A DNA stretch of 64,000 bases from Trichoplax adhaerens (GCF_000150275.1 NW_002060962.1:434001-498000), one strand, 5' to 3'. Positions 1-64,000 are shown, counted from the stretch's first letter. Notes: generated by a model not told the origin, from the sequence alone. Numbers and translations are program-made.

Positions 1-3000
1 TTCCATCTACGAGACTGTTTTGTGTTCCTTGAGAAAAAATAGACAGAACTACTGGAGTGTTACATCAAGTTTGATCTATTTTTAGTAATTATATTTATAC
101 AAAAAATGTATCCGAATAAGGACTACCGTGGAAAAATATTAAATCAAGTCAGATCGGACAAATATGGTAGACTAGAGAAAAAACCTATGTCCTAATAGTA
201 TTTCAGAAGCTAGGCGCAGACTTTCTTGTTAAGTATACCTAACTAATGGAACTTTGATTTTTAGCATGCTAATCTATGATTTGGGCCGTTTTTCCTATTT
301 AAACGTTGTCCTCGATAGTTTGATACGATTAAAATAATCATTGATAAGTATTACTAAATGGAACTAGATTACTTGATATATGAAGTAGATTGCAATTCAG
401 TAACTGATTTGAGTAAAAAGTCATAGCAAATCATGATGTGCTTAATATTAATTCGAGAACTCTTTTTTGCTGCAATCATAGCATGTCAAAAATTTTGTAT
501 ATATTCAGGTCGGTACATGAAGTATTGTACAGCTATACTGCTAATATCCTTAAAATTAACTTCAGGATAGGCTTTGTGGAATAAATGCCATTATAGAATT
601 AAAGTTATGTCAGCTCTAGTTGTCGAACAGTATTCCATTACCTTCTTTTCTTCTGGAGTTTATGTAGCTATAAGAAATAGGTAGGGAAATTATGACGTGG
701 TCTTTTCGACTATACAGCAAAGGTATGCCTAATTTTAATAGGGCGGGACGCATATTAACGAAATATAACAAAACTGGCTGATTTGGAAGTTACGTTACTG
801 TATATGTTCTATGATTTTAGCTGCCTGATTACACGTACGATTGGCATGAATTGTATGTACTTATACCTATAAATTTAAATAGTTGTAAAGTACACTATTA
901 TAAAACTCGAATTAATTTTTTCGAATATAGCAGCAGCAAAAATATTCAAAATTGTTTTTATATCATGGACTTTAAGTCACATTTACGTTCGTTACGAGGT
1001 CGCTATATTTGTATCTGATGTCATCATTAAGTGATATACGATAGCTACAAACATAATTTTAAACTGGTCATGATTGTACCGTAAATTTTGCATGCTGCAT
1101 GGATAGTTTAAAGAAATGTAATGATATATTTCTAGTATCTGATCTGTAAAAGGATATTTAAGGATGATTTTGGCAGTCATTTAAACTAGTAGTTAGAGAA
1201 GTTGTGCCCTTAAAGAAGGTCTGTGGTATGAATGCAGCAAAGCGCCATAATTTAATTTGGATATTTGCTTACTGAAGTTTATTTGCAGTATTTATCGTAA
1301 CCAACATCATCAATTCATCAGATTATGTTTAAAGTTATTGTTATGGTGACTTGTAACTTTTCAACACATAAATTTAATCGGATAAACTAAAATGATCAAT
1401 AAGAAGCTTTAAAACTTTAAATACAAATGGAATTTACGATACCAAATCTGCCTGTAAAGACCACTTTATAGTTTAAACTGTACATTGAATCCGGTAATGT
1501 TATAGCAAATAGGCAGTATGCGTTTCTTTATTAGAAATTATGACTAGCCCAATTGCATACAAATGAAGTTATTGAATAGCCTTATTACATTAATGACTTA
1601 CCTATCATAGATAAAACTTCCCCAAAGTGACATTAAATGCTTACTAATTCTTTCTTCATGTTCAGTATAATTTAATTTTAAGTTATTGGGTTTAAGTAAT
1701 GGATAACCGAATACATAGGGAATTTCCATAGAATGAGCCACGCCATAATAGCTTGGAAAATAAGTATCACTTTCAGTTCGGTAAGCAAAAACGTACATAT
1801 AAGTAGTAACATAACTAGAATAAAGATTCGCTGTTTCAACAATGGGTTCAGCATAGTAATAATCATTGTATAATTTCTCATATTCAGCACGATTACTAAA
1901 TAATGACGTTTTATTTGTCCAGTCTGTGTATTTATAGATCATGGCTGATAAAGTGACGTTATTGAAATTGGAAAATTGTGCGACTATATTAGTTTTAAAA
2001 GCAGCTCTTGATAGCCCCTTGGTGATATTGGGTAAGGGGGCTAAATACTTGGAACCATCGTTCATATTGCTACCCAGCATAATTTGAACCTTGTTAAATT
2101 GGCCTGAAGAAAGGAGTACCTTAGGATCGTCAGGGATAAATTGGCCGTCAATAACAGGCGTAAAAGCTTGAGGAAATTGAGATAAAATAGCTTCTTGCTG
2201 TTGTGATATTGTACTGATTGATAGAGATTGTAAACATTCAATCGTTAAATTTAATGTATTACGGCTGCAATTAGTAGCGCTTGTAAATTGTTGAAAAATA
2301 ATTTGAGCTTGATTTTTAGTCTTGATAGCGTGGGGTGAGAGTGGTGTACCACTTTGTAGAATGGCAGATGTAAATAATGATCCACTGCTTGGAATAACGG
2401 TGTGTAAACCTACTGAAATTGCTCCAGCTGAACTGCCAACAATCCCAATATCATTACTTCTACCACCAAATCGAACAATATTGTCCTTGATCCATGTTAA
2501 AGCTAATTGTTGATCACGTAAGGCGAGATTAGCTGGAATTTCACTATCAGTATTGCTATCTTGTCCTGAAGTTAAGAAGCCTAAAGCTCCTAACCTATAA
2601 TTAACAGTAACAATCACCATCTCTTCTGTACTTGCTAAAGCAGAAGGATCCCACAGTGATCCACTACCGCAATTAAAATCGCCGTTATGAAACCATACCA
2701 AGACAGATTTATTGCCAGCTACATTAGGGATAGGAGTATAAATATTCAAGTACAAGCAGTCTTCACTGATAGGTTGGCTATTGAGGAGTTCCTTATTATA
2801 GTCTAGACAGTTCCATTTTGAGGAATATTGCGGGCACGATGATTTATAATATGTCGCATTGTATATGCCTTGCCAATTCTGTGTCCACGGCAAGGCTGGT
2901 TTAAATCTCAAATTATTGGTTGGTGGTTGAGCATAGCGAATGCCAAGGAATGAATGAATATCGCCATTTAAGATATGGCTGACTTTGCCTTGTACTAGGC

Positions 3001-3100
3001 CATGATTTGTAACGACAAAAGAAGTCGTACTAGCAAGATTTGATTTATTCAAGACTAGTATCAAGAATAGGGTTAAGGCTAAATTGTATCTATTCATCAT
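1..3100 (-). CDS. Carboxyl/cholinesterase-family protein CCE1. Exon 1 is 3100-1602; a putative exon 2 starts at 27 and runs off the window.
   Basis: Signal peptide; FLGIRYAQPP, SEDCLYLNIY and VTVNYRLG motifs; nucleophile GSSAG, acid GSNMNDG, His GVAHSME. Phase-2 donor AG|GTAAGT at 1601. Candidate acceptor ttttttctcaag at 28 gives in-frame RNTKQSRRW, but this exon is tentative. Confidence 0.9.
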
Positions 3101-4385
3101 TGAGGAGAACTTTAAAATTTAAAAATCTATGGAAACAAATGTAGTTACTGTCTGCGAATATTGGCGACTGTGCTTTAAGATTTTTAAGATTTAAGTTTTT
3201 CTTGAACGGGCAAAAGGTTAAAAATTATAACTTGAAAATATTTTTGTTCAGTCCGATATTTTTTCTTGGATATGTCCTACCAATCGCGATAACAGAATAA
3301 ACAGAAGGCAAGACTTGTACAGTATAATAGAGATCAATCCCGATCATAAGGCCATCGAAATTAATAAAAATCAGTAATGTAAATGGATTACAATTGGTTG
3401 TAGATTTTTACTGAGGGTAATTTATTCTGACTAGGGAAAAAGAAAATGATTTTTTGGGGGGGAATCTCAAAAAATGAATAGATCAGAACATAAATTACCT
3501 TGTAGCTTCTGGCTTGACCTCTATATCAATTCTGAATAGCTAAATATCAGCGTTTCGAGTAAGGTATTAATAACAGAGGATTACAACTGGACTAGTCATA
3601 TAAGATTGGTCCCAAATAAATCATCGATCTTATAACCTGAAATTAATGATGAGACTAAAGGCAATATTTCCAACTTTATGCCCGGTTGCGTCAATTTTGT
3701 TGGTCAGCGCCTGCTATTTAGAATGGACAATAAATGTTTGTAGGCCGAAAGTACTGAAATTGAATTATTGGCAGTTATATATAGTCTTCTACAGTTTAAT
3801 GCTATTTGAAAGTCATCTACAGTTAAGCTTTTAGTAGAATAGAGAGACAAGGAGATGATAGCACCACTTTCAATTGGTTCCATGGTAAATAATACGCGTA
3901 TACAAAAGGTTTTTAAAGTTTTATCAATCTGCACTAAAATGATGGATGCCTTTTTTAAGAAAAGTTTTATTCCTTTGTTCTTTTATTACTTATACTCTAA
4001 CTCTTTTAGATCTAAAACAAAAATAACCAGTTTCTAAAGGAAATTTAGTTGTCAATCTGATCTCTCAATAACATTCAATTCTTAGACGTTATTGAAAGAA
4101 GACGTTTCTCTATTCAATTTTATATCATGAATGTTATGATTACTTACTGTAGAAGAAGGCATGTTTCCTATTCACTTGCCTTAAGAAATCATATCAAGTA
4201 ACATCAAATTACGTATAAACGACTTTAGAATTATTTTACAAAGAATCAATCAATAAATTAATAAGATTAACGTCGTCATCCTTAACGAATAGCCTAATAA
4301 TATTCTTAATGGAAGAAGTAAATGTTTACTTACTTTCTTATGCTTTGAATACCAAAAATACCTACAAAATATTGACATAGATAAA

Positions 4386-4708
4386 TAACAGACTATCAGC
4401 CACAATGATAGCGATATCTTTCTACTTTGAACTTGTCCGTAGGTATAGTTATCTTTAATAGAAGTTTAAGATATCATCGATGTATAATTTATGATCACCA
4501 ATGTTGGCTATAACTAAGTTTAAGGTTAATAACATGTGCTAAATGATTAACAGTCTATAAGCCACAATGATAGCGATATCTTTCTACTTTTGAGCTTGTC
4601 GGTAGGTATAGCTATCTTTAATGGAGGTTTCAGATATCCTTTATGTATAATTGATGATTACTAATGGTGGTTACAACTAAGTTTAAAGTTAATGACACGT
4701 GCTAAATG
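4386..4708. repeat. Tandem duplication, 2 copies of ~162 bp
   Basis: gccacaatgatagcgatatctttctacttt...gtgctaaatg occurs at ~4399 and ~4561 with scattered substitutions. Confidence 0.9.
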
Positions 4709-6342
4709 TTGGATATAATTTTTAAATTTGATCATGGTGATGTGTCATGCTATCTATATTATTCTGCATTGGAAAATTTCTTCAGAATGATCTGGTTATA
4801 AGTTCAATGTCCAAAATATTGATATACGAGTCATGTAAAAATTATCAATGTTAAAGCTAGCTATACTCTGATATTAGATAATGTATAAGAGTATATGCTG
4901 GATGCCCGTATACATCCTTAGTTGCATTGTATACTCTAATTCACATCTTGCATGGAGAATATTTTACTTTATGACATAATCTTTAATTCATCCATCCGCA
5001 GAATTTTCTTGACTGTTAACGTAAGTGAAGTACGTCTTCATCTTTATCTACTTATATAATATGTGGAAATATAATTTTTTATAAAAATTTCGAAACTATT
5101 TAATCATGATATTCTCTACTGAATATCTTTGATACGATCGTGGGCCAGAGAGTAAAATGTAGTCATAATTTCCAATATTATCATTACTTTGAATATACTG
5201 TATAATTATTTATTTGCATCTATTTCGTAATAGCAGAGCTTTTTGTATGCTATAACAAATAAATTAATTGAAGAATGATTGGTAACTAGTTAGCAATATC
5301 TATATTCTGCATACATAAACTCGCTGAGAAGCGTAGAAAAGTGAAGAAGTATTTTGAACTGGTACGATTACCTTGATATTAAATGAATTCCATTCTCTTT
5401 CAGTTATGAAATAATACTATGGAGAGATTGAATTAGAATGATCCATTTTTGCTTCAGTGGAGGAAAAACATCATGAAGGAAATATGAATCATCAACGAAT
5501 CGATCGGCTATCATTATTGACGTTATATTATACGCGTATGGCGAGATTTTAATAGTGAGAAAGCTGTGCAGTTGAAAAACTGCACAACCACTGGAAATAC
5601 GACGTTCAGTAATAATGAATTTCTACTCAGTTTCTCGACTGATTTATATACAGTAAATCTTATAGATATTATTGATATCGCAATTAACGCTTGAGTCAGA
5701 GTTTAGCCAACATTTTACAGCATCTTTAGCAGGCTTTGCTTGAGTAAAAGTCCATTTTCTTGCGTTAGTGCATGAACTACTAGAAAGAAACTTTGTAGTA
5801 GTCCCGGGATTAGAGTTTAGGCAACATTTTATCAGGACGGCTACCATGGGCTACTCAACTAAGAATTCTCTCTCAAAAAGCCGCACTATCAACATTTCAC
5901 TTCTATACACAATTCATCCCACCAAATCCTTGTGTATTTTTAGTATCATTAGTAGTGGGTAAAATTTTAAACTCAAGTTAAAACTGAAGTTTAAAATTTT
6001 ACCTCTACTACTGCTTGGAAGTGAAAATCTTTCGAGCACCATTTGCATTTTGAGGGAGAATTCTTAGTAGAGTAGTGATTGTACAACGCATACGTCTAGT
6101 AGAGCACAGGATATAGACTACACTAGTTCTCGACAGTACAGTAGTACTGTGAGCGAGGATCGCGTTCGATCGTCGTCGGACAGGACGAGACACTGGACGG
6201 TGGGTAGGCGACTACCTGACGGGTGGACGGAAGAGTGGACGCGTACATCAATTCATCAACCAACTCCAGGAGAGAGCGATTGGGAAGCCATCAACTGCCT
6301 TCGTCTAGCTTGATAGCAGTGGAGACATTCGATGCATTCATC

Positions 6343-9300
6343 ATGATATCGGTTAAATACCTTTTAATTACTGCTGGGTTGATTATGCTACTGAGATCAT
6401 ACTCTTCCTGGTTTAATTATGGCGTTACGCAGATCAATGGCAAAACTTCCAGTCAGGTCTGTTCTGAAGATCGTCTCGATAGGATGTAGGATGTAGTACA
6501 TGCTTTGGTGGATTAGCTAATGGAGGATAGTAACACCGACCGATTATAATTAGTATAAATTGAAATCGGAGTCGATACCGTTAAGCTAGCCATCGTTAAT
6601 TACTACACTATATGCATTAATACTAGTATCTATCATTAGCAAATGAGTAAATCGATTTATCAATCAATCAATCGCTGCTAACGTAATCGAGATCTAGCCA
6701 TAATTGTGCATGATCCTATGTCTTAAATGCAGTTAATCGTATCCATTATAACTAAATATTAACACTGGATACTCCTTGCTTGAATGATTCTCAGGGTGTG
6801 ACCAATAAAAACGTCTTGGATCGAAAACTTGTCACCACCAAGACAAAATCTCAAGATATCATAAGAGAACATGGCCAATATCATGGTGATACACAAAAGA
6901 AATCCAATTCTGATCTTTTCATCTTGGGCTATGTTACTCCTGTAAGTTCACTGTTTACAATGTCTTAAAGTAGATCAGATTGCTGGAGATTATACTGTCA
7001 TGATTTCAGCAATCACAGTAGTTTGCGTGTATCAAGGATAGCAATACTTTACAGTAAAACTGTGTGATGTAGGAATAGTCGATTTAATCTAATGAAGGAA
7101 TTGTCGATTGTGTTAGTGTAAGGAAACGGCACACTTGTGCTATTCGTACTATGTGCCTGAATTTTGAGTTGCTCCATAGCAAACTTAAGAGCTAATACCT
7201 ATCTATGCATATGTAGTATTATATAATAACAATGCATAAATAAAATTAATAAATTAATGAGTACAAGTCAATAATGAATCAGTCTACTTGCATTAATATA
7301 CGCGTATGCTATAAAAGTAACTCTTTTATAATAACATATCTAATCCATTCTTATACTCGTACATATATTAATAATATATATATGCTTATATGCTAATAGT
7401 GGAATAACCATGGCTACGATGTGGCTAAATTATTCAATGGCAAGATCGCTGTTATATCACCCGTTTGGTTACAGATCAAGCGCAAGTAAGTAAAATTCAT
7501 TTTGTAGCTTGGCACAATAGTCGGTTTACTTGCACTCAGTTAATGCTTTCTATCTATTACTTCATATTATGCACGTGGGTGCACATTTGGTTAATGTCAC
7601 TAAATTATTTCAACTGTTAATTACATATATTGTAAAATACGTACCTATCTACCTATATTAAAAGGAAAAGTTATATTTGCATAGACATGTTGAAAGCGCA
7701 CCTTAAGAAATAAGTGTACCAGTGTCTCGTTAGACATCAGCAACTAAATAGCCACAGTATGCATACTGCAATATACTGTATAAACACTAGATACGTATAT
7801 ATTTAGGGTTAACTAAAGAAGATATATGTACTATTGATAAACGACAATAAAGTACACTACCTATCAACTATAGACAAATAATTAACGGTCCGATGTAGCT
7901 ACCACGGAAAGTAAGACGTAATTTGAATACAACTTTATTCGTTGTGTGCAATTACATCACCGTTGTTAATAGCATAGGCTGCACGTATGTATAATTCTAG
8001 TATTATTGATTAGTCTTAAACTTATGACATTCTCATAAAATTTGCTACTTTTTTTAATTGAAAGAGGAAATGGTGCGTTCTATATGACCGGTGATCATGA
8101 CATTGATAAAGGATGGATAGCAGATGTCACACAAAATTCAACGACACAGATATGTAAGTAAAATTGGCTGGTAGTCAAATTACTATAACATAGTGCCCAT
8201 ATTTATAGTACTGGCGAAACAGGCAAAAATATATTGCCGTCATTACTGTGGTGGACTAGGGTACATTCATAGGGCTTAAGTGGGTAGTAGTCCATTTTAA
8301 AGTAGACATGTTAGCAATTATTAGCAGCATAGCTAATTTCTTTTAGGTGCTGTATCCATTTAAAGATTCGTAAATATTGTGTTTGCTAGTTCCTAGGATT
8401 CTTTTTGATGGGTGGACTGTACAACAATATTCTAACCTCTTTAAAGACGAAAAAGCAATGAAAAAACTTGGAAAATATATGGCAACGTTTTTAAAGGTAA
8501 CTTTTAGAATTAGTTGGAGTACCAACACCGAACGTATAGTGTTGTACACCTTGTCGTATTAGTTTTGCGATGGTACTGATGGTAGTATACAGCGTGTTTA
8601 CCAAGTCTCTACATACTTTACTGAAAATATATGTATATATTATTGCTATGTGTTGCAGCAGTTTTTGCACGCTGATATAAAGCACTGTATTTGTACGTCA
8701 GTTTAAGTCACATTTATTTCATTTTTATTTATATAAAGACAGTTGTAATACACTGTACTATCACTTATTTAAATTTTTATACAGAAAAATCAATTCTCCG
8801 GAGGCGTTATTGAAATATGGAGTCAACTCGGTGGTTACTTTAAAAAGTAAAATTTGAAATTATTATCCATTCTAGTTCATCAAGAATTATATTCATATCC
8901 TTGTAACAACTATACCTAATGTGAATCTATGGTGTTCAATTTAGCGATTTACTAGATTTGACGATACATCTAGCAAATACTTTCCATGCTGAAAATTTAA
9001 AAATCGTTTTGGTTATTCCTCCGCCTATCTATAAAAAGTTTGCTGTAGATAAATGGAATTATGACTAAAAATTTAATAAAATTTTTCATGGAATAATATT
9101 AACCATCATTATCTTATGTACCAATTCAAGTGATCTTGATGGCACTTTTCGGAAAAGTGATTTTGAAGTATTAGCACCGTATGTCGATTATTTTAGTCTG
9201 ATGACGTACGATTATTCTTCTCCTCAAAGGTAGGATAACGTTTATTACTGTATCTATAGAGGAATGCTTCATGAAAATATTGAAGGATTGTTTTACTTTA

Positions 9301-10147
9301 GATCAGTAATAAACCGGAACCCAATGATTTCAACTGTTCTTAAGCTTTCTATCAACTTCTATTTCAATTAGTCCCGGACCAAATTCACCAATTGCTTGGG
9401 TAAGAAAATGTATCAAACTATTGGTGCCAGATGAGGGGCCATCTAGATCGAAAATATTAACTGGACTAAACTTTTATGGCAATGATTATTCTACAACTGG
9501 AGGTGGACGTAAGTATTTGATACTATAAGTTGTTTGCATTATTTCCTTAAGCTTACCATGTGTACGATTTCTAAAGCCATCATAATGTATACGTTAATAT
9601 TTCGCTCATATTTAATCAAATTTCCTCTTGCGATATATTTCCATAGCCATCATAGGTCCAGGGTAAGTTAAACTGAAATCAACGACGACCCTGTTGTCAT
9701 CACTCGTATATACGTATGTACTGTAATATTGAACTACATGATGCTACTATCATCCTATGGTAGGTATATTGACATTTTAACTAAGAATAAGCCTAAAATA
9801 AAATGGAATTCAAAAATTGCTGAACATATAATAGAGTACAAGAAGCAGTAAGTAAATATATTTAACCAAGAAATAATATATAGCTGTTAAGTTGGGCTAG
9901 GAAATAACGAGTTAACTTATTTTTCATGTTGTAGCGGTGTCTCTCATTCCGTCTATTACCCATCGCTAAAGGTCGGTTTTTGCAATACCATAAATTGAGT
10001 TATACAAGAATTAAATAGCGAATAAACTATCTCACTTTACACTTTTAGTCAATACAAGCTCGCGTGGATCTTGCTAAGAAATTAGGAACTGGTATTTCAA
10101 TTTGGGAATTGGGCCAAGGATTAGATTTTTTCTACGATTTGTTGTAA
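6343..10147 (+). CDS. CHID1: Chitinase domain-containing protein 1 (GH18-like, SI-CLP), multi-exon
   Basis: Spliced exons give the signal peptide [17 protein letters not shown], then ILGYVTP|[66 protein letters not shown], and the C-terminus [18 protein letters not shown], all typical of CHID1. Confidence 0.95.
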
Positions 10148-10695
10148 GGATTTAAGACATTATTATGATCAATCTCGCTCTTCTACTGTTGTTGCATTAG
10201 CAATGCCAATTACCCTAAAATCCAGAAACATTTTAAAAAATTCTTCACTGTTTATTATCAAGAGTTTTTGAAATAATATTAGTTAGATATTGTATTTAAG
10301 AAAAATACACCAAAGTTGAAAAGTAAACAACACGGTTTCAGCCACATCTGATAAATGTATTGACTGTTGTATAATATTAGCTAACGAATTTCTTAAATTC
10401 TGGAAAGCATTTTCAGACACTTACATTATAACATTCACATATTTTTATTGTAGTACTATAGCACTTTAAACTTTAAGTTAGTAAGATACTTTGAATTCGT
10501 AATAAATGAGCTATTAAGTGAAATATGAAAGCTTTTCAATCTGTATAAACTCCTGCCATATTGAGAAAGATAAATTAGCATATTTAAGATGGAATAATAA
10601 TCTTCATAAAGTATACGATTACCATAAAGCCTTTATAATACCATTAAAAGCAATCACATTTAAAAGATAGTAAATTAAAATCAAGAAGAATTCAA

Positions 10696-12775
10696 CTATA
10701 ACTCATCTGATGGCCTAGGCGTATCTACTCGTGTGGTTTCTTTAATTTTTTTCGGCTTTGGTAGTATTACTTTCGTTTCTTTGGAATCTTTACTAGTTGG
10801 CGGGTATTCATAAAACTCTTCAATAAATTCTTCCTCGAAGACTGTTGGTTCTTGGAGTGCTTCCGTTAGTATTGGTATCATACTATTCCAGAATGCAACG
10901 TTATTCGCTCGCCTTCGTTGTCGCAATTCTACGTTTTCACCAATATAGTAATAGAATTGTGTCTTGTTATCGTACGGTAGCCATTCATTTTCAAGCGAGG
11001 GAAAAGCCGGTTTTCTACAAACAGAGAATTTAACTCATAAACTTTAATCAAATTTTATCCTTTAGTAGATGAGCACTAACTATATATGATACGTAGTAAC
11101 ATGCAATTTTATTAATTAGATCATAGTTCAAACTGCTAGGGCAGATCGCTATAGTCTTCAAGAATAAAAATTAATGTCATCCCTAACAAGCTATTTTGTA
11201 GGGTTCACACTGCTACTATCGAGTCCGTAAATATTCGCATTCAACTTACCCCGCTTTAATAAAATTACCCCATAAATTCATCTTTAATTTACTGACAATT
11301 TTATCTTTGAAAGAATATTTATCTCGAATGTGAAATGGCTGCTCGAATGGGTAACCAAATAAATACGTTAATTCCATAGTTTTAGCAACACCTTGCTCAG
11401 GTTTAAAATAATCTGACTCTTTGGTACGAAAATCAAAGTGGTATTGATACGTAGTTACTCCAAACTTCGAAAATTGATTAGCAGCATATGCAGCCGGGGC
11501 AATAGCATAAGCATCAGATAGACAAGCAAACAAGCTTTCCCGATATTGAGTACGATTATAAGGATGGTAATGATCTTTATACTGGAACTTAATTGCCTCT
11601 CTTATTGGATCTGCATATTGACTAAAGATGATATCAATGGATTTCTGGTAAACTTTCTCATCGATACCGCCATCACTAATAAACTTATTAATTTCTTGCA
11701 AATAGTATAGACCTTCATCGGAAACCGTACCGATCATGACCTCATCCAAATGGAATTCTCCTGCTTCCATTTCCATCTTAGTATCATTTTCGAACATATT
11801 TTTATGATTTACTAAATTGAAAGGCATAAAATGCTTCAGTAAAAGTGTGCTTTGGGCTGCCATGATACGGTCAGTAGATTTCGACATTAAACATTCTAAT
11901 ATGACTGATTTGGTGCTATTAGGACAATTTAATTCAGTCAGCATCGTATTTAATATTTGTGTAGAACGATTTAGGTCTAAATGAGCACCGCCAGTGGTAA
12001 GTGCAGTGCCACTCATTAAGATTGCTCTAGAGAAATAGCGTTTATAATCTGGGTTATATTTTCTCATCAAGATATGATAGCCAACAGCCATAGCACCAGC
12101 AGAGTTACCGCCTAATGTTATTTGATTGGGATCACCACCATAATCGTCGATATTATTATATACCCACTTCAAGGCGACCATTTGGTCTAGGAAACCTAAG
12201 TTAGGCTCAATAACGATCTCACGATTTTTGTCATCGAAACCTGTTAAAAATCCAAACGCTCCTAATCGAAAATTGAAAGTTATCACAACTATATTCTGAT
12301 GCTGAGAAAGAACCTGACCTTGCCAATTAGCTCCGCTACTAAATTCGAGGGCTCCCTCGTGAACAAATAGAAAGACTGGTAATTTTCGATCGGTTTGAAT
12401 GTTCGGCGTGTAAATATTTAAATATAAGCAGTCTTCACTTTGTTGTGCTTCATCACTTCTTGGATCAACACGATGACTAAATGGGTAGTGATTGAAAATC
12501 TGAGGACAAGAAGGTTTAAATCGTGCTAAAACCATTTCCTTTTTCCATGCTACTATCGGCTTCGGTGGTTGAAAGCGTAAATCGCCAACAGGTGGTAAGG
12601 CATAAGGTACACCTAAAAATCGATAATGCGGCTTACCAAGGACTTCTGTTTTTATGCCCTTGATAGGGCCAAGCTTAGTTTCTAATGATACAGCTGAAAC
12701 CCAAGCATTATCAATGATTGATAGTAATATTAGTACTATCACGAAATTTAGATTTAACGATTTTAAAGATATCAT
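10696..12775 (-). CDS. CCE2, carboxylesterase-like; catalytic His replaced by Lys; C-terminal SDEL (exons 12775-11250, 11014-10696)
   Basis: Signal peptide, GNSAG, GTVSDEG, and GVAKTMEL where paralogs have GVxHSME. Donor GG|GTAAGT at 11249, acceptor tttgtag at 11015. Exon 2 reads KPAFPSLENEWLPY...VAFWN...RPSDEL*. Confidence 0.92.
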
Positions 12776-13968
12776 ATCCGATCAACAATAATCAACATGG
12801 ATAATAATTTTTATGATTACTCAATATTTTGTGAAAACGCTCGTTTTATACGATTCTTTTAAATTACATTATACATTACCAAAATGACTCAATGTCTCAA
12901 CTTGACAATAGGGAAAAGCAAAATAGAATATGATTACGTTAAGAATAAATATGTTAATGATGAGGAGTTCAGACACCATTGATATTATAATAACGTGACC
13001 GAAGTAACAATTCGTAGACTGCAAAAAATTGAGTCGCCATAGTGATTGGTGGGGCAATGAATGCATCGTAAGAAGATGAAAGGTTAACACCGACTGCTAC
13101 ACTGAATTTGATGAGTTAGATGTTGTTATTGCTGGTATAAACGTTTTTGAAAATGTTGATTCTATTATACAAGCTGTGAGCTTATGTTTATAAAGTGTAT
13201 AATCAATACTTGGGCTGAAATTTCACTTATAAAACAGGAGAGGTTATATTATGATTAAAGTTGGTCACTTTCTAGTCACTCCAGTGGAGCCAATTATTAC
13301 TTATTGCAAACTAAATTGTTATCAAATATCAGTAATAACAGCAATTAAATACTATAGCTTTGTAGAGTAGCGGCAACGATTCTAATGACCACATCATACT
13401 AATGGAGCTTTAGGAAGGTTATAATTGGCGATCGTTGCATTTATGGAAAACATCGAATAAGACCTGGCTATAATGGACTTACTGATGTTAATGGAACTTG
13501 CAGTTACATTAGAATGTGCAGTTATTTACCAGGGTTAAGTTAATACATTGACAGTATTTTGATAATACCTAAGTAATTAAATCAGGAGGTATTTTCTGAA
13601 TGTGAAAGCATCAGTACTAGCGTTGAGCTTTGCAATGATTACACATAAATGATTCAAACAACATTCATTTTTATTTTAGTGAAATTAAAGTATCGTTAGC
13701 GAATATAACTTGAATAAATAAAGCCATATTAAAATAGGATAATTAAATATGCACAAATAAGTTTGCGTTTTATTTGACTTAGCTATCATAGGGTTTCGAT
13801 AAGAATGCAACATTATATGTAAGTTGTAGTTGGAATTATGAAATGTGTAATAAATTATTTTCCTGCGAGATTACAAGCTATGCAGTTTAAATTACGAATC
13901 ATGTAAATTAGTAGTGCCTATACTTTTAGCTAAAGCTTTGATTTTAATACAATAATAGTTGGTTATTC

Positions 13969-15934
13969 TTAATGTCTCTTTGGTTTACCCGATGATATAA
14001 TATTAAATACAAGATAGATTACACAACCAAGAAGGGCAATCGTCGATATCTTGTAAATGTTAAAGCCGGATGGATTAGATTGATTAGTAGAAGAATCGCC
14101 TTGTGAATCTTGCACTAATGCTTTAATTTTGGATTCCATGGCTGGTACAATTTCATTCCAGAAGACTACATCACCATGTCGATAGTGCTGATCTACTTGT
14201 GGATCTTTGGTGATGTTTAAATAGTAGCGATTATTGACCTCATATCTCGGCCAATTCTTGCTACCAGTGGGCTTGCTGCAACAAAAATAGAAGGAATAGG
14301 AGCGTTAATATTATTTTAACATGATGAAAAGTTGATTCAATAGTTCAACTAATTATAATTGATTACAGGGCATTAGATCAGTTCACTAAGCTATCAAAGG
14401 AATATTAGCGTAGTCGTGTTACTTACTTTCCTCGTGTAAATGAGCCCCACATTGCCATAATATTTTTACTAACATTAACATCATTCTCATCGTATTCATC
14501 CTTAAAATAACTCGGTTTGCGTATTGGATATCCAAAGATATAAGGTACTTCCATTTGATGGCTAGCTCCAGCATGGTCAGGATAATAAAACGAATCAGCC
14601 ACTCGTTGACTAAATATATACATGTATGTCGGTAAGCCATGTTCTGCAAATTTCTCGCCGCAATAAACAGCTGGTGACAGAAAATAGAAATCAGTCCACA
14701 ATAAATTGGAGTAATGTCTGATAAGGATTGGATTATTAGCATCGATAGGATCACTGTAACGATGAAGGATAGTTTCAAAAACTGGCTTAGAAACATAATC
14801 GATCGAGTTTTGTGCTACAGCATCGAATACTGGTCTGGATATTCCCTTATTAATATTAGGGATTAGCAAATTAAATAGCGTTCCATCGTCCTTTGTCAGA
14901 CCAAAGATCACATTGGCTTTGTTAATTTTACCTTTATCAAGTAAAATTTTTGGATCAGCAGGAATTGTTTTACCATCCACGATAGGTTTAAAGGGGCCCA
15001 TTTTTCTTTTAATTGCAGCCCATTGAGCTTCAATAATTTGATCGACGGATAATTTTTGCAAACAAGTGGTAATTTGGTGAGATTTTTGGGATTGGTTGCA
15101 TGCAGTATGATCTAGAAATCGCTGAAAGATCTCATTCGCTTCGGTATAGTCTTGATGATAGCATAAGTGCAATAACGGAGTACCACTTTGCAAAACAGCA
15201 CTACGGAATAAGCCTTGACTGGATGGTGATAATAGGTGAAATCCTATCGAAACAGCACCAGCTGAATTGCCAGCAATGGTTACTTTAGTTTTATCGCCAC
15301 CAAAGTGACGAATATTACGTTGTATCCATTTTAAGGCTATGTTTTGATCAAGTTGGCCATTATTAGCTGGCAAGATATCACTATTTTTCTCATTTCGAGC
15401 TGTCATAAAACCTAAAGCGCCAAGGCGATAATTGATTGTCACTACTACAATATCTTCACGTGTTGATAATGTCTCGCCATGCCAATTCGCACCAGTTCCC
15501 ATAACGTAGCCACCGCCATGGATCCATACTAGGACAGGCAATAAGGGACTTTTAGAATCGACTTTAGGTGTATAGATATTTAAATAAAGGCAATCTTCGT
15601 TTTCTTTGCTTTCTGGTAATGATTTATCAAGACGATCATATATTTGTGGCACAACATAGGTCTGTGGGCAGGATGGGCTAAATTGGAGAGCATCACGAGT
15701 TGATCTCCATGATTTCTTCAATGGTATTGAATTCATAAATCTTAAGGAGCCGACTGGTGGCTCAGCATAAGGCACTCCGAGAAAGACATGGCATTGCTTA
15801 TCATCAACATTGTAAGTTTTACCCCGTACAGCTCCTTTATCCGTTTGTGCTACAACATAGCTGTCAGCACCATATGCAATATTGAGCTGATAGAAGATCA
15901 ATAATATTGTAGTAGAAGACAGTAGCCATTTCAT
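13969..15934 (-). CDS. CCE3, carboxylesterase with C-terminal TM and KPKRH tail (exons 15934-14427, 14275-13969)
   Basis: HGGG oxyanion loop, GNSAG, GLTKDDG, GASHQME. Donor AA|GTAAGT at 14426, acceptor ttgttgcag at 14276. Exon 2, read by hand because it is not in the ORF track: KPTGSKNWPRY...VFWN...ISTIALLGCVIYLVFNIISSGKPKRH*. Confidence 0.92.
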
Positions 15935-18709
15935 CTTGATCACTTCTATCTCTGATTTTAAAAGAATGCCTAAATAAAATCATAGTTAAGAAACAAGCGA
16001 TTCAAATTGCCTATTTGTAAAAAAACGATCTCTGTTTCTAACCCAAAATCTTAATTAATAGTATTATTTGAGTACGTTATAAATACTGTAAGATTGTGTA
16101 ATTAAAAAGAATAGAAGCTCACTAACATACCGTATTATCGATTTAGTTGAGCTTAGTGCTTGCTAATTCCTAATCGAAACGACCCTTATGTGCCATACGT
16201 TTGCAAGACGAAAAGATTACAGGATAAAAATACCTTAATAGATTAGAATGTAAAACTATACTCTTACTATACTATATGTATATGTAGCTTGTATGATGGT
16301 ATTAATTATAACCCTGTCTTCAGAGCAAACTATATACTACACGTTTACTTCTATAACATGTTACAATAAAGCAGTAAAAGTACTCAGGTGAGGGCGCATG
16401 GCAGAATTTTATATATGATATCAGAAATCGAATGAGAGCTTATGTTATTTGAAGTGGGATAGTTTAAATTGAAATTTAATTTTGGAAGCTAATAGACGCC
16501 GCTTTGTCATGTAAATCAAATATCAATCAGCCAAATTGATTTATGTTGACAATTGTTTACAGATGAACAGAATCTTCATATTAATTACATAATAGATGAT
16601 AATAGCTCAGATGAGAGATTAACATTTGTGAATATACTATGCCTATCGACTCGTAATTTTAAACTTTACGTCAATATTATGCTAGGAGACCTTTCTATTA
16701 TTCTGAATCCATCACCTCTTATTAAAAGTATTTCTATACTAGAAGATTCCCAACAACCACGATATGGCTAGATTTAGATGTAGCACTCACTATCAACCCG
16801 GGCGCACTGATCTATAACTCTTCATAATTATCAATCGAGTTAGCTGCATAAAAGCCACAGGTATAATTAGCTAGTTAAGCATAAGACTCGTTATTTCATC
16901 ATGTATGTATTGCCTACACAAAACTACTGTAATTAGCTGAAATTACTACACGTCAGTACTATCAGGATTGGTCAGAAAGGAGGAGCTCTTCTTCAAATTT
17001 AAATAAAGAAAGACCTGAAGGATTCTGTACCATATGGAAACATTGTGATTCATGCTTAATAAGATTAATTTATTAATTATAACCAATGAAACTCCTGCTT
17101 TGATCAGTTATCTATAAAGGGTTGCCGAGATGAATACTACTGGTACTAACTAATGATAGGATTTTCTTGATTCTACATTAATTTAATATAGAATGCTATC
17201 GTTTAAAGTTATTTTTTTACCTGTAATGATCAATCGTTTATTCATATAATTAATCTAGATAGGGTGCAAGTTACATCCTGCATGTTCAGTCCTCTTTTAA
17301 AGCACTGTAGAATCGGTAGAAACTTAATAATCAAGGTGAGATGCCAAAACAAGCAGCTACTGCACTTAATTCTACTGCGGTATATTACATGAAATTAAAT
17401 TGTACGGTATTTTCTGCATCGAATTGATTCATTTATTTTAATGTATTAATAGAACGTTACAATTGTTTAATTAGAGATATTTGAAATTAGACAGAATTTG
17501 CTTTCGTAAATTATAAGGAACGAAATAATTTAATCAGTGAAGTAGGGAAAGTAGATAACCCTATCAGACACTAAATTCCGTTTACAAAAGTGTAAAAGCA
17601 AACTTCAGTACTATCAAGGGATAATTTTTGATAGACTTTACTCTGAGTAGCAAAATAAGTAGCTTATGGTTAGCCAAAAAATTATCGTTTACATTACGAT
17701 ACAGTATGCTTAATCCAATGTAAAGTATACAAGGTTATTCATCAAACAGGTTATGGATAGATTAGTAATGTACTCTATCATGTTGGTATTCGATACTTGC
17801 GGTATACTTATGCTATTGGTTCAATTTTATTTCTATAGTGTATCTTATTTCTCTTTTACCTCTAATATTGCAAATTGTTCGTAATTGTACTTCCAGTATC
17901 ACATTAGCGCAACCAACTGTCAACGCTCAATTTTCGCCAATAGATATTTGCTATGCGAGTATACGTTCGATTCATTCTCTTCCTAACGCTATTCTAATAT
18001 TTCACTTCCATTTAATAGTATATCTTTTATAAATAAAGTTCTAGCACAATTAAAACTTAAATATTTCTCCATGCTGAACTATTGCCTTTAGATAATGGCT
18101 TTAAAAGTTTTGCTAAGCTCTCTTTTTCAGGCTATTTGGTTATTTTTCTGCCGTAGCATAGCCTAAATTTATTTAACCATGCTTGCAGTATCACATGGAA
18201 TTGATCATTGGTCAGTTAGTCGCACTTTTATTTGACATAATATTTCATGTTTTAAGTTCTTAGAAGTCGTAATATTTAAGATTACTTTATAGAGTTGCAT
18301 TGGAATAAGACTAGCCTTAGTTGGTACTATCTTTATACTTTATTTCAGATACACTGGAATAAATTCATCTAATTTTGGACCAAAAGCTGCTTCTAAAATT
18401 GGATCTTTTAACTTGCCATTAGTACATTTACGTATTCCTTGCACAGCATTAGAATGTTCATTAGTGATTAACGCTACGATATTTTTCGTTAAACAAATTC
18501 GAATTTTAGCTATGAATATTACTAAGAATAAGAACAAGTAAGGAATGAAAATTGAAATCGGGCCAGCTACAGTAGATGTAGAGATATCCATTGAATAACC
18601 TTATTGAATTTACTTTTTCAATTTCAAGTTATTCTGTCATTCCTTTTAAAAGTTATAGTAAAAATTTTAATATTAATGACTTCTTTCTCTAAATGATGAT
18701 AGTAAATTA

Positions 18710-20569
18710 TTAAGATTTCATTGGACGATTGCGAATTTTAGCCACCATAATTCCTAAAATTAAGCTTAAAATTGCTAGGAAACAGGCTGCACCAAGTGTA
18801 ATCCATAATGCCAGACGATATGTATGCAATTCTTGGAGGAGTGGCGATAATTGAGTTGTTAATGGCAACTTAGTAGTAGGACTACTAGTTGTTGATATGG
18901 TAGCAACTGAAAGAGGTTGAGTAGCATTCAATTTTGGAATTAAATGATTCCAAAATCGCATGTTATTTGATCTTAAATGATCTCGAACGGCTGGGCTAGC
19001 AGTAAATACGTAATACTGAGAAGAGTTACCATAAAATCGTGGCCAAGCTATACCATCTAAATTGGGAGTATTAGGATCTCCGCTCCTCATGATATTCCCA
19101 AAGCGGGTCATCATATCTAGGGATACTTGGCGATCATCCAAGGTAAATTCATCTCTATCATAAGGTGGTTTCGAATATGGATAGCCAAAAACATAAGGTA
19201 TCTCCATGCTGTGTGTAACACCAGTTGCTGGTTGGAAATAACCCGATTTAACTGTCCTTTGTGAAAATTCAAAGACATATGTAGGAATACCATGGCGTGC
19301 ATATTGGGTAGCACAGTAGATATTAGGAGCTAGAAATAAGAAATCGGTGTACATTTCAATAGCTAATTTATAATTCCACGTAGGTGATGTCATATTTGCC
19401 CAATGGGTATATTGGAAGACAACAGCATCTTTTGCTTTTGGAGCAAAGTTACTAAACAAAAAATTGACCGCTCCGTCGAAATATTGTCGAGTAACTTTAA
19501 AATCGAATCCTGGTTGCAACATTAGGTATAAAGTTCCGTCATCTTTCGATGATCCAAAGGCTGTCGTAACGTTTAAAATTTTACCTTGATCGATTAGTTC
19601 TTTGGGATCACCAGGGATTAAGCCAAAATTGCCAGTTGGTTTAAAAGCACCCGTTGTCTCATATAAAATCCAATTTTGCTGTAATAAAATGGTAGCGTAA
19701 GGTAAACCTCTTAAACAATTCAAACTATCCTCCATGGATGTACGATTACACTTTGTCTTGTACGCTAATCGAGTAAAAATAGAAGTTGCTTCATCTATAT
19801 CAGGATAATAACCATTGGGCAATGTAACAGTGCCACTTTGTAAAATAACACTTTGAAATAATCCTTTATTGGATGGCATTAGCATTTGAAAATTGCAACT
19901 TACGCTTCCTGCTGAATCACCAGCAAGAGTTACCTTCGTCTTATCACCGCCAAAATTAGCAATATTATCTTGAACCCATTGCATTGCTAATCTTTGGTCG
20001 TGAAAACCTAGATTGGGCTCAACAACAGTAGTTCTAGTTTTGGGATCTATTGCCCCTAAGAAACCTAACGCTCCTAAACGATAATTAAAGGTAACAACAA
20101 CAACATTTTCTATTGCAGCCAAGGCATTTCCTTCCCAGAAACCACCTGCACCAAAGTAAAATCCTCCTTCATGAATCCATAGAAAAACTGGTAATTTTGC
20201 ATTCGTGTTTGTCGTTGGAGTATAAATATTCATAAAAAGACAATCTTCTGATTGTTGAGCGCCAGGGTGATCTCTCTCTAATCGGCTAAAATTACGTACA
20301 AAGATAGTTTGAGGGCAAGATGGACCAAAATTTGTTGCATTGAGAGGATTTGTCCAATGAGTTTTCATTAATGTCGTTGGGGCGAAACGTCTACCTCCAA
20401 TAGGTGGTTCTGCGTAAGGAATACCACGAAAAACATGCACCGCGGTACCATTATATTCAGTTTGGATGCCTTCGACTGGACCAGTTGCTGTTTGAGCAAT
20501 AGTTTGACCGACATTCCCCTGAATGAAATTAAGATAAATAAAAAAAAACAAACCGAGCAATTTCTTCAT
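18710..20569 (-). CDS. CCE4, carboxylesterase with intronless CDS, Ser/Thr stalk and TM (619 aa)
   Basis: Single ORF: signal peptide, GDSAG, GSSKDDG, GVTHSME, WPRF...FWN, Thr-rich stalk, TM LALWITLGAACFLAILSLILGIMVA, short basic tail. Confidence 0.95.
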   Translation of the reverse strand: MKKLLGLFFFIYLNFIQGNVGQTIAQTATGPVEGIQTEYNGTAVHVFRGIPYAEPPIGGRRFAPTTLMKTHWTNPLNATNFGPSCPQTIFVRNFSRLERDHPGAQQSEDCLFMNIYTPTTNTNAKLPVFLWIHEGGFYFGAGGFWEGNALAAIENVVVVTFNYRLGALGFLGAIDPKTRTTVVEPNLGFHDQRLAMQWVQDNIANFGGDKTKVTLAGDSAGSVSCNFQMLMPSNKGLFQSVILQSGTVTLPNGYYPDIDEATSIFTRLAYKTKCNRTSMEDSLNCLRGLPYATILLQQNWILYETTGAFKPTGNFGLIPGDPKELIDQGKILNVTTAFGSSKDDGTLYLMLQPGFDFKVTRQYFDGAVNFLFSNFAPKAKDAVVFQYTHWANMTSPTWNYKLAIEMYTDFLFLAPNIYCATQYARHGIPTYVFEFSQRTVKSGYFQPATGVTHSMEIPYVFGYPYSKPPYDRDEFTLDDRQVSLDMMTRFGNIMRSGDPNTPNLDGIAWPRFYGNSSQYYVFTASPAVRDHLRSNNMRFWNHLIPKLNATQPLSVATISTTSSPTTKLPLTTQLSPLLQELHTYRLALWITLGAACFLAILSLILGIMVAKIRNRPMKS

Positions 20570-23500
20570 GATAGAGGCAAGCCGTTAACGAAGCAATGAA
20601 ATAGCAAAAAATTTTTTCCCTTTGAAAAGCATTCACCAAGATTACCCTTCTATCCGTGTAATTGTATTCCAAGTACAGAACCGTGAAAAGCAATAGGTAA
20701 TTCCCCTAGTATGTAATTAGGCGTAGGCTTATAAGTAAGTTCGGTAGCTCATGATCTATTCAAGTCGGCGATGATACATTAGCTTAATATTCCAACTTTG
20801 TATTCATAGCCCATTATGGGAGGAGTCCTGCAATTATCTTTAAATGTCAATAAATTTAAATCAATTCATTGGAAATGCCAATTTTCCATATAACAGACAT
20901 CGTCATCATAGGACAAAAGTGATGTCCAGTTTATTAAAATCGCTCAAGCTTCATGTTTAACAAGCACAATGATGATTCCGGATATCTGATTACTATCGTT
21001 TATTACAATAAAATGAATTAGAGCATAAGGTGCTATCTTGAACTAGAAAGGTGGAAATAAGAATGTTGTATATAGTCTTCAATCAATTCTACAAGAGAAA
21101 GAAAGAATACTGGCTATTGTGAAATCAATTTATAGACGTTATAACAAAGTATCAATGCTAGCGGCTATAGTTTGATGTCTAGAGATATATCTCTATGGGT
21201 TAAATACAAGCAGCATGCATGTTATATTGACTAGAAAGAATGGTGGACTAAATTACAATTACTCAATTTAGATAGCTCCATCTATTCACTATAATCGTTT
21301 ATTCGTTAGCTCTTAGCCTAAAGTGGGTCAAATTGTTGAATTTGATTTTAGAGACAGTACCAATGGCAAGATAGACAAGATAGCTTAGCATCAGGATATC
21401 TACATTATGTTACAGTTTGTTTTTTCTTGATTTTTTTGAGTTAACTTTGTGATTGTTTACTTACGAGATCCCCAGAAAATAGAATTTGTTCTCATTTTGA
21501 TGATTCCATTAGTTATTTCATAAAGGCACTGACCTAGAGGTCGCAGCTTATTAAGATGGACGTGAGCAACGATAATAAATATTCACCGAACCTTTCTCAG
21601 GTCTAACAGCAACGTATATATTTTGCCATACCGATCCACTTACTCTTCAAGTTATTCAGAATACATCAGGTAGATGCAGTAGCTAGAGTTATAAATGAAT
21701 CGAAACAATAATTGAACTATTTCCATACTGTATGGCTGCCGACTGTGGAATGAGAATAATTAATCGCTGCCGTTACTTCGATAGCATAGCAATGCGTTAA
21801 TTAAAGTAAATAGTGACTCTATAGCATTTGATATTCATAATGGCTTATTTACTTGCATACTATTCTTGAGAAACCATACCATGGGAGCTATTAGCTTCTG
21901 ATATTGTTTTCGTAACGTATACTATGGGCTGTTATCAAACAGAAAAACATACCTGTTAAAATATGGTGCATTTCTAGATTTGACGATCTTATTTGATTAG
22001 ATTCTTCTCAAATATCTCTAATAACTTCATGAACAGATATGCAATAGCAGCTAAAGTCTTGCATTGCTGCTCATGAATTAATTTCAGCAAGGGCCTTCAA
22101 GTCTGTTCGTATATTACAGGTATAATTTGTCGTGCTAAATGGATTTATCCCGGCTTTATTTGATTATGGAGGTGGTTATAAAATTGCAGCTAAAAATGCA
22201 GTATGTCGCAGTTCATTAAGATAAAATACGAAATAGCAGTCCCTGACTAAGCTAGCGAACTAGAAACTGATTAAAACATTCTTGTAGGGTTAGGAATCTA
22301 TATTTATTACTGTATATGCAAATTTTAAAATGCAATTAAAAGAACAGTTTAAGAGCAGTTAATTTCTTCGACAAGAATAATTAGAATATTGCTTCCTATT
22401 TAATCTGTTCAGACATTGATAAAAGGTCAACTTTTAAGATAATATCGTTGATATCTGTAGAGCATGATATTATGACTGTACTTATTTTTCAAAGTTTGTC
22501 ATTAGCTAAATAGAGAATAAGCTAGCTGTAACCGACATATGGGAATAAAATGATATTTAAATGTTACACAGATGGACTGAACTGTGTTATGTATTGATCT
22601 ATACGCATTCGTTGGATCAAGTCTTTATAGTCCCTTATATCATTACCTTAAGCTCGTCTATATCGTCGTCTTCCATTGCATGTTTTTCATCTTTGATGTA
22701 CTTAAATTTGTGAACTATACATAAACTTTTTGTGGAGAGCAAAAGGTAGTCGTAGCTTTGTATTGTATGTTAAATGCATAATTGATATAGTTTATTTGTC
22801 ACTGATTTCTCTTTATGCGATGCATCTAGCTGTTCGATAAATAAATTGCGTAATTGATTTGATTTTAAGACAGGAAATAGTGATTAAGTTAAGACGCTGT
22901 AAAGGTTAGGATCGTATTAAACTCGTATTAAACTTTATTTAATCCAACGAGAACCAACACGAATGAAGCATGTATGAAAGTGATTTGATGGAGATTTAAT
23001 ATTTTAGAAATACAATAGATCATATCATGCTGTGAGGGATCAGTAAGAAGAAGTAAAATATTTCTGATTATATAAACAGGCTTTATAATGTGCTTAATAT
23101 CGAATAGGTAAATCCTAGGGTGGATTTTCTTCTTATAAAAATAAAAATAGCACAACATGGCTTACCAAGACGTCTTATTTATGACGAGATCAACGTCTCT
23201 AATGTTGATCATTGACACACTGTGATAGATTAAGTAAAAGAATGATTGCTATTAAACAAATGATTGATAACATTTCCAGCATTAATTGATACAAACTAAC
23301 TACTCAAGTTTTAAATCGAAGGATTAGAATCCCTACCAATAAAAGACTAATTAGGGTATAGTGGCGGATATAAGGTCGTTCGATAAGCACCGCAAGAATG
23401 CTAATGGCAACAAAACATAAGTAGAGATCGTTATAATAGATTAAGAATTAATAATATCCATATGACATGCAAGCATAAGTTAAACTGTACAGTGCACACA

Positions 23501-23816
23501 TACGTAATATTATTTTGTAACATTTGCAACAACAATTCTTATAGTATAATATTTTAACACGGAGTTTTAGCTGTTAAATCTTAGTAACTTTGTCTAACGA
23601 TAGATCAATATTGATCAAATCTGACATGCCAATACTACCATATACGCGAAGTTGATCATAAATGTTAGGGAACTTGCCTATAAGCTATCATATGGGTACT
23701 TAATCCTCATTATAAATTGATTCAAAGTTTATGATAAACTCAATTTAGAAGATCGACAAAGAAAATACGGATCTGGTCTTAAAATACATGTAGCCATCTT
23801 TCGCATAGAGTTGAGG

Positions 23817-25767
23817 TTAATCGATGCGTGAACACTGTTGTTGGTCTCGGTCACAATGAGATTTTGTTGATGCTGTCAAAGCAAGGCTATCGCATTTTTT
23901 AGCATAATCCTCGAGTTCTGGGATATATTTGTTCCAAAATGCGACTCGATTACCTAGGTAATGTTGACCTATAGTCAGTTTATCGTCAAGCTTTGCATAA
24001 GTCTGATATTGTTTGTCATAACGCGGCCATTGTATTGGTGATGCATCTGTAGTAGGCGTCCTAAGTATAGGATTATAACCATACATTTAACAAAATTAAC
24101 TGTAATGCATTCAATATACTAAAGAATGACACGGTATTCTACTGATTGATTATAAAAAAAGTAATCTTATATTTTTACTCAATTATATCTATTTATATAT
24201 CATTAAAAATAAGAACATAATTTGATCATGCTAAATGATTGTATCCTACTTTACAATTGTATCTTGTCTCGACATACCCATATTTGATAAAGTTTCCCCA
24301 AGTCTCCATCATTCTTCGCGATACTTTGACATCTTCATCCGTGAAATTGGCTAGAAAACTGGCCGGCTTATCAATTGGGTAGCCTACTACTTGTGGCATC
24401 TCCATAGTGTGAGTAACACCCAGGTATGAAGGGAAAATAAATGACAATTTGGTAGGAAAGGCAAATTCGAAATAATAAGTAGGGACACCATCAGATGCAT
24501 ACTGTTGAGCGCATTTATCAGCAGGTGCTGCAAAAAAGTAATCATTAAAGAGTTTGGTCGCCTCGTCTCGAACAGCTAAAGGATCGTTTTCTTTGATCCA
24601 ATTAGTATAACGAAATTTAATAGCAGATCTAGTTTGTTTACTGAATGCTTTAAAAAAAACATCTATTGAAGCGAAAAAATTCTCTGTTGATAGCCCTTTT
24701 TCGATATCTGGATAGCCACCCATTCTTACAAAAACCGAGCCATCATCTGATGTTGTCCCAATCATCGTAGGTACCTTTTCGTACTGTCCATTTTTAAGTA
24801 AAGTTTCAGGATTATCTGGCAAAAATTGATCATCAACAGCGACAGAAAAGCCAAATGGATAGACACCCATGGTTTTAAATTGAGCACCTAATAATTCTTG
24901 CATAGGTAGATCTTGAAGGCAAGCTACTGTTTCAGCTGTATTAGCTCGTGCACAATTAGAGTGTTTGACAGCTTCTTCAAATACTTTTCGTGGAGTGGTG
25001 AAGTCTGGATGGAAGAATTCCGGAAATTGTGGAGTACCACTATCCAAAATAGCTCTATGAATTAATCCTTTACTTCCAGGTGACATGGTATGTAATCCAA
25101 CTGACATAGCGCCAACTGAATTACCCGAAGCTGTAATTTTATTAGGATCGCCTCCAAATTGAGCGATATTCTCGCGAACCCATTGAAGAGCCAATCGTTG
25201 ATCATACAACCCCAGATTGGGTTCAATAACGTGTTTACCGTCGACTTTTTCACCTGGTGTCATAAACCCAAAAGCACCCAAGCGATAATTCATAGTTACA
25301 ACAATAATATTTTGATTGCTTGCAAGTACTTTACCTTGCCATCGTGATCCACTACCATAGAAATAAGCTCCACCATGGATAAAAACAAAAACAGGCAATT
25401 TTGATGTACTACTTGCACTAGGGGTCCAAACATTAATATAGAGACAATCTTCTCTAATTTGTCCATGTTTAGTGTCTTGACTGAGATCGGGAATTGGTAG
25501 ACCTTGTGGACAAGCATAAGGGAGAGATGTGGCATCAAATGGTTGTTTCCATACGGTTTCTATCGGTTGTGGAGGCTGAAATCTTAAAGAGCCAACAGGC
25601 GGTTGGGCAAAAGGAATGCCAAGATAGCCATAAACCGTTTTTCCTTCAACATTAAAATCGATACCGGCAACAGGGCCTTTATTAGTATGGACCATTTCAG
25701 CTGCTGATGCAATCGCTGAGGCTTGACACAGCAATAAAGATGTTACAAGAATGGCGATATTAACCAT
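23817..25767 (-). CDS. CCE5, secreted carboxylesterase with a Cys-containing tail (exons 25767-24278, 24060-23817)
   Basis: HGGA, GNSVG, GTTSDDG, GVTHTME. Donor GG|GTATGT at 24277, acceptor cttag at 24061. Exon 2 reads TPTTDASPIQWPRY...AFWN...CDRDQQQCSRID*, with no TM. Confidence 0.92.
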
Positions 25768-26565
25768 GACCACTTCTGCGAGCTAGAAAGTAAATGATGT
25801 CTAAAACGTGGAGGTAATGGGGATTTGATCGTCAATGATGCTGTAAATCAATAATATTGTTATATATATGATATATATATTATAATTAGCGAATAGATTA
25901 ATTAACGGATGATTTTGCTAATACTATGCTCTAGTAAATCTACTGCTGTTAGAGGCATCGATATTAATGTTGTCGTTTGCCTTTGATGTGGACCGAAGGC
26001 TGTTATGGACGCCAATAGTTTGTTTGTTTCGATTCTTTGTATAATTTACTATAACCATCCACACCATATCCGTTGCTAGACATTTCCACTATTAGGAAAC
26101 TTCATATGTGTAAAGAGTTTGTCGTCTCCTTTGATTGTATCTGAGTGTATCCTATTGAAGAAATGATGATCAGGCGTGACAATCTATTTTGCACACTAAT
26201 AGCTTGATGATCAATATTAAATAAATAAATAATATCCCAGTCACTTTTCCCTAGTAATTATATTCATACAGTTAAACAGTTGTAGTGCAGCCCCAAATAT
26301 GGCTTAGATTACGATCTAAGATTGTACGAGAAAAGTTTAAACCGTACACTAGATGGTAAAGGTTAGACGAATCTAACTTATGTAATAAAGTGAAACTGGC
26401 AAGAAACTGTAATTCTTAATTTATTGTTAAAGATCACTTTATCACAACAGTATAATAATTAATTATGTTATGCTATTAGATATCATGATTAGCAAATGTT
26501 CATTTTGCACATTGACGGATAAAATCTTGAGGAATAGCATCCCGATCATTTTTCTCTAGTGATTA

Positions 26566-26747
26566 TGATGGGCTAATTTATGTAATCGGCGATTTTATGT
26601 AACGTAGCCGTATAAATTTGACCGGCAAGGGATCCCGACTAGTTTATATGTTCACCGGCTATGTTATATAGTCACCGATCGAGCGGCGACTATATAAAAT
26701 TAGCAGCGGTTATATAAAATCACCGATTGCATAAATTAGCCCCATCA
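26566..26747. mobile_element. MITE-like element (~182 bp) with ~38-bp terminal inverted repeats and a candidate TTA target-site duplication
   Basis: The left end tgatgggctaatttatgtaatcggcgattttatgtaac matches the reverse complement of the right end gttatataaaatcaccgattgcataaattagccccatca. TTA lies on both sides (26563-26565, 26748-26750), and there is an internal hairpin. Confidence 0.75.
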
Positions 26748-27744
26748 TTATGATTAGCAAATGTCCATTTTGCCCGCGGATGGATAAAAACTTGATGAAG
26801 AATAGTATCTCAATCATATTCTCTACATTATACAGCATAATAATTATCGTATAGATAGATAGAGTGGACTATTTTAAATACTTTACACAATAAATAGTTG
26901 AAATTAATCAGATGAAATTAAACAGCCATACTTCAGATGTTGTGGAACCAACGTATCGAGTCGAAAATAGGCCTTATACATACATTGAAACAGATTATAA
27001 CCATTCTTTGGCGCATAAGTCAATATCAATATGGAACAATTCGAATCAGTCATAAGTTGGCTTATTCTTTCATGTACAATAACAGCCACTAGGGCCATGA
27101 TGTCGACTAATTTTAATGCCATATCGAATATCTCACCGGTGCTGGTGGCTTTACAGTAAACCCAACTTTACTTACGTAATGATTATCTCAATAGCTTAAT
27201 GGTATAGCCCAGATTTAATTATGCAATAAACAGAATAAATCTCCCGCGAGATAGATCTCTTTTTATTTTCACAGATAGCAAAGTAGGTCAAGTTACTGTA
27301 TACTTTTATGGCAGTTATTCGATTGTAGATTAAGATATAGTACCGTATTCATCCTGAAATATTCAATTTTTTTATCCAATAGCGTGATCAGATTACAAAT
27401 GCTCTATAGCAACAGACATTATTTAACGAAAGCTCAGTTGAGCAATTAAAATTATAAAATCATGATGAAAATATCTAGCTCAATAGCCGTGGCATCTTTA
27501 GGCGCTAACTTCTGTGCTGGTGTGATTATAGATAATTTATATATTACGAGTCATACAGATTATATTCGAATTAAAATTAACTACATCTAGGACGTATACC
27601 TTCCTGTACTTCAGTCTATATTATTACATGTTAAAATGACAAGAAAGGATAAATTCAGAAAGGCAAGATACTTGGAAAAAGACTACTAAAAGTTGGTATG
27701 ACAAGTATACAGAAGCTAAAGGTATCTCAATTCTTAGATTTGAG

Positions 27745-29860
27745 CTAGAATTTATGACTATTGGATATACTGGTGCCTTTGATACGATTATTGTTGGCTT
27801 GATGCAGCTTAAACAAAACTATGATTAAAGTGGTTATAAAAATTGCTGCAATAGCTGCTAAAACGTATGTAGCTATCATATACTCTCTGCGAACCATGCC
27901 GGACATTGCAGGATTGTTGGTGGTCATCATTGTCGTAGAAGGCGTAGTCATTCCTTTAGTCGGTGTCGGTGTCGGCTTTGTCGTTGGTGTGGGAACGGTA
28001 GTGCTGGGTACTCCCAGCTTTGGTAATAGCTTGTTCCAGAATGCAACACGATCAGAAAGATAATCCTTTCTAATTTCTGATTGATTGCTAATTTTAAAGT
28101 AGGATGCATTATTTGCATTATACATAGGCCACTGCGCAGCCGATGATGCCATTGTCGGTGTACTAAAATCGGTAAGTAAATCGTTGCAAAAAAATTGTAA
28201 AAAGTTATACAGTATATGAGTTGGTATCATTTAATATAAACACGTATACAACATATAGATTTAAATAATTTATGACAAATAATTAATTAATAATAAAGCC
28301 GTAGTAACATTATTCTTGAGAGTAAATCAATTGCGGTGATTACTATAGCTACAAGTAGGGATATTCAATGACTTACCCATGCTTAATAAAACTGCCCCAA
28401 ATTTGCATGATATCACGAGATACCGCAACATCTTCAGATGTGAAATTAGCTGAAAAACTGCTTGGCCTATTAATAGGATAACCCATTACATAAGGCACTT
28501 CCATTGTATGTGTAACACCCATATATGGAGGAAATGCAGTAGATAATTGAGTTCGAAATGCAAATTCGTAATAGTAAGTGGATACACCGTCAGCTGAATA
28601 TTTTCTTGCGCACTTGTCAGCTGGTGCCACAAAAAAAAAGTCATTGAATAACTTATTAATTTCGTCTCTGTTAGCAATTGGATCATTTTCTTTTGCATAT
28701 TTTGTATATTGATATTCGATAGCAGACCTTGATTGTTGGCTATATGCGGCAAAATAGCCGGCGATTGTACCCAGAAAGACAGCTCGTGGTAAACCTTGAC
28801 CAATATTTTGATACCGATTAACTTGTAAGAATATAGAGCCATCATCAGTGGTTGTGCCCAACATTGTATTCACTTTTTCATATTGTCCATTTTTTAACAG
28901 TGTCTCCGGGCTGTCAGGTAAAAATTGGCCTCCTGCAACAACTACAAATCCTAATGGATAAGTTGCCATCGTTGTTAATTGAGCTGTGAGTAACTCTTTC
29001 ATAGTAAGTGCTCGAAGACATGTTACAATTTGAGCTGCTGTCGAACGACTACAATTTGAAAGCTGGGCAACTTTTTGGAATACTATGTTTGGTATTTTAA
29101 AATCAACGTAATAGAATTGTGGCATAATAGGGGCACCACTCTCCATAATGATGCGATGAAATAAGCCTTTACTACCTTGGGACATTGTATGCAATCCTAC
29201 AGATACAGCACCAACAGAATTGCCTGCAATAGTTACATTTTGTGGATTACCGCCAAATTTGGCAATATTGTTACGAATCCACTTCAAAGCTAATTGTTGA
29301 TCGAGTAAGCCAAGATTTGGTTCAATAGGGTAATTGTCATTGACTTTAGATGTTGTCATAAAGCCGAAAGCACCTAATCGATAATTCATGGTAACTGTGA
29401 CGATATTTTGATTAGCAGATAGTACTTTGCCTTGCCATCTCGATCCACTACCGTAGTAATAAGCTCCGCCATGGATAAATACAAATACAGCAAGATTGGA
29501 GGCATTATTGGTTGTTGGTGTCCACACGTTCATATACAGACAGTCTTCGTTAACTTGACCTTGTTTCGTTTGTGAACTAAGATCAGGAATTGGTAACGCT
29601 TGGGGACAAGCATACGGCAATGTCGTTGTATTCTTAGTTTGTGTCCATGGTGTTTGAATCGGCTGAGGAGATTGAAATCTTAAATTACCTACTGGTGGTT
29701 GCGCGAAAGGGATACCGAGATATCCATAAACAGCTTTACCTTCAATATTATAATTTTTACTTTGAACTGGACCTTTATCGGTTTGTACGATATTAGCCCA
29801 AGAAAATATCGACAAAATTAAGACTGTTAGAAAGCAAAGATAAATTTTCTCCGCACCCAT
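27745..29860 (-). CDS. CCE6, carboxylesterase with Thr/Pro mucin-like stalk, TM and cytoplasmic tail (exons 29860-28377, 28162-27745)
   Basis: HGGA, GNSVG, GTTTDDG, GVTHTME; closest paralog of CCE5. Donor GG|GTAAGT at 28376, acceptor ttttag at 28163. PSTTVPTPTTKPTPTPT stalk, TM, tail ending SNSHKF*. Confidence 0.93.
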
Positions 29861-32800
29861 CTTGTACGCGATGGAAACTTCTAAAGAATAAACCCTTCAC
29901 GGTTACATAGATGGTTAAATAAACTCTTCTCATCAATAACATGATAAATAGTTTTCATTCAATAGATGTCCTATCGAATGTTGGTAGCATTGTTAGATTA
30001 TTTCATGACATCATAATATATTGTTTCTAACTGTGAAATGTCAGTAACATAACAAGCAAATGAAGAGTCAATTATTTTTGACAGATAATAATAGTGATGT
30101 CTTTCGGTATAAAATTAGATTATTTATGTAACTTGATAAGTTTGTAAAGTAAGTGACTTAAGTCATTGATATGTAATATTGTCTATCATCATTCTTCGTT
30201 ACATGTACAGCATTATAGTAAGGATACGCTCAAGTTGTTATAAAAACGAATTAGAAGCAGCGTATTTTGTTGTAATTTTGATTTGGGCAAGGTTACATGA
30301 CATTTAATAACGAGATATACTAATACTAATTAATTATTAAAAAATGATTAAATCAGGAATTATTATTTTTGTATGATAATAGTTATTCTGATTGAATATC
30401 GCTGATCGAATTTTGAGAAATATGAATCGGTTATCAGAATTGTAATAACCGTTTTAATGACTGTTTGAATATTTTAATGTTAGTTAAACTTCATCAACAA
30501 AATGACTAATGTATATACTGTACTTCAGTAGGCAATTGTAATTATTTGCAATTCATGAGAAAATTATATTTTAATGATAATATGTAATTGGTAATCTTCT
30601 CAGTTTGAAAGGATTGTCTTAAACTTGAGGTTTGTACTGTATGTCTTGAACTGTTTATGATAAGTTATCAATGTATCTATTTTTATAATTTTTGATTATT
30701 CTCGTTTATAGTGCGAAAATTTACAGTCATCCTAGTTGTTGACAACATTTTAACATTAAACTAAAATTTATAAAGTGCTAGAAAAACCCTTCTATTACAT
30801 ACTAGTTGCAAACAATAACCTACCATATTCTTGACTACGTGAGAAAATGCTAAATAACATATTTACATTCATTCGTTCCACAGCATGTCGTGAATTAATT
30901 TCATCTGTACGCCTATACATGCAGCTGGTATAACAATAAAAGCATTAACATGGCAGAAAGAACGAAAACTGTTTTATCTTGACCTTTTACTACTAGTCAT
31001 TGTTTTTGTAAGCCATTATATATTTAGCCTAAGGGTAAAAAAACAATCCTTTTGCTAATTTTAAAATAAAACAGATTATGTATTGGCAATTACTGTTACC
31101 ATCCTATATTATTTTCTACCCTATAGCAAGTTTAACCCTATATATAGACTACTAAAGACAAATGGCTATTCGCTATTGTAGATAGTTCCTAAGAAGATCG
31201 CTAAACCATACGGTAACGTGAATAGCAAGCGATAGCGTAGGCGATGGCGCATACTGGTATCTCGATATACTGTATTTAATTTTACTCATTCAATTTATTG
31301 GATATTTCAATCATTTTTAGAAATATACCAAACCAAATTAATCGAAGCCAAGCATATACCCTCTTTCAATCAAATGAGGGCTATAGACAATTACACATGA
31401 TTGTATTTCGTCGATCAATGAGTTTTAAATTTTCTAAACTTGAATAATCGAAAGAAAATTGTGCCCTACCATTTTCTTCATTTGTAAGAACGAATAATGT
31501 AATAATGAGCAATTAGAAATGCAAATGATTAATGTTGTAGAGCTGTGAAAATAGGCTAGTTTGAAGTCATTTTATATCTTGTAAAAGTGAAACCTTCCTT
31601 AACATACAACAAATATATGATATCTCTATCCTGTCATCTGCTACTTGTTTATAAGGGATTAGAATCTAACTTTGTTGTTTTAATTAACGGTTAATATCCA
31701 TATTATTAACCCTTCATTGGATACTCTAAGCAATTACTATATTTACCCAATTATTGATTACCTACGAGTATATAACTTTCTTTTGGTTAAGCTAAGGTAG
31801 TGACGAGTCAGTTTTAGCAATATCTTATAAATTATTGTCACTATTGATGTAATTATTTAGCTAAAATTGCATTAAGAAATAGTGATATCGTCTTAATCAA
31901 ATAAATGCTGTAACCCCGGTCACTTATTCTAAAAATAAAAGTATCTACTGTAGTTAATAATATGTGAGAAATTATTTTGTTACAAAATGAATGCCAACTG
32001 TTGTTTTAGATCACACGAGTAAAGTTATTGATCTTCTATGATTTAATTCTACTACCAATCTGTCCATTAATAGGTAGTCTTTAGTGAAGCGAAGTTATTT
32101 GCTAATAAATAAAGTATTAGACTATCTTTATTATGAATAAAAGAGTAAAATATACTGTTATTCGATTACGATGTCTAAAGAGAGTGTTTAAGCTAGTATG
32201 TCTGCAGCGCCATAAACTTTGATACAAAAAGGAATATGAATAAGTCATATCTAGCATTCGAATTACTTGAAATTTTGAAATTAACTGATTTTGCTCATGG
32301 GACTGCTCTTATTGAGGACACTTTCTGTGCAATTAGTGACCATCAGATGATATAAAAATTCCTGATTTTATGCAATTTAATTTAGAAAGGAATACAAATA
32401 GACAATACAGTTTTTTCATTATCCACAGGATGTGGCCATTTCGAACTATAAATTGGATATGACTGCTTTTAGACTGATTACAGACAGTATTGGAAAGTAA
32501 TCTTTATTGTGATAGACGATACAGTTCAATGAAAGCATTATTGGCTACTTTGTAGTATCGAGATTTTATGAGTAGAAGACTTTTATAATAATTGATGGAG
32601 ATAAAATTGAAATAATATACCGAATACTTATATAAGTGAAGATAGCTTTAGGTCATTTCTCCGATATTTCAGCTATGATGAATTTGGTAGCTGAGATTGA
32701 TTTGTTATTAATTTTAATTTTTATAGATTATAAGCTACTTCGTTATAAAACAGGCTGACTAAAAAATTCCTGTTAGACTCTTAGCTTCTGTGGATAATAT

Positions 32801-35185
32801 TCGCATAAATACTCGAGTAGGATACGCGTATATGGGGTGTAGTTCTCGGATGTATTTGTTAGTATTGGGATAAAGGCTCTATTGATAATATGTTCGTATA
32901 ATAGTAAGTCGACGTTAGTTTAGTAGATGAAATCGGATTTTAGGAAATTATATAGAAGTTACTTTAAATATTACAGTAGTTGTGACTTGAAGAATGGCTT
33001 GAAGGGAGATTGAATTCATCTATGAAACTATGTTGTATTCTGTTCTAGTCGACATGGTTAATTTGTCTAGTAAGAAGTAAGGCAATAAAAAATTGTGAAT
33101 TGGCGTCTATGCGATATCAAATATGTATGGTAGTTTTGCATTTACTCGATGTAATAGCTTTATACAAATGTTATTGTTTTTAATTAAGATATCAATATCA
33201 TTCTGTTAAGATTCATGTTTTGATCACTTAAAAGAATTGTCGTTTTTTCTTGTGTTGTATATCATTTTTATTTATTTTACGAGTACCTATATTCGGAGAA
33301 AGGGTATCTTCTGATTAATTATTATTAATAACTCATTCAATTTCTTGCAAAGATAAAAAATATCAAATTTGATTTCATAATAGGTAGATGTATAGTTTTA
33401 TTGGTTGCGCTGTATTTACAATATTATGTATCCACACGATAAAGATGAATATTCGGAAATTGAGATGCGATACTCGTAAATTTTATGACCTATCGTAGTT
33501 TAGCATCTAAATTCTATCCAACTCCAAAGCCGTAGATTGAATAGATATCTCTTATGTATTTTATGTGCAAGCACATATGAATTTATATACTGCCATACTA
33601 AGCGGCAGTGATGCATCTTAATATGATGGTGGTATTAGTTTTAGTCAATTGCAGTAGGAATATGTTTTAAAAGCGTACTAGTGTTATGAACTAAAGTACT
33701 GTGTAGCGTAGGATTGTTTCTGTGGTGAATAAAGTAGTTGTAGACGATGGCTGTTATAATGAAATTTCGGGTTAGAGGATTGCAAACCTAGGGGTTACAA
33801 AACCCATTTATTACATATTTTGGCGCTACGAGTACTACATCTATAGATTTTAATAGGGGAGTTTTCTAAATTGTCAATAATTTTAATAATGGCTATTCAC
33901 TGCAGTATCGCTTATAAACGAATTCGACGAGTTGCTAAGTACTATAAATTTTCGTATTTTGGTACATCGTGAATTATTTGCCGATGTTAACACCGATATA
34001 ATGAGTTAATTTCGAATCGCTACCATTATTGTACATTTGAAGCAGGGAATGAAGAGCTGAATATAATTATGTCAGCATTGTATTACATCATGGCTAAAAA
34101 ATGATTGCAGCTATGCTATTGTATATGCTCAGTGGCTAAGCTAATAACTCACCATATGTTATTGCAAAAACTGAGAAATTACCTACAACATATAGTGCTT
34201 TTGGGGTATGGAATGCCTTAGTTCGTTTATGTTTATTTATAGGCCAACCATCCAAGTTGTATTGACCCATTAGTAATAATGTTCGGTAAAGCTTTGCTGG
34301 GTTGCTTAAATGAGAAAGAAGGTGAATGATAGAATTTGACGCAAAAATACTGTCCCTTTCATATGGAATCTACGATCACAAAGTATTAATTTTGCTTCAC
34401 ACTCGTACATTAAATCGCACGGCATTAAAGTAACTACGCCGAGTGGGCGAAAATTTATAAGTTAGAACAAGTATGACTAAATATCTAGATTTGCTCTGCA
34501 TAGATTAAAAGATAATACCTATTGTTGGCATAGAAATGGAGATCTCTAGCAGTTTATAATATTGGATTTGGCTGTATCTTCGCTTTCGCCAAGACAACGA
34601 AGGCTGTGAACAGTTTATGAAATAACTGAATAGCCGACTACATTTCTGGTTTTAACTTCATTTGAACTCGGTAAAGTGTTATGCTATACTGAATCATTCA
34701 TTATACAGGGATTAGTCGATCCTTTGCTCGTTATACTTCGTGCACTATTTTACTTTACAATATATCACTGATGGGATAGGGCACAAATATGGGGTTGTAG
34801 TAGTTGTAACTCAAACACAACTCGATCAAATATGTCAAAAATTTTATCTGGAGACACTCGATACGAGCAGAAGAATCGATGCTTGTTTATTAACTGTAAA
34901 TGAGATTTCGATATTACTATAATTACGCTGAAAATTGCAGATAAAATTGAGCAATGATCAGTCTCCATTCTATGAGTAAAATATTAATAAATATTACGTA
35001 GAACCATGTTGTAATCACATAAAAATCATTAAATGATAATATTTCATTCACTTGTATACAAATTACACTGCAGTTGAGTATGACCATTGCCATGAATAAT
35101 AATAGTGTTCAATACGATAAGTAACTCAACAAATTTGAATATTACTGTATACCCTCAACTATCCTCCTTGGTAAATATTTCAGCC

Positions 35186-37384
35186 CTACAGGTTTTCATC
35201 TTCAGCTTTGGTATTATTTATTAAATGTGTCAAATTTTTGGATGGCCCCCGCCGGTAGCGGACTACACAGTATATTACTATGGCAATTGCAATGGCACAT
35301 AATAAACCAAACTGAACGTAAGTTCCAGTAATGTAGGCGGGATCGGCACATTGCTTTGGCGATGGAGTAAGCGGTGGAGTAAGTGGTGAAGTATTTTGAG
35401 TACACTTACTCGGTTGCTTTGTTAATTGTGGCCAGAATTGATTCCAAAATGCAACATAGTTTGCTCGTGGTGAGCTGTAGACCTGTGGAGCTAATGCTAC
35501 TTTTAGATAATTTCCAGTATTGGAATTGTACTTTGGCCATACGACGGGATTATTTGAGACTGGGTTTCTGAAAAAATTAAAGTAGAGCAGTATTAAATCA
35601 AAGTTAGCTAATCAATCGGGTTTTCATTAACTAAAATAATTTACTCTAATGAAGTTGCGATTAGCATTGTACTGTAAAAATTCTACCCTTAATTAACTTA
35701 TTAAATAATGAAGGCAAAGGCTTGATGATCAACAGTGATCGTTTCAATTTGTACTTCGATATAGATGTACGAGACTTTTTGTATTGTACTTAGTATCAAT
35801 AGAAAATGTGATAGATCATAGCTGTTTTAGTTTACACTAGTAACGATTAGGATTTGTTAATGTCTGAACTTAATACAGGGATTAAAGAGAAGACAATTTT
35901 GATTAATTAATTTAATAGATGACTTGCCCGTTATAGACGAAATTGGACCAATACTGAATCAAAGAATGGCTAATACGGAGGTCATTTGGTGAATATCTAC
36001 TATTGTCATTGGTCGGTTGACGAATGGGATAACCAAAAAGATAGCTGATCTCAGATCCAACCGGTATATACTTGGGCTTAAAAGCAAAATTGATGGAATC
36101 GTTGATAGGATAGCTAAATTGATACACGTACGATGAAATTCCTTGAGCAGCAAACTTCTTCAATGTAGAAACCAGTGGAGCTGTAACGATGTAATCGGAA
36201 TATAAGTATGATAATTGTTGCTGATTAGTGACAGGGGATGATTCGTTATTCCAATCTGTATAGCGATTTTCAATGGCAGATCTTGCAACAAGATTAGTGT
36301 AACTGAATAACCAATCAAGTTGAGTTATAAATTGCTGTCGTTGAATTCCACTACTCGAACCAGAAACAGGATTGGCCACACTTGCCATAACCTGAACCTG
36401 ACGATTAAATTGATTATTGTTTAAAGCCACTACAGGATCAGTTTGAATAATATTTCCATCGATAACAGCTTTAAACATGTTATCGTATGTTGAAGGAGTT
36501 AAAGATGATTGAACAGATAAAATGTTTGCAATAGGTAAATTGCGTAAACAGGATAGGATCGATTTTGCGGTCGTTTGTACACTACAATGAGATTTTTTGA
36601 GGAATTGTTGCATAGATTTATTGGTTGCATTTAAATTCGAATAATACATACGTGGCATGAGTGGAGATCCACTGACCAAGGCAATGCGTTGATATAAGCC
36701 ATGTTGTTGTGTTGAATTTAGAAATTGTAAACCAATTGAGAAGGCACCAGTGGATGTACCAGCTAAAGTGACTCGCCTAGGGTTACCACCAAAATTGGCA
36801 ATATTCTTTTGAATCCACTGTAAGGCCATGACCTGATCTAAGATGCCTAAATTAGGTGTAATGATCGATCGACCCATGGTATCAGTCCCTGTTAAATAGC
36901 CTAAAACTCCTTGACGAAAATCGAAGGTCACAACAATCAATTTGCCAGTGACGGCGAAAGCTTGACCATTGAATAACTCCGTATTCATCGAGGATGGAGA
37001 ATCACCATGAAGCCAAACAAGAACAGGTAAAGGATTATTTGACGATTGATTTGCTGGTACGTAAATATTCAAGTAAAGACAGTCTTCACTTTTGGTTGAA
37101 GTTGAAGAATCTGCAATACTGTGATAACATAACTTTGGTGTAGTCGTAGCTTGGCGTATTCCTGTCCATTTGGTAGGTTGTACAGGGCGATAAAATCGAA
37201 AATTTCTGACTGGCGGTTGAGCATAGGGTATGCCAAGAAAAGTAAAGCATGATTGATTACTATTGATAGGTGTAATGTTCCCTTTGATTTTTCCTGAATC
37301 AATTTGAACTGTCAAATCACTTTGAATGAAAGCATTATTACAGACTAGATTGATCAAGACGAGTGCCAATACAACGGTCTTCAT
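35186..37384 (-). CDS. CCE7, catalytically degenerate cholinesterase-like type I membrane protein (exons 37384-35928, 35567-35186; GC-AG intron)
   Basis: Oxyanion loop HGDSPSS, elbow GTSTG, acid-loop region deleted or altered, His region YIPVGSEI with no His. GG|GCAAGT at the conserved intron site, acceptor ttttcag at 35568. Exon 2 reads NPVSNNPVVWPKY...AFWN, Pro/Thr stalk, TM, tail ...KAEDENL*. Confidence 0.88.
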
Positions 37385-37969
37385 AACGGTCCTTGATGTC
37401 GACTAAATAGGGATGAAAACTCTTTTTACAACTGTTCCGTTTCTATCGATGCAAATCGAGGAGAAAAATGAATCACTTTAGGCCCCTGTTCCCTATAGCG
37501 TTTTTGTCATACGATCTTTTACTTTGTCCTATTTACCGACTGTAATCTATTTATTTATTTTCACTTACTTGTTAGTACAGTAGCGTGGTAAGGGAGTTTC
37601 TAAATTTATTAATGGCAGGCCATCAAATGCATTATTCATTCATCCCAAGCTGTCGATGATAAGATCGAGAACGCTGATAGGACAGTACTATACCGTATTG
37701 TATAGTATCGATTATCAGCCTGGTTATCCATCATGTTTTCTGTATAGTCATTACGGGCCAAGAAAATATTTCTTTTCTCCCCTATGGTAATTTGTAGTCA
37801 GTGTCTTTGTCTGAAAGAAAATGGTTGAGTTATTAGGTTCCAGTATGGACCAAGTACAGTGCGGTATAATTTATTGTCGTCCGAAAGGGATAAGATGCTT
37901 TCACCTCTGACAAAGTATAAAACAGTATCCAATCGGAAGACCTCAAATTTAATTGGCTTGTGAATTATT

Positions 37970-38015
37970 AGAAGAAGAAGAAGAATGATGATAATAATTG
38001 TTATTATTGTTGTTG
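37970..38015. repeat. Compound trinucleotide microsatellite (GAA/TGA/TAA/TTA/TTG runs)
   Basis: agaagaagaagaagaatgatgataataattgttattattgttgttgt. Confidence 0.7.
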
Positions 38016-38375
38016 TCTAGGCTATTTTATCTTAGCCATTTTGTTTCAAATTGTCCTACCCAAAGTGCTCATGGTGTTGCATGTGTCAAAAATTCTCCAT
38101 ATTCGTCCAGCTAGAACAAGTAATATTCTCTACCATTTTACTGAAAGACGATAATTGCATTACAGTATTCATCTTATTTCGCTATATATTATTATTATAC
38201 AGTATACAGTACGGTGTGTTTATTTTAGTTTCAGTTTGCCAAAATCCTTCTCGAGGTGCTTTAAATAATCAAAAGACCTCGAAATTTCATAACGGTGTGT
38301 AAAACTTTTACCTACGGGTACATCTAATAATAATATTTAATATAACCATTACTTAATATAGTCTCTTTAATAGTG

Positions 38376-38545
38376 TCTATAAAATAGTTCAAAGAAATTG
38401 TAACATGCAACGTTTTCTTTCTTGTTGGTACCGTAGTTCATACTTTGCAACAGCTAGAAGTCCAAGGTACAATAGCTTCTATAAAATAGCTCAAAGAAAT
38501 TTGTAACATGCAACACTTGCTTTCTTGCAGGGTACCGTAGTTCAT
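38376..38545. repeat. Direct duplication of ~66 bp (38376-38441 and 38478-38545)
   Basis: tctataaaatag(t/c)tcaaagaaatt(t)gtaacatgcaac...ggtaccgtagttcat occurs twice. Confidence 0.85.
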
Positions 38546-39269
38546 GGTCTCATTAAACACACTTTTCAATGCATTATCCAGAATATCTGGAGATATGTAG
38601 TGTACTGTAGGTTACTACGAGTACTGCATCCTGGTCTCATTAAATTTCAAGTAAGATAGCAATACTACAGCATTAGATAATTTCGCATTGGCAGCATCAC
38701 ACTGCCCTGAAATAACGTTATACTGTATCACTCCAAAAATGAATATGCAGTACTTTAGTACAGTACAATGCACATCCACTCATACACAATATTCATCCTG
38801 CCTGATTAATTCATTTATTTATCAATCATCCGATTAAGTTAACTAAGCATCTTTTACTGTACAGTATAGCAATGGATACGAATTTTCAAACATTTCTGAT
38901 TGTAATGTTACTGTTACTGTTAGTCACAATATTGAAGGCTGTGCGCATTTAATATGCCTGTAAAACTTATCAACATAATTTATCTTAGCAAAGAGATGCC
39001 ACAGAGTATCCTTTTGCAAACCAAATACAGTACTATAAATAAGATTGAAAAGCCTTGAAAGAGTTGCTCGAGTTTGCAGCTTGTAATATACAAAATTGAC
39101 AATAACCGCAAAAATGTTGCCATTACGAATTGCTGATTCGGATGTGCAGAATGTAGCCTAATCTAGTTACAATTAACATTGTATACTACTGTACTACATT
39201 TCCAATACTGTATTGACTTAATACGAGTATTACAGCAAAATAGAGTAGAATTTATCATTATACCACGTA

Positions 39270-41540
39270 TTACAAAGCATTGTTGTCATTTCCTGCAGAT
39301 GCAAGTCTTGCTATATTTCGAGAAGGCCATTTTCGATATTTAAAAATAAAAAATATAATCATAGCTGCAGCTAAAGTACATAATACCGCAAATTGTATGT
39401 ATGTAGCAAGCATGTATGAACGGCTAACACATGTTTCTGGCATGGTCGAATTTTCTGGCGATGAATTATTAACAGAGGCTAATTGAGGCCATAAATCATT
39501 CCAAAAAGCTACATAGTCAGCACGAGGTGCCTTCTGGACACCAAGAGTTGAAGCTAGTTGCAAACATCTTTTACTTTTAGAGTCATACCTAGGCCATGTA
39601 ATACCATTGACTGGCGTGGATGTGGGATTTCTAGACATTAAAGCAACGTCATGTTGATTTATTAGTACCACCTAGATAAATTTGCGAGAACAACATCTCC
39701 GGTGATAAAACACCTGCCTATTCAATCTATCCTATTTTCTAGCAATGATATATTCGTTGACAGTAAAGAGCTTTACAGTACTGTAGTATACAGTATTACT
39801 ATTAATGATTATAATCAAGATAGGGCATTGAGCACGGTCATCACTATAGAGTAAAATCTAAATAATCAATGGAAAGATTGTTCAGTAATTTGTTCGCTAT
39901 TCATTATAGTAAATACGCGTACATCTAGTAGTCCCTTCATCGTTATCGTACTTTGAACTTTGATGATTTAAACATGTGACAACCTCATCATTCATTACAG
40001 CCTAAACTTACCCGGATGCAACGAAATTTGACCATAGATTAATCATTACTCTGCTTAATTTCATATCCTCGCTGGTGTACGAATTACCCTTATGAGACAA
40101 ATTTAACATTGGGTAACCAAAAATATACGGTATTTCCATAGAATGTACAACGCCAACATGAGGTGGGAAGTAGCCAGAGTTGATTATTTTATGATTGAAT
40201 TGGTAAAAATAGGTTACGATGCCATTATCAGACATTTTGTTTAACGTGTATGCCATTGGTGAATTAAATATTCTGTCGGTGAAAAGATCCGATGTCATTC
40301 GCAAGTTATTGGCAGGAGACGTTACGTTTGACCAAGCAGTGTAACGATAGATGACGACTGATCGAGCAGCTTGGCTTGCATTGGGAAATTCTCGATTGAT
40401 ATAATTGAAGAACATCTGGCGAGGCATACCATTATTTAATTGCGGAATTAGAGCAATGAATAAGTCACCTTCATTTTTTAACACTCCACCAATTACCTTG
40501 ACGTTTTTATTTTTCAAAGTACCAGCCTTTAACAGCCTTTTTGGATCGTCGCTAATTAACGTCCCGTCGACGACGATTCTGTAAGCTTCGCTAAGGCCCA
40601 AGATAGTACTAGTTTTACCTTGAATAGAAATAATATCGCCAATAGGCAGATTACGTAAACAGCTTAGAATGTTTTGATTTGAGGCAGATATGTCGCAGGT
40701 TGTACGAGACAGAAAATTTTTGTAAGCTTGGCTAGTTGATTTAAGATCTGGATAATATAACGTAGGCAGTACAGGTGAGCCCCCAGCCATGATGCCTTGT
40801 CTATAAAGCGTCTCTTGCATTGGTGTTGTTGTAATAAACAGACCAACCGATGCAGCGCCTGCAGAGTGACCGCTAATGGTAACACGCTGAGGATCTCCAC
40901 CAAATTGGGCTATATTTTGTTGTACCCAACGAAATACTGCTTGTTGATCATGCAAGCCAAGGTTTGGAGTTATAATAGGCATACCATTACGATCCATTCC
41001 AGTCAAAAAACCGAGCACACCACGACGGTAGTCAAAGGTTACTACAACCATATTACCTAAAGTGGCCAACGCTTCACCATTCCACCAGGCCGCATTGCCC
41101 ATTCCTAGTGAGCCACTATGGATCCATACCAGCACAGGTAGCTTGGATGCTCCTACCTTAGGTGTGAAAACATTTAAATACAGGCAGTCTTCATTTTGGC
41201 TTCCTATTACGTCCGTGAAATTGGCAAAATTGAGACTATAGCAAAGATTGGGTACAGTCTTGGCTTGGAGCACATTGTTCCATTTCATCACCGGCGTGGG
41301 TAGATGAAATCGTAACTGGCCCACAGGTGGGTTTGCATAAGGTATTCCTAAGAAAATAGCGCAATCTTTATTTTCTACTTGGACCATGGTACCTTCTACT
41401 TTACCTGCGTTTGTATCTACTGTGACAGATCCATTTTCGGCCGCAGAACCGCTCATAAAGAAAGCGATTAAAGTAATGATCAGTGTCAATTGCATATTTT
41501 GAACTGGTTTCATCGGATTGCCTAAGGACCTTTTATCCAT
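39270..41540 (-). CDS. CCE8, carboxylesterase with TM and cytoplasmic tail (exons 41540-40012, 39630-39270); the true start may be a downstream ATG
   Basis: GHSAG, GVLKNEG, GVVHSME (intact Ser-Glu-His). Donor GG|GTAAGT at 40011, acceptor tctag at 39631. Exon 2 reads NPTSTPVNGITWPRY...FWN, TM, tail ...GNDNNAL*. Confidence 0.92.
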
Positions 41541-44046
41541 CGAATTTCCAACTGCCTAGGGAAAATTGTGAAATACTTCTGCAAAATTCCCAATGTATTG
41601 TTTTGTATATTGTCGATTACATTTAAACTGATACGGTATTGTACGGTACTGTACACTGTAGAGGACAGTGCAAAACACTGTACAGTACAGTCACTCAATA
41701 AGGACGAGTACAGTACAACCTACTGTACTGTACAGTACTCAGTACTGTACTCTATTGGCAAATGGCAATCTGCCGTCTTGCCTCGAGCTAGACCTGACGG
41801 CTGGCTCTAGCAACTACGTGATAAAAGAAAGAAAGAATGATAATTACGTAATTAAATTAGGGTTCCTAATAATATTGTATATCGCATGAATATGAATATG
41901 AACTTGCTACACTTTCTTGTTTATCGTAATAATAATTCAATAGTCCAGTAGGGCTTGAGCACTGAACAATCACGAGTCCAATAGAGATTAAGTACCGAAC
42001 TAACTTTATTATGCTTTAGGAGCCGTTATATATAAGAGACAATTACCAGTAATGTGCAATAACGGACATGCCATGAATGTTAACGACAATCTTATCTTAT
42101 TCATAATAAGATAACAACTTATTTTCCTAGATATGCTATCTAGGACTTAATCGTCATCATTACAGAACAACTGCAGAAATATACTGTACTGGAATAAACA
42201 GGCTTATTCAATATGATAGATCTTAGCGATACTATGTCTACAACAACGATATTATTTCGTAACAGAACTATTTAAAGAAAACCATGTATTTACTGTTATA
42301 TACAGTAGATGACAGTATCGCTAAAACCCTTATATATCATACAGTTCGTATTGCGGTACAAATTTCATTTTTATCATCTACATGCGGGATTTACAGTACA
42401 ACTGTATCACATTGATATATCTAAGCCATTTAGCAGTTTCGTTCTGGCATACCTGGCTCTTTAAAATACTGTACAGTAGCTACGGCACTGTATAGTGGGA
42501 AAACGAAGCTCAACTTTTATGACTAGTGATGAATTTTGAAAATTTAGGCTGTTGTGAATGTAATTGATTTGACAGTACACATACACCCAGTAGTCAATAC
42601 AATATTATCTCTATCGCCCTAGAGGCACTGTTGAACTTAATGTACTGTTTTGCATTTATACGTGTACAGTATATACAGTACAGTATACGCGTATGCTATA
42701 TGTACAGTACTGTATATGCGTGGATGTAAGTTAGGCATGTAATCTTTTTAAGATGTAGTACAGGATGATTTTGCAGTTTTGTTTTAAAATACTATCTGTA
42801 AGTACAGTAACCTCAACTGTGGATTGTTCATTGAATTGCAGGTGGCCTCATCACTTTTCAGCAGATGGATGTACCTTAGGCGTGAAACGATCACATTTAC
42901 GTGTTATAGAACTATGCATTAAAAGTGGTGGAATTACTGTACTGTGCCGACTTTAAGTAGTGTATATTAAAGCGTAAAGGTGATAGTTTGATTAATAATA
43001 CTCTACATATATAATCAACTAGTCGACCCCCTCACTTGTGATGCTTAGCTTTATTTATTTATTTTAGACGGTAGAATGCACTACATGCATATGATCGTCT
43101 CAAGTTAATGCTACACTCTACAGTAGTTTAAAGTTATTGATCTTGAAGAAATTTATTACCGTAGTATAGCCCCTAGGGGAGCAATTAAATAATATACTCG
43201 GACAGGACTACTAATATTTCAATCTTATAATTTATTGATCTACTGAAACATTTTACTTTTAGGGTAGAAGTGGCACAGGTGTGAATAGTTACAGCCACTT
43301 TGTATTCCTGTTCAACTGTAATGAAACTTTCATTGCATGGGGAAATAGACTAAACTCCAGGTCCTGTTATATAAGCACATCTTATACTCGTATACCGCAC
43401 AGCGCTATTAAAATTGAATCTTTATTAGCTTATCTCTGAGGTTTATTCTAGTCAAAAAAGTAAAGTAATCTAACTTGCAGTCTCTGTCATCAAAATTGCT
43501 GAAATTCATCCATTTCCTGAGATTAGAATTTCGAATTTATTATCATTTTATGGTAGTATACTATCGGATGTTCTTTTAATGATTTCATATTCGGTTGCAG
43601 TTAGTATTAGATCTAAGTAGTTTACAAGAGAAATAAACGTTTAAACCTCCATTGGCGTCGCTTGAATATTTCAAGATTGCTACCTTAAATAAAAGGGCAT
43701 TACTGTATACAGTACACCGTAGATCGCGATTAATGATTTGGCTACTGCATTACAACATTATACCGCGTATGTTTGTACAACATGATATTTATCTATACCG
43801 CCGAATGGTGTAAACTGTCCAAATCATATGTAATAGAGTAGTTGAGACAGTAGGAGACAAACGAAGACTGCCATCGGCTACTGTATCAAAATTTTCTGAA
43901 AAAAATATACTTAATAGCGGTATCGAATAGTATAGTACAATATTGGTTTGAATTTCCAGTCCAAATATTTATCGCCAGTAATATAATGAGCGCCTAGGTT
44001 TTTTAAGGCAAAGGCAAAACTGGTGAGTTAAAATAACTCGTCAGTA

Positions 44047-45616
44047 CTACTTTCCAGAATCTTTGTCATCACTACTCTCTTTACCAGAGTCCAATTTCCT
44101 CTTTCTCCTTTCCAGTGCTGCGGCAGTTACCGCTTTTTGACGCTGTTCGGCCTTTTCCGTCAGTTCTACCAGACGGCCATCCTTGGCCAAGCACTTTAGT
44201 AGTTGCACAATCATTGGTAGATAATTATGGTCTCGCTTTGCATGCTCAATTTTGTATCGCAGACGTTTTTCTTCTTCTACTCGTAGTTGATGATTAGCTT
44301 CATTCATCTTGAGTTCAACCTATATTATCACCAGTGATATCAAAAATTATTCATAGCGATTACAGTATATAACAGGACTATGCAAGCATTAATACTTAGT
44401 GATATCAGGTAATTTATTGATAATTAATTCATAAAATAAGGGCATACAGTAGCATATTCATTTTTTAACTTGAGATAAGCTTCGGTGTCTTTTTTTGTAT
44501 CCAATTTGGATAATTTCCCTTCCAGATCGGATAAATTAGATTGTAACTTTTCTAGATCTGCTTCCAATTTCATTTTGTGATCTGATACTACTGCCATCAA
44601 ATTAAATCGAATCTCGCCGGTTGCATAGCTTGTCATCCGAGATTCCAAAATTGGCTTTACTGCTGTAATCCAATCCTCACCGCATTTGCCTAAATCGATT
44701 GGTCCGTCTTTTAATCCATCCAGCTCATATAGACGTCCGTTAATAGGTACATAGGCTACAAAGTGGAAAGCTTCTTCAGACTTATTGGATGAGTTCTCGA
44801 ATTCAAACATTTGTTGTCTAGCAAAGCTGAACCGTTAATAGAAGCAGTATAAACATTATAAGTTAGATGTTCCATGGGGATCGCAGTAAATTTTGCTATC
44901 GTTATTGCAAGGACGTAGACGAGAAAGACAGTATATTAGGAATGTTTAAGAGTTACGAGCGAGATCTGAGATCTGCTTGACATATTCTTAGTGTTATCTA
45001 CATAACTTCTTACCTGTTGTGCACCTGTCTTATAATATCCATATTACTTAAACTCAAGCCACGCATTGTCGGATCAAAATCAGCACTAAATTCCTTGAAC
45101 TTGTATAACATCTCTCCTAACTGGACGTCTTTGTGGTTACAGTTTAGTAATACACTTAGGACGGCTTGAGTTGCACATGCATTGTTAATTACCTATTGAA
45201 AGTTAAAATTGGAAATTCCATGTTAAGTACATACCATGTTACTTATGATTTCGATAGTATACTGTGGTATTAAGGAGAGAATTAGCTAAGAAAGAGTGAT
45301 ACGTTATGATTTGTCTTCACTAAATATCATATTTAATGCAAGTTCAATCGAAAGTGTCTTTGTTCTTGACCTGTTTGGCAAAGTAGATTTGTCGAGAATC
45401 TTGCACCAGAGAACCTACAGTTTCTTCACCGGGGCGCCATTTGAATAGAAATACCAAACCATGAATTGGCTTCAATTTCTCAAATTCTTCTTTCTCTAGG
45501 GACCATAACTCTTCAACTTGTACTCCAGTAACACCAAAACCCTTTATGAGTTCGGTAAAGATGCGAGGATCACTATCAATCAGGCACCAATTTCCGGCAC
45601 CGTCATCGTCAGCCAT
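44047..45616 (-). CDS. UCHL5: Ubiquitin C-terminal hydrolase L5 (UCH37), 4 exons (45616-45371, 45192-45014, 44826-44448, 44319-44047)
   Basis: GNWCLIDSDP, HGLVFLFKW, FAKQ|VINNACATQA (catalytic Cys), AFHFVAYVPINGRLYELDGLK (His/Asp), IRFNLMAVVSD, and the C-terminal HNYLPMIVQLLK of the UCH37-like domain. Confidence 0.95.
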
Positions 45617-45936
45617 GATAGAAGCTTTGTTCAATTTGTAGTATGTTCTACCCGGGACTTCTCTTACTACTATGGATAGTATAGAAGTTCATGGTACGCG
45701 CTTCTACAATACTCCTCGCTTTGCGCACGCGCACCACGCCAACATAACTTACTAGTACAGTAACTGTACTGTAACAGTTCATGGTCCTAATGGTACGATA
45801 CCGTACCGTACGGTACCGTGCAGTGCAGTACCGTACGGTACTGGAACTGTTCTGCTCTCGTTGACGATCACATGATGAGAAGAGCAAGCAGCTACTTCTT
45901 ACTCTATACTAGTTAAGTATACAAGCGAAGGCAATC
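45617..45936. promoter_or_regulatory. Putative bidirectional promoter UCHL5/RagC-D
   Basis: 320 bp between divergent ATGs. CpG-rich, with GTAC palindromes (cagtaccgtacggtactg, 45826-45843) and the E-box TCACATGA at 45868-45875. Confidence 0.7.
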
Positions 45937-48900
45937 ATGGCTGATGATCATGATCAAGAAGTATGTCTTTATTCGTCGCTAGTTGCACTTATACAAGCTA
46001 TTTTATGTATCAAAAGTACATTTCTTTGTAGAAGAGACCATTGAGATTATAGTATTATTGAACATACATTGATATTGCATCTATTTTTGACAGACACTGG
46101 ATGCGGAAATAAGATATGGTAGCTATGCTATTGGCTCTTTTCCAAGAGAATTTGGGTAAGTCAGTAGTCAGACTCATGTTTTAGTACAGGAGTAATAGTA
46201 GTTTATGTTTTCCTTGAATACATGCACTTTGTTAGAAGTAGATGCTAGCAGTGATAGAGGTTATTGCAACAGGCTTAAAGTATTGTAATTGCTTTATTTT
46301 GCTGGCATAGATTGGCTGGTGAAGTGGAAGACAACCTCAAAGGGATTGAAGATAACGATTTACCCAGAATTTTGTTGATGGGTTTAAGAAGGTAAGATGA
46401 CAGTCGTACTTATTTCTAGCTATTTTCTCCATTCATTTTGATAGATCATGTAATAAATGGATAATGAGGAGGTACATTAGGTATAGAGACTTACAGTATT
46501 ATTGCTGCTGTGCTTACCTTGATTATCTCACTTGAAATGATGATGTATCGTTGTATATAATTTGTTTGCATAACTTATCCTACGTACAATTCGATTGATA
46601 GGATTATCATCATACCAGCCATATTATGTGGAAAACTAATTTTTATCACGACATAATCTTATCATTATAGAAGTGGAAAGTCATCTATACAAAAAGTTGT
46701 CTTCCATAAAATGGCTCCAAATGAGACTCTCTTTCTGGAAAGTACCAATAAAATTGTTAAAGATGGTACGTCCATTTGGATAGATTACAATATCGGTATC
46801 AGTACTTTTTTGATAGCCTATGATCGTAATTAAGAGTATGTCTCTCCAAATAAGCAGTAGAAAATGTGATTGAAATAGCTATAAAATGGATACAATTTAC
46901 ATGCTAAGTAATTGATCCAATGTACATTTTAAATATTTGATATATACTTGAACGTAACATTCTATATAATTGATGGTATCACATTTTTATCAATGATTAA
47001 TTATATAGATCTATCCAGCTCATCATTTATAAAATTTCAGGTACTATAGATAGCAACGTAACATACGTACGTGTATATGCCATGAGCATTTTTGGATTAT
47101 ACAAATTAATGCCAAGTACTAAGAATCCACAATGTATTATTTTCTAGATATGGGATTTTCCAGGCCAAATAGATTATTTCGATTCAGCTTTCGATGCCGA
47201 ATCGATTTTTGGTAATTGTGGAGCCTTAATATTTGTAATTGATTCGCAGGCAAGTTCAAGTAATTTAGTATCAATTTATATTAATTGCTTTACTTTTATT
47301 CTCGCATATACTGTCTACCTATATAGTGTTATATCCTCAACAAGTTTGTTTCCCATAAGTTATAATTTCACATTAATTCAGTACTACCGACTGCATAATA
47401 CCATCAAAAATAGTTGAAGAATTAAAATAAGTCTTTTTCTTTCTTTTAGGATGATTACTCTGAGGCGTTGAATAGATTGAACACTACAGTCATAAAAGCT
47501 CATAAGGTATGCCACTGTTAGCATGTACTTGAGTTTTATGACAAAATTGAATGAATGAATTATTTTGTTTTTTTGAGCTAATCTTGTACACCATTATCGT
47601 CAATCGATTATAGTTGAGCTTCTGTACTGTATTGTACCTATCGAAACTAAAATGGTCTTTATCGCATTTAGGTCAACCCAGACATCAAATTTGAAGTATT
47701 TATTCATAAAGTTGACGGACTCTCAGATGATCATAAGATTGGTCAGTTCATATCTAATAGCGCTAACAACTCTTTTAATATAATAATGCTATCAAGTAAA
47801 TGAATACATTTGGTGATGTTTTTATTATAGAGGTACAGCGTGATATCCATCAACGCGCCACTGGAGATATGGAAGATGCGAGTTTGGAGTCAATTCATTT
47901 GAGGTTACTTATGCTGATGTTGTTACAAAATCTAGGAAAACAATGCGCTTGCGTATTATTATTCTGTCTATTAATAACACAACGATACTGTTTTAAAGTT
48001 AACATGTACGCATTTTTTTTATCCCTTTTATAGTTTCTATCTAACAAGTATATATGATCACTCGATATTTGAGGTATTTGGTGTACTTACTCTTTGAATA
48101 ATTTGTCAAACTAGCTGTTGATAGAAATTGGAACGATTAGGATATTAGTAAAGCTCTGCATAGAACTTAACGATCATGACAGTAACAATAAACATTTTTA
48201 TTGCATAGGCGTTTAGTAAAGTCGTGCAAAAGTTGATAAAGCACTTGGGAACATTGGAAAACTTGCTAAATATTTTCAACTCTGTAAGTCTGTTTCTTAA
48301 CACTGGTGAATAAGGAGTATCTTATGTCATCTTATTGAATGCATGGCTCTGAATATTTTTAGTCGTATTTAACATGGAAGAGGGAATATGTTTATGTTTT
48401 TCTTTGTAATTATTATTGTTGTAGAATTCTGGTATTGAGAAATCATTTCTATTTGATGTCTGCAGTAAAATTTATATAGCAACTGATAGGTATAATAGCT
48501 GATTTGCTTTACAAAATTTATAAACATTAGCTATATTCGTGGTGGTTAATCAAATTTCTTATTTTATTAACTCGTCTTTTTAGCTCTCCAGTAGATATGA
48601 TCACTTATGAACTTTGTTGTGATATGCTGGATGTAGTTATTGATGTCTCGTGCATATACGGGTAAGAACTAGAAGCCATTATAAGACTTTAGTAAAGTGT
48701 TTAGTTATTAAGTAAACGAATTTGCGAAATTCTCGCCGTTATCTCTAGTTTGCAAGAAGATCGTGAGGGTAGTGTGTATGATCAACGTTCAACTTCTATT
48801 ATTCAATTAAATAACTCAACGGTATTATATTTGAAGGAGGTTAACAGGTAAAATAATTACTTTTCTATAAGTTGATAAATAGTAGACACGATTCTTTCCT

Positions 48901-49391
48901 GACTTTTCGATATCTTTTTGGTTAATCTGATAAAGATTTTATATTTACTTTTGTAATAATTAATGTAGATTTATAGCACTGGTAGCGATCCTAAGAGAGA
49001 ACAGCTACGAAAAGCGAGGTATACTATACTATACTTTTTTGATATTATGGTATTTTGAGCTTTAATAATTTGCGTCAAATGTATTGTAGGCTTAATTGAT
49101 TACAATTTTCATTGCCTACGAAAGGCCTTGCAACAGGTTAGTTGACTAGAAAAATAATAGTTGTTGCATGATAGATTAGATACAGTACGTAACGTTTTAC
49201 TGAATTGCTTCTAAATATATTTGCTATTTAGCAGAATGCTTATGATAATAATTTTCATTGCATCTCTTTTAACACTTATTTTAATCCAGGTTCTGGAATT
49301 AGATAAGCGAAATCATCTTAACAGCAATGATAGCAGTGCGAGTGTTGGAGAAAATATTAATGATCGAACTGGAAATTCAGTTATTGCATAA
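45937..49391 (+). CDS. RRAGC: Ras-related GTP-binding protein C/D (Rag GTPase, Gtr2 family), multi-exon
   Basis: [18 protein letters not shown]|[67 protein letters not shown]|[37 protein letters not shown]; stop at 49389-49391. RagC cannot be separated from RagD; this is probably the single ancestral gene. Confidence 0.95.
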
Positions 49392-50712
49392 ATACGTGTA
49401 TATGCATTTACGTATATATTGTTTATTTGACTGCTATTTATGATCACTAATATCATGTATCACGTAGTTGAAAATTTCATTTCTAATAGTACTGAATTTC
49501 TGTTAACAGCGCGAGCCGTCACATTGTACTATATATTGTTACTGTTATGTATGTAACAGTGTCGTTATTGGGCCGCTCATACGACTCATACGGTGATTCA
49601 TTTTCAAATATTAGAAAACCTCTATTGATTGGGCTTATTAATTAACGTTATTTTACAATCTTGATAGCAATTCGATACTGTTTATTTGTGCGTTTACACT
49701 GTGATTATAGATTTCTAGTTCTGCTGCTGTGGTAGTGTAATGGCGAATATTTCCTATAAGTCTTATGTAAAATATGTACTGTATCAATGATTTTGTAACT
49801 ACTATTGTCCATACGGAAGTACTTGTGGCCCGTAAGTAGGATTATACGAAGCCATTATCGATTAATACTACGTAGCTATGTTACGTTTTCGTCTAGGTAT
49901 AATATGTTGATAGCGTTAGTATAAAATTTTCCACTGTTAATCATCCATGATAATAATAAAATTTACTTATTGATTGGTCAAATATTATATGAGTTACATC
50001 TTATCTGCAGTAGCAGTACTCACAGAAAGAGTATAGAATGAATAAAACTATGAAAGTATTGCATACTGTAAGCTAGATGCGATTGATCAGACGTTATTCG
50101 ATGGTTTTAAATTCGTATTTCATCTAAATTATTTCTCTTTTATTTCATAATATATGCGTGCATATTATATTTGAAGAGTAGGGTTTCGTATAGTTGCAGT
50201 TAGAGGAGCCCTTAGAATCTATCCTAGTATAGCTCATCAAAATCTAAACTGTTCCGATTGATAGGAGAAATGAATAGGCTGAATAAAGTTTGATAGATTA
50301 AACTACCCGGTGGCAATCATGTTAATGCTTATCTTAGAGAGATAGTTTTCATTGCATACCAAAATATTAGTACGATGGAGAGTATTTGCTTTATTAAGTC
50401 AATTTTATGCAGCATTTGATATCACTGTTAATTACTTAGGTAATACCTCAGTAAACTACGCAATACACATACTTCCGATATCAAGTAATAATTTGCCATA
50501 AGCATGTTGTAATAATTTGCATATATACAGGAATCCTGAAAATAAAATACGGAAGCCAATAAAATTTGTGTTGCATAAAAGCTATTATCATTAATGGATG
50601 TATGTAGAACTTTACAACATAAGCTTCGAAGGTAGTCATATCTGTTTAGAATATATTTTTTGTTCGTCTTCTAAAGTCTGAAAATAAGGCGTATGGCGAA
50701 TAAAACTGATCT

Positions 50713-53700
50713 TTATGATTTATTAGCTTTCTTATTTATTTCATGTGGTAAGACAACTCCCTCTAGGGCTTCGCTGTTTAAATTCAAATTGGCTAGCGGA
50801 ACCTTCCAGTAATTAAAGTCATTATATTCCGCTCTGCTAATTTCAGCAGTACGTACATTCGAGTATAAAATGGGCGGAAACATATGATCAACAAGTTCGC
50901 CAAGCTTCATATATCTTTAAGAAAAATTAAGTTAGTCGATAAGAATACAATATTATTTTACGGTAACTGAAATATAACAATATGACAACACCAACTTACG
51001 ATGACTGAAAAGTGTTGATAAGATCGTTTCTGATTTCTCCCTATTTTAGTTTAATCAGTCGTATAATGAAGATTAATTATTCTCTTAATTACGACATACA
51101 TGTACATTATAGAATTATAAGATTAATAACAGTCAACTTTTTATCTTATTTTTTAAGAAAAGTTTTTCTAACCTTTGTATTTATGGTAAAAATTCTGCCA
51201 ACTGGTATCCCAACAGCACGATAAGAAAATGCGTCCTAGTAAGATAAAAGTTAATGGATACTTCTATAAGCATTTATTAGAGAAAGCTGTAGATGTTCCC
51301 GTAAAAATGAATTACGTTCAATCTATTTCCGAATCCAGAATAGTAGGGATTTTCTGGGAAAAGCTTCTGTAAATCACGTAAGCAGCCTATCTTAAATTTT
51401 TCCGGTTTCTTTTCAATTACTTCTCTAAAATACAATAATTTAAGCAGTCAGTCATTCAGAATAGCGTAGTGAAAATAGAAAATGTAAAAATTCGATCAAA
51501 ATATTTTCTTAATTGTCATGCTATTGTCTACAATACCTATGGAATGATTTTATCAAAGATGAAGGTGATAGCATTAATGGTCCATCCGGTAGGTTTATAT
51601 TACCCTGAGTCACGCTTTTAAGGAAATTCTTAGTGATGGATGACTAAACGATTTATAATACACAACGGCCATCAACAGTTAGTCACAGTGAGTCAGGTGC
51701 AACGCTAACGGCATCATCCGATATTACTTACTTGGCCTATAGAACGTGCTGATAGGTATATAAATTGATAACCATTCTTTTTAACTTTCGAAAAGAATTC
51801 CGCCTTGAGAGATACAGAGTTTACCATAAGATAATTGTCTATAGTAATTCGTGGAAAATTTTTCAATAAGTAAGCTGTAATTTCTAGTAAACTTACTACT
51901 CCGTTCTGTGTCCAATCTCTACCAAAAACAGGCAAGATTTGGCCCATCACATCGGATCTAATGAAAGACGTTATACAGGCAAGTCAATCTATAGCTGAGA
52001 ATGGCTAATGCACAGCAATTAAGAGAGAATTCGAAATATACACGTACTTAGTAATTGTTCCGTCGATATCAGATATTACAATCTTGTCTTTGTAATTCCA
52101 CAGATAGATGGATGCGGAAACCGATGCTGTACCCTAAACATTAAGTATTCTGTTATTCTTTTCAAGTTGAAAAGTTGGCAAGGTACACCCATTGCGGGAT
52201 TGTATTTGTAGATAATTTATAATTAGCTGCAATATACATGTACTTCCGAAATAAAGGTGAGACCTCGTGTAAAAACTATTACTTCGTTGCTTTCTACATG
52301 GAATGATACAGTATGATAACTTACTTGATACTTTGATGATACCGAATAAGTTATTGTATTGTCGCCTTTCTTTAAATTCAATTTTTTCTAAAATCCAAAT
52401 CCATACATATTAAGAATTAGAATCTGTGCCTTTGAGGTATATTTTTGATTACATAAAAAGTTCGATAAATGGGTACAGAGATTACTTTACCAATTGATCA
52501 GACGAAAGGCGCAAAGCTTTCTTGTAATTTTCGCTACAAAATGATTCTACTTCGTCGCCACCGTGACTTTTTTTACCATTATTGTTTGCTTCGATATTTT
52601 CTTTGCTACCGGTAGATTCATCGTCCGTTCCTTCGTCACTCGCTGAAATCTCGCCATTCGATACTCTATGCTATATTTATTAAGCAACATTTGTGATTTT
52701 TATGCCGCCCATATCACTATTGTCGTAACCGGAATAAATTACCTTCCTGGGAACTTTGTTATCGATTTGTGCTTTCTTCGTAGGTGACGGGCTTCTCCAA
52801 GAGAACCATGAACCAATAGAAGACTTCTGAGTCTGAATTTATGGTAAAGTATTAAATTGGTAATTATGCCAAGTACAAGGGATTAATGGTTATAGTAGAA
52901 TATTACTATTGAATATGACCTGATTATTTCGCATATGCTGTCCAATTAGTTTGTCAACAGTATCCTAAAAGAGCATTTTTGGAGTACAGATCGACTTTGA
53001 GTATCATTATGGGGAATATAAAAATGATTATCTCGATCATTTTTCACCTGAGGTAATGGTTGTTGATACAACATCATTGACATTACCATTGGTATAGCAA
53101 CTTGCCACGTGTAATAGCTATATAAAAAATAGGTAAGTTTGATTAATGAGACGTGAAATTGTAGGTAAATATTATTGTTTAAAAGACAGTACTAACTTAT
53201 CGGCAATTCTAACAACTGTTTCATCGTCAAAGAGACGATTAGGGTTAGCACAAAATTCTTCATATGAGATAACGGAGGCGTTGAATTTTTCTGTGAGCAC
53301 AAAAGATATTATTGGGTTTTTAGCATACTCGGGTTAATTGACTGCGACTTCTTTTCAGTATTAACGAACATCTACCTTGAGAATTAGGGTCATTAATGGC
53401 AGAATTGTAGCCACAACTGGAGATAGCAATATCGGCATAATCTTTGCTAAATTCAATAAAAGTTCAGTAAGAAGGGCTAGTTTTCACTGGATATCAGCAA
53501 GCATATTAAACAATGAAACAATCATTTACCTCGTGTTTTCGCTTTCAAGACTAGGTGTAATCATTGGAAGGCTCTCGGAAAGGTGAGTAACCTTATTATT
53601 CGACGTGCTGCCTGTCGCGGCAACCGTAGGTAAAGATAGCTCACGATGCATTTCACGCTGTAGTATAGATGTTTCTTCATTACTATCATAGGAATTACTT

Positions 53701-56700
53701 TTTTTTGACCTAGACAAGGTAGAAAACGTACCGTTAGAATTAAAAGTGAAAATTATCAGCGGACACTACATTATAAGTACAGACATAAAAACAAACCGAT
53801 TTGATCTGAGGTATTTTGCTGTAACTTCTGGGTCTACATCCGGTTTACTCAGCTCTGACAAATATATACCTCCATCATTTTCCTAATGATTATTATCATA
53901 ACAGTGACATAGAGAACTTATTAACTACAATTAATTCTTAAGAACAGGGTTTCCGCGAACTATATAAATGATGTTACAACTGACAGTCATACAACTTTAC
54001 CTCTGTTGGCGCTTCTCCTTTTTGTGAGTCTTTCCGACTGATAAATTTTATCATACTGCGTATTAAAGATCCATTATTTTCTGTGGATTTGGTAATTAGG
54101 TCAAACATGACGCTACAGTTAATGGCATAAAATTTGTTTCTAGACGTAAACCCTTCATTATTATTCAAGTACCCGTATATTCTTTGGTTTTTTCTTTGTC
54201 AGCTTTGTCCCAATTCCAGTTTTCTTCAAAATCATCGTATGTTGTATCTGATTGATGTAACTCAACTTCTGTATCGCTGTGTGGAGAAGTATGAGAATCG
54301 AGAGGAATAGCATCTACAGGACTTGAATATAAAGATATTTCTTAGTGAACTTAAGTGCAATTTTTTCTTGTTACTTTTATTCAAAAGTAATTTTATACCT
54401 TGATCTGGTAGGGCTGATATCACCATCCGAAAATAAGTAACGTTCACCATCGTGATCACGTAGTCCTTCCCACTGATAATTAATGTTAAAGTACTAGAAT
54501 GTTAGACTGTATCAACTAGATATACTAACATGACTGAGTAACAATCGACTGAGTGATCGTCGTGAAAATTTTACTTACTTCTGACTTCCTAGAGGGAATA
54601 CTAATCGCTTCTGATATGCTAGAATAAGCAGTAATTTCTGAATCTGAGAGTGCATTTTCGTTCAGTTTATTGTGATCACCATCCACTGGTATAACTGTAT
54701 CACCTTTGTTTTCAATATCGACTAAGGTCCATAAAGAACAAAGTGACGAAAATATTTAGTAATGTTCATTCCGCATAAATTTTTATCGTCCTATTCTATT
54801 TGTTTTATTGAGTTACCCTTGACGTCATTGCTTGGCGAAATTGACTATGGAAGATACAATAATATGTTATACTTTCACTATTTATGCTAAATATTGAATA
54901 TGAGATTATTTATTTGCTAGGAGTAACCTGTTCAGAATGAGGATTACGGTGGCTTGGTTCAATAGAGTCATCAGCGAAAGTAGTAATAGGTGAGGTGGAT
55001 AAGAAAGAAGGCACCTAGTATAGTTAAAAAGCTTACGTTTACTACAAAATGAATAAAGTATACTTTTATGGTGTATTTATTTCGAAGTGATTTTTTGTTG
55101 AGGTCATACTGGAGCGTCAGTTTCTTCGACGAAAAAGGCTTCACCAGCATCTCCTAGTTTCATGAATATATCCGGAACGGATTGATTATTAATTTCAATG
55201 TCCACCTAATGGGTGATAAAGGATAAATAAATATTATTGCATTTGATATAAAAATGTGAATCAATTTGTTAGTTTACTATAGATATGTGATGTACATTTC
55301 TCTTTGTAACGCAGGTGACTTGCATAACTTTATGGGATATCGCTTAATAATGATAGTTGTCTAATAGCATAATACAGTAATCTAAGAAGTTACAAATTTA
55401 GCTTGGTGTCTATTACAGCAGTGTGATCTTCTAAGTTATATACTTCAATACTGATGTGAAAGCTTGTGCAAGGTAGTGTTAAAATTATTGCTATATAGTA
55501 GTTTAAATAAGGCAATTTGTATCTACGAGTACGACAACATTATCAACTGATTAGAACGTTCTTACGATGAAGTTTTAACCAAGTATAACATTAGTCAAGG
55601 GTCAAATTGTCCTCATTTCCAAACGGTAGAAGCTACTGCATGTAGATCGTTTGTATTATGTCTAAGCTGATCCTGAGACATTAAAAGGCAGACTATTGTA
55701 CCCAACAAGTCCAACGAATAATTTAAAACTTTAGAATGATGTTTTTGTCATTTATTTACAATCTGGTAAATGGATTTTTAGTACTAGTACTTTGCTTGGA
55801 TGGAATTATTTGGAATTGGATAATCCATTACAGTTGTATATTACAGCGTAGACCGCGATTCATTGAGATGTTTTCTTGTACTGCAAAAAGACGTATACAA
55901 GTATTCCAAACATGTAGTGCAAGTGCAGGAAAGTAGAAAAAAGCATGAATATTACATGGTTATGAAGACGTAGCATCGAGTCTATTCTATAGTAGTTTCA
56001 AGACTTAAAATGAGCTATTTGATACAGAATTTCTTATTTATTTATTATTTTAATTTTGTATGAACGGTATTATAGTATATTGTGGGTAGAGTTGTCTAAG
56101 CATTCGGTGCAGTAGTATTTATTTACTATCGTATTATATTTATTCATAAAGTCGTATACAGAGTATCCCAAGATGGTAAAGAAATATTGTTGGTAAAACT
56201 GCTGGGTTTTATTGAAAAATTGGATATTTTTTATGAATGTAGAACTGGACAGCATACTACATGATCCAACCTTTCAACAGTGTGAAGTTAAAGTTCTCAT
56301 ATTTGATGGAGAAGCTAGGGTTAGGTTACAAGTTAGGTCGAATCAATTGTGTCTCTACGAATATTGTTATGACTAAACTTGCTCACTCTAGTACTCAGTT
56401 TTATTTTCAATCAACTTGTCAAAAAGGATGACTACAGTCAAGGAAAACTAAAAGTACAACTAGCCATTTCTGTAACATGGACAGCTGCGGTAGTCCTCAG
56501 CAAATAAAGTAGTATAAGCGTATTAGCTAGGGTTAACCTCCATCCAAGAACAGTATGTTGAGTTCACCCCTACCTAATACGATACTATGCATGGACGTAG
56601 TAGGATCAATATCGCACGTATGGTATTGTTTCTGATGTCTCATTTTGTTAAAACAGCAGTAATGGTCGCATTCATAGGTCATGATGAGATTAGAACAATT

Positions 56701-57099
56701 GAGGAGTTGGAATATAACAAGTTGGAGTACTAGAGTGGCATAATTTGTCATCATAACATGTGGCCAAGTGTATCCTTTGTAGCATGGTAGTGAGGGAAAA
56801 CAAGCGTCAGGAAGTCTGCTCATTGATTGCTACTTTGTAGCAACGTTGCATTTCTATTGAGGGTAAATTTGATACTCTACTACTAGGTTAGAAGAGAAAA
56901 ATGAGTTTGTATATTTTACCACTTTCTGACGACTTCGTAAAACGCCAAGCTTGCCAAAACGGACATGAAATGGAGAGCATGAATAGCTACCATCAGGTTG
57001 TTCAATGACAATAACGTCGATAGCTCCTGTTAATGTAGCAGGATTGATACCATTGTAGAATTCTTTGGTTAATGACACCAATTTGCCTATGTAATCCAT
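50713..57099 (-). CDS. LPIN: Lipin (phosphatidate phosphatase, N-LIP + LNS2/HAD domain), multi-exon
   Basis: N-LIP: [50 protein letters not shown], catalytic DIDGT at 52056-52070, [23 protein letters not shown], and C-terminal ELVDHMFPP...[10 protein letters not shown]. Confidence 0.95.
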
Positions 57100-57599
57100 T
57101 TCGATGAGGAAAACAATTCTAGAGCATGGTGTTTACTTCTCCAACTTGTACAAGATAGTATAACGGCTTGAAACAGATGGCCAATACACTACTTGGTGGC
57201 AATTTTTTCCCAATTTCGAGCCAAATGGTTGTTTAATGCAAATATACAAATAAAGCTCCTCCTGTACTCCTACTAATGACCACAATCATAACAATGACTA
57301 AAATCAATAACAGACAGCTCCAATGACGTGAGCATGGAATGAAATGCTAGCCACAATCAATGATGGTATTTTTCAACTCAGTTTTAATTTTGCTTTATTT
57401 AAACACCAGCAGTTGATATCACGGCTAAGTAGAATAGTGTAATACTGTAACTTGAATTGAATAATTCAAGAAAGAACAAAAAATAAACTGCACTACCTGA
57501 CTAAAAGATCATTGAAAATGGGGAATATTGTCGTCAGTTCTGAGCGTACTTTCTTCTCGTGGCTTTGTATCCCAAGTAGCTGCAAACTGTGCAACGTAT

Positions 57600-57975
57600 C
57601 ATCACCTACAGACTACAGTACAGTACTGTAGGGTAGAAGATGTTGACGTGTCGTCTGCCGCCAGTCATTTGAACCTATCGATCAATCAGTTCATACTAAC
57701 ATTGATGACATCACTCGAGTATCGAGCATGAACGTCATAATCATCATACACTGTACTGTAGACTGTAGACTGTAGCGTACAGTACAGTGCAGTCGTCCTT
57801 TCCATCGATCACATGATTCAATTCAGTCTAGCGCACGTGACATGGTGTACCGGTACAGTACGGCTTACTGACTGACGGTACTGGACCGCCTGTCGTGTTA
57901 TATAAGCTGTACGGTACAGTACCGTACTGCACTGTAATACTGTACACTATACAGTACTGTACGGTATACTGCGTC
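57600..57975. promoter_or_regulatory. Putative lipin promoter region: CpG-rich, TACAGTA/TACTGTA clusters, two E-boxes
   Basis: Lies upstream of the lipin start and of a candidate 5'UTR donor near 57496. TCACATGA at 57809-57816 and CACGTG at 57834-57839. Confidence 0.55.
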
Positions 57976-58033
57976 ACTAGTTTGCTTACGGAATGGAACG
58001 GAAAGAGATTGCTTAATCTCTCACACTTAGCAG

Positions 58034-58682
58034 TACAACCGTGCGGACAGACAGAAATTCAGCTTTATTGACAGGCTGTACGGAGTACAGTACAGTAGTA
58101 ACAGTACTGTACAGTAAAGACCCATATTTTACAGACTTACAACTATGCGGACAGACAGAAATTCAGCTTCACTTACAGGCGGTACTGAGTACAGTACAGT
58201 AGAGACCCTCCTTATTTTGCAGACTTACAACCGTGCGGACAGACAGAAATTTAGCTTTATTTACAGGCTGTACTGAGTACAGTACAGTAGAGACCCTTAT
58301 TTGACAGACTTACAACCGTGCGGACAGACAGAAATTCAGCTTTACTTACAGGCTGTACTGTGTGCAGTAGAGACCCTTATTTTACAGACTTACAACTGTG
58401 CGGACAGACAGAAATTCAGCTTTACTTACAGGCGGTACTGAGTACAGTAGAGACCCTCCTTATTTTGCAGACTTACAACTGTGCGGACAGACAGAAATTC
58501 AGCTTTATTTACAGGCTGTAGTCGCTGTACTGAGTACAGTACAGACTGTACTAGTAGAGACCCTTATTTGACAGACTTACAACCGTGCGGACAGACAGAA
58601 ATTCAGCTTTACTTACAGGCTGTACTGAGTACAGTACAGTAGAGACCCTTATTTTACAGACTCTCTAAAAAGGGTCTCTAGT
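58034..58682. repeat. Minisatellite, 7 copies of an 80-104 bp unit, with a 3-unit higher-order repeat and a terminal hairpin
   Basis: gcggacagacagaaatt(c/t)agctt at 58043, 58147, 58235, 58320, 58400, 58483 and 58587. Confidence 0.95.
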
Positions 58683-61600
58683 GAACAGTAAAGAAGCGTG
58701 AGAGATATGGAGATGAGGGAGTACCTTGAGGATAAAGTTTCTACACTATTTTACAGCACACTAGCTTTCATGGATTTCCATCATGATGCTATAGTACCAT
58801 ACATAGAATCTCTTCATTACTGTACAGTACATAAGAAGTTTTCTACTGTTTCCAACTTTTCCCTGTTGGACTGTGTAATAAAATCATAAACAAACTAAAT
58901 TCAATTCCATTTTTTTGGGGGGGGGGGGGTTATGCTGTACTGTACACTGTACAGTACAGTACAGTAAGTAATAAACATTGAAAAATCTCTTGGAATTTCA
59001 ATTTTTATATTCTGTATGACTCTGCTCTATACTTGGGCTTTTACATGACGTTATTGTAGAGGTCAGGATTACTTGATGTGCTTGATCTATCCTTCATTAG
59101 CCCATGCTAGATTGACATTTTTATATAGCACCTCAAGCGATATCCTACAGTAGTACTGCCGTTGAATTTCATCATTCAGTAGCAGACGAGTGTGCTCCTA
59201 ATTACGAACTGCACAGTTTACCACTCGTGAGAATAATGCATAGGACGCTTTAGAGGCATCTTCCATCGTCATCCTCAGAAGCATTAAAGTCAAGCTGAAA
59301 TGTCAATAGCACAAAACGCTTACAAGTTGGAAAAAATAAAAAAGTCTCAGGGTGGATATTGGATACAAGTTCAGGTCATTGTTTAGCTTCTAATTCACTA
59401 TCATAATTAAAGGCAAACTTTATTTGGACTGCATCATACCACATAGTGAGACTGTATGACTCCACCGGTGGATGACATCATTGATATGGTCATTGATGGC
59501 AACATTGAAAGGCAGACGGTTCGCTGTGTAATTCACCTCACACGCTTCAGCCTCATTATTAGAATTTAGAATAATATACTGTGGTATTTGCATAAATCAA
59601 TATTGATGTTCATACTGTATACTGTAGAACAAGCACTGTACACACTACTGTATACTGTAGGCTATCGTGACCAGTGCAATCGACTTGCGCCGCTCGTCAC
59701 AACTGATTGGATTGAAGCTATTGAACGCTTCAGTGGCAGTCGGTGACTCGGCGTGAGTCATTCACTTCAGTTAATGGCGCAGTGGTAGAGAGAAATCAAT
59801 TTCTTGGGGTTATTCGCCATTGAAACTTGAGCAGTTAAAGTGGTTCTTCTTTTTCACTTGCAGATAGTTTTTAGCCAGCATCCCTTTAAACTGGAGAAAT
59901 AGCCTATCCACGCATCCTATCAATCCTTTCTCAATCAGGTAGGGTTCCATTGACATTTTTCAGTGACAATCACCAGTCACCATCGATTTTAGCCTGAGAT
60001 AGGTGTACATACATTGTCAATTTTCCTTCTTGAATTTGGACTTTTGAATCGATCTAGTAACCTTTGACTTATGTTTAGCAATTAGGATTGATTGATCCTC
60101 GTTATTATCCTAGTCTTTAGAATACAATTATTCAATGGTCGTTTAGACGACTAATGAGAATATACTGTACTCAGATCAACATTACAAGTCTACCGTAGTT
60201 TCACTTGAAGGGACAACTTAAAATTGTCGGTGTTTGAAAACAGCCGTGGTCAACTTGACCTTATTCAAAAGTTACTTTATCCTCACTCATGTAATGTCTT
60301 TGATGGATGTCGTACAGGATAAAAGTACCTGTGCAAGTGTGCATTATAGCTGCATCTGAGAGGTTTTTACTCCACGGTCAATAATCGACAAGGTGCACTT
60401 TTGCATCATCTGTGCTACTTTTCTTCCTCATTACACCCGCTACGTAGCCTGTAAAACAGACGAGTACAGTAGTGTCGATGACACATCTTATTGAGAATGA
60501 TCGAATGATTCAAATACCTATTCGCCGCAAGCTATTTTCGATAATGGTAGTTCCTAGATGCAAGGATACAGTGCATTCGCTCCAGCCTTCAATTTCTTAC
60601 AGGCCTTGCTATGACTGTAATGAGCACTGTATATTGCCATAACTTCGCCACCTATGAAAATATCTCAAAGTCTGAAAAAGAACCTTTGCATAAATTTGAG
60701 TACACTGTTCACTAACCAAAAAAAGAATAATAATAATTCGACCGATTTGGGAACATTCTATCGGTAGCGGACTGTGGTGTGATGTTAGCAAAGAAACGCC
60801 GAAATATTGCTTATATTTTTACAACCCCCTACCGACTGTTATAAACGTCGTTTACTTGCCTTCCCTCTATGACTATACCGCATTCGCTGCAGTTGGTGGA
60901 TCAAGTGAACTGAGTGTAATAATAAACTACAACGACGTATGTTAACAGCATTTTACTGCAGGATTTGAATGTTGTAATTCTTCATTACTCGAATAAATGA
61001 CTCCAACAAATTAATTATTCCACATTTGACACCTATATACTGTATTAATGCACGATTTACTGCAGATAGACTTTCGAATGAAGTATTGTTACTGTACTAC
61101 GGAAGGGTGTCCCAAATCATAATGATGTCAAGGTACTGCATGGAATAGTATTTCGATCGCGTTTCTGTTTTTTTATTTGCACCTATTATTTTTTCACAAC
61201 ATTCATTGAATAATAGCTTGAACTTTGAATTAATTATACTGTATTATCAACCAGCCTTGGTCGATGTTGTTCATATATTCGTACAATGGAAGCGATATCT
61301 TAAGTGGTTCGAGACGATTCTGTAACTCAGTAATCGTTAACGAACGGACGTTCCAATCTATACGTAGTACGCACTGTACATATAATGATATCAGAATACA
61401 GTAGAACTCAAATTTAATTTGCAAAACGTATACGCTACCACGTACATAATGGACAGTTTTTCACTCGAAATTAAAATGAAACCTGCTTCGCTACGAAACA
61501 CCAGTGTTATAAATTTTGTGTATGATGGTGATCATAGTAGTGCTATTAGCTAAGTTGGTACGATTGCAATTTTACGTTTTAAAAGCACTAAATCAGGTAA

Positions 61601-62573
61601 AATTATGGATCAATACGGCATCTAATTAATTATAATGAATAAAATTAACGAATTATTTTATGTAGATCGTTATATATATTTACGTTAACTTAGGCTTAAT
61701 ATTGTACTACAAGCATTCCTGGTTGACTGCAATATTTGTAGACAAAATGTACTTTATTGTGATACGGTAGAACGAATTGTTCATCCTTTTTGGACCGACG
61801 TCTGTCAATAATCTTTACTACACGTACAGTATATCAGTCAGTTTATTAATGGGGTGAAGGTTTCTTTAACATGGATGCTGTGCAAGAATAACACTTCCCT
61901 TTGTACAATGAAAGGAAGCTTGTTTATAGTTTTGAAAGCATAAGTAATAGAAATGCCACTCCTAAAATAGCTTTGCGTTTGTGTATCATGAAACGATGCC
62001 CTTTTGTGCTATTGTACCCGATTTTACAAATAATTACCTTGCTCTGTAGACAGTATACAGTTATTAGTATCGTAACAAAGTTCTTTGCAAATCGCAGTTA
62101 TGAATACTGTACTATTTTCCTGTAAACCTATTTTAAAATCTCAAAATCTTTTTCGACATCGTTAAGAAATCGTTATAGTTCAGCAATAATTTACATTTTT
62201 CACCTTCTACAAGATAGGGCTAGCCTGCTAGGTACTTTTCATTTGTAACCAACCTTTTTTTGCACTGATGTCTACTGTGAGTTATCGTTAGGGAGTTCAC
62301 TGCATTTTGTTTATTTTAACTTTTCCAAGTTGTTTCTAAATGGGAATGTACAGCGCGTTGTACATACTGTACTTATTGGCACTAATAGATTAGATCAGAC
62401 GGGCAAATTATTGAATCTAATTTTAAATAACCGTAGCCAATTTTAAAGTTGTCAGGTATGCTTATATTTTTGGGGGTTACTATTGTTTCTCCAATTATAG
62501 AGAACATAAGGACTACAATTTCAAACATTAATGGGCATTTGCTAGACCTATTAGAACGACAATACATCTAATC

Positions 62574-64000
62574 ATGATAAATAGTAGTGGAATACGCCAT
62601 GGTATGGGAGTTGAAGATAGTGACAACGAAGGAACAACCGAGTCCGAATCTCACAAATTTCATCTTGGAAAGAAAGTGTCTAAATTAACGGATTATATAT
62701 TCAAAGGGAAGAATAACGGAGATAGCCATAGCAACTCTTTAAATATTATTAATAAATCCGATCTCAGCCGGTCTACGACTGATCTGGTAAGCGCTATCAG
62801 AACTCTTTCTTTAAGCTCATTAATTATAGGATACTACCAAATGCTGTAACAACTTATATAGTTAACAATACACTGAACGAATTTATTAAATTAAACTATA
62901 CGCGTATCATCTTTAAACGTAGTACTGACTGACAAATTTGTTGTGTTATCCAATAAGCATCAATGATGTACTAGCAAATTATGCTTACAATTGATGCCAG
63001 GCAATATAGTAATTCACGTACATCATTGTTTTCATTGCATTACATTTAGAATGATGAAACATTGGGGGATGAAGAAGATCAACTGGATGGATTTCTTGAT
63101 AGTCAGGTAAAGCTACGACGGTGCGGCTCTTTATTGCCATGTTTAGTACTATCATTGATAGTTCTTAACGCTACTATCGATGCTTTGATTTTCTCCTAAT
63201 AGAAGCTTTCTCTTATTGTAATTTTCTGTGACTACTTAATGTTCATTGTGGATCGTGATAACGCATACTGTGATGTAACTTTTTTATATTTATAAAACGA
63301 AGTAATGAGGAGTCCAAGTCCAACTTTTTCATACTATGTCTTTGCAGCTTTGGATTTAGACAGCTACTATGTAATGTCACTACAGTATATACTAATGGAA
63401 ATTTTAACTTCTTGCTTAGCGTACTGCTATAGTAGAAGCTGAAGTAGAAAAGTTAAAGAAAAAAATTGAGTCAATTAAGGAAGACATCAATGAATTAACA
63501 CAATTTCAAAACGGTACGCGTAGCTTGTGCTGGATATTAATCTGATGAAGGATTGCATGCCATTTCATAGTTTAACCAATCATTTAATAAACTCTTAATT
63601 ATTTGTACTGATATATCGATATAATTGATTAACTCGAAGATCTGATTATTTGGCAACTAATTATTATATGCTTTTATTTGATATACAGAAGTTATTGCTG
63701 ATTACTTAAAGACCTATGATGATAACGATATTAGTCAAGATCAAGCAAAGTTAGTGAAATTATATGATGGTTCTTCATTGGTGGCTGTTATCAAGTGATA
63801 TATAATTACCGTATATAACTTGGTAGCAGTTACTAGTTGCTATTGTGCTAGTCAATTATCTGTTTAGTACATCGGATAATAAAACACCGCTAAGGGAGAG
63901 TCGGTAATCGAATAGCCATTTTCCTCATATAATTTTAGGAAAAAGAAAGTCTTTGACAAAGAGGTTCAAAAGCGTCAAAAAGAAATTGCTACTAAACAGC
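62574..64000 (+). CDS. TMCC/TEX28-family (transmembrane and coiled-coil domain) protein, 5' part, continuing beyond the window
   Basis: Spliced exons give RTAIVEAEVEKLKKKIESIKEDINELTQFQN|EVIADYLKTYDDNDISQDQA|KKKKVFDKEVQKRQKEIATKQ. This resembles my recollection of the TMCC coiled-coil start (KILKLTEQIK...NVAEYLKL...KQVFEKKNQK). The start codon is uncertain. Confidence 0.65.

Follow-up and report, generated by a model that had tools for sequence, protein, structure and literature searches.

A placozoan-specific family of esterase-fold genes in which last-exon changes probably re-addressed single duplicates of a membrane form

Known systems

Mammalian CES1 and CES2 are ER carboxylesterases with a C-terminal HXEL. 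In the vertebrate cholinesterase genes BCHE and ACHE, most of the catalytic domain is encoded by one very long exon, and C-terminal exons set anchoring and oligomerisation; BCHE has four exons, of which exon 2 is the long one (PMC5891924). Neuroligins, gliotactin and neurotactin follow a type-I plan comprising an esterase domain, an O-glycosylated stalk, a transmembrane (TM) segment and a tail, and neuroligins have been reviewed as present in Cnidaria and not in Placozoa (PMC10084454). Head-to-tail COesterase arrays with diversified active sites occur among insect esterases, in the mammalian CES cluster and in the CEST genes of Caenorhabditis elegans. Several nematode CEST enzymes are reportedly catalytically active and membrane-anchored. 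The CEST enzymes are the nearest functional analogue known to us of the genes described here (PMC12931606). Unlike these other tandem expansions, the array presented below belongs to a separate clade in another phylum, in which the TM form appears ancestral and the ER and secreted forms derived.

A tandem esterase array in Trichoplax adhaerens

The window, that is the whole 64-kb stretch of DNA that was analysed, comes from Trichoplax adhaerens, and a reading of its sequence alone had correctly suggested an early-branching animal as its source and eight co-oriented esterase paralogs. Eight co-oriented ORFs of 490-619 aa (CCE1 to CCE8) lie on the minus strand, and all of them match PF00135 (COesterase) in a profile search with E values of 1e-104 to 1e-133 and scores far above the 27-bit cut-off, which places them in the type-B carboxylesterase/lipase family. 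Their first exons are listed here in window coordinates, with CCE4 in full.

1602..3100, minus strand: CCE1 exon 1, signal peptide and esterase domain (PF00135), 499 codons plus 2 nt; Ser, Asp and His present, oxyanion loop HNGD
11250..12775, minus strand: CCE2 exon 1 (PF00135), same as in public model TRIADDRAFT_61115 (P0122); Ser (in GNSAG) and Glu retained, Lys at the catalytic His position, HEGA as oxyanion loop
14427..15934, minus strand: CCE3, coding part of exon 1 (PF00135), ATG at 15934; full Ser/Asp/His triad, oxyanion loop HGGG
18710..20569, minus strand: CCE4, intronless, 619 aa (PF00135, AF2 model); signal peptide, fold ending at residue 549, disordered stalk at 550-575, then a TM helix and KIRNRPMKS
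24278..25767, minus strand: CCE5 exon 1 (PF00135), start codon at 25767, in agreement with the Trichoplax sp. H2 model; complete triad, nucleophile elbow GNSVG
28377..29860, minus strand: CCE6 exon 1 (PF00135); full triad
35928..37384, minus strand: CCE7 exon 1 (PF00135); Ser retained in GTSTG, both acid residue and His lost, HGDS as oxyanion loop
40012..41540, minus strand: CCE8 exon 1 (PF00135), sister of CCE7 in the tree; Ser/Glu/His present, oxyanion loop HSGS

These genes are the right half of a wholly minus-strand array of 16 genes and one pseudogene at C1395:381-475 kb, which runs past window position 1 with 8 further genes and the pseudogene down to C1395:381 kb. Five more paralogs are dispersed outside it, which brings the family to at least 21 genes among 31 PF00135 matches genome-wide. 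Paralogs are 28-41% identical to one another (CCE5 and CCE6 share 63%), and CCE2, 4, 6 and 8 have 1:1 orthologs in other placozoans with 67-79% identity; most duplications therefore appear older than the split from other placozoan lineages. The eight-gene local expansion first proposed is thus lineage-specific, but it is only part of a larger and older one. The AF2 model of CCE4 (pLDDT 91) matches human butyrylcholinesterase in Foldseek with a TM-score of 0.91, so that the fold is common to the vertebrate enzymes, as is the very long exon encoding most of the catalytic domain.

A shared phase-2 intron

Seven of the eight genes are interrupted, as had been noticed from the sequence, at one homologous phase-2 position, where exon 1 ends in W[GS]xFxxx and a split codon before the donor (GTAAGT in CCE1, 2, 3, 6 and 8, GTATGT in CCE5, and the GC donor GCAAGT in CCE7). 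CCE4 is colinear with the other seven but intronless, and the 620-aa ortholog P0002 from another placozoan likewise has no intron. The same W-x-x-F-x-x-x-G exon end and phase-2 donor are found in every paralog except CCE4, including the dispersed V1-V4 and X1, and this intron appears ancestral to the whole placozoan family. Terminal exons with the W-P-x-Y ... F-W-N core already described lie 151-381 nt downstream in CCE2, 3, 5, 6, 7 and 8. CCE1 has its terminal exon beyond the window.

C1395:433681-433108 (window -319 to -892, outside the window), minus strand: CCE1 terminal exon, after a 1920-nt intron; 117-aa S/T/P stalk, TM, tail KLKKSKTAVA
11015..11249, minus strand: CCE2 intron, 235 nt, GT..AG, phase 2; joint in RNA in 4 of 4 runs
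10696..11014, minus strand: CCE2 terminal exon, transcribed; fold end (W-L-P-Y ... F-W-N), linker acidic then basic, no hydrophobic segment or TM, SDEL and stop
14276..14426, minus strand: CCE3 intron, 151 nt, GT..AG, phase 2; joint in RNA in 3 of 4 runs
13969..14275, minus strand: CCE3 terminal exon, transcribed; fold end, linker of 35 aa without mucin-like character, TM, SGKPKRH in the cytosol and stop, KPKRH being a KXKXX di-lysine motif
23817..24060, minus strand: CCE5 terminal exon, preceded by a GTATGT..AG intron of 217 nt, join shared with H2 model P0121; fold end and a further 37 aa that include three Cys, with neither TM nor retention motif
27745..28162, minus strand: CCE6 terminal exon, after a 214-nt intron (predicted splice); fold end, 55-aa stalk (49% S/T/P), TM with YMIATYVLA motif, 21-aa tail
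35186..35567, minus strand: CCE7 terminal exon, after a 360-nt intron with GC donor GCAAGT (splice predicted from phase and tail homology to CCE8); fold end, S/T/P stalk with Cys, TM, tail of 24 aa ending ENL
39270..39630, minus strand: CCE8 terminal exon, after a 381-nt intron (predicted splice); fold end, stalk of 33 aa, TM, tail of 23 aa ending NAL

RNA contigs from four runs of four studies join positions 11014 and 11250 of CCE2 (all four runs, 235 nt skipped) and positions 14275 and 14427 of CCE3 (three of the four, 151 nt skipped), exactly as predicted, and the terminal exons of both genes are thus used in transcripts. The public models P0122 (CCE2) and P0121 (CCE5, from Trichoplax sp. 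H2) share the predicted joins. RNA evidence covers CCE2 and CCE3, whereas the splices of CCE1, 6, 7 and 8 are predicted from sequence; that of CCE7 would use a GC donor, a rare type, and its sole public model (P0287, ab initio) joins differently. In the placozoan genes, unlike BCHE and ACHE, one exon encodes both fold end and tail, and tail variety comes from gene duplication and not from alternative splicing.

A probable ancestral membrane form and its derivatives

The reading that we consider probable is that of a placozoan-specific esterase-fold family with an ancestral membrane form, in which changes in the last exon re-addressed single duplicates. An N-terminal signal peptide would direct all members into the secretory pathway. 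The form that is both ancestral and most frequent would be a type-I membrane protein with an esterase domain, a stalk, one TM and a short basic cytosolic tail; its stalk, disordered and S/T/P-rich, would probably be O-glycosylated, and the protein could act as an ecto-esterase at the cell surface, a form that CCE1, 4, 6, 7 and 8 would retain. The intron would separate the ~1.5-kb exon from a last exon holding the fold end and everything that decides destination, and re-addressing changes would be limited to that last exon in individual duplicates. CCE5, having lost the TM and carrying no retention signal, would be secreted, possibly disulfide-linked through its Cys tail. CCE7, lacking the acid residue and His, would at most bind. 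This reading builds on gene structures, two splices, motifs, the clade and ortholog conservation, from which localisation, glycosylation and catalytic activity or inactivity are predicted throughout. One placozoan family, membrane-anchored in nearly all its members and with ER-retention or secretion tails in place of the anchor in a few, would repeat, on a small scale, what vertebrates spread over separate gene families. As to its role, ester digestion or detoxification at the feeding epithelium is our guess.

Putative ER-sorting signals

CCE2 has the features of a KDEL-receptor client, namely an N-terminal hydrophobic leader, no TM, and a C-terminal SDEL encoded by a transcribed terminal exon. 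Such an end fits the PROSITE PS00014 pattern, [KRHQSA]-[DENQ]-E-L, and KDEL-receptor genes (PF00810) are present at three loci in the genome. By loss of stalk and TM and gain of SDEL, CCE2 may have become a resident of the ER lumen retrieved by the KDEL receptor. V2, on another scaffold, ends in KQEL in an exon predicted from the genome, and would have combined stalk/TM loss with an ER signal independently of CCE2. Both resemble CES1 and CES2 in joining a signal peptide, a COesterase domain and an xxEL retrieval signal; unlike CES1 and CES2, they fall inside the placozoan clade, which points to an independent origin.

A second type of signal is found in the clade of CCE3, V2, V3 and V4, whose linkers are not mucin-like. 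The di-lysine signal of type-I TM proteins, defined as Lys in position -3 plus a second Lys in position -4 or -5, counted back from the C-terminus, is present in CCE3 (KPKRH), V3 (KEKQS) and V4 (KNKQD), and the cytosolic tail of CCE3, about 7 residues long, should be compatible with membrane-proximal di-lysine signals. With their short linker, TM and KXKXX, these three would be ER-membrane residents retrieved by COPI. The KXKXX end occurs in 3/3 TM members of this clade, and V2, its sole soluble member, ends in KQEL, which suggests that C-terminal addressing is under selection.

All these localisations are read from sorting motifs of 4-5 residues, and juxtamembrane tails rich in Lys and Arg can generate di-lysine patterns at random, so that SDEL, KQEL and KXKXX might be chance endings without a sorting role on proteins that are all surface or secreted. 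This is unlikely, however, since KXKXX is found in every TM member of one clade and in 0/14 TM members outside it, although the tails are unalignable; that clade lacks mucin-like stalks and its soluble member carries a PROSITE-type signal; and xDEL/xQEL ends are found in exactly the proteins that lost the TM, CCE2 and V2.

The reading of an ancestral membrane form with re-addressed duplicates can be extended, more doubtfully, to the proposal that ER residency is a selected trait that survived a change of mechanism, and that the plan of a catalytic exon followed by an anchoring exon predates the placozoan-bilaterian split. Of the soluble forms, V2 with its KQEL would descend from anchored KXKXX forms (CCE3, V3, V4), and CCE2, with its xDEL end and as a conserved His-to-Lys pseudo-enzyme, would be of independent origin. 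The intron easing such tail changes would be the ancient one between the catalytic and C-terminal exons of vertebrate cholinesterase genes; the BCHE exon 2/3 boundary, reportedly placed after W-A-N-F-A-K-Y-G by Arpagaus et al. 1990, would coincide with the placozoan position. If the two introns are the same, the plan would be older than that split.

The fold ends inside the last exon, before the tail

The last exon had been proposed to act as a variable address module, but it is not purely that: its first ~44 residues belong to the esterase fold, in which they form the final two strands and the C-terminal helix. For intronless CCE4, the Pfam match reaches profile position 515, whereas the exon-1 pieces of the others end at about 472, leaving positions 473-515 to the last exon. 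In the AF2 model of CCE4, residues 498-549 are structured (strands 518-530 and helix 534-549, pLDDT above 90), 554-574 disordered and 576-613 helical.

Beyond the fold, CCE4, 6, 7 and 8 continue with a stalk rich in S/T/P (36-49%), followed by a TM (KD19 2.5-2.8) and a tail 9-24 aa long. Their TM segments share a juxtamembrane motif resembling Y-x-[IL]-A-T-[YF]-x-L-A-G, and between CCE4 and its placozoan ortholog the TM segment is 80% identical and the stalk 62%. A stalk and TM with this motif are found in U1-U4, U6-U8, X1, V1 and CCE1, 4, 6, 7 and 8; being present in every major branch with homologous TM segments, this anchor appears homologous across the family and ancestral, and the soluble and ER forms derived. 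The tail forms originally described for CCE2 to CCE8 are thus borne out, though not their complete divergence.

The sequence-only reading had gone further, seeing an eight-gene local burst in which an exchangeable last-exon cassette gave rise, independently of one another, to surface, secreted and adhesion forms and to forms for the ER lumen and the ER membrane. The tails after F-W-N do align poorly between most paralogs, the intron directly precedes them and the clade is lineage-specific. We nevertheless regard this account as improbable, because the same gene structure extends over an array of 16 genes and a family of at least 21, the duplications are old as judged from paralog identities and 1:1 orthologs, the last exon encodes part of the fold, the membrane anchor is ancestral and was not gained repeatedly, and no exon exchange between genes was detected among the paralogs. 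What stands of the claimed range of forms is the presence of recognisable sorting signals; the 'adhesion-like' label of CCE7 rests only on its lost catalytic residues.

Phylogeny and catalytic residues

In a maximum-likelihood tree (LG+C20, 84 rows, 30 placozoan) built without cnidarian, sponge or ctenophore sequences and without vertebrate CES, CEL, gliotactin or neurotactin, the 21 T. adhaerens paralogs group with the 9 orthologs of other placozoans in one clade (100/99) instead of splitting among the ancient subfamilies sampled, which was the check suggested at the outset. Placozoan rows are also monophyletic in a FastTree of 427 domains. Within the sampled subfamilies, the array appears to represent a lineage-specific placozoan clade, 'placozoan-specific' meaning outside every sampled bilaterian subfamily. 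No placozoan row, CCE7 included, falls in the neuroligin clade (seven bilaterian sequences, 100/99), and none in the vertebrate cholinesterase clade (100/93) or the wider cholinesterase-like clade.

The nucleophile Ser is retained in 8/8 genes, CCE7 included. The Ser-acid-His triad is complete in CCE1, 3, 4, 5 and 6 (with Asp) and in CCE8 (with Glu) and is broken in CCE2 (His to Lys) and CCE7 (acid residue and His lost), the two genes already recognised as lacking the His; oxyanion loops are altered in CCE1, 2, 4, 7 and 8, and U8, upstream in the array, has also lost catalytic residues. The losses in CCE7 and U8 recall neuroligins, as does the type-I plan. Unlike neuroligins, most placozoan members keep the full triad, CCE7 has Ser where neuroligins have Gly (G-x-G-x-G), and the tails, of 9-24 aa, lack a class-I PDZ ligand, that of CCE7 ending ENL. 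Aligned to AChE of a bird, BChE of a frog and a snake and ChE of amphioxus, all eight CCE proteins lack the choline-binding Trp of the omega loop (E-M-W-N-P-N), and the Glu of G-E-S-A-G is replaced in CCE1-8 by S, N, N, D, N, N, T and H, respectively. The placozoan proteins thus differ from BCHE and ACHE products in these two residues, in having no T or H peptide and in lying outside the cholinesterase clade.

That the paralogs are orthologs of ancient subfamilies, CCE7 of neuroligins, CCE2 of ER esterases of the CES type and the others of true cholinesterases, is very improbable and was rejected, within the subfamilies sampled, on the maximum-likelihood tree: public names such as 'Cholinesterase' and 'Acetylcholinesterase', top non-placozoan profile matches to deuterostome cholinesterases and a best solved-structure match of CCE7 to neuroligin-4 (220 bits, with acetylcholinesterase next at 210) are outweighed by placozoan monophyly, by neuroligin and vertebrate cholinesterase clades free of placozoan rows, by the nucleophile Ser of CCE7 and by the absence of the choline-binding Trp and GESAG Glu from all eight.

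In the placozoan-specific family, CCE2 would be not only re-addressed but also a conserved His-to-Lys pseudo-enzyme. Two placozoan orthologs (67% identity) keep an open frame of ~490 codons, the Lys and the altered oxyanion loop; since the gene is also transcribed, it does not appear to be a decaying pseudogene. With Lys conserved at the catalytic His position, and unlike CES1 and CES2, CCE2 is probably not a hydrolase.

Array extent and phylogeny

All eight long minus-strand open reading frames of the window (490-619 aa), numbered CCE1 to CCE8 from the lowest coordinate to the highest, match the COesterase profile PF00135 (E 1e-104 to 1e-133). CCE2 is 100% identical to TRIADDRAFT_61115, and a second window gene matches a protein of Trichoplax sp. 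H2 at 99% identity. The sequence-only reading had described an eight-gene local array, but a PF00135 search of the 105.6-Mb genome showed that the real array is twice as long: eight more genes, U1 to U8, follow on the same strand as far as C1395:381 kb. The same search found five paralogs outside the array, four on contig C1414 (V1 to V4) and one on C1385. The array also contains one relic:

G000:C1395:418342-418985, between U6 and U7: COesterase pseudogene, fragmented and interrupted by several stop codons

To place the family, a profile built from the array was used to extract 427 esterase domains, taken from the 21 T. adhaerens paralogs, the hits of two word-indexed searches and an exhaustive profile search of 1.84 billion cluster representatives. 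In a FastTree phylogeny of these domains, one node (support 99) unites the 21 paralogs with no more than 17 further sequences, each of which scores at the placozoan level. A more careful IQ-TREE analysis (LG+C20+F+G4, 84 rows, 490 columns) omitted all multi-domain fusions and most unnamed representatives, and contained neither cnidarian, sponge or ctenophore sequences nor vertebrate CES, CEL, gliotactin or neurotactin. Within this sampling, 30 placozoan rows form a clade (100/99), as do seven bilaterian neuroligins (100/99) and the vertebrate cholinesterases (100/93); the placozoan clade itself groups with neuroligins, insect esterases and some invertebrate CES-like genes, in a branching order that the tree leaves unresolved. 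The proposed lineage-specific clade is thus recovered, the paralogs not pairing with different ancient subfamilies.

The tree gives CCE2, CCE4, CCE6, CCE8, U1, U8 and V4 a 1:1 ortholog each in other placozoans, and paralogs are only 28-41% identical, except for CCE5 and CCE6 (63%). Both observations contradict a recent local burst and argue for an old expansion. The terminal-exon peptide of CCE2 had no match in a protein search, and CCE2 exon 1 no relative in a metagenome scan; both blanks are uninformative.

Gene structure and transcripts

In seven of the eight genes, the first-exon reading frame stops at a homologous W-[GS]-x-F-x-x-x motif, with the codon split after its second base. The donor is GTAAGT in CCE1, 2, 3, 6 and 8, GTATGT in CCE5 and GCAAGT in CCE7. 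Downstream by 151-381 nt are in-frame acceptors, each with a polypyrimidine tract, and the exons behind them start with a W-P-x-Y ... F-W-N core. The terminal exon of CCE1 lies outside the window, at C1395:433681 (window -319), 1920 nt downstream of exon 1. This phase-2 intron is common to U1-U8 and to the five paralogs outside the array. The exception, CCE4, is intronless and colinear across the position; since P0002 (620 aa), its ortholog in another placozoan at 72% identity, is likewise uninterrupted, the loss must be old.

RNA evidence over window 10650-16000 (CCE2 and CCE3) came from the contigs of four public RNA-type runs, each belonging to a different study. Two segments are skipped exactly, with CT..AC ends on the plus strand corresponding to GT..AG on the minus strand:

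11015-11249 (-): CCE2 intron, skipped in contigs of all four runs
14276-14426 (-): CCE3 intron, skipped in contigs of three of the four runs

The terminal exons of CCE2 and CCE3 are therefore used as predicted. For CCE2, the public protein model P0122 (614 aa) has the same structure, with SDEL at its end, as does P0121 (577 aa) for CCE5, which finishes with the Cys tail; we infer that CCE1, 6, 7 and 8 are spliced as modelled. For CCE7, the only public model touching the gene, P0287, conflicts with ours over window 35186-37384: in it, an internal GT donor (after ...AAQGISS) is spliced to the acceptor that our model also uses, at 35567, and the transmembrane segment is then skipped, probably avoiding the GC donor. 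As the contiguous CCE7 tail is homologous to that of CCE8, P0287 is considered a probable ab initio artefact.

CCE3 transcripts also depart from the genome at 15970. A trans-spliced leader was ruled out, because the 5' leader resumes in cis at window 16132 (-), which leaves a 5'-UTR intron of 161 nt (window 15971-16131, -). The start codon must be the one at 15934, since the leader carries in-frame stops.

The last exon and the ancestral anchor

The last exon had been read as a variable subcellular address module. The tails do vary within it, but it also encodes the end of the esterase fold. The Pfam match of CCE4 extends to profile position 515, and exon-1 pieces end near 472. In an AF2 model of CCE4 (pLDDT 91, pTM 0.85; best structural matches BChE at TM 0.91, AChE and neuroligin-4), the position matching the exon boundary is where helix 477-496 ends. 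Two strands and a C-terminal helix follow at residues 498-549 (pLDDT above 90), then come a disordered stretch (554-574) and a helical one (576-613).

All eight window genes have a hydrophobic N-terminal leader, and beyond F-W-N their tails are as follows, the details listed earlier for the tails, the common intron and the missing catalytic His having all been confirmed:

CCE1 (-): 117-aa stalk (46% S/T/P), transmembrane segment, 10-aa tail
CCE2 (-): no hydrophobic segment, SDEL at the end
CCE3 (-): 35-aa linker (26% S/T/P), transmembrane segment, SGKPKRH
CCE4, 6, 7 and 8 (-): stalks of 33-55 aa (36-49% S/T/P), transmembrane segment, then 9-24 aa
CCE5 (-): 37 aa with three Cys, no transmembrane segment

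A stalk with a transmembrane segment is found in CCE1, 4, 6, 7 and 8, in U1-U4 and U6-U8, in V1 and in X1, a paralog elsewhere, and these members have in common a Y-x-[IL]-A-T-[YF]-x-L-A-G-like juxtamembrane/transmembrane motif. Between CCE4 and its ortholog, the transmembrane segment is 80% identical, the enzyme domain 76% and the stalk 62%. Because this arrangement is the rule across the family, the anchor is ancestral and homologous and was not invented anew, and the suggestion that the membrane forms arose independently is contradicted.

The soluble CCE5 is sister to the anchored CCE6; it has lost its anchor, gained no signal in exchange and is predicted to be secreted, and one may speculate that its Cys-rich end makes disulfide-linked oligomers. 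No relic transmembrane segment was found downstream of the stop codons of CCE5 and CCE2, only AT-rich noise. The terminal exon of U5 (G000:C1395:407970-408130) ends directly after the fold (...FFNNLLNKNLR), and its 79%-identical neighbour U4 goes on into a stalk and transmembrane segment; the anchor was lost recently in U5. V1 (G000:C1414:12590755-12592281) is the most divergent member (end branch 1.83), with an acidic non-mucin linker, a transmembrane segment, a 28-aa Arg/Lys-rich tail and apparently no catalytic His.

A sub-clade with putative ER signals

The strongest evidence that the tails would act as real addresses comes from paralogs outside the window. CCE3 groups with V2-V4 (support 95/83). 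V3 and V4 are transmembrane proteins ending KEKQS and KNKQD, which, like the KPKRH of CCE3, fit the di-lysine retrieval pattern KXKXX, found in none of the 14 other transmembrane members; the stalks of these three proteins are not mucin-like. V2 (G000:C1414:12805000-12806400, minus strand), sister of the transmembrane forms, has the family phase-2 intron (~1.1 kb), no transmembrane segment and a KQEL end. Given KXKXX in all three anchored members and in no others, and KQEL in the soluble one, the sub-clade appears to be committed to the ER, with a switch of retention mechanism. The SDEL of CCE2 was acquired independently of the KQEL of V2. KDEL-receptor genes are present in the genome.

Catalytic residues and identity

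The nucleophile Ser is present in all eight window genes. Five of them have Asp as the acid residue, CCE2 and CCE8 have Glu, and CCE7 has lost it; the catalytic His is replaced by Lys in CCE2 and missing in CCE7; and the oxyanion loops are deviant in CCE1, 2, 4, 7 and 8. Decay of CCE2 or CCE7 into pseudogenes was rejected: CCE2 is transcribed, and in two orthologs (67% identity) the His-to-Lys change, the Ser and the altered oxyanion loop are all retained, in intact frames of ~490 codons. CCE2 has the appearance of an ER-resident pseudo-enzyme, or of a non-canonical enzyme, that is being maintained.

Nor is CCE7 a neuroligin. It keeps the nucleophile Ser and falls outside the neuroligin clade, a separation that rests on bootstrap and SH-aLRT support; a search of solved-structure sequences was non-discriminating (NLGN4 220 bits, AChE 210, BChE 205). 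Its dead site and type-I topology are best taken as convergent. A strict cholinesterase identity was dismissed for all eight: in none of them is the choline-binding Trp or the Glu of GESAG present, and all are placed outside the cholinesterase clade. Public databases carry the genes as uncharacterised or similarity-named proteins, with 'Cholinesterase' and 'Acetylcholinesterase' among the names.

Relation to known systems

The CCE fold is a textbook case of reuse: detoxifying enzymes of the ER, neurotransmitter hydrolases that are secreted or anchored, and adhesion molecules devoid of catalysis are all built on it, and CCE arrays specific to one lineage are common. The array is not a new kind of system, as each form seen has a known counterpart; the points of interest are the ER sub-clade and the conserved CCE2, a putative pseudo-enzyme. 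Within the literature searched, on Trichoplax esterases, carboxylesterases, neuroligins and the gene identifiers, there was no description of it. According to one review, neuroligins are present in Cnidaria and not in Placozoa (PMC10084454).

The gene plan resembles that of vertebrate BCHE and ACHE, where a long catalytic exon is followed by C-terminal exon(s) setting anchoring; in BCHE, a long exon 2 is one of four exons (PMC5891924). The placozoan genes covered by RNA contigs (CCE2 and CCE3 only) differ from ACHE in showing a single joint each, so tail variety stems from duplication and not alternative splicing. The BCHE exon 2/3 boundary presumably falls at the same W-A-N-F-A-K-Y-G position as the placozoan intron; if so, the intron could be ancient, which we offer as a lead only.

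In an animal without nerves, a single clade would have evolved the same range of forms again, starting from a membrane-anchored protein and through changes confined to one exon; a living paralog still represents every step. Such a compact natural series is suited to testing the gain and swap of sorting signals. Placozoan genes that bear the name 'acetylcholinesterase' or resemble neuroligins are neither, which calls for caution when pre-neural cholinergic or synaptic toolkits are discussed.

Intergenic space and neighbouring genes

The gap of ~7.5 kb between CCE1 and CCE2 (window 3101-10650) has no open reading frame above 90 aa. A CCE2 contig from run X5 extends ~1 kb past 10650 and may reflect a long 3' UTR or read-through. 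CCE8 is the array end, and two other genes lie beyond it:

44047-45634 (-): next gene, UCH-L5-type ubiquitin C-terminal hydrolase; Peptidase_C12 N- and C-terminal parts and UCH_C domain, each in its own exon
51714-57099 (-): lipin gene; Lipin_N at 56854-57099, LNS2 at 51714-51950
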